Positions 1-64,000 of a stretch of DNA of 64,000 nucleotides are shown here, in pieces. This DNA is from Iphione sp. A-MEVVRFRX5 (Eukaryota). The number at the start of each line of letters is the position of its first letter. The stretch's first letter is position 1. The DNA lies in the NCBI GenBank assembly GCA_976226885.1, contig OZ320314.1, forward strand, positions 126,356,001 through 126,420,000, in the 5' to 3' direction. The translations under genes were made by a program, and so were the position numbers. The notes under the pieces were generated by a model. It was not told the origin of the DNA, did no database searches, and was given only the letters and a program-made list of their open reading frames with translations.

Positions 1-334
1 TGATGGCATGCTATATAAAATGCCAAGGGAATTGGTTAAACAGAAAATGAGGAAATCCAAAAGTATTGATTTACTTAGAATTTGCTATAATTAAATAATG
101 CTAGGCTCTATTAAAGTGGAAGTCGGTGAGGTAGGTGAAAATAGATGCATCACCAGAAGTAAAAGCACGCATAGACTCCGGTTTCAAGTTCCTAAACCAA
201 AGAAAGAAAAATATAAAAAATCACTACTATATCTTAAAGGAGAGCTATGGGCAAATTTAAGACCTGAGAAGACTATGCTGAACCCTAGAAAATTTAAGGC
301 GATGTTACGAAAGAAGCAACAACACAATGTCTAA
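1..334 (+). mobile_element. 3' end of a non-LTR retrotransposon ORF2 (C-terminal region after RT), degenerate
   Basis: ORF 98-334 ends TRSKSTHRLRFQVPKPKKEKYKKSLLYLKGELWANL...FKAMLRKK*, resembling the TR..L.VP....YKKS..Y.G..LWN.L....FK terminus of CR1/L2-group ORF2. Confidence 0.6.
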
Positions 335-362
335 TGGGTTAAATAACAAAAAAAAATTGAAT

Positions 363-732
363 GGACTGGACGTTGTCCATGACCACTGACCCCTGACCCC
401 TGATGATGAATAGAGGCATGCTAAAACAAGAACTACTATAAATACTATTAACAAGAGGACTGGATGTTATCCATGACCGTAAGTCTGTGATGTAAAAATA
501 TTGTTTAACTATATGTATCATCTGGTAGCCAAATGTAATAGACAGCAGTTCTTATAAACTGAGTAACTCCAAAATGATTCCAGGTATCTCTGCTGTATAT
601 ATGGATATAGGACTGGATTATTATCCATGACCTGACCTTCTGAAGAGGAGAAGACAAACCCACCAAGTTCCCTGCAAAATTAAAGTTAAAGTCAAAGCCG
701 AAATCCCCTGGACTGGTGGTTTATCCATGACC
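363..732 (+). repeat. Four dispersed copies of a 22-23 bp motif GGACTGG(N3-4)TTATCCATGACC with unrelated spacers
   Basis: Copies at 363-384, 457-478, 610-632 and 710-732; spacers of 72, 131 and 77 bp. Confidence 0.8.
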
Positions 733-1029
733 AGGAATTTTGCACACTGTGTCAGTGTACACGCACCTGCAATATTAGACCAGTATGTTCATAAATTATA
801 TTCATATCACTGTACTCATTTCATGATAGCCCGATCATTCTGGACAAAAATACTATCATTATATGCATGTGTTTCCAGAATAAAACCATCTAATTCAAAA
901 TATCTTCACGATTTCTCTGAATATTAAATTTATGATAATGTTACACAGAACTTCTCGGAACTCAAACTACACTTTGGGAGTTTAGCCCGATATATCTATG
1001 ATTGATAAATATATATATATATTGTTGGC

Positions 1030-2680
1030 TTCCACCATTGAAAAAACTCCAGACCAGACTTGCTTGGCCCCCTCACTTGGCTCCTCCTCAGTGTGGATAG
1101 TGTAGGAAGATCTCTGCGCTTCCCCGGATCAGGCTCCTCCTCCTAATCCGGGGCACTTTGCTGGTCACCTTCTCAGTACATTGAAGCCCTCCAAATTAAA
1201 AAAAACTGGAAGTATGCCTCCTTTGACCTCTTAAGTCTTTACTCCACCCACTGCTTCATGCTGGCAGGTGTCATATTAGAACCTTTCTTCATGGAAACCT
1301 TCCGGGGGCAATGGACTAAGGGGTAGGGCCAAGCATATCAACACTCATCATGCAGCCTGAGATAACGTCTTAGGTTGTCCTTCCTGTTGCATTTATTGTT
1401 GCACTCCTTACACTTCAGGGCATAGTCCGTTGGCTTGCGTCAAGTCATTCTTAAGTAAAGGCGATAGTTGAAATGATGCCGCATTCGATGCCTCTCCTCT
1501 TTTATGGGGCCACTTCTGCCCACTGCCTCCCACCACAAGCTATCTACTGTAACAGTCAACACGGTGTGGATTTCACTGGTCTCGGTCATGGAAGCTCTTC
1601 TCCCTGGCGTCTCCATGTACGATCCCCTCATGACTCCCCTTCTTAACATGTTAAACCGCTGACACAAGTACTTCTGGTCTATCCATAACCATTGGAGCTT
1701 AGGGGAGAGGCCCAACTACTTTCCAGGCTCTGACCTCTGCTGTATACTCCAAGATCTCCTTTACCTTGCCCTCCACGGGCCCACCATAGGCCAGCTGTAG
1801 CAGGAGGGCTGTCTAGTGGTGTAGTGTTCGGAAGTTAAGGGACGCTTGATAAGCAAAGGTCACAAAGGGCAGACAGAGGTCCACGTTCCTTTGGTTGTTC
1901 TCCACCAAGGTAGCCGGCATTATCCGAAGTGTTCAATTGACCCTTTCCACTTGCCCAATGGCTTGCAGGTATCATACGGGTCTTCTCCACCCCACACGAT
2001 ATAAGAACCTCGGCAACGAGGTGGGTTTCAAAGTTGCAACCTTTATCAATGTGAATGATCCAAGGTGGCCTGAAACTACAGATCAACTCCCTCTTCCCTT
2101 CACTTGTACATCCTGGACTACCTTCACAATGGCTGTCTTCAGAGGGTGGGGCCTGACACTCAAAGGTCCCTTGACTGTGTCCACCACCATTCCCTGTTGT
2201 TAAGAGGGATTCCATCCTCATGAAGGCCACAAACTCCACATCTACTATCAGAAACTTGAGGTGCCACCTGGCCATCTGGAACTGGACTATGTGAGGGGGA
2301 GGCCAGTTAGCCCCCACTCCGGTAGATCATCCACCCCTTCCCCACCTCCCATCAGGCGAGAAGGAGTACATCCCAGTAGTTTTGGCTGTACATCCTGTTA
2401 TGCCTCTGAGATCCATGGGGGCTGTCTCTGGTGCTTCTTGTAATCCTCCGTTCCTTAGACCTGTCCTCAGCTGGTCAGGCACCCGAAACCTGGGGCTTGT
2501 TAGCTTGTTACCTGAGGGAGCCTGAGTAGATGGCTCCCATCGCGGATACAGGATCCCACTTATGATACCAATATTGGATTCCCCCATTGAATAAACGCCA
2601 GACCAAATTGAGTTGACAAATTTATTGATATTTGAAACAACAACAATAATAGTGCAATTGACTGCAACCTCCATCAACAC
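1030..2680 (-). mobile_element. Gypsy-type LTR retrotransposon relic (integrase core), degenerate
   Basis: ORF 1835-2317 contains FRPPWIIHIDKGCNFETHLVAEVLISCGVEKTRMIP...GKGQ, matching the FG.P..IHSDQG.NFES.L..E....GV.K.RT.PYHP..NGQ integrase motif. The block is GC-richer than its flanks. No LTRs recognised; boundaries approximate. Confidence 0.6.
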
Positions 2681-3519
2681 AGACTTTAATATAGAATTAA
2701 AATCCCTCCACCATCCCTCCGCTTATCACTCCACCCCAAACCCCTCTACCAAACTCATACTAGGCCCCTCCGCAATCATAGAGCTCCCCTGCAACACTAT
2801 TTAGTCATGAAGTCCTGAAAATTTTTTCACTATCCATAAAATATCAATTCACATGCCTGTTTTTCAAACAAGCAAATTCTCGTCAATTGTACATTTTATG
2901 CAGGAAGCCCATTCATCAAATGACAAATTTAGACTCACTTCATTGTAAACAAGGTTTCAGTACTTCTTCTTTCAAAAATGTAACAATTAAATGTTCACCA
3001 CACCAAAGGTTCATTCTTCAAGCCTTTATTGCTGAGTGGTGGTACAGTCTTATGTGATTGTAGATGTGTGAGTCCTGTGGGAAGCGCACACCCCTTTGTT
3101 TTATAAACTCCCTGGTAACTGGTAAACAAGCTTATCATACTATTAAAAACATGTAAACAGATGTCATGCAGAACAAAGCATCGACAAATATCAAGTCTTA
3201 ATGATGTTGTTAGGACAAGGAACCAAGTTCCCATGAGGTACTGAGTCTTATGAGCTGGTTCTTTATGCTTGTTACCCTGTACACAAAAGATAGGACTTAC
3301 GTAAAACATGGTGATGTTTCTCACAGACAAAGCGTCATCACATATGCCAACAACATAGAGACAATGTACTTGGAAAATTTCCATCTGCACTCTGTGCTCT
3401 ATTAAAGGCTTACTCTGAGTTCCTTATAACTTTACACTTTACATACACAGCAAGTTCTCCCTGTATAATGACATATGGCTACTTCTTTCACACATACCAA
3501 TGTCATCACTTATAACTTT

Positions 3520-4900
3520 TCTGTGTGACAATGTGGCTGACCAGTAAAATCAACACATACTCTGATTTCTACCGAAGGATATGACTTTATCAGATGGAAT
3601 GGGATGCAGGAGAACATCTCCAAGAAATCCTAGGGTGGGTTAGCAGTCTACAGTAATAATGCCTTCCCAAAAGCTAAGGGTAAAAGATACTTTAACATCA
3701 GAAATAGTGACCCTGAAGAGAACTGCCTCCCTTTAAAGCTTGGTAAATCAAATTCAGACTCTCAATTTGTTTTATACTCAAATTTCCAGTACACTTATGT
3801 CACTATTGAATAGTCTTGATATTCGCCAAATGAGATCAAAATTATTCTTTTTATACTGTGGGACCACATCAACCAGACAGGTAAAATAGAGTGGCATTAT
3901 ATTCAATATCATTTGCCCCAATGTCACCTAGATTTCAACAACCACTAACATCCGATGTTATCTCTTTCTATTTCATGGTATGGTTATCTGAACTCTCCAC
4001 CCTTCTGGACTATGTTATCAGACAAAGATACATTTTGTATCAGTCCGGTTGACTTCTAATTAAAGGAAACAATATCCTACTATATTGCTCAATGGAAGGT
4101 GGACATGCTGGAGACTGGCTCAATGACAGGATAGCCATAAGCAGACATCTAATTTGATCAGGTTTAAAAAGCGCCTGGTCGAAACAGCAACATGGTACAC
4201 CTTCTGAATTCTGCTAAAACACATAATTCTACACGTCAGCAATATCATGGCACAACCACTTCAAAAAAAATTAAAATACAAACTAAGGCAATACATTTTT
4301 CGTTTGTTTAGCAGCTAAACATGCAACATAGATGAAGGAGGTTCGGTTGAGGATTCTCAGTGAAACTTAACCCGCAGGCTTTTAGTAGCATCCTGAAATA
4401 CCTAATGAACTGATAACTGAACGTTGAACAAACGGGTAGCGTGAACATTACTATTACTAATTGTCATGTCAAACGGAGAATCGACCAATAAAATAGTTAA
4501 CAGCTTGGCCAAGGTCACTATTTCGTTAAGTAATGTCCACAGTACCCTTTTTATAACAGCTGGCGATCAGCTAATTGATTTACTAGAATACCAAATAGAT
4601 CAGTCTATCAGAACAGGTTTAGTACCAGTTGATTAGAAACCCTGGGTCTGCTTTGATTAAATCCTTAGATTGTACAAACAGCTGAGTAATAAGCACTGCA
4701 AGGTTGCCATGAAACGGTTTGACAACTGAATGATTGACTAAACCAAATCCAGTTTTCTAAAGGAAACCTTCAACAATACCGATTCTCCACATATTATGCC
4801 ACTACCAGAATATTTAAATTCATATTCAAGTTCAGCTTATTCCTGAGTCTCCATCGAAGCAATTTCCTATAAGGAATTCTGAGGAATTATCATTTGGAAT
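3520..4900 (+). mobile_element. Heavily decayed LINE ORF2 (APE endonuclease to start of RT)
   Basis: Remnants EGYDFIRW...KKS*GGLAVY (from about 3574) and QIDQSIRTGLVPVD*K (about 4590-4640), with many stops and frameshifts. Confidence 0.55.
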
Positions 4901-5099
4901 CAGTGTTGTATAGCGTATGAAAGAAAAACAGTGAAAAGTGAACACAACGATGGTCTGTCAAGTGCTACAGCGCAAGCAAAAATGCTATATATCCATCATC
5001 ATGACAAATTCTTTACTGAAAACATTAACTATATATAAGTAACCATGAATACAAAATAATGCCTATGATACCACAAACTGAAGATAGACCTGCTATATT

Positions 5100-6200
5100 C
5101 AAACAAAAGCTTAAACGATATGTAAATGATGAGTATTGGAAGTGAAACTAGAATTATAATAAACTAGTATTTGACAATAAATACAAATGTTCCAAATGTT
5201 GAATGATATATGAAAGAAATACATGTGCTCAGTGGAGTGTGCTAAAAATATAGTTAGACACAATGGGTCCAGTGAGCATTTGAATCAGTACAATCGTTGG
5301 ATTTGCGACAGTGTGCATCTTTAGAATTAGTGGCTCGACTATGTTAGTGTTGTCTACAGTTGTCTACACTCGTTCAGTGCTGTGAGGAAGTTGATCTCAG
5401 GGTCTTAAACAACTAACATACTTTTTACACAGAGGTTGATAAACTGAGATAAAGTTTTACAGAAACTTCGTGTTCATAGGCGAATATCAGCAACCACATT
5501 TCGATGTAATCAAACATACCGATATAAGACATAAAAAACGAGCATCCAATATACAATCATTTATTTAGATCAGAGCTATCACTTGCAACGTTCAAAGACT
5601 TCCATAAGTAAAATGGCTGACTACAAAACTAACTTTCAAAGGTTACTGTAAACAGATGTAGGGCAAACTTATCAAACTACAGCTTTGCGTAATATGCATA
5701 ATGTATGCCTCCTATGTGTAAATAAAGACTATCTGGTTAATTATAAGCACACACCATCAGGCTGTGTGGGTGTCTTTTTATTTAACATCTGATCGTATTT
5801 ATATTCAGTCAGTTCCTTAGTGGCTTTCACAATGATGAAAGAATATTCCGTATTTGTTTCACAACCCAGTATTTCGCTGTAGTCACATTTGAGAGCAGTG
5901 AGACCTAAATTGGTAACCATGGCCACGGCACTCATAAACAAATATAAAGGGGACCCCCCCCCCTGAGCAAGCATAGCCACAGAGCTCAGTAGCCCTTTCC
6001 TCGCATTCATTTGTCAGGAAACCAAATGCCAGAGTATACACTGGAAAACTAGTTCATGGAATACCCGATTGACCCTGTCAACACACTTTGACTAGAGAAC
6101 AGAAGAAAGAAATAAATGCAATCGGACACATCATATTAAGAGAGGAGTAAACGAAAATAGTTCAAATTTAGGAGGCTAAAAGCAAGGAGTGAATAGAGAT
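5100..6200 (+). mobile_element. Possible hAT-like transposase relic with N-terminal zinc finger
   Basis: Frameshifted KYKCSKC...NIVRHNGSSEHL (about 5180-5285) resembles the CxxC...H..S..H fingers of hAT-type transposases. Downstream similarity is weak. Confidence 0.3.
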
Positions 6201-8350
6201 ACTCACGAAAAAAGGGAAATGAAGCAAGTGAAGAGTACAAGAGAAAGGAGAGAGCATTCCCTCTTTGTCACCTGATGCATTTCACCTTCTATCCTTTCCT
6301 TACCTCTTATTTTGTTGCTTCCTACTCACTCTTAAATCTCCTTCCACCTTCCCTTTCATCATCTTGCTTTCACTCTACTTTTCTATGAAATGTATTCCTC
6401 CTGGTCCCTTCTCCAACTTCCATATATCTCTCTCTCCGTAACCTTCCTCACTCATATATTTCCTTCAACTGTCCCTTTTCTTGACCCTTGACCTCCTCCG
6501 TTACAGCAATACATGTTTTACCCTTACGGAAGGAAAGAGGGACACAGAGCATGTGCACTAAGACTTGCCTCGTCATGCACACAATCCACGTGGCTTAGTG
6601 ACAGACAAGAAGAAAGAGGGGGAGATTTCTCTTGCAACTGTTAAAAAAAGAATAGAAGGTAGGAAGAAATGGTTTGGCGTATGTATATGTAAGGTATTGA
6701 GAATCATTCGATCCAAATATGAAAGATTTCTGTGCAGAACTGACTAAACTACAGCAGTGGACAGATTGGCATTTATAGGTAGGTTTTAAGCCAGACTATC
6801 ATGCTAATGTTGAGGCAGTGTTTAAGTAGGTCTTCTCCTTCCCCGAAATTAAGTGTCAGGCAAAGGGACCATTAGCCTAAAAAGGTGACCTGAAATGTTC
6901 TATATTTGAATATTAAATATAAATATACGTTACTGACCCGCTGTTCAGTAAACCATGGTAGCCTGCTTAGAAAAAGGACAGAGAGAGTGTCTATTCTGAG
7001 CCATGTTAATTAATGTAAATTACAGCTTTGGGATCCATTATATCAGCTGTTTACCTCAGTAATATCTGTCAGTTTCTACAACTCACATACAGCATTTTCA
7101 AGGTAAGGGGCAATCAGAAAACATGATATGAATCATTATAAGGAGAACATGTTTACCATAGAGTCACCTACACAGTCTTGTGCACCTTTGGCGTTTAGCC
7201 AAGGTTAGGTATTGCTTACGGCACACGTATATCACATGCACAATCCCTGCCCTGTGTGAGATACATTCCCTTGTCATTCATGTGCAGTCACCTGCAATGA
7301 CTCCTCCCATTCCGTCATGTTGCATCTGGAGCATGACAGCTTGACGTTCACTGATTGTCCTTACTGCTACACTGACATTAAAGCCTGCGGGACAAGACAG
7401 CAGAGACCCTGGGTCATTAAAACCAAAACACCATCAAGTTTGATTTGTGTCAGGAACTCACAGACTTATGTGTCTAGGCTTAAGGTAGTACATGTATAAC
7501 GTCATCAAATCTAACCCTCTGCTAACAGTTATATTTAAACCCTAAATCACTGTTTTGATCAGCGAAGAGAATGAACAGGGACATAACATGCAAGTTATGG
7601 TGTGAGTCAGCAGTCAGATTATTTGAGTATGATGTTCATTGTCTAATATGAATGTTTGTGTGTAAAGTAATGAATGCTTATACAGTCATCAACATAGTGC
7701 TCAAAAGGTTCAGTCTTTCTTCATGAAAGTTCTGGTTAGCAGATGCGGGGTCATGACCTCTCCAGGCTTGCCGGATCATGTTACACAATTACTGATCTAT
7801 TACTGATGAATTGTTATGTAAATGAATGAATGAATGAATGAATTCTGTTTATTAACCAATTCTCATACAATTTGTTAGAGCTTTCCTGGTTAATATAATG
7901 GTGAGGTTTTACAAAATCAACAGGTGCGCAAAGGAGTAAAACATACAACATAGAACGTAGAACACGCTGTATAAACACAGACAAGATATCACAAAAACAC
8001 GACTTTGACATACAGTTGACATACATGATACGACATACACTTGGACATACAATCAATCGACTGAGTGCGGGGAAGCATAAGAGTAGCAGCTGCCGATTAG
8101 AAGGTAAGACAGGACGTACTGGTGTTACATGCCAGTTACGACTGTAGGTATGGAGAAAAGTCAAATGTGTGTTAGTCTTACTAGTATTCAATGGCCATAC
8201 CATGGCCAATAAGCCGTTGCGAAGAGCCAACTTGCAGTAAGTCCGGTATATCCTAGGTCATGTTAACTAGTGACGGCAGTTGGCATAGGCTGGTGGGCCT
8301 CATACCAGGTGAGACAAGATATCTTTCACATCTATACACTAGTAGTAGGT

Positions 8351-8510
8351 TACAGTGGGTAAGCATGTGGGTAAGACATAGGCGCAGTTCAGCCATCACA
8401 AAGCAAAGCACTACAGTAGACAAGACAGATTACAGTGGGTAAGCATATGGGTGAGACATAAGCGCAGTTCAGCCATCCCAAAGCAAGGCACAACAATAGA
8501 CAAGACAAGA
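8351..8510. repeat. 80-bp tandem duplication within the LINE 3' UTR
   Basis: Units 8351-8430 and 8431-8510 both begin tacagtgggtaagcat and share gcgcagttcagccatc and tagacaagaca. Confidence 0.85.
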
Positions 8511-9395
8511 CATAGAAATACAGCATCTTAGTGTAAGCATCAGCTCAAGTGTTAGATACAGGTCATATGCAACTTGATTGGATACGCAGTTACTAGGGCT
8601 ATCTGAGCATATGTGGTCGTAACTGTCGACCATCATAGATGGAAGGAATCACTTACGTGGGATACCCTGGGGATACAGATAAATTCCATTTAAACTATGG
8701 AGAGTAGTGTAGCCACGATATGCAAAATCAAGTGATTGTTACAAAATGATATCCATGTTACGTAGGCCCGTTGGGCCATTCTGAACTCCATGGCAGCAGT
8801 AGGCCGACAAAAGTTGTTTGTCTGCCCTATGGGCCAGGTGTATTATGGACAGGAATAATCATCTAAGGGTTGTGGGACCCAGGTAGGGGGGAGGGGGATA
8901 GGGAGAAAGTAGGATAGGCGTGGCGGGGAGGGGGAGGGGCGGGTGCGGTGGGGAGTAGGCTAATGGGGTATAGGGGGAGTAAACCAAAGATGGGGATGGG
9001 ATGGAGGCAGAGTAGCCCAGAGGCAACACGAAGTTGGGCTAGGTACGGAGGGCAAGTCAGAACATCTAACAGCGGATAATGTAGACGATCTAACAGCGGA
9101 TAATGTAGAGGAAAGGACTTTGGTTAGGAATCAGGCATACCGTTCCGTATAGCTAGGACAGAGGCGGAAATAATTAGTTCTGGAGAATGGGAGATGGTGA
9201 ACAGTGGGTTCGAGAAAGATAAGAGTCTTGGTGCTAACGCACACAGTACGTGGTGCGATGGAGTAAAGTGTACTATATGGTTAAAATATAAGGCAAACAG
9301 CCGAACGCGAGTCATACAGAGATGAGGAGGAGATGAAGAGAGCAGGTGCACGTCTTCGGAGGGGGGATGGGATCATTCAATGATCTGTCCAGGGT

Positions 9396-12068
9396 CTATG
9401 TCCTCTCTGTGCGGTGTCGCAGCGCGTCCAGATGGTCATCACTGAGATTAAGCTTCGCACAGTGTTTGGTTGCTTCTGGCAGTCCATTCCACGCGCGGGC
9501 AGCGCGATACCGCATGCTGAGAGCATATCTAGTTGAGCGAGGTTTGTGGGTCCGTGCCTGCCAACCGATACCCCGTCGGGTCATGGTCTTCTCACACATA
9601 GGGAGAAGGTCCAAGTGCATCAGTCGATGGATTGAGTTCAAACCTCTCCTTAGGATGAGAGTATCCACACGAGGTATACCAAAGACCAGTTGCAGCTTCC
9701 TGGCAGACATGTAAGGGCCGCATTGGATCGATGCCCTCGCACATCGATTGACGTGCGTCTGCAAGCTAATGATCTCTGAGAGGGACAAGGCAAATAGGAC
9801 CACCGAGTGGAAATGCAGAACTGAGAGAACAAGAGCTCTGAAGAGAACAAGTCTCGCTGACAGCGGAAGGCGACGTTTCGCTCTGCCTAACTTGGCGGAT
9901 GTCACCCATAACTTCTGTTTCAGAAGGCTCGCGTCATCGCGCATACTTAGCTTTGGATCAAGCTTGTAACCCAAAACCGTCGGATTGGTTGCAAAGCATA
10001 GAGGTTCTTCCCCAATTTTCAGGTCCAAAGGGATCCCAGCTGCTTTGCCCACACACATATATGAGCATTTACTAGTGCTCAAGATCAGGCCCTCACGTTC
10101 GCACCACTTGTGCACTGCGCTAATCGCCGACTGAGACTCTGCTCGCAACCTCAGTAGGTCGCGCGCTGATGCCACCACCGTAAGGTCGTCGGCATATAGT
10201 ACACCGCGCGACCCAGATGGTAGACAGCTTGTGACCGTATCCATCACCAACAAGAAGGCTGCAGGTCCAAATACGGACCCCTGGGGAACTCCCTGATGGA
10301 GTCGCAGGCTATTTGATTCTTCCTCACCGCAACGAACGAATTGGGTCCTGTCCTTCAGGTACCCAGTTACCATGCGGCAAGCTTTGGCGCTCGCGCCGTT
10401 CAGCTTCATTTGGCGGATGATGCTATCGTGAGGTACCAGATCGAACGCCTTTTTGAGGTCGAACATGATGATGTTGCAATATTTGCCTCGGTTCATATCG
10501 TCTTCGACCAAGCACATTAGATCTGATATGGCTGTGTCGGTACCTCGATGTCTGCGAAAGCCGTGTTGATGCTTATCAAACACATTCCTCTCTTCAAAGT
10601 TGGCCATGAGCTCTTTCACGAACCACGATTCACAAATTTTCCCGGGTAACGGGAGGATAGAGACAGGGCGGTAATTACCGAGGTTGTGCTGGTCTCCCTT
10701 TTTGTAAATCGGCGTTACGCGTGCTCGCTTCCATCGTGCCGGGTAAAGCCCAGTCCGATAGATGCGCTGGAACACCCATGCCAGAAAGTCCGGCATCAAC
10801 ATCAACAAGGGCTTCAAATTGCAGGTGGGAATACCCTCTATTCCCGATGACTTGTTTAGACGCTGCTTTTTGATCAGTTTGATCACCTCCAGTGGTGCAG
10901 GGGGCTTTAGATCAAATGTATCTGCCCCATGTCGGCCTCCAATGACCTTCCCACAGTCAGCAGGCCTCGTAGGGACCAGCTTAGTCACCTCTTCAACAAA
11001 ATAATTGTTGAAGGCCTCAGCAGTCGATTTAGGAACCGAACCATCGATGACTAGCCTTTCACAGGCGGGGAGAACCGTCTCACCCTTCTGTAGGCTAGAT
11101 GCCTCACGTAGCATGTCCCACATCTTGGCAGAGTCTGAGCCCGCATATTCTAGTTGCTCAGTCCAGTACGACTTCCTATCCTTTGATAGGGCATATCTGA
11201 CCTTTTTATTAAGGAATTTGAAGATCCTTAGGTCATCAACTTCCTTGAGTGTCTTCCAGCGACGGAAGAAAAAGTCCCGGTCCTTGATGAGAGATACAGT
11301 TGCGGGACTCAGTGTGAAAGAACCCGAGTCATCACGGCATCGAACCTTCCTAGCGGGACATATTTCTTTGAGCTCCTCTCTCAGCCCATCTTCGAATTTA
11401 TTCCAGGCCTCTTGGTGGCAGCCTTCCATCTTGATGTAATCGCACCTCATTTTGTTGTGCAAGTCGTTGATGTCGACCCTCCTCCAATTTCTGACCACTT
11501 TCCATTTGGACACCTTTTTAGGGGCCCCTTTCTTCAGGTCGATACACACTGGAAGGTGGTCGCTTAGGAAGTGGTTCAGGGTTTTTGCATGTCCTTTAAT
11601 GGCGAAATTAAGCCAGATATGATCAAGGCACCTCGCAGAATCAATCATGGTGCCTTCGTTGACCAATTGGGACATGCCGATACCGACGAGAGTATTCACA
11701 ATGCTAGCGCCCGGTGTACTTGCGGCACCGAAGTTGTAGTTAAAGTCACCAGTGATGCAGCAGTCGTTGTGCTTACGGTCAAAGAAGTTGCTGCAGGCAT
11801 AGCTGACTGCACCTGCCGATGCCGCCATTCTGTCCTGGGGTGGGTGGTAGACCAGAATGATGTCGATGGGCCGACGTTTGCCGCCCTTGACTGTTATGCC
11901 CAGCATTTCACAGCTGGAGGCCTCCTGCTGCAAAAGTGATTGACGTACAATATCAATATGATCTTTCACGTATATCGCCAGACCACCTCCTCGTCGTCCC
12001 TCCCCCTGACCTCTATCTTGGCGAACCAAGTTGAAACCCTTAAGGCTAATCTCTGTGTTACTAACCAT
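9396..12068 (-). CDS. LINE ORF2: apurinic-type endonuclease + reverse transcriptase (890 aa, N-terminally truncated)
   Basis: Uninterrupted ORF with APE motifs GGGLAIY, VYHPP, ITGDFN, SDHLPV and RT motifs NYRPVSIL, QHGFR, FDLKKAFDLVPH, GVPQGSVFGP, YADD. Confidence 0.95.
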   Translation of the reverse strand: MVSNTEISLKGFNLVRQDRGQGEGRRGGGLAIYVKDHIDIVRQSLLQQEASSCEMLGITVKGGKRRPIDIILVYHPPQDRMAASAGAVSYACSNFFDRKHNDCCITGDFNYNFGAASTPGASIVNTLVGIGMSQLVNEGTMIDSARCLDHIWLNFAIKGHAKTLNHFLSDHLPVCIDLKKGAPKKVSKWKVVRNWRRVDINDLHNKMRCDYIKMEGCHQEAWNKFEDGLREELKEICPARKVRCRDDSGSFTLSPATVSLIKDRDFFFRRWKTLKEVDDLRIFKFLNKKVRYALSKDRKSYWTEQLEYAGSDSAKMWDMLREASSLQKGETVLPACERLVIDGSVPKSTAEAFNNYFVEEVTKLVPTRPADCGKVIGGRHGADTFDLKPPAPLEVIKLIKKQRLNKSSGIEGIPTCNLKPLLMLMPDFLAWVFQRIYRTGLYPARWKRARVTPIYKKGDQHNLGNYRPVSILPLPGKICESWFVKELMANFEERNVFDKHQHGFRRHRGTDTAISDLMCLVEDDMNRGKYCNIIMFDLKKAFDLVPHDSIIRQMKLNGASAKACRMVTGYLKDRTQFVRCGEEESNSLRLHQGVPQGSVFGPAAFLLVMDTVTSCLPSGSRGVLYADDLTVVASARDLLRLRAESQSAISAVHKWCEREGLILSTSKCSYMCVGKAAGIPLDLKIGEEPLCFATNPTVLGYKLDPKLSMRDDASLLKQKLWVTSAKLGRAKRRLPLSARLVLFRALVLSVLHFHSVVLFALSLSEIISLQTHVNRCARASIQCGPYMSARKLQLVFGIPRVDTLILRRGLNSIHRLMHLDLLPMCEKTMTRRGIGWQARTHKPRSTRYALSMRYRAARAWNGLPEATKHCAKLNLSDDHLDALRHRTERT

Positions 12069-13053
12069 TGAGGTCAGCCAGGTTTCGGTATTGTGAAATA
12101 GCTACTACTATTGTTTTATTGTGAAACCATGTGTTAGTTAAACCCTCATGGCACCTTTTGTATATAAGTAAGGTTTTATTTTCGTGAATAAAAAGATCTT
12201 GCCTCCCTTCTTTACAGAGACATCCAGCAGATTCTGTGCTTTGGAGTAAACCAGATCTCTGTGTGTGGATATCCCTTATTTCTTCTTAACCCAACAGCTA
12301 GACTGTGATCCGTCACTATCAAACCAGGCCAATGTTACATTTGTAGCCAGAGATAAAATCCAAGATTGGTATATCTGTCTGATACAATTAGTGTATTTCA
12401 AATCAAAGTAAAGAGTTTGAAATATAATCAATATTTCTTCTATGTTGTGAGAATATTCTGCTCATGCAGATTTTATACTTTAAGTATTGTCCAACTGTAC
12501 AGTTAAACTCTATGTTGTCTAGAAAACATCCAAATGTTCTCTCAGGTATTTGTGTAATGTTTCAGTACTTATCGCTCCTTAACAGTGCTAGCATTTCTGA
12601 CTATAGAGATTCTAGAAGTCGGCATTTGATAGAGGTCAGCGATTTTTTGTTTACAATATACCTATTCCTATTCTCTATAATTTCATTGTACAAAGCATTA
12701 CCCTTATCCTTTTCCTAAGTTACCGTGTATTCATTAAAACCTTGTTAATATGGTAAAAATCGTATTCAGTACAGAGATACGTTTCCAAAGAAAAGCTATA
12801 AGATGTGAATTTAACCGAGCTATCTTAATGTTCAAACTTCATCACACATGTTTATATAGCATTCTGTTAATGAGAAGAACCAATAGATAATTGTAATAAA
12901 TAGCTGGAAGTTATCTGTACTGAGTCAATTACAAATTTTCAAATAATTAATCTCAAATGGTAAGCTTTAGAATGAAATGTTATAATCAATACAGATTTTC
13001 AGGGATAAATTTGCTTTTCTGTTTCTCCTAAATAGCCAAACCTATATATTATC

Positions 13054-16000
13054 ATGGCTAAGAATCACTATATGGGTTATGGAAAACATTCTGAAGTTCA
13101 GCAGACCGTAATACAGCTGGTTTTTGACTCTGTGAAGGCGGCTTTTGGTAAGTTATCAAAGTTAGATTATGAATTTTGACAAAGAATACATCAGTTCCAT
13201 AGGGAGTAGTAATTTAAGCTTTCATCCATGTTCTACTAAACATATGTATAAAGCATTGGAATTAGTTTTAAAATTGGAAATTCGTCTTTCCTAGTTTTCT
13301 GGATGAAATTAATGCAAATACTATCTTTCCAATAGGAAATGCTACATCAAATACACAAGACAAAGTGACTGTGTGTGATTATGGGGCTGCAGATGGATTG
13401 AACTCTTTACCATTCATTAGATATTTCGAAGGTAGGATTTTAATTCGAATTCTTATTTCTTCATTACAATGTCTCACAAAATAAAATGAAACTTTATATA
13501 GCTATTATACATGAATGGACTCATATACTCCAAAGCTGCGCAGTTTTGTGCCTGCCCTTGCAAGATTATTTCTTTTACGTTACATAGACCATCCTGCCCC
13601 TACGTATCCCCTTTTGTCCCTACTGAGGCCCTCTTGCCCCTCCTGAGTCTCTCCTACCACTATCGAAGTTCTTCCATCACTACTTAGTCTCTTCTACTAC
13701 TACTGCAGCCCTCCTCCCACTACTGCAGCGCTCTTACCACTACTGAGTCCCTCATACCACTACATAGTCTCTCCTAGCACTACTGAGTCCCTCCGACCAC
13801 TACTGAGTGCCTCCTACCACTACTTAGTCTCTGCTACCACTACTGAGTCTCCCCTACCATTGCTGTGTCTCTCCTGCCACTACTGAGTCTCTCCTGCCAC
13901 TACTGAGTCTCTCCTGCCACTACTGAGTCTCTCCTGCCCCTACTGAGTCTCCCCTACCACTACTGAGTCTCCCCTACCACTGCTATGTCTCTCCTACCAC
14001 TACTGAGTCTCTCCTGCCACTACTGAGTCTCTCCTGCCACTACTGAGTCTCTACTGCCACTACTGAGTCTCTCCTGCCACTACTGAGTCTTGCCTGCCAC
14101 TACTGAGTCTCTCCTGCCACTACTGAGTCTCTCCTGCCACTACTGAGTCTCTCCTGCCACTACTGAGTCTCTCCTACCACTACTGAGTCTCTCCTGCCAC
14201 TACTGAGTCTTGCCTGCCACTACTGAGTCTCTCCTATCACTACTGAGTCTCCCCTACCACTGCTGTGTCTCTCATACCACTACTGAGTCTCTCCTGCCAC
14301 TACTGAGTCTCGCCTGCCACTAGTTAGTCTCCCCTGCCACTACTGAGTCTCCCCTACCACTACTTAGTTTCTCCTACCACTACTGAATCTCCCCTACCAC
14401 TACTTAGTCTCTCCTGCCCCTACTGAGTCTCCCCTTACCACTACTTAGTCTCTGCTGCCACTACTGAGTCTCCCCTACCACTGCTGTGTCTCTCCTGCCA
14501 CTAGTGAGTCTCGCCTGCCAGTACTGAAACCCTCTTACCACTACTGAGTCTCTCCTACCACTACTGAGTCTCCCCCACCACTACTGAGACCCTACTATCA
14601 CTACTAGTACCGTCCTCCACTACTGAGTCTCTTCTTCCACTACCGAGGCTTTCCTGCCACTACTGAGAACCTCCTTCGACTTATAGCATGCTATATAGAT
14701 TATCGAGTGATTATACACTGACCCACTGAAAACACACTTTGGACTGTGTGTGACATATAGTTTTTTTTTCCATAATGAATCTCCTCCCACATATCAGCAT
14801 GCTAAGTCAACTGAAACACTTCGAGGCGAGCCTTGACAAGAGGTTTAGTGAGAGAGGCCAGTAAGAGAGGCCAGTATGTAGAGTGTGGGGGAAGTGAATC
14901 ATACATCCAAACATTAACCCGGGGAGTTCCTCAAGGATCAATCTTTGGTCTGCATGTATTTAACATTATGGTTAACAGTATTACAAAAGTGCTCCTGCCT
15001 AGCACTGTCTCAGTGTTATATGCAGACAATCTGATGGTGCTAGTGCATCCCAGGCATCCACTGAGATTCTGGGGTATTGCAATGACAGTCTTAAATGCTC
15101 TCTCTGATTAGTGCATGAGAGAGGGTCTTGGGTTGAGCACTAGCAAATGCACCAACATGATGCTGGGGAGAGGGAAGGGGCATGACTCAAACTACAAGGG
15201 GAGAGCCTGGGAAACATCACTAATTGTAGGTTTCTGGGCTTAAACCGTGATGCAAACCATGAAGGAGAGCTTTCCAGAGGTCAGCAGGAAGATGTGGGTT
15301 ATGTCCAGGAAGCTGGGGGAGAATTAAATGTGTGATCCTAATGGGAAGGAGGCTGACCTTTTACAAATAATTAGTTTTTGCCCACTTACAGTACAACGCG
15401 GTGCTATGGTATGAAATCTCGGCATCAGATGGGGTAAACCAATCACTGCACTAGCATAGCCATACAAAAACAGGCACATTCCTGTCAGCCAGGGTGATCA
15501 ATCAAGAGTTGCGTATTACACTTGCAAGTGAGACTATTGAAAGAAGGGGAAGACAGGCCATTCATCAGCAGATGAAGCTGGGCATTTTTTCCACCATTCG
15601 AGGTCCAAAACCTAAGACCAACAAAGGGAGAACGCTAAGTGGGGAAACATAGAGGCCAAAACACAGGGCCTATGCTTCCTCCCTCAGCTACAAGGTGTGA
15701 CTTGGTGGAGCAGCCTTCCCCTGTAACTGAAAATGGCTGATTAACTACCAAGGAGACGCCTACTGTTTGGATGGTTGTAATTCTGTGCGGCAGTTTACAG
15801 TCTTCAAGTAGGCTTAACTAGGATAGGGCCTGAGGTGTGCTTATACTCGTCTTCAATGATCCATGCAGATAGCCCATACTGCAATGATGTGTCCCTACTC
15901 TATACGTCTAATCTCTGTGATGTGTGTAAAGACCTTTTTTTCTCACTGTGATAACCATCGCCTGTGCTGATAACCACCGCCTGTGCATGGTCTAAGGCCA

Positions 16001-19000
16001 CTTATTATACTGTCAGTTACCTATGTCAAGTCACTTCGTTGACTAATCACTGGGAAATATTACCCACTTCTTAATTGACACATCACCTAGAGTGTGATCA
16101 AACAGGTTCTGCAGAAGGAGTTTTCAATGATTATGACATCATAATAGAGTAGTTCAAGAAAATGAAAGAAAACATGTGGCTGACATCTCACTGATCCAGA
16201 AGTTTGAACATAATTTAGCGGTTTGATCTCAACCCAGAACAAAAGGTCTTTCAAGAACTGAGAAGCTACGTTAAATAAGATTAAGCTATTGGTTAGTTGG
16301 AACTGAAGTCTTGCGACTCAAGTCATCAATGTTCCAACTTGAAACCAAGTTAAGGTCGGGCACATGACAATCTACAGAAATCAATACTGGAATTGGAAGA
16401 ATTCCGATTTGAGATGTTAAAGCTGATGATTCTAAAAGCTGAAGGTGTTAATTGTTACTAAAAATAGTTTATTGGTTTCGTCACATGGCCACCCTTAGGA
16501 CCAAGCTATGTATATGAGGGACTTACTTTTGCAATAAATGAGTTAGTCTTTCACTGCACCTAAGATTGACAATGCTGAACAGATATTTTGAGTGGACATT
16601 CTTTTTTTTCCAAACCATCATTCATCTGTAATTGTGAGACACATTACAATAAGTTTCTCACAAATCTCTTGATGGATTCTCTTCAAATTTAGTACAATCA
16701 TACATGTTTGTGTTGGGTATATTTCTTGTAAATTTGATGAACCTAGCCTGATTCTGGCAGGCAGCAGCACTGAAAATGTAACGTGGACATAGTCAACAGA
16801 AATGTGATGTTTTTCATAATGTAATCTCTATACACAACGTCATTTTCATTAATGTGGTGCCATCTGGTGGTGCCACCTGGTGTTTTATAGAACTCGGCGA
16901 TTGGTCAATTATCCCATATACCCACAGCTGTCTCTACCAATGATGATGAACAAGTATCTCAAAAATTCCAATAGATAGACAGTACTGTGATGATATATAT
17001 TCAGTCATATCACCTCTATGCCATTATTACCATGATGTACTATAAGTGCGAGAATGATGAGTAAACTGTGAAACCTACCCTGAAATGCCTTCAGGTGATA
17101 CTTACATTGATTATATTCTTCCTTTATGATTTGTCTTCTCATCTATGATTTGTATCACTCGTTGTATTTTTTTTTCTCGCTTTTTTTTCCTCTCTCTCCT
17201 TTCTCTCTCTCTCTCGCACTCTCTCTCTCTCTCTCTCTTTTATTCAAGAGGCTCAGAGATGGGCAAGCTGTATAGTCCCATGTAAAATATTTGGTTGCAC
17301 TTATTGAACTTCACATCTTGACGGCTACTGTGTTCAGTGTTGTTTAACAATTTTGCTTTGACACCTTTGGCACAAAACTAAATCTTTGTCTCTTGTTTCA
17401 GAGATGCTTAATGGAAGAGAACTTGTTTGGATTTGTAATGATCTGCCTGGAAACAACTTCCAGCCAATATTCAGGGAATACTATAATCCGTGAGTCAACA
17501 TAAGTGTATCTGTTTATTGATGTATTGATTATAAACATAACATAGCTTTTTGAACCATGCTCCTAAAAACACATAGCATGCAACTTATCAGACACGTTAA
17601 AGTGCGTTTTCTTCTTCGAGTTGCACACAACAATGCAATTTCATAAAGGCAGATGCTGTTCCAATATTTCAACATTGTGTAGTTTGATTGTCAGAATAGG
17701 ACTTATATTAAACGCTTTATTTTATAGGGTCTCCCAAAATGGTAAAAAGAGGAATCAAGTTTACATTTTAGCCTCAGGAAAGTCTTTCTACTCCCAAGTT
17801 GCCCCAACTAATACAGTGAACTTTGGCATCTCCTTGACTGCTGTCCACTGGCTCTCGAAATGGTGGGAAATGCTTTAAGCAATACTGGAGGGAAATACTT
17901 TCCATCATAGATTTTGAATTTGCTTTTACAAATTATAGAATTATAAATCTGTAAATTGTGTGCATTATGTGTTCTCCAATAGGATCAATTACAGTTACTA
18001 TTCATTCTGTGATAAAAAGGTAAATCAAACAATACTGATTTATATTCACAATCGGGTCGGATTACCCTCTCATTGTAAACAGCTATCCTGAATAAAAGTA
18101 TATAAAGAAATTGCTTTAACAAAGCACAAGCATCCATAACATAAGAATGATTGGGTTATATTTTAAAATGATCTTTGGCTAATGCAAACTTCAGTAATAA
18201 AAACTTACATTAGGCAGTTATACACAGCATAGTTTTTCACTGCAAAATATTCAATCTAATCAGCTATGGGAACTGATGTATGGAGGATGTTATGGCAACG
18301 GAAAAAGAAGACTACATCTCTCCCAAATTGTTCTTACTGAATTATCAGAAGATTAAGTCAATGTATGCAGAGATATTATCTGTATGCTATCTTTACATCC
18401 AGTCCAGTGATTGAGCCAGGAATTGACTATCAAACCTATCATCAGCTGGTTAAAGATATAGCAGCAGATGATTGGAAAAACTTCCTGCTGTATCGTGGAT
18501 GTGAAATCAAAGAAGGTATGTGCCTTGGGATTTCAAGTTTAAATTGTGCATGTTGCAGAGCGCCTCATTTAAAGCAATCTGTTATGCATTACATATTCTT
18601 GAAAAAGTATGAAATAAAATTTTAACTTGCAGATTACTGATTTCATTTTTACATAGGTTAAAAAACTATTTAAAGTCTACACTGTAGGAATTAAAGTTAT
18701 AGTAGAGGGATAAATATTTAAAATCTTAGTTTTATCCGCGTAAACTGTCTATTTTCAAAGCCGATGTGGAAGATCGGCTCTCTATGGTCCAGTGACATAG
18801 GAAGTGCATTGAATAGTTTGGCCTCATTACAACAGATATATTTAAAATAAGGCAGTAGTTTTACAATCTAAACACAGGGATACTCATACTATCTCCGATA
18901 GTTAGAAATTTGAGCAATGCCCATGTTGTGTGCAAAGATACTTACTCTTGGTTACATCATCGTATCCTTTAGTGTTCAGTAGGTGATAATCTTAGTGAAT

Positions 19001-20154
19001 TTAGAAACTGTATAAAAGGAAACTAATTTTAATAATGTTTGTCGTTTTTTCAGGTGGAAAATTGCTAGTGTCAATATCAATTCAGACACCCCAAGATGCA
19101 CAACTCAAGTTCATGGGTCTCTATGGTCTTCAAACAGTTATCACTAAAATGTATCAGTCTTTGCTAATAACAAAGGTAATGGTATACAAATTTGTGTTGC
19201 AAACTTATTGTTATGTTTAATCAGTTGCAGTTTGTTGTAATAGTATTGCTATGAAACAACAGTTTTATGATACTTAATGATAACACATTGGTAAATGAAA
19301 ATGACCTTTCTGTCATTATTTTCAAGGGGGAGTATGCAAGGTTATGGTTTCCAAGAGTTATACATCGTTCTGAGGAAGAAATCTATGCCCCTTTTCAGGA
19401 TTCTAGCATTAAGAAAATAGGTCTTGACCTAGTGTCACTAAAAAGATACTGTATTCCTGATTTTCCTGCACGAGAATGGCAGGCTAATGGGGGTCTTCAA
19501 AGTAAGTTTTCTTAATTTCTGTATAAGCCAGCAAAAACTCTCAACTATTTTTACTGCAATTATTTACAGGCATTAATTTGAAGTAACTTCTATTGATTCA
19601 AATTATTTTTTCAAGAATTGCTGGACCAATTTTACGAAAATCATGATATGCCAGATGTTTGAGCTAGGCAGATTTATATTCACTACTATATATATTTAAT
19701 TTTTTCTGATTTTCTTAAAGTACCAGTAGAATATATGTCAAAGATTCCTAGACTGCCTACAATTCCACTAAAATTTTATCCTTGCCCTTGCTTACCTTCC
19801 CAAATATATTTCTAAAATCTGCTGATGGTGGTGCACACTTACAAGACATCTAGTTAACAGATCAAGCATTCGGTACAAATTTGCTATGAAAATTACATTG
19901 TTGACTTTTCCATTTTTTTAGATCCAGCTGCTACAAAGAAATTTGTTGACCGACAAGTATCATTTCTGAAATCTGTTGCATCCATGACATTGCTTAATCT
20001 TGATGAAAGGAGGAGTCCAGCTGAGAGGCAAAAATTCCTTGATACTCTCTTCAAGATGTTGAAGGAAGAGATAATGAGTGACCCGTCCAAGTACTCAACA
20101 AGCTGGTCATTTGTTCTTGCTGAAATTGAGAAACGTGGATCCCAAACGTTTTGA
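13054..20154 (+). CDS. SABATH/Methyltransf_7-like SAM-dependent carboxyl methyltransferase, paralog A (8 coding exons, 351 aa)
   Basis: Exons 13054-13147, 13336-13431, 17402-17489, 17728-17862, 18403-18515, 19054-19175, 19327-19501, 19922-20154. All introns are GT-AG and the exons sum to 1056 nt of open frame. Family motifs occur in order: YGKHSEVQ, VCDYGAADGLNSL, CNDLPGNNF, GKSFYSQV, AVHWLSKCP, DDWKNFLLYRGCEIKEGG, RSEEEIYAPF. Confidence 0.92.
13620..14670. repeat. 20-bp minisatellite (about 50 units, consensus CCACTACTGAGTCTCTCCTG) in intron 2 of paralog A
   Basis: Direct tandem array with degenerate edges. The unit contains TGA on + and TAG on -, so it is non-coding on both strands. Confidence 0.97.
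14833..15730 (+). mobile_element. Degenerate LINE RT 3' fragment, relative of the 9396-12068 element, in intron 2 of paralog A
   Basis: RGQYVECG...GVPQGSIFG...VLYADNL, followed by EGLGLSTSKC-like sequence; stops and frameshifts present. Confidence 0.8.
17188..17238. repeat. (TC)n microsatellite
   Basis: Imperfect ctctctct run upstream of exon 3 of paralog A. Confidence 0.85.
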
Positions 20155-21050
20155 AAAAAATGAAGGCAATCGTTTCTTTAGGAATTTTTCTTTAGGAAGT
20201 TTCATAATAAATCAAAGAACAATTATACACATTTTCACTCGTGCTTCATATTATTGGACAGCTGTAATATGAGAAGTGCGGAGGTATTTGTACATACATG
20301 AAAGTAGCAGTTCAACCCTTGATAACGGATTATCTTTGCCTCTTTTTTGGAAGAATAACATTCCACCAGTTCACCAGTCTCTGCTGAAACAAAACATGTA
20401 ATTTTCCCTAATAAAAACATTGTTATAAGTATGTACAGGCTAGGCCAACACAATAGTCGTCATTGGAATTTTTGGCAAAATGCTCTTCTTTACAATGTTG
20501 CTGGACCACTAAAATCAACAATAATATAATTGCAATTAAATCTCGTTTTAGGAGACCAAGCTTAGGACTGGCTGATTTTGGTCTCTACTTAGAGGTAGTC
20601 TCCCCTGTGAAGCACTAGTCTTTTACGATCCCAAATTATCTCTCAATGATCCCAAATGAGAATAGATGGTAAATAACATAGAATAAAAGAGAGTGCTGAT
20701 ATAAACATTTAATTTTTGGATTTATTGGATACTCATCAAAGAAGCAAGAGGACACACCTCCTCCAGGGTGTCAAGTATGGGGATGCCCTGCAACTCTTCT
20801 GGAGAGCCTCACAGGGCTTGGGCACATCTAAGTCATTGTGGGTTCATCATCGGTTGCTAAACCACATTTTTAGCTTACATAATGATCATACCACCAACAT
20901 GTGATTCATATCCCCACCCTCATGACACATCATTATCGGCTCACAAACATCAGGTTATCAATGGTTGACACATCATGCTATGTACCAAAATAGAGTCTTG
21001 TCACGTCATGCTTACTGAATGACTACTCCCTTTCTCTTGTTATCAATACC

Positions 21051-21203
21051 CCTTCAGAGTCACTTTGTCCTGCTGCCTATTTGTCCTGGTCAATTTGTCC
21101 CAGCCCATGGGTCTATTTGTCCTTCCTTTTTGGGGGGACAATTCGACCATGGGACAAATTGATCATTGGATAAATAGGTAGCGGGACAAAATGACTCTGA
21201 AGG
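21051..21203. mobile_element. Short foldback/MITE-like element (about 150 bp)
   Basis: Left arm ccttcagagtcactttgtcctgctgcctatttgtcc is an imperfect inverted match to right arm ggataaataggtagcgggacaaaatgactctgaagg; internal tttgtcc subrepeats. Confidence 0.8.
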
Positions 21204-22619
21204 AAGACAGGTAATGATATTCAATTCAAGGTCGGATCAGGCTTCATTCACATCATTGCAGTTGTAAATAACAGATCTGAACCTATCGTTAACCTCCCCT
21301 CATCCTGGTAAAAACCATTGGGTCTGTCCTGCTGATAACTGTTCCCTAATTAACAAAGCCTTGGCTACGAAGAAATTAGTCCTTAATTACCCAAAAATTC
21401 CTACTTTAATATTATTGGCTACCTTAAACTATATACTTATACTCCTTACAGTAAAACCTCATATTCCAAGACCCTACACTTTACACATGGCTTCTCCATC
21501 TCAGGTGTTGGAACCTTCAAAGAGGTACTGATTGTGCCTCCTCTAGAGTGTCACAAGCTTGGTTGGTCTTCTCTGTGAAGCAATATGAGCAGTCTGGGAC
21601 TCCATATCTTGTTCTCTCGCTTGAAATGGTTTTCCTGCAAGCTGGTCTCCGATGAGAGGCTTTTACATATAGGTTATGTACTGAACTTTGCTTCGTTCTG
21701 ACTAATTTTGTTCTCTCCCCCAGTTTGGTCTCCTTTGTGAAATGAGCTTTCATCGTTGCGCCACTGTATGTATTTCAACAGAGTAAAATATGATAATATT
21801 CAGTAGTTTTTACCAAACCGGTAGTAGGTTAATGCATACACCATCGTGCCAATTTCTGCATAGAAAAATCGTTCAATTATATTTATGAATACACACGATT
21901 TATACAGGTATTACTCCCCCTACTCTAAGAGACAGTGGGAGGCGACAGGGACCGAGCCAGCTGGCCCACCAGTACATACACTGCTGCCACCTGTGAGCTA
22001 CCTAGGCTGAGGCTGCCTAGGAACCAGTACACAACAAACATTCAAGTGAGTTGGAAGTTGAGTGAGCCACCGGCACAGGGAAGCTTTCTCTCCAGCAGCA
22101 AATGAAGAATCTTTCAATCGATTGCAATCGATTTCCGATCAAAGTGGCATGAATTGCCACTATTGCTTGAAATGACCGATACCAACAAGTGTGAAATGTC
22201 CTAAAAAAAATCAGTTCTGAAGGATTGCAACCAGGATCCCCACAAAGAGACAAAACCAATTCGAGTTCAGAATTAATGGAACAGAAAGCAGTGGATTATC
22301 TAAATCAATTCCAAGTTGCAGTAGAGCAGCAGCAACTTTGGTTGCTACTTTACAAAATACTCAACTAGAAGCCCAGCTGGCAGCACTCAAACTTCAATAT
22401 GAGGAGATCTGCAGGGGTAACTAGGAATGAGTACCAGGCACCAAACAGACATCCATACGGAGTCAACGGGCCTAGATGGGCAGTCAGGCAGCAGCCACCA
22501 CACAGACGATAGTGAGGGCGACCAGCACACAACCATGACCATGTTTGGCAACTACCACCAACAGATACAGAGCTATGACTGTGGCTATCCACCGACAACA
22601 CTATATTCATATCGCAACT

Positions 22620-23520
22620 AGACCATGTTACTGCAAATTTGAATCATAAATGAGATATTGTAATCACAGGTGACATTAATATAGACTTGCAAGGCAAAGA
22701 CAAGAATAAAACAAATTATAATCCTTCTAGAGAACTATGGAATAGCCGACCATATCACTGTTCCTACTAGAAAGAGCCAAAAATCATGTACTATGATTGA
22801 TATGATTGGGTCAAACATCGAACAGATAGTTCAAACTGGAGCTGTTGACTGTGGGCTGTCTGACCATCATGCAACTTTCATAATTAAAAAGCACTTAAAA
22901 AGAGAACCCATAGTGCTCCAAGAGAAATCACTATAAGAACAGAGCCAGGTGTTGATGAAGCAGACATTAGGGAATGCATGAATTCTCTAAATTGATATGA
23001 TCTCTATCATTCAGATAATGTTGACAACTGTTGGAACATCTATTACTCAAATTTGGTATATATATCTGACAAATACTTTCCTGAAAAGACTATTCACATT
23101 ACTGTGAGAAGCCCCCCATGGATGAATAATGCCTTGTTAAAAATGATCAGACTTAAGAACTATTATCGTACTAAACATAGAGATAGGAATGATGAAGATA
23201 CTTCAAATATATTCAAATATTTGAAGCAATCGGTAAATATACTATCAGAACAGCCTAGGCCTTTCACTACAGAAACTGCCTGAAAATCACTAGGAAACAG
23301 CCAAGATTATTCTGGAGTACAATTAACAGCTTACTAGGTAGAAACACCGATATGAGGTCACAGATAAGCATTGAACATAATAATGTATCATTTAAGGGCA
23401 ATGCAGTATCAGATCTATTCAACACACACTTTGTGGAAATTGCAACGAAAAAACTTCAAGAAGCAAACATAGACACGGGTAAGAATGACCTGTCTTCTAA
23501 AATGTCTGATAATGTACCTA
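22620..23520 (+). mobile_element. Degenerate LINE ORF2 N-terminal part (APE endonuclease and linker)
   Basis: DIVITGDINIDL, HITVPTR...TMIDMI, GLSDHH and SPPWMNNALLKMIRLKN. Sequence upstream (about 21950-22620) may be an ORF1 remnant. Confidence 0.8.
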
Positions 23521-23587
23521 TGTTACGATAGGTGAATGTACTATTGCTGACCTGATAACTGATAACTTTGTCCACCACAATTCTCAC

Positions 23588-24549
23588 AAGTGGTTCTTGT
23601 ACCAGTTTCTGTGTGATAAGGCACAATCAATGCAAATCCTAGTCAGCCTTAGATATGATGAGGGAGTGAATGAAATATACAATGAAAGTATTAATAGAAT
23701 AAACTGGAGGAGATTGTGATTACACATAAGACAGCCTAGCCTCATCAACGTAAAATCACACTGAGTTGTAGGCACTTTTTTTTAAATATTAGGTAAATGT
23801 TTCTGTATAACATGTTTTAGTACTCCATAACTTGAATCCTTTTCTATAAGTTAGGATTCATTAAGTAAGCATTTGGGTCACCACCATGTATACAGTCAGC
23901 CATCTGCAGGACTATTACCTATTGATCAAGTACCTAGAATTGATTAACCTATTTGGGATGTTGTTGAAATGTGACTCTACCCAGATCTATACATGTGGCC
24001 AAAGTGCAGTGTTATCTGCATTTGTTTCATGGTTTGCTAACCTGATGTCTGCTCACATTTGGACTACATTATGAGAACAAGACAGTGCTAGGTGAGCTTG
24101 TCTGCCTTTACGTTGAGACTTGGCAAAAGCACTTAGGTGGAGGATATGTTGGAAAGAGGAATTTTTACTTGAGGGAAAGATTATATGAAAAATAAGAATG
24201 TGCTGTCTCAATGTGCTACTAGGGTCCCAAGAATTCTGGAATTCTTATGGTTTTGTCACATTAGAAGTTGGCTCTCTCTATATGTATATATATATATATA
24301 TCTTTGAATGAATTTGGTACTTTAGAATTAACAAGTTTTATGACCTCTGTGATGTGGGCTTTAACTAGTTTTACCTTGTATGCAGCGTACTTGGGATATG
24401 TACAAATCCCCAATCTTGCACCACTTATCTAAATCCGTGCTTAACTGTATAGATTTCAAACGATTAACAGGTAATCTCCCCATTTCTATACATTTCCCCA
24501 TTTAACCTTAAAATTTACAAATTTAGGCAGGCCTGACTTAACAGATGTT
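23588..24549 (+). promoter_or_regulatory. Conserved upstream non-coding block of paralog B (homologous to 38541-39385)
   Basis: Collinear matches to the paralog C upstream region, e.g. aagtggttct...ctgtgtgataag.cacaat.aatgcaaa, tgcag..tact.gggatat.taca and ttccccattt.acc.taaaa.ttacaa. Donor-like AG/GTAAAT at 23793. Confidence 0.65.
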
Positions 24550-26973
24550 ATTGAGTATTTGAGTATTGAGAGTATTTATTGTCTTCTCCATATGCAGTTA
24601 CAGAGTTATCACTGACAATAGGTCTTCCTATACTTCATACAGTACATCAAAATGAAATGATATTCACACAGTATAATACTCAAACACACATAGCAGGGTC
24701 TACAAGAGCATAGCAGTAAACATACGAGTATATCAGCCCTCGACACAGACTTATTTTTACAACATTTCCAGGCAGTAGATAACATTTCCAAGCAACAGCA
24801 TGAGTGTGTTACAACCTTATCCCCAACAAAACTTAGTATAAGATGTCCGGTATATATGAAACACAAAGCACAACACACAACACATATAGTACATTCCCAC
24901 AAGTGAGAGTTAGCAGATGGCAACCATATACCGATGTAATAGCGCAGATAGAACAAATAGAAACACATGTTGATATCACAATTGTTGCACTGATTTGGTT
25001 GCAACTTTCCCCCCCCCCTCCCCCCCTGATGCTCTTTTTCACACTTTCCCCTATCGGTGTTTCACACAGCAGCGTAGGATTTTATTCAGCATCACAACTA
25101 GAAAGAGTAACTGCAGTCATTCGAACACACCAGGGGTTCATATTGCAAATGCAATATGTGGGACTACTACAAGTTGGCAATCGTTGTTAGCAAACACCCA
25201 TAATTCGTGGTATTTGGGTTAGAGATGCACTTAGCCAGACATAGAATAGGTCAATAGCAATCCAGATCCTCAATTCCACAATACAGTGACATCTCCATGT
25301 AGTAGTAGTCCTCAAAAAGTTCAAAAGAGGAGAAGTAAAGTATCACAGATGAAGTTAATCATATTTAAATACAGGCACAAGTCGATAATCATACAATACA
25401 TCACATGCAGTAACTGGTAAAGGCAATTGATCGGTTAATTTTCATCTCTCAAGATCCAAAAGAATAGAAAGACTTGTCATGTTAGAGAACATGAGAAATG
25501 ATATAAACAAAAGTACAAACATAAAACAAAAGTACACAATGATAATGAATCGTAGATGATAGTGAATCATTTAGCATATCACGACTGACAAGGGCAATGG
25601 TAGTCGGAAGTTCCTTATCCTCTCAAGACAACAGGAAACATGATCAAGCCTCATAAGCAGTGGTATATAACTGAGCTACATGACGTGTCAAGAGGTTTAG
25701 TCTGACAAGGACAATTGCAGCCATGCGGTAAGTACACTAATTGGACTTGTGTGATGACAATTCAGATTGGAGATTGCACTGCTTTCCCCAACATTTACGA
25801 TCACACAAGTGCTCATTCTGAATGATAAGCAGGCAGGTGCATACCCAGATATTTAATTACACGGAATGACTTCATCTACCTAACAGTAGGCGAGACACCA
25901 TTGCAGCCCTAGTGACCCCATAAAAGTCAGAATCACACTTCACCAATTTAACATTATGCGGTGCCTTCCCCACCATCTCTGACATAAGCCTGATGCCATT
26001 GTACTCAAGGACTTACCACTTGGGTACAGTGCTTTTGAGGCAATGACCACTTGGCCTTGGTGCTCTCAGGGAGCCTGTTCCAGGCTAGGACTCCCCTATA
26101 CCCAATTGATCCAGAGTATAAGGCAGTCTTTGGCCTAGAAACCTTACATCTGTTAGTACAACCTAGTCTGGTTATTGAGTCTGGCTCCTTTTCCAGCAGC
26201 CCCAAGTGGACCAACCTATGTACCATTTGAACCCCTTTGATGTTGATTAGGCTCTGTAATCTCGGGACACCAAACCGGGTCTGAAGCCTTGACGCTGAGA
26301 GGTATTGACCTCTTTGGATACATGCTCTAGCACACCGGTTTATCTGGATTTGTAGTTTGACCATTCCAGAAGAACCCAGAGTGTACAGAGCTGGAAGATG
26401 GTACTTTAGTTGAGAGAGCACGAGTGAGTCGAATAGCTGACACCTCATTCTAATGGGCAGGTGGTGTTTTACCCTCGCTATCTTTCGTGCAGCTAACCAC
26501 ATATTCTTTTTGACATGCTTACAGGTTTTAGAAACTCCGAGTTTTGATTCGATGAAGAAACCTAGTAACCTTAGTGTTTCTACCTTTTGCATACGTATTC
26601 CATTCAAGACCAGGTCCAGATCAGCCTCACTCGCTCTCCCCAACGTAGCATAGCAACATTTGTCCTCACTCAATACCAGACCATTGACCTTACACCATTC
26701 TGTAACACTGTGGATGGCATGCATGGTGGACTGTCTCAGTGTCTGTAGATCCCTCCCTGATGTCACAATGGTTAAGTCATCAGCATAGACTACCGATTCA
26801 ACTCCAGCCGGTAGGGCCTCCATAATTGAGTCAAAAACCCAAGTGAAGGTGGTCGGACCAAACACGGAGCCTTGTGGCACTCCTTGTTTTAGTGGTAGTA
26901 CCTGTGAGCACTTACCAGTGCATCGCACAAATTGACCTCTCCCTGTGAAGTAGCTTTCTACAATAGTGGCCAC
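24550..26973 (-). mobile_element. 5'-truncated CR1/L2-group LINE (RT 3' half, 322-aa ORF 26005-26973) with about 1.45-kb 3' UTR
   Basis: GVPQGSVFGP and YADD motifs with clear similarity to the 890-aa ORF. Minus-strand AATAAA plus (AATACTC)n tail ends at 24550. Confidence 0.9.
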
Positions 26974-29228
26974 TGCCCCAGACCTGCTAAGGCTTAGAGG
27001 GGAAGCTCACTTGACTGCAACCAGAGCTGTGGCATTGTGCAAGGAAGTAGGCTTGCTTTTGAGTGTTGATAAGTGCACCTACATGGTGATGGGTCGTGCC
27101 TCAGACACACCATAAGATATCAAGCTAGATGGTGTAACTCTGAGTGTGGTCTCAAATATGAGACTACTTGGGTGTGTTCTTGACTCACATTTATGGCTGT
27201 AGGGCCTTGTTAAGGACATAAAGGCTAAAATGTGGGTAGCATCAATCAAGCTGGGAAGAGTGAAGGCCTTGATTCCCATTTGAGGTATGGTGCAAGCTCT
27301 TCAAGGCTCTGGTCTCACCTCATTTGCACTATGCGGCAGCGTTCCTATATGGGACGTCAATGTCAGACAAGATCACTCTCCAAATTCATCTGAATAGGTG
27401 CCTACACATTGCTGTTCAAATGAAAAGGAGCCTATCCGCCAGGCAGACAGCTATGAGATTGGGTATCAGGAGGTTCCAGGACCTGATAGAGGAAATACCC
27501 TTGCGGCCATTCACCGTCAGGTATACTTGGGTCTGCTCCCCAACGATTAAGCTCAAGGACTCGTGGCGGTGGCACTATGAGGATCAAGCTACCCAGACCA
27601 AGAAGTACAAGGTTTGCCAGAAGTCTAACATATGCCGCAGTGTCAAGTTTGGACTCATTGCCAGACATTATGAGAAAGGACCCTAAACTGCCTAGAATGG
27701 CTGTCGAGATGATAACCTGCCTACCTCTACAATAAGAGGTAATTGCACGGACTGCTGCCCCTACACTGCCATCAAAGACAGAGGCAGCATGGGTGCTGAC
27801 AGACTATGACAGTGAATGCTGACAAACTGGAAGGGACCCTTATCTGGAACCTTGGCACTTAACTTATGGGCACACCAAGGGGGTAGAAAGGGAGTCACCG
27901 AGGGTAGTCTCCGGACAAACTGAGCAAGTGGGCCCTATCCTGGGGGGATGACATGAACTAACAGAGAAGCTATGTTAGCCAGAAGGAGATGACGGGAATA
28001 ATAACCCTTGTATCATACTCAGCATACATTGGGTGTGTCGCTAACATGGTGAGTGGATGAGTGAATGCTGACTATAAGAGTGCTGGGTACAATAATCTAT
28101 GTGTTGTGCCAAATCATATATTGGTTGTGTCATCAAAGAGGTGTTGTGATTGACTGAATGTAATGCATAACCATATAGAACATCACTGAGTGTTGTTGTC
28201 TGACAGCCTGAGTCGCTGAGCTACAGGTATGCTATCGATAGGTAAAAAGTTTTTTCATACTCCATGACCAAACTGCATTAGCATGAATCACTGTGACCAC
28301 ATATTTAGCAGGAGTTTATGTCAATGTGGTTAAATAGTATGAGCGGATGCCGTGACAGACTTGTGCTATTCTTGCCAGTCACTATTTCACAGGATTATTG
28401 TACAGTATGCTGTTGCACTTGTGTAATAGTCTACCCCGGCTAAGTGAACATTGAATTGAATTGAATAAACTTTATTGAACCACACCTTCATGTTATCACA
28501 AAGTTCTCCTTGGTCAATAGTTGGAACAGACATTGAACATAACGTTTTCAAAGGGACTATAGTACATGAGAAATATATTGACAATTGACAAGAATGACAT
28601 AAAGACACAGGGTAGTACATCAAGTTAATGGTCAACTAGACAGTTAATGACACTGGACAATACACAGGTGAGATTAGATATAGTACATGGAACAGGCACC
28701 ACAATGATATGACACGTCAACATCGAACCAACAGCACAATACATACTACAATGAATACACGTACAAGTTGACATTTATCACAACAATACATGAAATTGAA
28801 CACAACGACACAAAGTACATTAGTAACAAGGACAAGACATCAGTTAGAGCATGGCGTAAGTAGTGCCTGTTGGTAAATGCAGCTGAGAAACATATGGTAT
28901 ATGATATATGTGTTGAAAGGACATCCTGCCTATGTGGCCACAGCACTCAGAGTAGCTTGTTGTCATGTGTGCTTATATTAACCCGTATGTAGTGTGTAGC
29001 AAACAGAGCATCATTCTGCTGTGTGGTCTACTGCCTACATGTCTGTCACTATGATGTCTAGTGCGAGAACTCAATGTTGCATCACTATTTCATCTGATGT
29101 ATCTGTCTGTACAATATGTGATATACATTATCTTTATGTTGTAATCTTGCACATGTCTTGTATTAACCAAGGAGAGCTTTGTACTCATATAAAGATTTAT
29201 GGTCAATAAACACAAATTCAAATTCAAA
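26974..29228 (+). mobile_element. Second LINE copy, head-to-head with the previous one, containing a nested antisense 3'-end fragment (about 28450-28950)
   Basis: Frame APDLLRLRGEAHL...LLLSVDKCTYM matches the post-YADD region. Plus-strand tail GGTCAATAAA...(AATTCA)n at 29201-29228; minus-strand AATAAA/(TTCAA)n tail at 28450-28480. Confidence 0.8.
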
Positions 29229-31246
29229 GGGAACAGTCAGGAGCTTGGTCTCACCAGAGAAAACTTATTTATATACTATATAAGAGGAAGATATCTTAGT
29301 CAGCATAACTTATTTCTCACAGTGGCAACGGGCTATGATGGAATGTAGTAATCATTGGGTTGTAAGATGACTAACAAAGTCAGACACAGGTGCGTAGTGT
29401 TCTTTCCATTATGACAGTAATCGCATGATTACATCCACTGGTAGCTGAGAAAAGTATCCAACATCACCAAGGCATACACTTGAAATAGATCAGTCCACAC
29501 ACAAGAGTATTCATAACTCAACAGTATCACATCCCTAGATGAGAAAGATCCTTGGATTAAGCCTTGATGACTGAATCCTTGGAAGTTAAGTGAATCATCG
29601 AAGCCACGTAAGGCCACAATATCATACCTAAATATTCTTATCTGTCCCCTGTGGTTCCATAGGAGAAGAGTTCTTGGAAGACACATTGGTTAATCAAAAT
29701 CCTCAGAATATTAAATAATGCCAAGTGAAATTTTCTCTAACAGGATCTGAAAATAGGTGAGGTCCCCATCTTCCCTCCAGTCTTCTAACTCCTTCCTTAG
29801 CGTGGATCCCCCTCTGCTTTTATGTGCTGGCTTCTTCTGAAGACTGGATACTTTACCCAGGCTGAGTACATTATCCTGGGAACTAGACATCTTGCCATGT
29901 TCTTTACTCTGGTTGAGTATGTTATTCTGGGAGCATCTCATCTGCCTGTGTATTTTATCCTGGCATGTACTTAATCATGTTTACTCATCACTTTCTTGCC
30001 TTTAGCTTCCTTTGGCTTTGTGTTAAGATCATTGTTTTTCTCTCCACTTGTCCAAATTGAATGTCAATATGGTGTTTTCTTAAATGATTTTGAAACCCAT
30101 GGTTTGGACAAGTCGCTATTAGATATAATTTGCATAGTACTTAACAATGTATAGCAAGCCATATTAATGAGAGATAACAGTTTCAAAGTTTCAGTTTCAA
30201 AGATAATTCTTCTACTTATAAAGAGAGAGAAACGGTATATAGATTAGTGGTATATAGATTATGGTTTGAACTATCGGCATACTAAAACATTGGTAAAATA
30301 CTTTCGAGCAACAAGCAATCCACTGCACATGCCATAATATCATTTACACTATTTACACTATTGAAAGGCTATCAAATCCCTAACCTAACAGGAATTCATC
30401 TTCCATAACATAGGCGCATATAACATCTAAATATTCCATGTGGTTATTCCCCTTTTGCGCTGACAAATATTTAGCTAAGACAATGATTTGCTTTGTTGTG
30501 CAGGTAATAATCTACATGATGTATGGTCTGTCCTTTCATTTAAATATTATGTAACAAATGCTTGGAACCTCAATATAAGCATTTGCAAAGCAAATGTTTC
30601 TTTAACCAATTTAAATCCTACTAGTAAAAGATATAATTTCCAGATAATTTTACATTGGTTTGGATCTGATAAGCCAATAAGAAGATCCAATACTAAAACT
30701 AGGAACTACGGACAAAACACATATTTGTTTCCAATAGTGTGGATCCTACAAGTGAAATGCATGCCTTCACAAAATAGGTCTTAAGGTATTAACTCTCATG
30801 AATACAGCCAAGACAAATTGTCTGCAGTTGTAACTTAAGGAACGCACTTTACAACAGCCCCATATTTGAAACCAAATGGACCTAACATATATTATGAAAA
30901 CATTTTGTTGGATCATATGGTTGCATTTGTTCCCTCAGTCAAACAAAGAACAAAAGTACACATGATGTCCATTTGCTCCAATGACAGGACACATCAAAGA
31001 CTACAATGTTAGGTATATTAAGGAAATTTCATGTGTGAACTGTGGCATCCTCTCACTGTAATCTAGCTTCAGAAGAAAACTTGTCCTTCTTTGAAAGTGT
31101 TTGGTTCTACTAGGTATTTACACTTGACTAGCTTTGTTTTACCAAAATAGTTTTTGTCTATGTATAAGTGAATTGGATTTAATATGCTTAACCTACTTCT
31201 ACAGTGATGAATAAACACACAGTCAAGTCAAAATGTTTAATTTCAG

Positions 31247-33956
31247 AGATGCTTAATGGGAGAGAACTTGTTTGGATTTGTAATGATCTGCCTCAGAACA
31301 ATTTCCAACCAGTATTCAGTGAATGTTATAACCGGTGAGCTAAGATGATGATTTCAATGCAGAGATTGCAAAACCAAAGCTTTAGAGTTCACTTCTAAAA
31401 ATACTCCATGCAAATATTAGCAATGCAAAAGTTTCTTGTCTACTGTGAGTTTTGCACTGTCTCAAGAAAATAACACAGGTCCTGTTTCAATCAATTTGAT
31501 ATTGTCTCCTGTTATTGCAATATTTCTTTCAAGATTATCTCAGTTTAGCAGTTCATACTTGACTTACATTATTCTATTTTTCAATAGAATCTTCGAAAAT
31601 GCTAAAGATGAGAATCAACTTTACATACTAGCTTCAGGAAAGTCGTTCTATTCACAAGTTGCACCAACCAATGAAGTGAACTTTGGAATCAGCTTAACAG
31701 CTATACAGTGGCTCTCAAAATGGTATGGACACTGACTAAAACGCAATCTATTGAATAAGGGGAAAGATAAGAACAGTTTCCATTTATTGACACCAATCTG
31801 GGAATTCTTTAATTTTAAATTTCATTTTATTTCAGAAAGCAAAGCTAGCATAGGTCACTATTAATAAAGCAGATATTGAAGCTGATATGATGCATTTTTC
31901 TCCTAATGATATATAAAAGGGTTCCAAATTCACTCCACACTCTATGCAACTAGTCAATGTGTACACATATATTTGCCTTAGTTAGTTATCTTTTCCATCC
32001 AGTCCAGCCATTAAGCCAAAAATTGACTATCAAATCCATCATCAGCTGGTTAAAGATATTGGAGCAGATGATTGGAAAAATTTTCTGCTCTATCGTGGAT
32101 GTGAAGTTATAGAAGGTATGAAGCTCAGGATTTTGACTCAAATCATAGGTGACAGTGCTTTAAAACAGATCACACATGTAAAGTAATTTTTCAAATGCTT
32201 TTTAAACACAATAGACTTTAATTGGCTATAGATGAGAGGTAAATCAGTTTAGTATACTATTAAAAGCATACAGCTATGTGTATAAGGCTGAGAGAATAAG
32301 TATCTCATTCAGATTGATTTGTATTTGTAAAGTTTATGTAATTGAATTAGAAAGGAATCAGTAAACCCATAGATCCATATGAATCAATGACTTAGAAGTT
32401 GCAAATCAAATTTAGGTCTTGTGAGAACAGATGTATAAAGGAAGTTTCAAATTACCATCCACTAAATATTCTTGGAGGGATGCGACAAGCATTCTTTTGG
32501 CAAACATGGGTGAAACTTTCGGCTAATTATGCTATTGCATCTGGTCAAAGTTAATTCATTATATTGATAGTGAAATATATTTGCCATCAATCTCTCATTT
32601 TCAGGTGAAAGATTGGTTGTGTCAGTGGTCACTGAGTTATGGCATGATATTTGTGCAAAGTCACATACAAAGTCCATTTGGCTTCATGGCTTTCAATCAG
32701 TTATCACCAATATGCATCGGTCTTCATTCATAACAAAGGTAAAATTATAAAGAATTTGTAATGCTATTGTTTGGTGAAACTTTCATTCAAAACTATTTAT
32801 TCAATGCTGAGTATCTCAATTTACGTATTATGTCTTTACAAAAAGATAAATTTACTTGAGACTTTATAGCAAACTAGTAACTGAAGGGATACCAAAACTT
32901 CCTTAACCTATTTAAAATTTTACTCCTGCTTTACTTTCATGCATTCATCATTTTCAGGAGGAGTATGCAAGAATGTGGTTTCTAGATATTATTTTGCGTT
33001 CAGAGGAAGACATCTGTGCCCCTTTTCAGGATCCTATCATTCAAGAAATAGGTTTAAAAATAGTTTCTCTAAAAAAATTCCATGTTCCTGATTTTCAAAT
33101 GAGAGAGTGGCAGACTAAAGGGGGTCATAAAAGTAAGTGTTCCCAAAATAGTTCCTAAAAATCAGACGAGGGTTTCAAAACAGCTCGATCTTTATAACCA
33201 CAGTTCTCCACAAAACTTTTTTAAATAATTTTTAAGCATTCTTTAGATACATTTGAAATATATCAGAATCATAATAGTTTGCTGTATGGCATGTATAAGA
33301 ACAGAAAAAAAAACTTTTGTATACCATAAATATATTACAAAAAAGACTTCACCTCATAAATTCGGAAAATATTTTGCAAATGAATGGTTTCACTGTTTCT
33401 GCAGGCTTGTAGCACTTGTTAGCCTGATAACAACATTGATGTTCTTTTATTTTATTAGTTCAGTAAAGGTGTCTAATATTTTGATTATGAAAGGCTCTTC
33501 CATCACCTTTGTGTAACTTCCATCTATATTACTAGATAGGCAATTGATCTAGAAACAGTATATTCATTGTAGTTCACTGTTCTTTGTCAAAACAATCACA
33601 GAACAAAGTATTCCTTTAAGTAATCAGGGCAATTGGGCAATCAGATTATACACATCAGGTCCAAACATAACATTTAATATAAATAGGCTACAACTATAAA
33701 TCTACTTCTCTTGCTTCATTCAGATGCTGCTGCAATAAAGAACTTTGTGGACAGACGAGTATTATCTCTCAAATCTGTGTCACCTATGATATTGCCAAAG
33801 CTTGATGATACAAGAAGTACAGAGGAAAAGCATAAAATTCTTGACATACTCTTTAAATTGTTACAGGAAGAGATAACAATTGACCCATACAAATATTCAA
33901 CCAGTTCATCACTTATTTTGGTAGAGATTGAAAAATGTGGAACACAGGCATTTTGA
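31247..33956 (+). CDS. SABATH-like methyltransferase paralog B, partial: exons 3-8 open, exons 1-2 not found (possible pseudogene)
   Basis: Exons 31247-31334, 31588-31722, 32003-32115, 32605-32738, 32958-33132, 33724-33956. Sizes and phases equal paralog C, introns are GT-AG, and there are no stops or frameshifts. Motifs NDLPQNNF, GKSFYSQV, AIQWLSKCP, DDWKNFL, RSEEDICAPF. Confidence 0.85.
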
Positions 33957-34239
33957 AAAAGAAACTACAACAAATAGAATTCCTTAATATTTCAAGTGAT
34001 ATTAGCCAATAGTTATTCAGATTTTCCCTGATTCTTCATTTTATTCCATAAATGTTTTGGTTCTACATAGAATTTGAATGCTGTATCAAATATAAATCCA
34101 AGATATTTGTTTTCTTAACTGCTTAATTTTCCTAACACAATAACAATCAGAGCTTGTTGGTAAAAGTTTGGCATGATTTAAAAAAGACAAATTACATGAC
34201 TGAGAGCAGATTGTTTGAGTGAATCACTAATGCACATTA

Positions 34240-37200
34240 TGACACTAAAGTATTAGCAGTTTTACTAGTTTTGGGGCTTGCAATAGCCTCAAAAGCTGCC
34301 GAGCTGAAGGTGGGCGAAAATAGGGAGCGTCCAAACAACAATAAACAAAGCAGACAGTACAGCCGAGATGATCTGCTGGCCTGGTGTGATATTACACACC
34401 CTAGGGCACTTATTGATCTGTCAGAATAGATGATACAGCCCCCCCAGCCAGCCAGAAAATGAGGCAGGAAGGGTCTGTGCCAGATTGAAAAGATATGGAT
34501 TAAGGGTCCCTCTACCAAGTATCATCATGGGAAATGTGAGATCAATAAGAAACAAAATAGATGAACTTGCTGCCTTGTGCAAACATGACTATGCCTTCCA
34601 AAACTCCTTAATGATATGTTTAACAGAGACATGGCTACAACAAGGTGACCCTGATGAACCTTTCCATATTGATGGTTTTAACATGATCAGGGCTGACAGA
34701 CAAGGAGAGGCATGTAAGAACACGAGAGGTGGACTCTGTATCTACATCAGTGAGCGATGGTCTAAAAATGTGTCTAATCATGATTGGTTTTCTGATAAAA
34801 ACATTGAACTATTAATAGTAAATGTGAAACCATTCTACCTGCCCAAAGGATTCAACAAAATATATGTTTTTAACATCTATATACCACGAAATTGAGATGA
34901 CAAAAAAACTTCTGTCTTCTGTAATTCTGAAATTCTGTATAGGAAACTATCTTATGTTGAAAATATGTCACCAGATGCAGTTAAGATTATTACTAGTCAT
35001 TTTAATGAGTGTAAATGTCAATCCTTCATACCACACTACCAGCAATGTGTTACATGTACAACCAGAGAGGACAAGATGCTTGATCTATCATATTGTAACA
35101 TCAAGAACAGTTATGTGTCAAAGAAAAAGATGCCTTTAGGTATGTCAGACCGTAGTATGATCCACTCTTGATCCCAACTTACAAACAAAAATTTAACCAA
35201 AGCAAACCTGTACATAAAACGGTCCAAGTTTTTCACAATGAAACAAATGAGAAATTGCTGGGATGCTTTGAACTCACTGACTGGTCCACATTGTATGATG
35301 CTTCTCAAAGTTTGGATGTGAACATCAGTGTCATATTTTCCTATATTAACTTCTGTGTGGATAACTGTGTAAAAACAAAACAAATTATTTGCTATCCGAA
35401 TAATAAACCGTGGGTGTCTAAGGACCTTAAGGTGCTGCTAAATCAGAAAAAATAATGCATTGCATGTAAAGACAAGCTCATACTCAAAGGTATACAAAGA
35501 GATATAAACAAGATGATATATATATGTAAGCAAGCTCACAAGAACAAAGTGGAAGACCTCTTCAGAAAAAATTGATTCTAAAGCAGCATGGAAAGGCTGA
35601 AAGACCCTGACTGGTTTGGTGAAAAAATCGGTTTCAGCAGATCCATCAGATTTACTTGCATATTGTAATGAGCTTAATAAGTTTTATGCTTGGTTTGACA
35701 ACTTTGATTTCATTACAGAAGGTGCTGTAATGACAAACCAGCTTAAGGCCAAAAGTGATCCTAAAATTGTAATCACAGAAAAGGATGTTATCAGAAGTAT
35801 CAATGGTGTGAAAGGTAACAAAGCATGTGGGCCAGATGAGATAAGTGGTAAAATTCTCAAACTGTGTGAGACTCAACTGGCACCCATACTCACTCGAATA
35901 TTTCAGCACTCAATTGACAAATGTGAAGTACTTATTGACTGGAAGACAGAGATTGTACCTCTGGCCAAGAATAATGATCCCAAATGCAATAATGATTATT
36001 GTCCAGTTGCTCTGACAGACATTATAATGAAATGCCTGGAGAAAACATTAAAAACTGAATTGTGTAAACAAGTGAAAGATTATATGTAGACCCATTGCAA
36101 TTTGCATATACAGCCAAAAGATGTGTAGAAGATCCCACACTATCAATCATACTTAGTGTCTTGAAATTTCTTGATCCACCAAACTGCAAAAATGCTAGCA
36201 GGTTTGCAAAAATTCTATTTATAAACTTCAGCAGTGCATTTAATACCAGTCAACCACACATCTTGATGGAAAAACTTATTTTAATAAATGTAAATGCTAA
36301 CTGCATCCTAGGGATAAAAGACTTTCTCATAAATAGAAAGCGATATGTAAAATATAAAGCCGTCTCCTTAGATGTAATAACAACAAACACAGGTGCCTCC
36401 CAGGGTTGCGTCTTGTCACCTATCCTGTTTACACTGTACACCAGAGACTGCAGATCATCCTACCCCAACAGTTATGTATAGAAATATGCAGATGACACAG
36501 CACTGCTTAGCCTATGTACTAATAATGATTACAAGTATCAAGGTGAAATAAAACATTTTGTAGAATGGTGTAGAGGTAACTTTCTAGAATTGAATGTAAA
36601 GAAGACAAAAGAAATGGAGATTCTTTATACACATAACATTCTCAAAACTGATAACCAAACTGTATATGTTGTTCACAAATACAAGTATCTAGGCACTATT
36701 ACAGATGACAGATTAAATTTTAGTCCAAATGTGGATAGCATGTACATGAATGTAAATTCAAGGATGTTCTTCCTGAGGAAACAATACAAATTGAATGTGG
36801 ATAAGAAAATAATGGAACTCTTCTACACCTCTCTGATTCAATCACTTCTAACATTTTCAATAACATGCTGGTTTGGGAACTGTACAAGACAATCAAAGGA
36901 CAAACTAAATAAAATATCTTATGGCAGCAAAAGGCTGGACCTCTGTCACAGCAAATCATTGTCAGAACTGTAAAAAAGAAGTGTTGTTCAAAGAACAAAT
37001 GTGGTAATTTCAGACAAGACACACCAACTATCACATATGTATGAGATTTTACAATCTGGTAGGAGATTCAAAGCTGAATATGCTTGTACAACTTGAAATT
37101 TTAATTTTTTTGTGCCAAGTACTATGCAAAATTAAACAGTAGTAATACATTGAAGATATAAGACATCATTCCATCACCTTTTCCCACTGTGCTACGTTTA

Positions 37201-37312
37201 CATGTGTGCATGTAGTACGTCAGTGATAAATCAATCCTGTATCCTATTATACTGTGTACAAGCCAAGATTCATGTTTACATGATTAATAAAGTTTATTCT
37301 ATTCTATTCTAT
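34240..37312 (+). mobile_element. Near full-length, decayed Rex1/Babar-like LINE between paralogs B and C
   Basis: LRVPLPSIIMGNVRSIRNKIDEL, CLTETWL, GGLCIY, NNKPWVS, NFSSAFNT, GASQGCVLSPILFTLYT and YADDTA (about 36485), broken by stops and frameshifts. AATAAA plus (TTCTA)n tail at about 37286-37312. The 5' boundary is approximate. Confidence 0.88.
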
Positions 37313-38540
37313 ACTAGCTTTGTTGTCTGTTTTATTGCATATACATTTGACTCTTTCCAATAGTGTGAATTGATCACACATTAATCTGAGATAACATGGG
37401 ATATGATAAATACCAGATTCAGCAGGATGTGACTTGGCTACAATATTTCAACCAATTGATCCAAAATACATATTCAATATTTCATCAATTAAACGATTGT
37501 CACTAATGTTTTTTTTTTCATGCAGCAGTGTTGCTTCATCCCTTCTCTTTATTAAACAAATACTTGTTTTCAGAGTATTCCTTGATTTGGCTGAGTTACC
37601 AGAGGCTGATGCCATATCAGTCATTCTGAAGCCTTTTTGTCTGATCCTTTTGAAATATCCTAGGTAGCAGCCTGTCTTCATGTTTACCTGATTTGTGTTT
37701 TTTTCCCTGACTAGGTCGAGAAATCCACCTGTAACCAAATTCGCTTTATACTTCCTCAAAATGCATGTTTTAATTGACTGATTTTACGTCATCATGAAAG
37801 CTTCAAAGCATATGAGCTTATATGCAATAACGTACTAGTATTATAAAAGCGTAACTGACATGAAATGAAGAGCTTAGCAATAGATATCAAAAGACTAAAA
37901 ACTGCCATGCATCCCCCAGCAGGTCTACTTAGCAATAACATTTAATAGATTGCTGATGCCCAGTGTATTTCTCCTGGATATGGCCTATAAACAATGTATA
38001 GTTTCAGGGGTTTCCTCTTAGCCAGTTTCACCTAGACCTTTACAGTATCAGTGACATAATAAACTCTAGTTCTACTGGCAATGAACTGACTGAGAAATCC
38101 TCAGTGACTATATCGATGAGTGCACCAACCCTTTTTGCATACACATTTTATATATTTCCTTCGTAGCTGATATCCTGGGATATCTAGGAAATTATCTTGC
38201 ATTCATATCATTGATATCATTAGTTGGACAGAATACCTGGGTATTGTTAGCCAAGTCTTACAATAGGTTGTCAAATTACTTATATAGGCTCTGTTTTTTT
38301 TGTAGAAAGCCACGTGCTTTCCTTATAATCCATCTAAACTGATAATGAGATAAAAGTGTGAACTCACTAAACTCAATGTCTCAGACCATTATGACTAATT
38401 TCCATAAATAACATAGATATAAATAAGCACAGATAAAATTATAGTAGGAAGGGAAGAGTATATCAGTGTAACATATCATTATCAGTTGTGACCAAAATTG
38501 CAGTTATCAGTAGGATGTGCATAGCAGAACACATCTGTTG

Positions 38541-39385
38541 AAGTGGTTCTCATATCAAGTTCTGTGTGATAAGACACAATGAATGCAAACACTAAACCTT
38601 AGTCACCTTCAGATATCAAAGGGGATGCTTGGAGATATATTAAGAGATTAGGAATAGAATAAACTGAATGAGGTTTTGACTACACACAGGACATACTGAC
38701 CTCACCATTGTTAAATCCCCCTGGGTTGTAGACACTGCAATAACTTTAGGTAAGTATTTATGTATGTTTGTTTTAGTACTACATAGATTCATCTACTCTC
38801 GGAAACCTATAAGGTATAGCCAATGTACCTAGAATTTATGGTCTTATCTAGGATATGGCAATATTTGTGACATGAAGTGACCATGTATAGATCCGTTAAC
38901 ATGTGCACAGAGTGGTATCTCCTTTTATTCCATAGATTGGCTATCTGACTCTGGCTCTTATTTAGGCAATGCTATGAAAATAGACAGAGTTTTTGTGAGT
39001 TGGCATGACTCTGTTTTGTTTTTCCAATGATAAAAACCTTTCAAATAACTTAGGAAACCACTTAGGAACAGCATATAATTGAACAAAGACTTGAAATCTT
39101 TGAATATATTTTGAATTGTTAGCTTTCCAAGTTTAAAGTCCTTTGTGACCTAGACTTAAGCTAGAGCTTCAATATATGCAGTATACTAGGGATATCTATA
39201 CAGACAATCCCTCCTATCTTGGTCTCAAATATACAAATTCTCAATTCAATTGTGTAGATTTCAAAGGAATCAATATTTCTTTTTTCTTCGGGTTTTGTAT
39301 GCTTATCCTAATTCCCCATTTGACCATAAAAATTTACAAGAGACACACCGTGTCTATCTAGACAGGTCTGACTGTACTGATGTTG
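38541..39385 (+). promoter_or_regulatory. Upstream block of paralog C: probable promoter and/or non-coding first exon
   Basis: Conserved with 23588-24549. Donor-like AG/GTAAGT at 38750, and an acceptor CAG at 39892-39894 four nt before the ATG. Confidence 0.55.
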
Positions 39386-39898
39386 TACAGATATTTTGAT
39401 AATTATTTTGTAAGAAACTTTTGTAATGTGCTTTCTTTTAAACGAAAAAAACAAAATATTGCACTAATACGGGAAAGAAATATTTCTATGATATATCTCA
39501 GACATGGTCTGATTTGATCTAGAATATATCTGGAGCTTATCAGTGGCAGACTACAATAAAGGTCAAAAAGCAGTACTTAACAAAATAGATAGTATACTTT
39601 GATTTGAGGTAAGGTACTACTATATCATTGACTGGTATTGCAATTGACTGCAATTTGCTGTTCCCTTGTTAACCTATTTCCAATGTTGTTTAAACTCCAT
39701 CATAGGTGTACACATTGCCTAATACTGAAATGAAGAAGGGATGGATAAAATTTATACAAAGATCTTTATACTAGGGATATCAATAACTGAAGTTCATATA
39801 ACAGCTCTTTTATATTGGAAGCTTTTGATTGAAAGGTCATATTAGAATGACATTTCCATCGATTAACATGTTTTCCTGATTATTGATACATCAGCATC

Positions 39899-42800
39899 AT
39901 GTCTACAAATAACTATGCTGATTATGGAAAGCTTGCTGAAGTCCAAAAGACAGCTGTACAGCTTGTGTTTGACAAAGTAAAGGAGGTTTTTGGTAAGTTA
40001 TAGTAACTGCAATATGTAAAAAATGCATAGTTGCTATAGACAATAGCAGTTCTGATTTGGTTTTTGCTGTACACACACACATATATATATACATATGTAT
40101 ATATATAGAGAGCAGTAATAATCAATGCAACTTTTGAAATGTATTTGTATTAATTAATAACTATAAATCATATTCTTTCTCATAGGAAATGTTTTGTCCA
40201 AAACACAAGACAAAGTGACTGTGTGTGAATATGGAGGAGCAGATGGATTGAATTCTTTACCATTCATTAAATATTTCCAAGGTAACATTATGACTATGAT
40301 TTAATATATATATATATATATCATTGTCTATTGAGTTAAGCATTACTTGGTAGTCACGTCAGATACCAGGTTTTAAGAGATGAGCATGTTTTATGTCTTT
40401 AATGTCATTAAGATGGAGGGTAAGGCTGATGAAATTCTTGTACAGGTTTACCTCCTTTCCCAGATTAAGAACTTCAAGGTTCCTAGATATTAAGAATTTA
40501 AACAGTGCTATTGTATTCTACTCGTAATGACAGCAGAGCAACATTTTTGGCTGACCAGGAACCAGCGTGCTCTTATTGACATACTTTGTAGTTATGTATG
40601 AAAAGAATGCTAAATTCAAGGAGGAAGGTTTTGGTCCTAAAAAATGAAATGGTTTTATTTTCATCATTTTTTCTTTACCACCAGGACTCTTAGGTATAGG
40701 TGGGATGAAACAATTTAGATTCATTTATGACCACTTTGTTACTGATTGAAAAGTGATGGTTAATTGTATACCTATGGTTAATGCATGTGTTAACAAGGCC
40801 AGAAGGTTTACCTTTAGCTCTTTGCAAGAGGGGTGTCCCCTTAAGTAACCCTGGCAGAGAACCAAAATAAACCTAATACAGTGGAACCTCTCTACTACAG
40901 ACAGCAAAGGGACTGACTAAAAAGTGTCCATAAAGAGGAGTGTCCTTTATAGAGGGGTATTTAATTATGCTTATATAGATTTGGTTCTGCTTAAACAGCA
41001 GTCTAATTCAATAGGTATGCCTTTTGCAGGGCCTTTGTCTGGATTGGCCTCTACAGTGCTTGCTGAGAAACATATGTGAGAACTCTGCAGCTTTACCAGC
41101 TGAATATTCTCCAAAACACACTGTGGCATCTTTTGTGGTCATATAATGAATATTTTTCTGCTGTGACATAATAAACATGTTTTCAACCTATAATCTGTTT
41201 TTTTTTTCAGAGATACTTAATGATAGAGAACTTGTCTGGATTTGTAATGATCTACCAGGGAACAACTTCCAACCTTTATTCCTTGATTGCTATAACCAGT
41301 ACGCTAACATTAAGCATTCTATACAGTGCTTGTAAAGCATATAAGAGCTTTCTAAGGTAACTTTTTAAAGCATGAAAATATTAGCAATGTCGAATTGGAC
41401 TCTGTAGTATGAGTATGCCCTTTGTCCTTGATAAAATGTATAACTGAGCTCATATTCCAAACAAATCGAATTTGTCTCATGCTATTTCAATATTCTATTC
41501 AGTATTGTTTCAGTTAAGAGGTTCGTATTTGAGTTATGTTACACTGTTTTTTCAATAGGATCTTGGAAAACACTAAAGATGACAATCAGCTGTACATATT
41601 AGCTTCAGGGAAGTCTTTCTACTCACAAGTTGCCCCGACCAATTCAGTGAACTTTGGAGTTTGCTTATCAGCTGTCCACTGGCTCTCAAAATGGTATGAG
41701 AAAAGAGTAAAACATAGTCATTTCAAAAAGGGGGATACATATCTATCAAAGGTTGAATCACATCTGATTTACATAATTCTAGAAACTACTGAAGCTTCAT
41801 TTTAATTCATTCTCAGCAATACAAATATAACATAAGTTACCATTAATTCACTTGTTATATAAACTGATATATGATGTGTGTAACTGCTAATTATAGAAGA
41901 AAAAGGCTACATCACTTCCAAATTGATTCCATGCTCTCCAAATGTAGCAACTGTATACAGGTATACAGATATACTTGCCTGTTATCTTTCCCATCCAGTC
42001 CAGTGAGCAAGCCAGGAATTGACTATCAAACTCATCATCAGCTGGTTAAGGATATAGGAGCAGATGATTGGAAAAACTTTCTGCTGCATCGTGGCCATGA
42101 GATTAATGAAGGTAGGTAACTCAGATAGGATTTGGCCTCTTTTAAAAAGTACGTAAAGCTAGAGATTACTGATTACAAGTAATTTGTTCTCTGGTACATA
42201 TTGTTTAAGCAACATTGAATAGAATTTCAGTCATATCTGAGAAGAAAAGAAATAGGAATATAAATTATTAGTGAATGTAAATCAATAAATATCACTCAAA
42301 GTACTGAGTAATAGTTGAAATCTGTATCGCATTTTTAGGTGGACGATTGGTTGTGTCAGTGGCCAGTGAACCATGCCAAAACATTGGTTCAAATCAACAT
42401 ACAGAGTTCCTTGGTCTCTATGGCCTTCAATCGGCAATCACTCATATGCATCAGTCTTTGCAGATAACAAAGGTCAATTTGTAAAGAAACAGAGTGACAA
42501 CATGTTGTGTAAAATTGTATTATTTGTGATACTGCTCTCTTCAGGAACAGCTTCATTTTAAGCATGGCATATTCTATTTATGCATTGTGCCTTGAATTAA
42601 AGATGTATTTACCTGAAACTTACATACAAATTCATAAGCAAGTAAAATCTTTCTCCACCCAGTTAATATTTTACCCTTATTTCACTTTTCTGCACTCATT
42701 ATTTCCAGGAAGAGTATGCAAGAATGTGGTTCCCAAGTGTTGTATTTCGTTCAGAAGAAGACATCTGTGCCCCCTTTCAGGATCCTATCATTCAGGAAAT

Positions 42801-44004
42801 AGGTGTAAAGCTAGTGTCACTAAGGAAATACAGTGTTCCTGATATCCAAATGAGAGAGTGGCAGGCTAAAGGGGGCCATAAAAGTAAGAGTTCTAAGTGG
42901 CCTCTGAAAATTCTCATTATTATATGAAATTCATTGGAAATGCATCAACATCATAATTTATTAGATGTATTTATTTTCATTAGGGTCGGACAAATTTTGC
43001 ATATACTACAAAATGTAGTGCCATAGAAAGGGACTGATAGCAGTTAGTTCTGAAATCCCTTCACAAATGATATAAACCCTATAATGATATAATGATATAA
43101 TCCCTTCACAAATGGTATAAACATCAATGATTTTGGTAGATTTTATAATGTTTACTTTGAAGAGTTTGATTTATTACTTTAATCTAAAATACTGACCATA
43201 TAATTATGCAGTCAACTACCTATTGCCTGTTCCTATATTCTTTTGGTATATGCTAACTAAAGAGTGCCATTTGGACATATTTGTTATAAAATGACAATTG
43301 CTGCTGTCAGAAGAACATCCCCATAAAGTTGGATATGTATATTTGATGCATGTGCTATTTGACTGCCACATTTACCATCAGGGGCTAGAATTCAGGTCCT
43401 AATTATTCTTATATATGAGGAAACTATCAGGTATCGGTTTGACGTCCCTAGAATTGCACAAGAATCATATACCATTGCCTACAATTTCACTTAAGACAAA
43501 TTTCTATCAATGTTGTAAAAATGTATTGGTTAAGGAAAGATTTATATTCCACTAATAGGTTTTCTGTGTAGAAGAGCAGACTTACATATTTAGATAAAAT
43601 TGTACCTGTATTCTTATAAATTTACACTGATATGTATAAATACAATCCCACTGTAAAGTTTCCCCTCAGGTGATGTTCTCATGCATTTCGAAGACACAAA
43701 TAGTGTCCAGATAAAAAAAATAAGTACAAATAGGCTGCAACCATTACTCTTATTACTCTTGCTTCTTTTAGATGCTGCTGCTACAAAGAATTTTGTGGAC
43801 AAACAAGTATCATCTCTCAAATCTGTGACATCTATGATATTGCCTAAGCTTGATGAAAGGAGAAGTTTAGAAGAAAAGCATAAAATTCTTGACATACTCT
43901 TCAAACTAGTACAGGAAGAGATAACAAGTGACCCATACAAGTATTCATCCAGCTGGTCATTTTTTCTGGTGGAAATTGAGAAACATGGATCACAGACATT
44001 CTAA
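39899..44004 (+). CDS. SABATH/Methyltransf_7-like SAM-dependent carboxyl methyltransferase, paralog C (8 coding exons, 355 aa)
   Basis: Exons 39899-39992, 40186-40281, 41211-41298, 41559-41693, 41999-42111, 42339-42472, 42709-42883, 43772-44004. All introns are GT-AG and the exons sum to 1068 nt of open frame. Motifs YGKLAEVQ, VCEYGGADGLNSL, NDLPGNNF, GKSFYSQV, AVHWLSKCP, DDWKNFL, RSEEDICAPF. Confidence 0.92.
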
Positions 44005-44268
44005 AACAGAAAAATAGGAAAAATGTTAAAATTTCAGGTTATGCTTGAGTACAACTGTTAAGATCTTTATTGATTCTTCAGATTATCCCATAGATTTTAT
44101 CTCAAAGATGACCAATTATTCAAGTGTATACATGTATATGGACATTTTCTTACGTTTTAGTGTTTGGAATTAGCATGATTTATATTTAGGAAACACTGAA
44201 AACTATTTTCAAGACACTATGTCTAAGAATCACTGTATCCCTCCACTACCATGTTCGTTTGTTTGAGT

Positions 44269-44794
44269 GACATAATTGGAAAACTTGGTTGAGTGTGTTT
44301 TTGCTTCCTCCTTAAAGCAAAAATATATTGCACCATAGCATATTAAATTACTAACTGATCCTTGCAAAATGGATGGAGATCCTCATCCATTAATTGATAT
44401 GCCTTGTGTACTAAATTTTATTCTAAAGCTATAGTAGTAAGTGTAGAAAACTGTTTATAGAATTAACAAATGGCAAGTAAGAATCTATTCTTACCTTTAG
44501 TTGGTAAGATTTTAAAGACCAAAAAATCATCCTGTAGTGGTCCTTTTTGATAACCAGTCTATGTGTGTAAAACATTTAAAAAATCGAGCTGTAGCCTGTA
44601 AATGTGGAGATAATCTAATGTAAAGCTTTGATTATTGAAATACAAATTCATTTTATGAAATGATTAATGAGAATAGATGAGGATCTCCATCCATTTTGCA
44701 AGGATCAGTTAATAATTTAATATGCTATGGTGCAATATATTTTTGCTTTAAGGAGGAAGCAAAAACACACTGAACCAAGTTTTCCAATTATGTC
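44269..44794. mobile_element. Foldback/MITE-like element with 119-bp inverted arms
   Basis: 44269-44387 is the reverse complement of 44676-44794 with 2 mismatches. Confidence 0.92.
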
Positions 44795-44941
44795 TTTCTA
44801 AAGACTTTCCTTCTTTGACATTTGTAAGATATGACCATTTGTAAGATATGAATAATTATTTCAATCAGAGGCATTATATATATGACTCAACTATATCTTA
44901 CAAATGGTCTGTTTTCTCAAAGAAGGAAAGTCTTTAGAAAG
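44794..44941. repeat. Small hairpin element with perfect 25-bp inverted ends, abutting the previous foldback
   Basis: ctttctaaagactttccttctttga (44794-44818) versus tcaaagaaggaaagtctttagaaag (44917-44941); internal gaccatttgtaagatat / atatcttacaaatggtc is also inverted. Confidence 0.9.
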
Positions 44942-47384
44942 TACAATAAATGTATAATACTTTATACATATGCATTATTTGAAATATGTAGGTTGGATAT
45001 GTGGATTTTTTAGTAGATGCAAATTCATTGCTTAGTAGTCAACCTGATGAGATAGGATAAAATTTGGAAGTACTTCCCTAATAGGGTTTATAATTCAGTG
45101 TTCATAGCAAATCTCTATAAGATGCTTAATGTTCATCTCTTTTTAGCTTAATTGGATATGACTGGCAGCTTAGCTTATCTTCTGTTAATTTGCATTTGAA
45201 TCTTATAAAGAGAAAAGATATCAGTGCTCTTCTTAACAATTTTTTTGCATCCAAAATTACACTCTGCATAATAAACTGGGAAACAGGAAAAATGATATTG
45301 AGCACTTCCATCTAAAGCCAATGGCTCATGAAAGAAATCATGTGAGCTTTCAATTGCAATCAAAGAGCCAGAGTAATTTCTTCATGATATCTTGGTTTAT
45401 CACCCACCAGACTCAATACCTCCTCATTGGACCAGTAACCACAAATACCTTATTCGAATGGCGTCGAAACTGCTGCCTGATAAGCTTGGCTGAGTGGAAT
45501 AGATGACGAACTCAATATCAATACATATTGCACAATGAAGGTACTCTGGTCCTTACCTCCTTCACCTTTATCTTCTGGTTGAATACATTACTATGTCAAT
45601 GCATCCAGCATTGATACAGCACAGAAGATTGTCAGTCATACCAGATTTCACAGAGCTGGGCACCCAAGAAAAGTAGTCCCTTTTTTTGACCTTCCTGTCA
45701 AAATGATACAATCAGTTCAGCACTGAACCAGTGCCCAATGAAACAGGGTTTTCACATTCTTTAATGTCTGTGTCACATGTTTTTTGCTAAATGCAACAGG
45801 TTGCCCAGCCCTGGTTCAGCATATCTGACCATAATCTGGAACTCCAGACTCAATGTATTTAGCTTCCATGATGCAGGAAGGCTCTTGTGCAATTGTTTTT
45901 GTAACACATGAAGACCCTGTTGTGAGAGTGTTCAGGACTCTGACTGTATATCAAAGGAATCAACAGACTCCCAGACACTCTGATATTGTGTACTTGGAGT
46001 GAACTAGATTGAATTTGTCAATTTTCTTCTTAAAACCTGAACTCTACTCAGAGAGCAAAGGTTATCAGAGACCATCATTAAGGTTAACATGGCAGTTTGT
46101 AAAATATTGTTGATATTCCTGCTGGTCAAATGTAGCTCCAGTTTATTCAAGGAGGTTTTTACAATCAGTGTCTGTAATGAATACCCAAAACAATTGTCTC
46201 AAGGGATTATAAAACATCGGCATTGTCACTAGAAGTCTCAAATAATAAGTAAGCGTAAAAGAGGTTAGTCTTTCTTTCATATAATTGTCCATAATATGTA
46301 TGGCATAATGCTATACAATCATATCAAACCTTGAACCTAGATGTAACACAGAAGAGAATCGTCTTTATTTTTCATTTCGAGCGGCACACTTTTCTCATAT
46401 TCCCATTATAAAGCAATGTTTTTGAGAACATGTCCATGTCTTAAGTTTCATTGATACTTTGTGATATTTAGGCATCTGTAAGATTGCTGATCTACTCTGA
46501 ATCAATCCGCCTGTCAGGATGAGATCATTCTCTTAAGTAAAACATAAATGCATTCTAACTAATGCGAACAGTCTGAGTACCTTGTTATGCCCCGGAAATT
46601 GTCCCACAGACAGGCCCCTTCCTTCAATTTCAGATGACACCTGATTGAACAGACTTTTCAATTACTAGAGGTTCCAACCTGGTGGAGCAGAACTGATCCA
46701 AAACCACTCAGCGCTTAAATGACAGCTGACCTCAGTTTGTCCTCCAAATTGCTAGAAGAGCAGCATTGTTCTCAGCGTTTATTTCTGGGACAGCATTACA
46801 GAATTCAGCAGTCAGTGGCAAATGAGTCCAAGGAGGGTGTTGTAGCCAAATAATCAAACACTTACTTAACACTGCCCACAATTATTACACAACTTGCTCT
46901 CAAACATAAGTTACATGTCAAGCTTACAGTGCTCATTCATCTTACTTACATCCATTTATGTCATTTACCTACATTTCTACCCCTCTTGGGATTTTCTGCC
47001 ATCTAAGGGACATGTTCTAATACTCAAGCTGTGAGTTGAATGCACATGCATGATGGCAAACATTATGAAGTAGGAGAATATATTCGTTTTAATGGAAACA
47101 TTGCAAAAACTAAATACTTTATCGAACAGAGCAACATTGACCAGTGTGACATAACAATAATAAGTACACAAAAGAAGACAACTGTCTCTGGTTATCAAAT
47201 GGCCAAAATAGACACTGCTCACTCAACTTACCCGATCTACTGGAAAATGATTGTAAAACTGAAGGTAAGTAATGAAGGCATTTGAATAACAAAGAATAAC
47301 ATCTGATTCATTTAAAATGAGACCAAACATTGTTAAGCTATAACTATAAAGTAATTTATTCTTATTCCATTGAAGAAAATGGAA

Positions 47385-48358
47385 TAGGGCACAGATTTTA
47401 TGTACCAAACCAAGCCAAAATTGATGCCTTGAAGAGCAACCATTTGTTGAAATCAACTGAGGTACAGGCAGAATGGGCTGTCAAATTATTTATAGGTAAG
47501 TACGTAAAGGATATTGTCAGTATTGTTTTAGTGTGCAACAATATATTACCCAACCTGAAAGCACTTCTAAATTGCCAAAATTTAAGAAAGTTTATTTTTT
47601 GGTATGTTTCCAGACTGGCTGATTGAGATTGGAGAATAAGCCGTTTTGATAATTTCAAAGAAGACATGCTTTCAAGCCTGCTTTAAAAGTTTTACACCAT
47701 GATCAGATAAAAAATAATGCATTGTATTCTAAATCTTCAGTTAAGAAACTATGATGTGGTATCCAGCGATATTTGTTGTCCCCCCATTAATGCTACATCA
47801 AATATTTTGACAGATGGTGCTTTCCCCCAGGCAAATATTGCATATCAAGGATATGTAAGCAAAATTCAGAAGAAAGGGGCAGACAGAACTAGCTACAATC
47901 CACAAATCGAAGCTGGTGATATAAATGTTTCCACAAGAAAATATTCACAGACACTCTGCAAGGGTTAATGCAACAAAATTTCAAAAAAATAAATTGGCAG
48001 AAGGAACAGGGAGGGCTTAGGGAACTAAAGTGTGATTCTTTTGAGATCAGTGTTGATGGTAAGGGCTTCTCTCTAATAAGAGGATTAGAGAAGTATATTT
48101 CTAAACTGAGCACTAATTGTGAGGTGTTTTTTCTTAACACCCAAAGTGAAACTATTAATACACAGATGCTTGCTTGTATAACAACATGTGCTTGGGTACA
48201 AAGATTTCAAGAGAAGCCATGATATCAAAAAATGGCACTAATCACTGCTGTGCCGGACAGCTATGACCATGCTTGGCCAGGCTGGCATTGCAATTCACAA
48301 CATCCAAGACCTGACAGGCCACAGGAATGCCTCATCATTGAAATCATACTTGTCATAA
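47385..48358 (+). mobile_element. Decayed Crypton-type (DUF3504/ZMYM-KIAA1958-related) tyrosine recombinase gene
   Basis: Ordered remnants RFYVPNQAKIDALK...STEVQAEWAVKLF (then GTAAGT), YSKSSVKKL*CGIQRYL, FPQANIAYQG...KKG...PQIEAGD, GLRELKCDSFEISVDGKG, LEKYISKL, TNH.CR (frameshifted HxxR) and TAMTMLGQAG...IQDLTGHRNASSLKSY (H and catalytic Y). Confidence 0.8.
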
Positions 48359-49964
48359 TCTACTGGTGAGGTATGCATGCAAATGTCTTATATCCTTTCC
48401 AATGGTCCCTTCGCCAGTGGTTGAAGAATCGGGTTGTGCCAATGTCATTTCTTTCCAAATTATGACATGGTTACTATTTTAAGTGGTCAATTCTCATTAA
48501 GACGTCACAATTTATAAAAATGATGGTGGCATAATCCGGTACTTCAAAGACTGGTGATTGGTTCATTATTGTGCCAACCAAGAAAATCATGTTGTAAATT
48601 TTCAAATTCAAATTCAGAATCTCTTTACAATCTGTAGAAGGTCTTCGCCCCATTAGAGAGAAAATGCAACTTCCTTAATGTAGTCAATATTCCACACTTG
48701 TAAGCATATGACATGTTTGATATGCTGAGTAAACACTAGGACGACAGAAACATGAGTGAACAATGGAACAATGCTCTCCCATCTACCCTGCAATATGCAG
48801 ATGGGATGCCAGTGATAGAAGCAGCTGGGAGAGATGTGTTTATGCCATCACAAACAAATGTCAACCTTGTGAACTCTTGTGAGTTGCAAATTAAAGGTAA
48901 TTTTGCTGGTTCCAACATTGGTAGTTACACAGTAAATATTTAGTTCCTTTTGAAATGAGAAGATGCTAATGTCTAATAGTGCACAGAATTCACTGCATGA
49001 CAAATCTAAATGTTGTCACAAGTCGTTACCTTATATACAAATGTAATGCAATTGTAAACATTAAAATGAATAAAAACAATGTTTATGAGAGGTTATTTGT
49101 GTACCTTTCAGATATATTTTCGAGGAATAGAATCATTAAGAGTACATTAAGAGTACAAAAAAATTAAATCGAGGAAGAAGGCGCTGTGATATTTGGTTAG
49201 TTTGGTTACTCTTTCATTATCAGAACTTCCCTTAAGTATGGTTTTGCTATGTTTGATCTGTATGTTCAAGCATGCAGGCCCTCAAGATTTGGCCCATATC
49301 ATTTCAGGATATTGGCCAAATCTCGAGCGCTCTTCATTCACAATGAGGGAGGTTAAAGACAAGTCAATACCATATTCCTTACCAAGAAAGCCAGAATGCA
49401 GTTATCTGTATTCATCATGCAACTGAGGGAGATAGGGGGACTTTAGTCAATACCCATATTCTTTCTGCAAATGTGCAAAAGAAACATTCAAAGTAGAAGG
49501 GTACCCAGACTATTCCACAAGATTCAGCTTGGAGTGCTTGGAGTTCTGAGGAAATCTTCAAGAGAGATGAAACTCCTCTTCAGATTTTTTTCATGGCCTT
49601 TGTAGGTATGCATTGAAGAGGAGGGCAAGAGTATTATCATGCCCTTGCCATATGTCATATACAGTAGAGTCTTAATTTGCGACCACATTGATTTCCGACT
49701 ATTCTTGCTATTACAACCCATACAACCTGGTACAAAATAATTTATTTCTATAATAAACAATTTTCAATTTACGACCAAACTGGCAATTCTGACCATTGGA
49801 GCTTGGAACAGAGTGGTGGTCGGAAATAGAGACTCAACTGTATGTGGTTACTGAAGTGTTAGGAGATGGTCTGTTTAGGTTTGCCAACCATATTTGATAG
49901 CACAGTCTGTACACATAATAATGTATATCAATTTATTGCTTATTAGCTATATAAATTCATTCAG

Positions 49965-50140
49965 GAATGAAAGGAAATGGAGAAAGAGAAGCAGGAAGAG
50001 GGAAACAAGATCAATTCCAATGTGACTAGGGCATGAAGGAGGAGGAAGCACAGATGTAGAGGAGGTGGAAGAAAGAAGAGGAGGAGAAGGGAGGAAGAGG
50101 AAAAAGAGAGGAGAAGAAATGGAGAGAGAAGGGGGTATAC
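49965..50140. repeat. Purine-rich (GA/GGA) low-complexity tract
   Basis: Nearly all A/G on the + strand; this explains the spurious Leu/Ser/Phe-rich ORF 49961-50143. Confidence 0.85.
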
Positions 50141-51440
50141 CACTTCTTAAAACCCTATTGAACTCTAGCCTGCTTTTGGTACTGAGGTCATTTGCCTTGC
50201 TTGTTATGGCTACCTAGCACTTCGACACCATTGCATCTGCTCCCCTGGCCTTAAGCTGTTCCTGATGTGTCTCTGCAAGCCACATACACAGAGTGGACAT
50301 TACAGACACTTAATGGTAGCCTCTCTCTGAAACCGATATTTCACCAGCACAGATGGGGTAGGCCACACTTGACTGTCCCATACTAGCATTTTGTCTGTAA
50401 CATCCCCCTCCCCTAGCTTATCTTGGCTTTTTCCCGGCCATCCCCTGCTGCCCCTGGCTGTCCCCAGCCGCTCTTGGCAGACTTCATCATACCAGACCTA
50501 GACAAGTGAGGCCACCATCCCCAGCTGATGTATATGTGGCAGTGTATCTGTGTGGCTTGTAGACATCAAGTACGGAGTATATATTAATTTGTATAATATT
50601 TGCATAAACCAATTAACTGTTTACAGTTTTGGCTGAGTTACTTGAAAAAATATATGCAATGTACATATTGATAGCTTAACAAATTAAAACCCCCCAAAAT
50701 TGAATAGTTGTGACTTAATTTCAAGAAATATATCCCCTTAAAACTATATAATTTACCCCGTCATGGCTTTTGATGAAATTTCCAAAATAATCGAACTGCC
50801 TCACTTTGGCACTATTGTAACATGTATTCTCTCACTTGCAACTTTGTTTTGACTCCAGCATTATTCAAAAAATTATATTATGACATTGACATCATGTTTT
50901 CATTTTGGAATTACATGGACATTTTCCAGTGATGAATACAAATTTCAGTTCTTATGTTTTTTTTTAGTTTTTTATCAGTAACCAGTACTGCAAGTGCTGC
51001 TTAAAAGAGGCTGCCCCTTTTAAAAAATACATGACTCATTCAACTCTGTTTATGCATAATTTTTTTCTGTCCGGTTATGTGATGGTAAATACTATTGACA
51101 CCTTGTATTGTATATAGCCATTGTTTATGCCAAATAGAATCAACATCTGGCATCACTCAGAGGGGCATACTCATGAACAAAGGATGCATGAATAGTAGCC
51201 AACAGTTGATAAACGTTCATTCTGGCTGCAAAGAAACACAGTAGAGTAGAATACCAGAATGCAGACAGCAACACAGCAACTGTAATTTCCAGCACGTTTT
51301 AAAAGTACTTACTTTGTGGGGCAATTTAATGTAAAAAAAATCTCAAGACAACATCATTTAACACAAAAATTGTCAGATTCTCTTCAATTCTAGCAAAAAA
51401 ACTGTCCTAAACAAGGATATATCCATTCATTATTGAGTCG

Positions 51441-51605
51441 ACGGGTTTAACTATGAAATTGAGGTATCAGTCCAAGGTTTCAATATGATATGCTGAGGAC
51501 TGGGACAAAAGTCCCAGCCCGAGGCATGAGTGTGGAAACCACTGACTGATACAGAAATGGAGTGGTTAAACTCAGTTCTGAAATGGTTTTGATTAAAACT
51601 CACCT
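51441..51605. repeat. Palindromic dispersed element with GCCCGAG core
   Basis: Arms gggtttaac...gtatcagtc...ggtttc and gaaacc...gactgatac...gttaaactc flank cccagcccgaggc; followed by gttctgaaatggttttg. Confidence 0.6.
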
Positions 51606-52349
51606 TTTACAGGGCTTAAATCCATCATATTCCATCATTTGGGAACTTATCTGACTGCTACAGAGCTGCATTTCCACTGCCATAGCTGCCTCCTCTAATT
51701 TTCAAAACAAACCACCATCTTAGTGTCATGTGCCCACTCAGGTCCAATCAGATTTAAGGAAATGCAATGAATATTGATTACTTCACCTCATCCAATGCAC
51801 TACCACTTTCTACTCTAATGAATATTAATGCCTTGATTAGTCCTAGGTTTCAATACATTTCTTAGAGATTGAAAAGATGAGAGTCACACTGAGCCATTTT
51901 AGAACAATCATTATGGTTATGCTGGTTCAGTAGCTTTCTTCTAAAGGCACTTATACTGGGCCAGTTTCAATATCACATGGTCCTATGTATGGGCTTTCCA
52001 AACTTAGACTTAGGCCCTAGAACCTCTTAAACAGATCCTGCCGAGCAGTGCTCATGATGGGTGATCTTCTCTCAGCTACCAACCTTAACAGAAGACTGGG
52101 CACTGAATGAGTGGAGAACATGGACATCTTCTTTGGTCCATAATTGATCTGAGTGAATACAAAGGTCACCACTTGGGGTTACTTGAAACAATTGTTTATG
52201 ATGGATGTGTTTCTATTGGCTGCACCCAGTACAGTATGTTTGGGTGATTGTACTTAAAAACATGCCAGTAGTGTCTGCAATGATAGATATTTCAGGTTGT
52301 GTGACTACGCAATTAAGGATGGCATGGAGGGAAAGGTAAGAGAGTTTAA

Positions 52350-54209
52350 CCCTATAAGGACCAGTATGAATGAATGAATGAATAGTTTATTCACGTTCTC
52401 TTTTACATGGATGGGTGGTCTTCCAGTGAACACTCACTGGAAATAACTGCAAGTAATAACAAGTAGCCAGCAATTGTTAAGTAAATAGATACAGCAATCA
52501 CTCCTATGTTCGTGTATTATTTACTTGTTGCTTCGCTCACCCTATGATCCTTATACAATCTTCGTTTTAGCTAATTCTTTCCTAAACTTTTTAATCGAAC
52601 CTTCAGCTCTCATCTCTGGCTTTAATGTATTCCATACCTTTACACCTTGGTACCAGAAACAATTTCTGACTTTCTTTGTGTTTGGTTTGTAAAGCTGCAA
52701 AGTTCTGCCAACACTTCTCCTAGTTAATCGTTTATTTTGTTCAGGTACCCATAGATTCAGTAGCACCATACGATGTACTAGGCAGATACATTGTAGTTTA
52801 CCCCTCTCCTCTAGACACTCGAGTCGCAGTTGCTTCCGAAGAGCTTTTGCTGTCTTCAGACTATTTCTTCTACATAACATAACTTTCCTCAGGGCTCTGT
52901 TGTACCCGACTTGGATAGTAGTTAACATTTTTTTACTGCAATGGACCACATGACAAAGTGCATAATCAAATACAGGTGCCACAAATGATTTAAACAATGT
53001 TGCTCTATCAGTGAATTTTAACAACTTTGATACTTAAGAGAGGGCGTATGCCCTCTGTGTTGCTTTTTGCTGTATCGACTTACATTGTGAATTCCAACTC
53101 AGGTCTTCATCTAGTGTGTAACCTAGGAAGTTACCTTCCTGTCTTCTGGGCAGTAAAAATGAAGTTTTGGGGGTAGTTGAGTGCAGTTTGACTTATCCTG
53201 TAAAGCTGCAAGGTTTAAAACAGGAGATACTTTCTAATATTATATATCATGTGAAAGCCCTTGAATTGCCCTTGAATCTTATTTCTAAAACAGTATGATT
53301 TCACATATTTGGTTGCCATGGCAACAAGACAGGATGAAAAGTGTGGTATGATTTTTAAAAATTACATATAATTTCCCCTAATTTTCATTAATTGAAGGCA
53401 AACACAAAAAAATATTGTTCATAGAAGAAAATGTTCAATTAGGGAAGTGTTCAACAGGTGATTTCCAGTATTCTGATACCTAATTTGTCTCTGTATGTGA
53501 TCTAGAACACTTTTTGTCTTAACTTGTAAGTATAAATGTTTTGAACAAAAATAGTGCATCACCATATGCATCAGCATCACTGATGCAAATTTGATGCATC
53601 ATGTGACACATAAAGCATTGACATAATCATAATTAGTTAAAGAATACTAGTCAAATAAGACTCCTAGCAAAACAAACTATAAATTTCCTTAGCATTTTCA
53701 TGGTAGAAATTAAAAAAAAAGATTCTTTATTACATAAAAGGTGTATGTTATGACTATAAAACATTGTATAATTATTACATATAATTTCATGCCTTAATAA
53801 AGAAGGTTATAGGGTATCATGAGTTATACTTCAAGTATTGTTCTCACCAATGATTTATCAGAGACATCTGATAAACTGTAGGGATAAACCCTCTAGTGTT
53901 TCAGAGGAATATTTTGATAATATAATGACAATTTATATGTTATTTCAGGTTTTAAGACATATTTGTTATAATTTTCTACAATCATATGTCAATATTCTCA
54001 ATTTTAAGATTCTTACAGGTCATGTGACTACTTTACCACGGTAACTCCATGGCGTTTGAACAAATTTCAACAGACACTGGATGGCTTGTGATTTGATCTT
54101 GCTTTGTACCAAAAATGAAATATATCCATGAAATATCAGTCACTTAACCCTAGGCTTGTTTATTATCGGTCAAAAATGACCGATTTTTCTATGGCTGGTC
54201 CTTATAGGG
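52350..54209. mobile_element. piggyBac-like non-autonomous element (15-bp TIRs, TTAA duplication)
   Basis: TTAA (52346-52349)-CCCTATAAGGACCAG ... CTGGTCCTTATAGGG-TTAA (54210-54213). The TIRs are perfect; no transposase seen. Confidence 0.85.
52365..53210 (-). mobile_element. L2/CR1-group LINE 3' fragment nested inside the piggyBac-like element
   Basis: FLGYTLDEDLSW remnant, ORF 52551-53024 (LFKSFVAPVFDY...YQGVKVWNTL), and AATAAA plus (TTCA)n tail at 52365-52392. Confidence 0.85.
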
Positions 54210-57037
54210 TTAAGCCACGAGGGCCCAGAGCTGGGAAGAAGTCCGAGCCCGAAGCCCGAGTGGCTTAAACTCTCTGCCTTTCCTGATATATAGTCCTTAA
54301 TTGCGGTTCTGATATGGTTTTGGTTGAACTAATCTTCTGCAGGCCTTAAATTCTTCATAATTCACCATTTTGCAGCATTTCGACCACTATAAGGCATGTT
54401 TACCTCTAGCACACAGTGCACAGGTTTGACATAAAAATACATCCCAACTTAAATGGTGGATGGGCATCGTTTAAACTTTTCAAGCTTAAATTCAGGAGAA
54501 AATTGACTGTTTAAAGGGAAATGCAGAGAGAAAAGATTCAAATAGAACAGAAACGTACTTATCTAACCTGTCCAGTGACCATTTTGATATATGTTTTGAT
54601 TTATACAAAACCTTTTTATCCATGGTGTCCTACCATGGCAAAACCGGAAGCCCAAAATTGGGACAGTAATGCTCATGCTCATGACCTTGATAAGTATTCC
54701 TTCAAAATGCCGCTAGAGGTAATTAAGCCTCATAGCAGTCGAAACCTTGTGATAATGATGAAATATGGAGAATTTAAACCCTTCAAAAGGTTAGTTTAAC
54801 TCAAAACCATATCAGAGCAGCAATTTGGAAAAGCATCGAGTGTCGGGTTAGGAAATCCAAGTGTCGACAGCCGAGGGCTTGGACACAAAATCAATAAAAC
54901 ATACACATCTCGTTTATCCAATGAGAATGCAATCATTTAGGTTGGGACAGATTTTTCCCTAGGGATTGGCTGCAGGTTTAAAGACGCTTTTGGGACATTG
55001 TAAGTATAGGAATTGTCACTCCTAACCATATTTGAACCTGAGATACAACAGGTATCAATCCTTTTCTATCTCACCATATACTTGTCCTAATTTGTTGAAG
55101 TTGGCAGCAACCAGAACTGTGTAATGTTTAAAAAGCACAGTCAGTCTACCTCTATTACTCAACTGCTGGTTTTCTCAACATAATTCATGTACATGTGCCA
55201 GCACCTAAGGGTTCTGATCCTGAATTGCTATAGCAGTATGAGAGGAACCTTGGACAAGCTAGTGTAGATAGAATACATGTTGACATGCAAGTTTTTATGA
55301 CCACAATTGCCACAATTTTCTAGAGATGTACTGTGATACTGTGGTATGATATTGATGTAGAATATCGCACTCCACTATGATTCAATGCACTAAGTCATTT
55401 TCTTGAGAGAAAGTGTCAATTCATAAATGTTAAATCTCTAATTGTGAAGGGTGTATAGCAGGACGTTTATCTTACTTCCAGTGCCCAGCAATGCTTGTGT
55501 TAGCCCCATTCTAAAGGAGCCACAAAGTATTGATAGGGAAATATTAGTCAATGATAGGCAAGAAAGGCACTTGTCTGGAGGATAAGTGAAACCATCAGTC
55601 AATCAACTGTGAGTATGTTGTTACAAGTGTTACACCAACCACAATTTCTGAATATATGTTTAAACCAAAAATGGTATGGTCAAATAGAATAACATCATGA
55701 AGATAGCCTTAGTGCCTTACACTGTGATATAGTCAATTCAATCTATATTATAAAGAGGTCATTTTCAGTATGATATTGTCTCTACATTGGAAAAATCTGC
55801 TAAGTTATTAAGGCTAGTCTATGTTTTTTTGTTCAGATTGAGTTAGTACTATTAAAATGAGTAAAACCTAACTTATATTGGGATAACTTCAATGTCAGCT
55901 TTCAGTATCAGACTGCAGGGAGAGCAATTCGATAGTTTTCTTAACAAAAGAGTTGAAGGACGTAGTGATGACTCATAAAGTCAAGAGTATTATTTAGCCA
56001 TATCTGAGATCCATTCGTGATCACTACTTTTGTTATCACGCTATCTCCATGTAGGAAACCCACTGGGATTTACCAGGTCTCTGTGTATTAGGCAGGTTAC
56101 TATGCTGATATTCCATATATAATACCAGACTTCCCTGTGGAGAAAGAATGAGGATATTGATGCATGCATGTGTGTATCTATATGAGTGTACATAGATATT
56201 TGGGAAAGAGTGGATTGTATGTATATTGCTGATTTTTGTGCATAAACATTTTGAAGGGATGGATTCTACAAATATTCTGCTGTTATTGTATGAATGTCTC
56301 TAAAATAGCAACTACTATGAACATTTTGTAACCTGTACATATTTACCCCCACAATACAGAATCCTGTGAAAATTAGGCCATTTCCGAGAAAAACAAAAAT
56401 GTTGATTTGTCATATATCTCCAGATATTGACCATGTGGAATTATTAAATATTTCATTCCCTTATTCCATGTACCAATTTCAAAATCATCATGAATGAACA
56501 ATCTGCATGCAAAGCAACCCACACATGAACATAATCCTGTGATGAAAGGCAAGTATTACAAGGCCCGTGAAACTGTGTGTATATGTATGAAAGATGTAAG
56601 GGCCTGACATTATTATACCAGAACTATACGTTTCAACTCACACCTGCTTCCACAAGTAGTAATGGTAGAATTCATTACACCTTCTTGTAGAGAAGAATTA
56701 TTCTTTCAAATGTGTGATTTAAATTATGTTTTTAATCAAATACGATGACATCTATTGGTTCATAATCAAATCCAAGGGTATCCATATAGATAATTAGAGC
56801 TCCTACAGTGAAATCACTATATGTACCATATTTATTAGTTCATATCACCAAGTTATCTATTTCTTATACTAGAGTTTAATTTAATGTTCTCTTTTACTGT
56901 CCCTTGTATACCTCCATTTCTTTTTATAAGCTTAGCTTTTAGTCACTGTTTTCTTTTCTTTAGTATACCTCTAATATTTATACTACTTATCAGGTCGAAA
57001 TGACGAATATCATATTACATGGAAAAATCATATACAT

Positions 57038-57849
57038 CCCAGTCCAAGCAAACATTATAATGTTGCCACAACATTGTGGCAACATTGTGTTTTGTTTATG
57101 GTAGCATTATTGTATAACATTGTAGCAACTTGAAAAAGTGAACTTTTCTAAACGTTTCTACAATGACGGAAAAAAACTTTCCTGACACCAGGACAAAACT
57201 AAAACGTGTCACATCCCAACCCAGGATTTGAACCCACTTTCTCCACCACCTAGCCCACTGAACTATTTTGACTTCTGATAAACTGTTGTTAAAAACTCCT
57301 TCTGTTTGGAGTCCAATGTAATGAAATTACACTCTAAGAGATATAATTAACCAGAGTACAATATTATAGGCCTGTTTCATCCTAATATTACTTAAATATT
57401 ATGATTTAAGACAATTAAAGTTATATGTTTCATTATTTTTCTCTTACTAAAGCAAACTACAATGTTGTTGACATTTTATTATGTGATGTTATCTAAAGTT
57501 TATGATTTATTACAATATTCTAGGTTGTTTCATCTTAATATGACTTGAATTAATATGATTTAAGCCAATAAATATGCATATGCTTTATAAAAACTTTTTT
57601 CTAACCTTACCAACCTTCAATGTTGTAGACACATACATTATTATTGAACGTTATCTGAAGGTTGTGATTTTACATTTATACAACATTGTGTAGAGGTCCT
57701 TTTCTAACATAATCAAACTACAACCTTGTAGACACATTATATGAAAATGTTACCTGATGGTCCTGATCTAACATTTATACAACAGTGTCAAGTTTTTTTT
57801 TCTCACCTAGCCCAACTACAACATTGAAGTTATGTTGTGTTTAGCTGGG
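57038..57849. mobile_element. MITE-like element with CCCAG...CTGGG ends and many decayed ACAACGTTG subrepeats
   Basis: Starts cccagtccaagcaaaca and ends tgtgtttagctggg. Repeated acaacattg/acaatgttg motifs and an internal tandem duplication of about 150 bp (about 57367-57680). Confidence 0.6.
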
Positions 57850-59693
57850 GTGGTCCTTTAGACATGAGCAAGTGCATAAAGTACATCTAAAAATTTATTT
57901 CATAATAGGTTTCTATTTTACCCAGATGCCTTCTAAATAAATAGGCAAAGAATTATATTCACAGTACAAAATGTGACAGTACCCATCATGGCAGTCATCA
58001 TTTGCCTGATCTTGCAGCAGCAAAATAATTGCTTATGGTCAAGCCTGAGCTATCCAGGAGGTTTGCCTTTACTATAACTATGGCTTATCTCAAAATTCAA
58101 TTGAAAATAGATCCTGCCCATCTAGACTCAGTGTCAAAGGTCATTGCAGGGCCACAGACAGGTCACCTCACTGGCACCAGCAAATAAAGGTGTGTTCCAA
58201 TACTTATTTTTTGGAGTATTGCTCTTAGCCAATTACATTTGAAAGTAGATCTAACATATCAGATTAGTGACATGCTTCGGACCATTTTGTATGCAAATGG
58301 AGGGGTTACATCCAAATATACACCATGTAGATCAGCCAGTAAGGAAGTTTTGGTTTAAAAGGACATTTCTACCCGAACATGGTGTGTTGGGCTATGATAA
58401 TTAACTATGTGTATGTTGAGTTATAGGAAAATTAATTTCAACACATATATGCATATATATTGTGATGAATATGAAAGAATATGGCCATTGTATTCCTAAA
58501 ATTAAACCTGAATGCACCCACATCAATGTGTCGGATGCAATCCATCAAGTAAAGCTAGAGTGGTGCAACAGGTGCCTTCTGGATCAATGGTCCAGCATAA
58601 GTTACGCGTTTTGTGCAAGAATTCAGAAGAATTCCAAAATTAGTTAAAATGCTGCACTATAGTTGTTAAGCATACAAAAAAGGAAACAATACATTGGTTG
58701 AATGCTGTTTATCATGAAATCTCTCTCCACCTCTAGGTCATAATTGTATGAAAGAAGCAGCAAACTTGACTATATGTACTTGTACTCTACTGAGCATGGG
58801 GAACATATGTTGATACCTGTGTGGCATGTTGCTAGAAAGTAATAACTCAGAAGATGCTGATCGTTACCAGAATAGACACTTACATGCTACAATAAAAATT
58901 ACTTGTACTGACCCCCATTTTATCTCAAATGAAAACTACAAGGTAAAATGGCACATCCTCAGTTCTAGGGTATTGTGTACATTTACAGCAGAACGCTTCT
59001 GCCTCAAGAAATCAAAAGTATCATCAAATTCTGTCAAAATCTCCATATTGTAGCAAAAGTAATAATACCACTGGATAGAAAAGTTATAAGATTCGGATCC
59101 AATGTGATTAGCTATACCAAGCACTGTCTCGTTGAGCGTTCTGTATTTCTTGTATATCAGGCCCGTTCTTATTTTTTAGAGGGGTATGAGGTAGCTATAC
59201 TTAACATTATATCTAAGACCTTTCCAAAACTGGTCAGTCAAAATCCTATGGGCGTTTAGCACTGAAATGCTCTACAGTTTCTTCCCGATATATTGGTCTG
59301 GTAATCTCCATCCTCCTCATCCTATTTTTCCTCCTGCTTGTGCTAATGAGTGTGATGGTCCACCGTCATTGGACCGCTCCCCTTTAAGAGGATTCTGACA
59401 TCAGATCTCCGTCCACTGTTTTGTATGACCACACATACAGGTATCCACCACTTTGGGCAGCTGGCAAGTAGCCCAGGCTGCTAGTGGGAAGGGGTCCAAT
59501 GGTGACAGATAGTACTACTAACGTCTCATGAAAAGTACCTTTGAGTTTGCTTTTAAGCTTTCTCGCATCACTTGTAATCATAAAGAAATATTTATCCACC
59601 AACTAGCAAGCAGTATGTTGTGCTGTGTCATCTTCCATTGCCTGAGACTATATACTTTAGGTGAGTTAGTTAAGAGGGAACGTAACAGCATGG

Positions 59694-59830
59694 ATGTTAG
59701 GTGGAGGGTTTCCAATGTTTGGCCTACCTCAAGAAGTTGTGTCTGACAACAGACCACAACTCGAGTCTGAGGAATTCGAGAGTTTCCTCAAGAAGAATAG
59801 AGTGAAGCAATCTATGACCCCATACAATCC
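59694..59830 (+). mobile_element. Gypsy integrase fragment, 5' part
   Basis: FGLPQEVVSDNRPQLESEEFESFLKKNRVKQSMTPYNP matches FGLP..IVSDNGPQF.S.EF..F...NG+KH...PYHP. Confidence 0.8.
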
Positions 59831-60020
59831 AATATTAACTCTTAACTTATCTATTCTTGACTTTTTAGATACTACTGTGACAATTACATACCTACATATA
59901 GCATTACCAGTTCATATACTCGTATTACTATAAATAGAGTCAGTTGGTCACAGAACTGCCCTAAAGAGTACATCAATGTTTTGATTTACCATGTTATTTA
60001 CCATTGACAAAAGCCTAACT

Positions 60021-62504
60021 GAGCCAAAATGTTGGGATTCTGATAAAGCCTTCTGAAACTTACCTGCTGTGTCCTGTTTGTGTCTAGGTAACTACTTTAA
60101 TTTACACCTACCACCCTTTGGGATCCAGTACACAAGCAGCTCAGCCTGCTTGTACCCATTTGGCTATCAACTCCATACCAACCCAGCTGCATGGGATCCC
60201 TCACTAGGATCTGGGTACAAAGGGCACTAGCCACAGGGCTTACTCACTGAATTACCAGATGGTAACCGATAATAACACACTGCGAATCCCTCACCAAAGA
60301 TCCAGGTCACCCTCACTTGTGCTGGCTAGGCACATTTCTGATGACCCAGGGCCATATTTCTGGATACTCAGAAACTTGCACTGCGAAAAACTAAAGCAGA
60401 ACACCACCCCAGCTCCTTGAGAGAGTGTTTAGATCACAATACCACACCAAAGGGCTTTCAAACAAAGGTACCGGCCCAGATACAGGAAACCAACTTAGAC
60501 TTCAACATAAAATAGGAAAGAGCACACCTCGTCTTTAGTTGTGCACTTCCACTAATTCTATATAACTACTACTCAGCAAGAGTTGCAACACTGGACACCA
60601 AAGTTAATGCCTACAAAGAGCACATAACGACAGGATGCTTCATAGGATATTTGACTTGATCAAATCAGTTAAAGACAGTCAAAAACAGGCACTGAGAGAA
60701 TAATGTGAAAGAAAAATTGCAGATATAAAAAATACTCCAAGAGTATATGCAACAGACAAAGAGATCAAGAACTTGACTTCTAGACAACTAACTGATACAG
60801 AGATATCCCCACTATCTAGGGGTTAAGATTCATCCCAACCCCCTCACTTCCCAACCATATCCATTGCATGATAGACACCTTATCATTTGTCCGCAGCCTC
60901 AGGCTGATACACTATTTCCAAGACAAAAAGAACCATCACTATACCTCAACTGTTTAACGGAAAGAGAAATGGGGTGCTTGCCACCACCAAATCTTAATCC
61001 TGAAATTGACACTACTTGCAACTATGTAATTTCAAACATGCTTAGAATTCACCGACACAAACTGCAGGATAATCTGAGCATAGATGAACAGACAGTGCTA
61101 AACAACTTTAAACAGGATAACCCCATTGTAATACAGCCCACTGACAAGGATTGAGCCATGGTACTTGTGGACATTAGCGACTATAGGACTGAGGGGCTTA
61201 GACAACTTTCAGACCAAAAGACCTATAGACCTCTGGACCACACCAGCTGTGGGGATATTGCCAAAAGGATTAGAGACATGCTACTAGTACTATCACTTCA
61301 AGGCTACCTGCCAACCAAATCACTACCCCACCTGGTGCCCCCCCAAAAAACCCACCTCCTACCTTAGATACATAAGGATAATCCAGGACGCCAAATAGGA
61401 TCAGGGATCAACAGCCCAACCGACATCATCAGTGGTCTCCTAGACAAGATAATGAAACCATACTTACCCAAAATGCCAAGCTATATCAGAGACAATAGCA
61501 ACTTCTTGGTAAAACTGAAAACCTGTGACAATTTGAGGGAACAAGATTGGTTGTACACTTTCAATGTATCATCTCTGTATACTTCCATCCCACATGAAAA
61601 AGGAGTTACGGCAGCTGAGAAACTCTTATCAACCTCATATCAACCACAAAATGGCAGCTAACAAATCTGGTACTTAAATATAATCTCCTAAATTTCAACG
61701 GAAGGTACTACCTACAGATACATGGTACAGCCATGGGTACAAAGATGGCCCCAAGCTGCACCAACATCTTCATGGCCTGCTGAGAACAGAGACTCCAGGA
61801 CGACCTACCTATAAATCCACTAGCCTGATACAGATTTATCAAAGACATCTTCTCCACATCGAGAGGATCCGAAGAGGAAATCTTGAGATATCTAAATAGC
61901 CTGAATAATAAATACCCAACTATCAAATTCACATTTGAATTGAGTCGCCATAGTGTCAACTTCCTAGACACTACCATCCATAAACACAAAAACAACACTG
62001 TAAGCACAATGGTGTACCACAAACCAATGGATGCTCACCTATACCTGGACTATGGGTCACATCACTCGGCCAATCAGAAAGATTCAATTGCATATTCCCA
62101 AGCAATACAGCCGAGAACAATCTGCGCTTAACTAGAAGACTATGACACCTATAGCAAGAACCTCCTGAAACACCTGCCCCTTTGAGACCATTGCCACACA
62201 AAGGTCAAACAATCAATAGCCGAAGTCTGAAATATGGACAGGGACAAGCTGCTAGAAAAAAAGAAAGGCAAAAGACTCCCGGGTGATCCCGTTTGTGATT
62301 GAATATCACAAAATACACTGAAAAGGTCCAAGTTATTTATCATGGAAGAAAACAACCTGGTAGTATCCACTTACAAACCTCTGGTGGCATTTAAATGCAC
62401 CCTGAACCTCCATGACAAACAGAGCCAAAACACTGGGATTTCAATAAAGCCTTCTGAAACTTACCTGCTGTGTCCTATTGGTGTGTCCACATAACTACTT
62501 TAAT
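60021..62504 (+). mobile_element. Penelope-like retroelement (decayed RT) bounded by about 80-bp direct repeats
   Basis: PLE RT motifs [72 protein letters not shown]. Direct repeats at 60021-60101 and 62422-62504. No GIY-YIG endonuclease recognised. Confidence 0.9.
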
Positions 62505-62519
62505 CCAGTAAAATGTTGT

Positions 62520-62780
62520 AGCAGAACGCAGCATTCAACCAGTAACTACGTATATCACAAGTCATCTGGAAGTGTCAGTGCAGCAACAGATGGAAAGCTT
62601 TTTGTTCTTGTATTGTAACACCCCACACAGTACTACTGGAGGGACACCAGTCGGGCTCATGCCAAAACTTCAAGTGCATACAGGTTTAGTATGTTGCTGC
62701 CTGACTTGTGAAAGACTGTCAAGTCAAAGGTTCACAATAAGGTGGAGGAATCTTACACCAACAGAAAGAGTTTGTTAGGT
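62520..62780 (+). mobile_element. Gypsy integrase fragment, 3' continuation
   Basis: FLFLYCNTPHSTTGGTP matches FL..YRNTPHSTTG.+P, the region that follows the 59694-59830 fragment in an integrase. Confidence 0.75.
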
Positions 62781-63235
62781 TAAGTGAGGTTCACTGTGAC
62801 AGTGGGTCCTCACATATGCGAACTTTATATGGATCATGTTTGAAACTATTGAAGAGACCATTGACTCTTCCAAGGATGATGGCGTACCATCAGTGGATGT
62901 ATCAATATACCACATAGCAATAACTCATATCAGTGTTAGCATAGGTGAACCAGTTTAAAGGTAAGTGCCTTCTTTGTCACTATCAGTACTTTGCATGTCA
63001 TCAGCAAAGGAGGTGGACCAGAGTAATGAGAGTGATGTGAAGTTTTAGATCCTTGACCTCACTAGTGGCCTGAGAAGGGGGTCAGCAATTGCATTCAAAT
63101 AATGGGATGGTGCACTGGCTTGTGACAGGGACACTGCACCTTTCAGATATGGCACACCGCTTTATGAGTGCTTCTTTCATCACACACCACACCGCTATCT
63201 TTATGGAAATATCCACTGTAGGTTGTTTCACTGTG

Positions 63236-63470
63236 ATTGGTTACTGGAAGATCACCCACACTCCCTAATATGGGGGAAGCTCCCTGATTCGGTAAAAGGT
63301 ATTCTATGACTTGTTACTATGTATCCTTCACTAGTGAAACTGTACTCATTGGTCAGAAAGGTTCTATAAATATGATACTTGGTTGCTATTGAGGGAGCTG
63401 CCCCCTCATTCGTCATATCATACAACAAGATCACTGATTGGCTAACTGTGGCTCATACAGACTATATAAA
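63236..63470 (+). promoter_or_regulatory. Possible promoter: three ATTGG (inverted CCAAT) boxes and a TATA box
   Basis: ATTGG at 63236, 63348 and 63437; TATATAAA at 63463-63470. No downstream gene visible in the window. Confidence 0.2.
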
Positions 63471-64000
63471 CACTGGCTTTGGAAGGAAATACACAGTTTG
63501 AAACTGGACTCTGGTTTGTTTACAACTTTATTCATCCACATCTTACAGTACCCAAGGTACTGGATGTGATCCTCTTAGAGTGCAGCGAGAGTGTAACTGC
63601 TTTATTTAGGAAAACAAGATCCTTTTATAAATGTCTGGCTATAAGATTAGCTACAAGGTTACATAATGCATTGATTCTTAGCATAAAAATTACATAAGAC
63701 CCTTGGCAAATCAGAATTGGAATATGAGGAAGTTACATATGTGAGTTATAACAAATACGTAATGAATCAAAATTATGCTCTAGCCAGAGATATATCCCTA
63801 CCACAATATATTACACAGTGTAGGAATACCTGAATATATATATGCATACAAACATTATATATATTGAATGACCAACATATAGATAAATATTTGGAGGTGG
63901 CTAACACAAAACTAGGCTGTATTATTAACACACAAGACAATATTCTTAATGATTCTCATTGAGCTTTTAAAGAGGTGAGCCACAAAGATAGCTGAATCAG

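Follow-up and report, generated by a model that had tools for sequence, protein, structure and literature searches.

Two complete SABATH-type methyltransferase genes and a truncated copy in a tandem cluster in the genome of Iphione sp.

In the literature that was searched, SABATH-type methyltransferases are treated as plant enzymes, and one paper calls them 'plant-specific'. What is a tandem cluster of such genes doing in an apparently animal genome, which of its copies can still encode an enzyme, and what might such an enzyme make? The window analysed here, a 64-kb stretch of contig OZ320314.1 from Iphione sp., contains three copies, which a first-pass annotation described as a duplicated, diversifying small-molecule methylation module. 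From splice models, profile comparisons, shared introns and substitution rates, we consider it probable that two of them (genes A and C) encode functional, SAM-dependent carboxyl methyltransferases that are cytosolic and belong to an old spiralian 8-exon family, and that the third (copy B) is beheaded and most likely a pseudogene.

Gene models and family membership

Searches within the window by tblastn and tblastx, combined with explicit splice modelling, place three SABATH-like methyltransferase paralogs head to tail on the + strand, as the first-pass annotation had it; the ends given there to the cluster, 13054 and 44004, are exactly the ATG of gene A and the stop codon of gene C. Gene A (13054-20154) and gene C (39899-44004) are complete, with eight exons each, and encode proteins of 351 and 355 amino acids, respectively; copy B (31247-33956) consists of exons 3-8 only (six exons, 291 codons). 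The features are as follows.

13054..13147, + strand: gene A exon 1, with ATG; Y-G-K-H-S-E-V-Q, Gln16 being the equivalent of SAMT Gln25
13336..13431, + strand: gene A exon 2, motif I, CDYGAADGLNS
17402..17489, + strand: gene A exon 3, NDLPGNNF; equivalent of SAMT Asp98/Leu99
17728..17862, + strand: gene A exon 4, GKSFY...HWLSK; Pfam Methyltransf_7 33.8 bits
18403..18515, + strand: gene A exon 5, DDWKNFLLYRG
19054..19175, + strand: gene A exon 6, GGKLLV and variable helix
19327..19501, + strand: gene A exon 7, 175 nt, equal in length to that of Lingula
19922..20154, + strand: gene A exon 8, with stop codon; AATAAA at 20206
23588..24463, + strand: remnant blocks upstream of copy B, collinear with 38541-39268 upstream of gene C
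31247..31334, + strand: copy B exon 3, ATG as second in-frame codon
31588..31722, + strand: copy B exon 4, QWLS in place of HWLS; Pfam 28.7 bits
32003..32115, + strand: copy B exon 5, from splice modelling
32605..32738, + strand: copy B exon 6, GE in place of GG
32958..33132, + strand: copy B exon 7, from splice modelling
33724..33956, + strand: copy B exon 8, with stop codon
39899..39992, + strand: gene C exon 1, with ATG; ...AEVQ
40186..40281, + strand: gene C exon 2, motif I, CEYGGADGLNS
41211..41298, + strand: gene C exon 3, from splice modelling
41559..41693, + strand: gene C exon 4, Pfam Methyltransf_7 32.1-39.7 bits
41999..42111, + strand: gene C exon 5, from splice modelling
42339..42472, + strand: gene C exon 6, GGRLVV
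42709..42883, + strand: gene C exon 7, from splice modelling
43772..44004, + strand: gene C exon 8, with stop codon

All 38 splice sites in the two genes and copy B are GT-AG, the exons present start in the same phases in all copies (0/1/1/2/2/1/0/1), and exons 1-5, 7 and 8 are equal in length among copies (94, 96, 88, 135, 113, 175 and 233 nt). The identical phases noted at first pass thus hold throughout, and the seven introns hold for A and C but not for B, which has five. Exon 6, which encodes a GG(K/R)L(L/V)V motif and a helix where the paralogs differ most, starts upstream of the edge of similarity, at 19054 (A), 32605 (B) and 42339 (C); a model starting at that edge was discarded, as it breaks the frame and the real acceptor lies 56-68 nt upstream. 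The methyltransferase genes are surrounded by animal-type LINE elements, and an intact LINE ORF whose matches are only about 26% identical lies at 9396-12068 on the minus strand.

Against the curated Pfam cut-off for PF03492 (Methyltransf_7) of 29.8 bits, exon 4 alone scores above threshold in A and C and slightly below it in B; these are single-exon scores, whereas the spliced proteins align from end to end with a local HMM made from homologs annotated as PF03492 (A 217, C 216 and B 165 bits). BLASTP aligns the window proteins to PF03492 homologs over almost their full length (E 1e-27 to 1e-33), and the highest identity of the window clade to any match found is 31%. By these sequence comparisons A and C are Methyltransf_7 (SABATH-type) genes, as had been proposed, and the alignment over the full length of the profile predicts a Rossmann-like core with a C-terminal helical cap for both.

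The motifs reported at first pass are confirmed: exon 1 of A and C carries EVQ, exon 2 carries D/E-YG-A/G-ADG, and exon 4 has WLS in every copy. Residues were mapped through profile alignments, window proteins being linked to PDB structures indirectly, by way of the family profile. The SAM-contact residues are D46, D77/L78 and S112/F113 in gene A and, with one conservative change, E46, D77/L78 and S112/F113 in gene C; the mapped SAMT positions kept are Gln25, Asp57 (Glu in C), Asp98/Leu99, Ser129/Phe130 and Trp151. Gln25 and Trp151 reportedly hold the substrate carboxylate in the structure of Clarkia SAMT, and their equivalents, Gln16 and Trp134, are present in both A and C, in line with the conservation of this clamp claimed earlier. 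Copy B keeps the clamp Trp and is without exon 1, which carries the Gln, and the motif I exon.

Introns, relatives and phylogenetic placement

Could the cluster be foreign, through contamination or through horizontal transfer in recent times from a plant, a protist or a bacterium? The family is patchily distributed across life (bacteria, protists, a fungus and rotifers), and animal and non-animal sequences interleave in the sequence tree, both of which would suit such an origin. Against it stand the seven spliceosomal introns, six of which share position (within one alignment column) and phase with those of the Patella, Pomacea and Lingula genes, while the seventh, intron 3, is displaced by about 4 nt (one column) and differs by one phase. 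Intron 5 is also common to the window genes and Rotaria; the single intron of a Pavlovales haptophyte homolog coincides with no spiralian intron. Moreover, the genes sit among the animal-type LINE elements, and the dS of 0.5-0.6 between copies indicates long residence in the genome. Since these intron positions are common to mollusc and brachiopod genes, the window genes are, by their gene structure, members of an ancient spiralian 8-exon family and neither a transfer nor a contaminant, and a foreign origin is close to refuted; both the residence in an animal genome and the use of introns as an argument against contamination, as put forward in the first-pass annotation, are upheld.

The relatives with this gene plan include Patella vulgata XP_055958079.1, a Pomacea canaliculata 'At5g38780-like' gene, and Lingula anatina XP_013380226.2 and XP_023930208.1 ('gibberellic acid methyltransferase-like'), their protein names being automatic transfers from plants. 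They share with the window genes the Pfam family, the 8-exon plan (apart from the displaced intron 3), and the motifs DYG-type motif I, NDLP.NDF, HWLS and DW..FL..R..E..GG, and Lingula also shares the tandem cluster arrangement; by contrast, the window proteins are only 25-31% identical to them, form a very long branch and have a shorter N-terminus. The Haliotis expansion, for example H. rubra XP_046557222.1 ('probable 7-methylxanthine methyltransferase 5'), belongs to the same family and supplies some of the strongest BLAST hits of gene C (about 28% identity, E 1e-33). In contrast to the window genes, which retain the ancestral introns, the Haliotis gene examined has none (1218 nt for 405 amino acids), and it probably represents a retrocopy lineage that expanded later.

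The claim that such animal enzymes are uncharacterised stands in part: our literature search found no functional study of any animal Methyltransf_7 member, the papers on PF03492/Methyltransf_7 being on plants and protists only, but the family itself is not new to animals, as the annotations of Haliotis, Pomacea, Littorina, Batillaria, Babylonia, Patella, Lingula and Rotaria already list dozens of predicted PF03492 proteins.

Within this family, A and C probably arose by tandem duplication and have since become very different from every relative sampled. The stem of the window clade measures 1.85 changes per site in the protein tree; the clade falls beside the mollusc/brachiopod group in one tree, with weak support (81), and outside it in another, and AU tests marginally reject its grouping with Lingula (p = 0.037) and with Lingula plus molluscs (p = 0.022). 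Because the stem is so long, long-branch error in placing the clade is likely, and function may have shifted after such divergence. A search with a mixed alignment of homologs and window exons returned only gastropod relatives of its first sequence and one fungus, nothing closer to the window genes. Two short exon-like matches (P0011 and P0089) were set aside as metagenomic microbial-eukaryote contigs, not relatives of the host animal.

Selection and the state of copy B

Pairwise dN/dS among the copies is 0.28-0.33 at dS 0.5-0.6, and values of about 0.3 point to purifying selection rather than to the 'diversifying' module of the first-pass annotation. The very long stem branch might suggest that all three copies are decaying pseudogenes, a reading to which we give very little credence: between A and C dS has reached 0.6 with dN/dS 0.30, and yet the reading frames of both are still fully open from the start codon, and together they retain 14 canonical introns as well as the catalytic motifs.

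Copy B is a different matter. Sensitive blastn and tblastn searches found its exons 1 and 2 nowhere in the 64-kb window, and the collinear upstream homology between B and C ends at 24463, where these exons should lie. Lacking the start codon and SAM-loop exons, B alone cannot be a normal enzyme, which leaves A and C as the only copies able to encode one that binds SAM, in place of the three-gene module first proposed. We hypothesize that B is a beheaded product of the B/C duplication, whose start and SAM-loop exons would have been lost to a rearranged, transposon-filled region.

Because the frame and all ten splice sites of B are intact, there is room for residual function: B might still be used with a new first exon, as an alternative 3' cassette joined to A exons 1-2, or as a non-catalytic partner translated from the ATG in exon 3. 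Its six exons are open across 291 codons, its pairwise dN/dS is likewise low, that ATG is the second codon of its exon, and the phases allow splicing of A exons 1-2 to B. In simulations, moreover, the frame survives in only 3% of runs when every one of the 75 B-specific changes is treated as neutral, which makes full neutrality since the B/C split improbable; with 20-40 neutral changes it stays open in 15-37% of runs, however, and a recent decapitation is quite consistent with the open frame. The non-synonymous rate is also higher on the B branch (B has 31 residue changes specific to its lineage and C has 19), family-conserved positions have been substituted (HWLS to QWLS, GG to GE and WSF to SSL), and the terminal exon and AATAAA of gene A stand between A exon 2 and B. 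On balance continued use of B seems unlikely, and a pseudogene of recent origin is the most likely reading.

Proposed chemistry and significance

A group profile, built from the relatives that the window genes resemble, was run against solved structures, with 5f2k (8e-71), 1m6e (3e-41) and 6c8r (9e-39) among its matches. The best of these is the Mycobacterium marinum fatty acid O-methyltransferase (5f2k/5f2n/5f2o), matched end to end with 242 bits, against 145 bits for Clarkia SAMT. This carboxyl O-methyltransferase for hydrophobic acids shares the DYG-type motif I and (Q/H)WLS of the group; it is bacterial and intronless, and window exon 4, when compared with it directly, scores a modest 22 bits. 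Plant SABATH enzymes (Clarkia SAMT 1m6e, loganic acid OMT 6c8r and the caffeine-pathway N-methyltransferases 2efj/2eg5/6lyh) are of the same fold family (group-profile E 1e-31 to 1e-41) and share the SAM contacts and the clamp pair Gln25/Trp151 with the window genes, but their motif I reads DLGCSSG where the window has D/E-YG-x-ADG. No plant sequence is found among the named best 105 exon-4 matches. The SABATH likeness first noted is therefore right as to Methyltransf_7, while the group profile ranks the M. marinum enzyme above plant SABATHs, and on these comparisons the window genes fall outside the plant SABATH clade in the strict sense.

In the mechanism that we favour, SAM would be bound through the D/E-Y-G-x-x-D-G loop, the acidic residue of N-D-L-P and the S-F pair, Gln16 and Trp134 would clamp the substrate carboxylate, and the product would be the methyl ester of a probably hydrophobic carboxylic acid; A and C, differing mostly in the exon-6 helix, may prefer different substrates. 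Alternatively, A and C could be N-methyltransferases that make a betaine-type osmolyte or an alkaloid from a pyridine- or purine-like acid. SABATH enzymes having the same clamp residues include N-methyltransferases, N-methylated acids accumulate in marine invertebrates, and the group profile also matches the N-methyltransferases 6lyh, 6lyi, 2efj and 2eg5, of the same fold and family. However, both carboxylate-holding residues of Clarkia SAMT are kept, the top-scoring solved relative is a fatty-acid O-methyltransferase, and a literature search for a link between homarine and SABATH enzymes found none; N-methylation is thus decidedly the less probable chemistry, and carboxyl O-methylation the one that we prefer.

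By itself the locus is one further, unusually divergent member of a family with homologs already in public mollusc, brachiopod and rotifer annotations. At a larger scale, the seven-intron structure common to limpet, snail and lamp-shell genes (intron 3 apart) indicates that spiralian animals have carried this family for a very long time, and they have repeatedly expanded it (tandem arrays here and in Lingula, intronless copies in abalone). As the typical products of SABATH-type enzymes are methyl esters that are volatile or resemble hormones, the family offers inexpensive and well-defined candidates where the signal, defence or osmolyte chemistry of invertebrates is still unexplained. A more specific proposal, which we regard as a long shot, is that the spiralian 8-exon family, A and C included, comprises animal carboxyl methyltransferases for lipophilic signalling acids, making for example methyl farnesoate, reported as an annelid brain hormone (PMC9181382). 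If so, their role would parallel that of the plant SABATH farnesoic-acid methyltransferase, independently of arthropod JHAMT, and the tandem paralogs would serve to adjust the chemistry of hormone or pheromone esters in this lineage.

Gene models and family assignment

Three collinear series of short coding blocks, all on the plus strand, were detected within the window by tblastn of open reading frame pieces and by tblastx among the three regions, and gene models were built explicitly with GT-AG sites:

13054-20154, plus strand: gene A, 8 exons, 351 amino acids
31247-33956, plus strand: copy B, 6 exons (equivalent to exons 3-8), 291 codons
39899-44004, plus strand: gene C, 8 exons, 355 amino acids

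All 38 splice sites in the models are canonical, the exon start phases (0/1/1/2/2/1/0/1) are the same in A, B and C, and exon lengths are equal among the copies apart from exon 6, which measures 122 nt in A and 134 nt in the other two and begins with the family motif GG(K/R)L(L/V)V once the upstream acceptor is used. The ATGs of A and C are both preceded by in-frame stops, and each of the three stop codons is followed by an AATAAA or ATTAAA signal. Protein identities are 68% (A-C), 74% (B-C) and 64% (A-B); B and C are the younger pair, because they can be aligned through their introns too. Nei-Gojobori dN/dS is 0.30 for A-C, 0.33 for A-B and 0.29 for B-C, with dS of 0.49-0.63: the values mark the copies as old duplicates subject to purifying selection, and not obviously the "diversifying" module described in the first-pass annotation.

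The SABATH-like (Pfam Methyltransf_7, PF03492) membership proposed there is upheld: exon 4 by itself scores 32-40 bits against Methyltransf_7 (cut-off 29.8), and a local HMM made from 31 homologs, most with a precomputed PF03492 label, scores 217, 216 and 165 bits against A, C and B, covering positions 19-376 of 377. The PDB matches of exon 4 are loganic acid O-methyltransferase and a Mycobacterium marinum fatty-acid O-methyltransferase; a profile of the homolog group matches bacterial fatty-acid O-methyltransferase 5f2k (8e-71), then Clarkia SAMT (1m6e, 3e-41) and further plant O- and N-methyltransferases. A and C very probably have the SABATH-type family identity and fold.

When 1.84 billion representatives were searched exhaustively by HMMER with an exon-4 profile of the three paralogs, 105 matches were returned, to which the spliced proteins align nearly end to end at just 25-31% identity (BLASTP); no relative above about 31% identity was found in the databases searched. 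Named relatives include many predicted proteins of gastropods (Haliotis, Batillaria, Littorina, Babylonia, Pomacea, Patella), as well as proteins of a brachiopod (Lingula), a rotifer (Rotaria), bacteria, scattered protists and a single fungus. Entries from animals bear automatic, plant-derived names ("gibberellic acid methyltransferase-like", "farnesoic acid carboxyl-O-methyltransferase-like"). In a limited literature collection, papers on PF03492/Methyltransf_7 dealt with plants or Plasmodiophora and none with an animal member, and one preprint termed the family plant-specific. A and C are new, unusually divergent members of a known enzyme family, whose animal branch is already annotated and unstudied.

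Residues of SAMT were mapped onto A and C by chaining the alignment of the group profile to the structure with the local-HMM alignment.

Counterparts in A and C of SAMT residues
SAMT Gln25: A Gln16, C Gln16
SAMT Asp57: A Asp46, C Glu46
SAMT Asp98/Leu99: A Asp77/Leu78, C Asp77/Leu78
SAMT Ser129/Phe130: A Ser112/Phe113, C Ser112/Phe113
SAMT Trp151: A Trp134, C Trp134

We take these SAMT residues, from structural work on that enzyme, to be contacts to SAM and to the carboxylate. A and C are predicted to be active SAM-dependent carboxyl O-methyltransferases whose substrate would be a hydrophobic acid; carboxyl-ester chemistry is slightly favored.

Introns shared with molluscs and brachiopods

Exon structures of the Lingula, Patella, Pomacea, Rotaria and Haliotis homologs were rebuilt so as to reproduce the annotated proteins exactly, and intron positions were compared on a joint protein alignment. 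The Patella and Pomacea genes each consist of 8 exons, and their introns are in phases 1,1,1,2,1,0,1, a series that two Lingula genes combined reproduce identically; the phases in the window genes are 1,1,2,2,1,0,1. Six of the seven introns match those of Patella, Pomacea and Lingula in phase and in column (within one column), while intron 3 is displaced by about 4 nt, which puts it one column and one phase away. Lingula and window genes share an exon 7 of exactly 175 nt, and the sole intron of the Rotaria homolog lies at the position of intron 5. This agreement cannot be due to chance; therefore, the window genes and the mollusc and brachiopod genes descend from one intron-bearing ancestor, which rules out a contaminant or a recent transfer. 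The seven conserved introns of the first-pass annotation, and its use of them against contamination, are borne out, with conservation reaching across phyla beyond the three paralogs. Spiralians possess in common an ancient, intron-conserved SABATH-like family, a wider point of moderate interest.

The protein trees, however, are in real conflict with the intron evidence. The stem of the A/B/C clade is 1.85 changes per site long and its placement shifts with taxon sampling; grouping the window genes with Lingula is marginally rejected by AU tests (p = 0.037), and so is grouping them with Lingula plus the molluscs (p = 0.022); and animal and non-animal sequences are interleaved even without the window genes. 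We treat this conflict as long-branch and model noise.

Several homologs deserve separate mention. The Haliotis rubra gene examined (locus L001, 10001-11218) is intronless; the limpet and apple-snail genes retain all seven introns, and the large Haliotis expansion may have originated in a retrocopy. Lingula anatina XP_023930208.1 (438 aa; locus L002, 14473-22591) contains the exon-4 motif twice, its second half repeating the first, and is probably an annotated fusion of two tandem genes, since its exons map onto one gene copy and run into the beginning of the following one; the 22-kb locus holds at least four family members. A haptophyte protein from Pavlovales sp. CCMP2436 (locus L008, 2001-3428) is animal-like, with the N-terminal PYG..GSG.YSD of Lingula and Pomacea, and falls near Lingula sequences in trees. 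The one intron of its gene is positioned differently; a transfer from one lineage to another, or an artefact of the trees, is possible.

The truncated copy B

When the first two exons of A and C were used as queries in sensitive blastn and tblastn searches of the whole 64 kb, only the exons of those genes themselves were matched. The blocks 23588-23829 and 24300-24463, upstream of B, are collinear with 38541-38785 and 39096-39268 upstream of C; past these blocks homology is gone until exon 3, and the gap contains reverse-transcriptase fragments. B therefore has neither a start codon nor the SAM-loop exon. When A serves as the outgroup, 31 residue changes are private to B and 19 to C, and the ratio of changes at codon positions 1+2 to those at position 3 is 42:33 in B and 26:33 in C. 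Family-conserved positions are altered in B (HWLS to QWLS, GG to GE, WSF to SSL). When neutral changes were simulated on the coding sequence of C, the frame stayed open in 3% of runs if all 75 B-specific changes were neutral, in 15% with 40 and in 37% with 20. The simplest reading is that B was functional during much of its existence and that the loss of its head is fairly recent. B is probably a recently decapitated pseudogene, although it may keep some residual use.

Surroundings in the window

The remainder of the window is rich in transposons, with reverse-transcriptase fragments between the methyltransferase genes and two other features:

9396-12068, minus strand: uninterrupted, intact-looking LINE ORF, 890 aa, with endonuclease and reverse-transcriptase domains
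59694-62131, plus strand: integrase-like and RT-like ORF fragments

The LINE family looks unsampled, because its closest database relatives are no more than about 26% identical, and the element is possibly still active. The 59694-62131 fragments point to a degraded element of the LTR or DIRS type. An Rfam search of the window gave zero matches. A minisatellite at 13620-14667 takes up part of the second intron of gene A; it consists of 52 copies of a 20-bp unit, with 82% matches, and shows up in the self-blast as well. Directly downstream of gene C lies a 123-bp inverted repeat (44269-44391 and 44672-44794; 97.6% identical, arms about 280 bp apart), reminiscent of the termini of a small DNA-transposon or MITE-like element.
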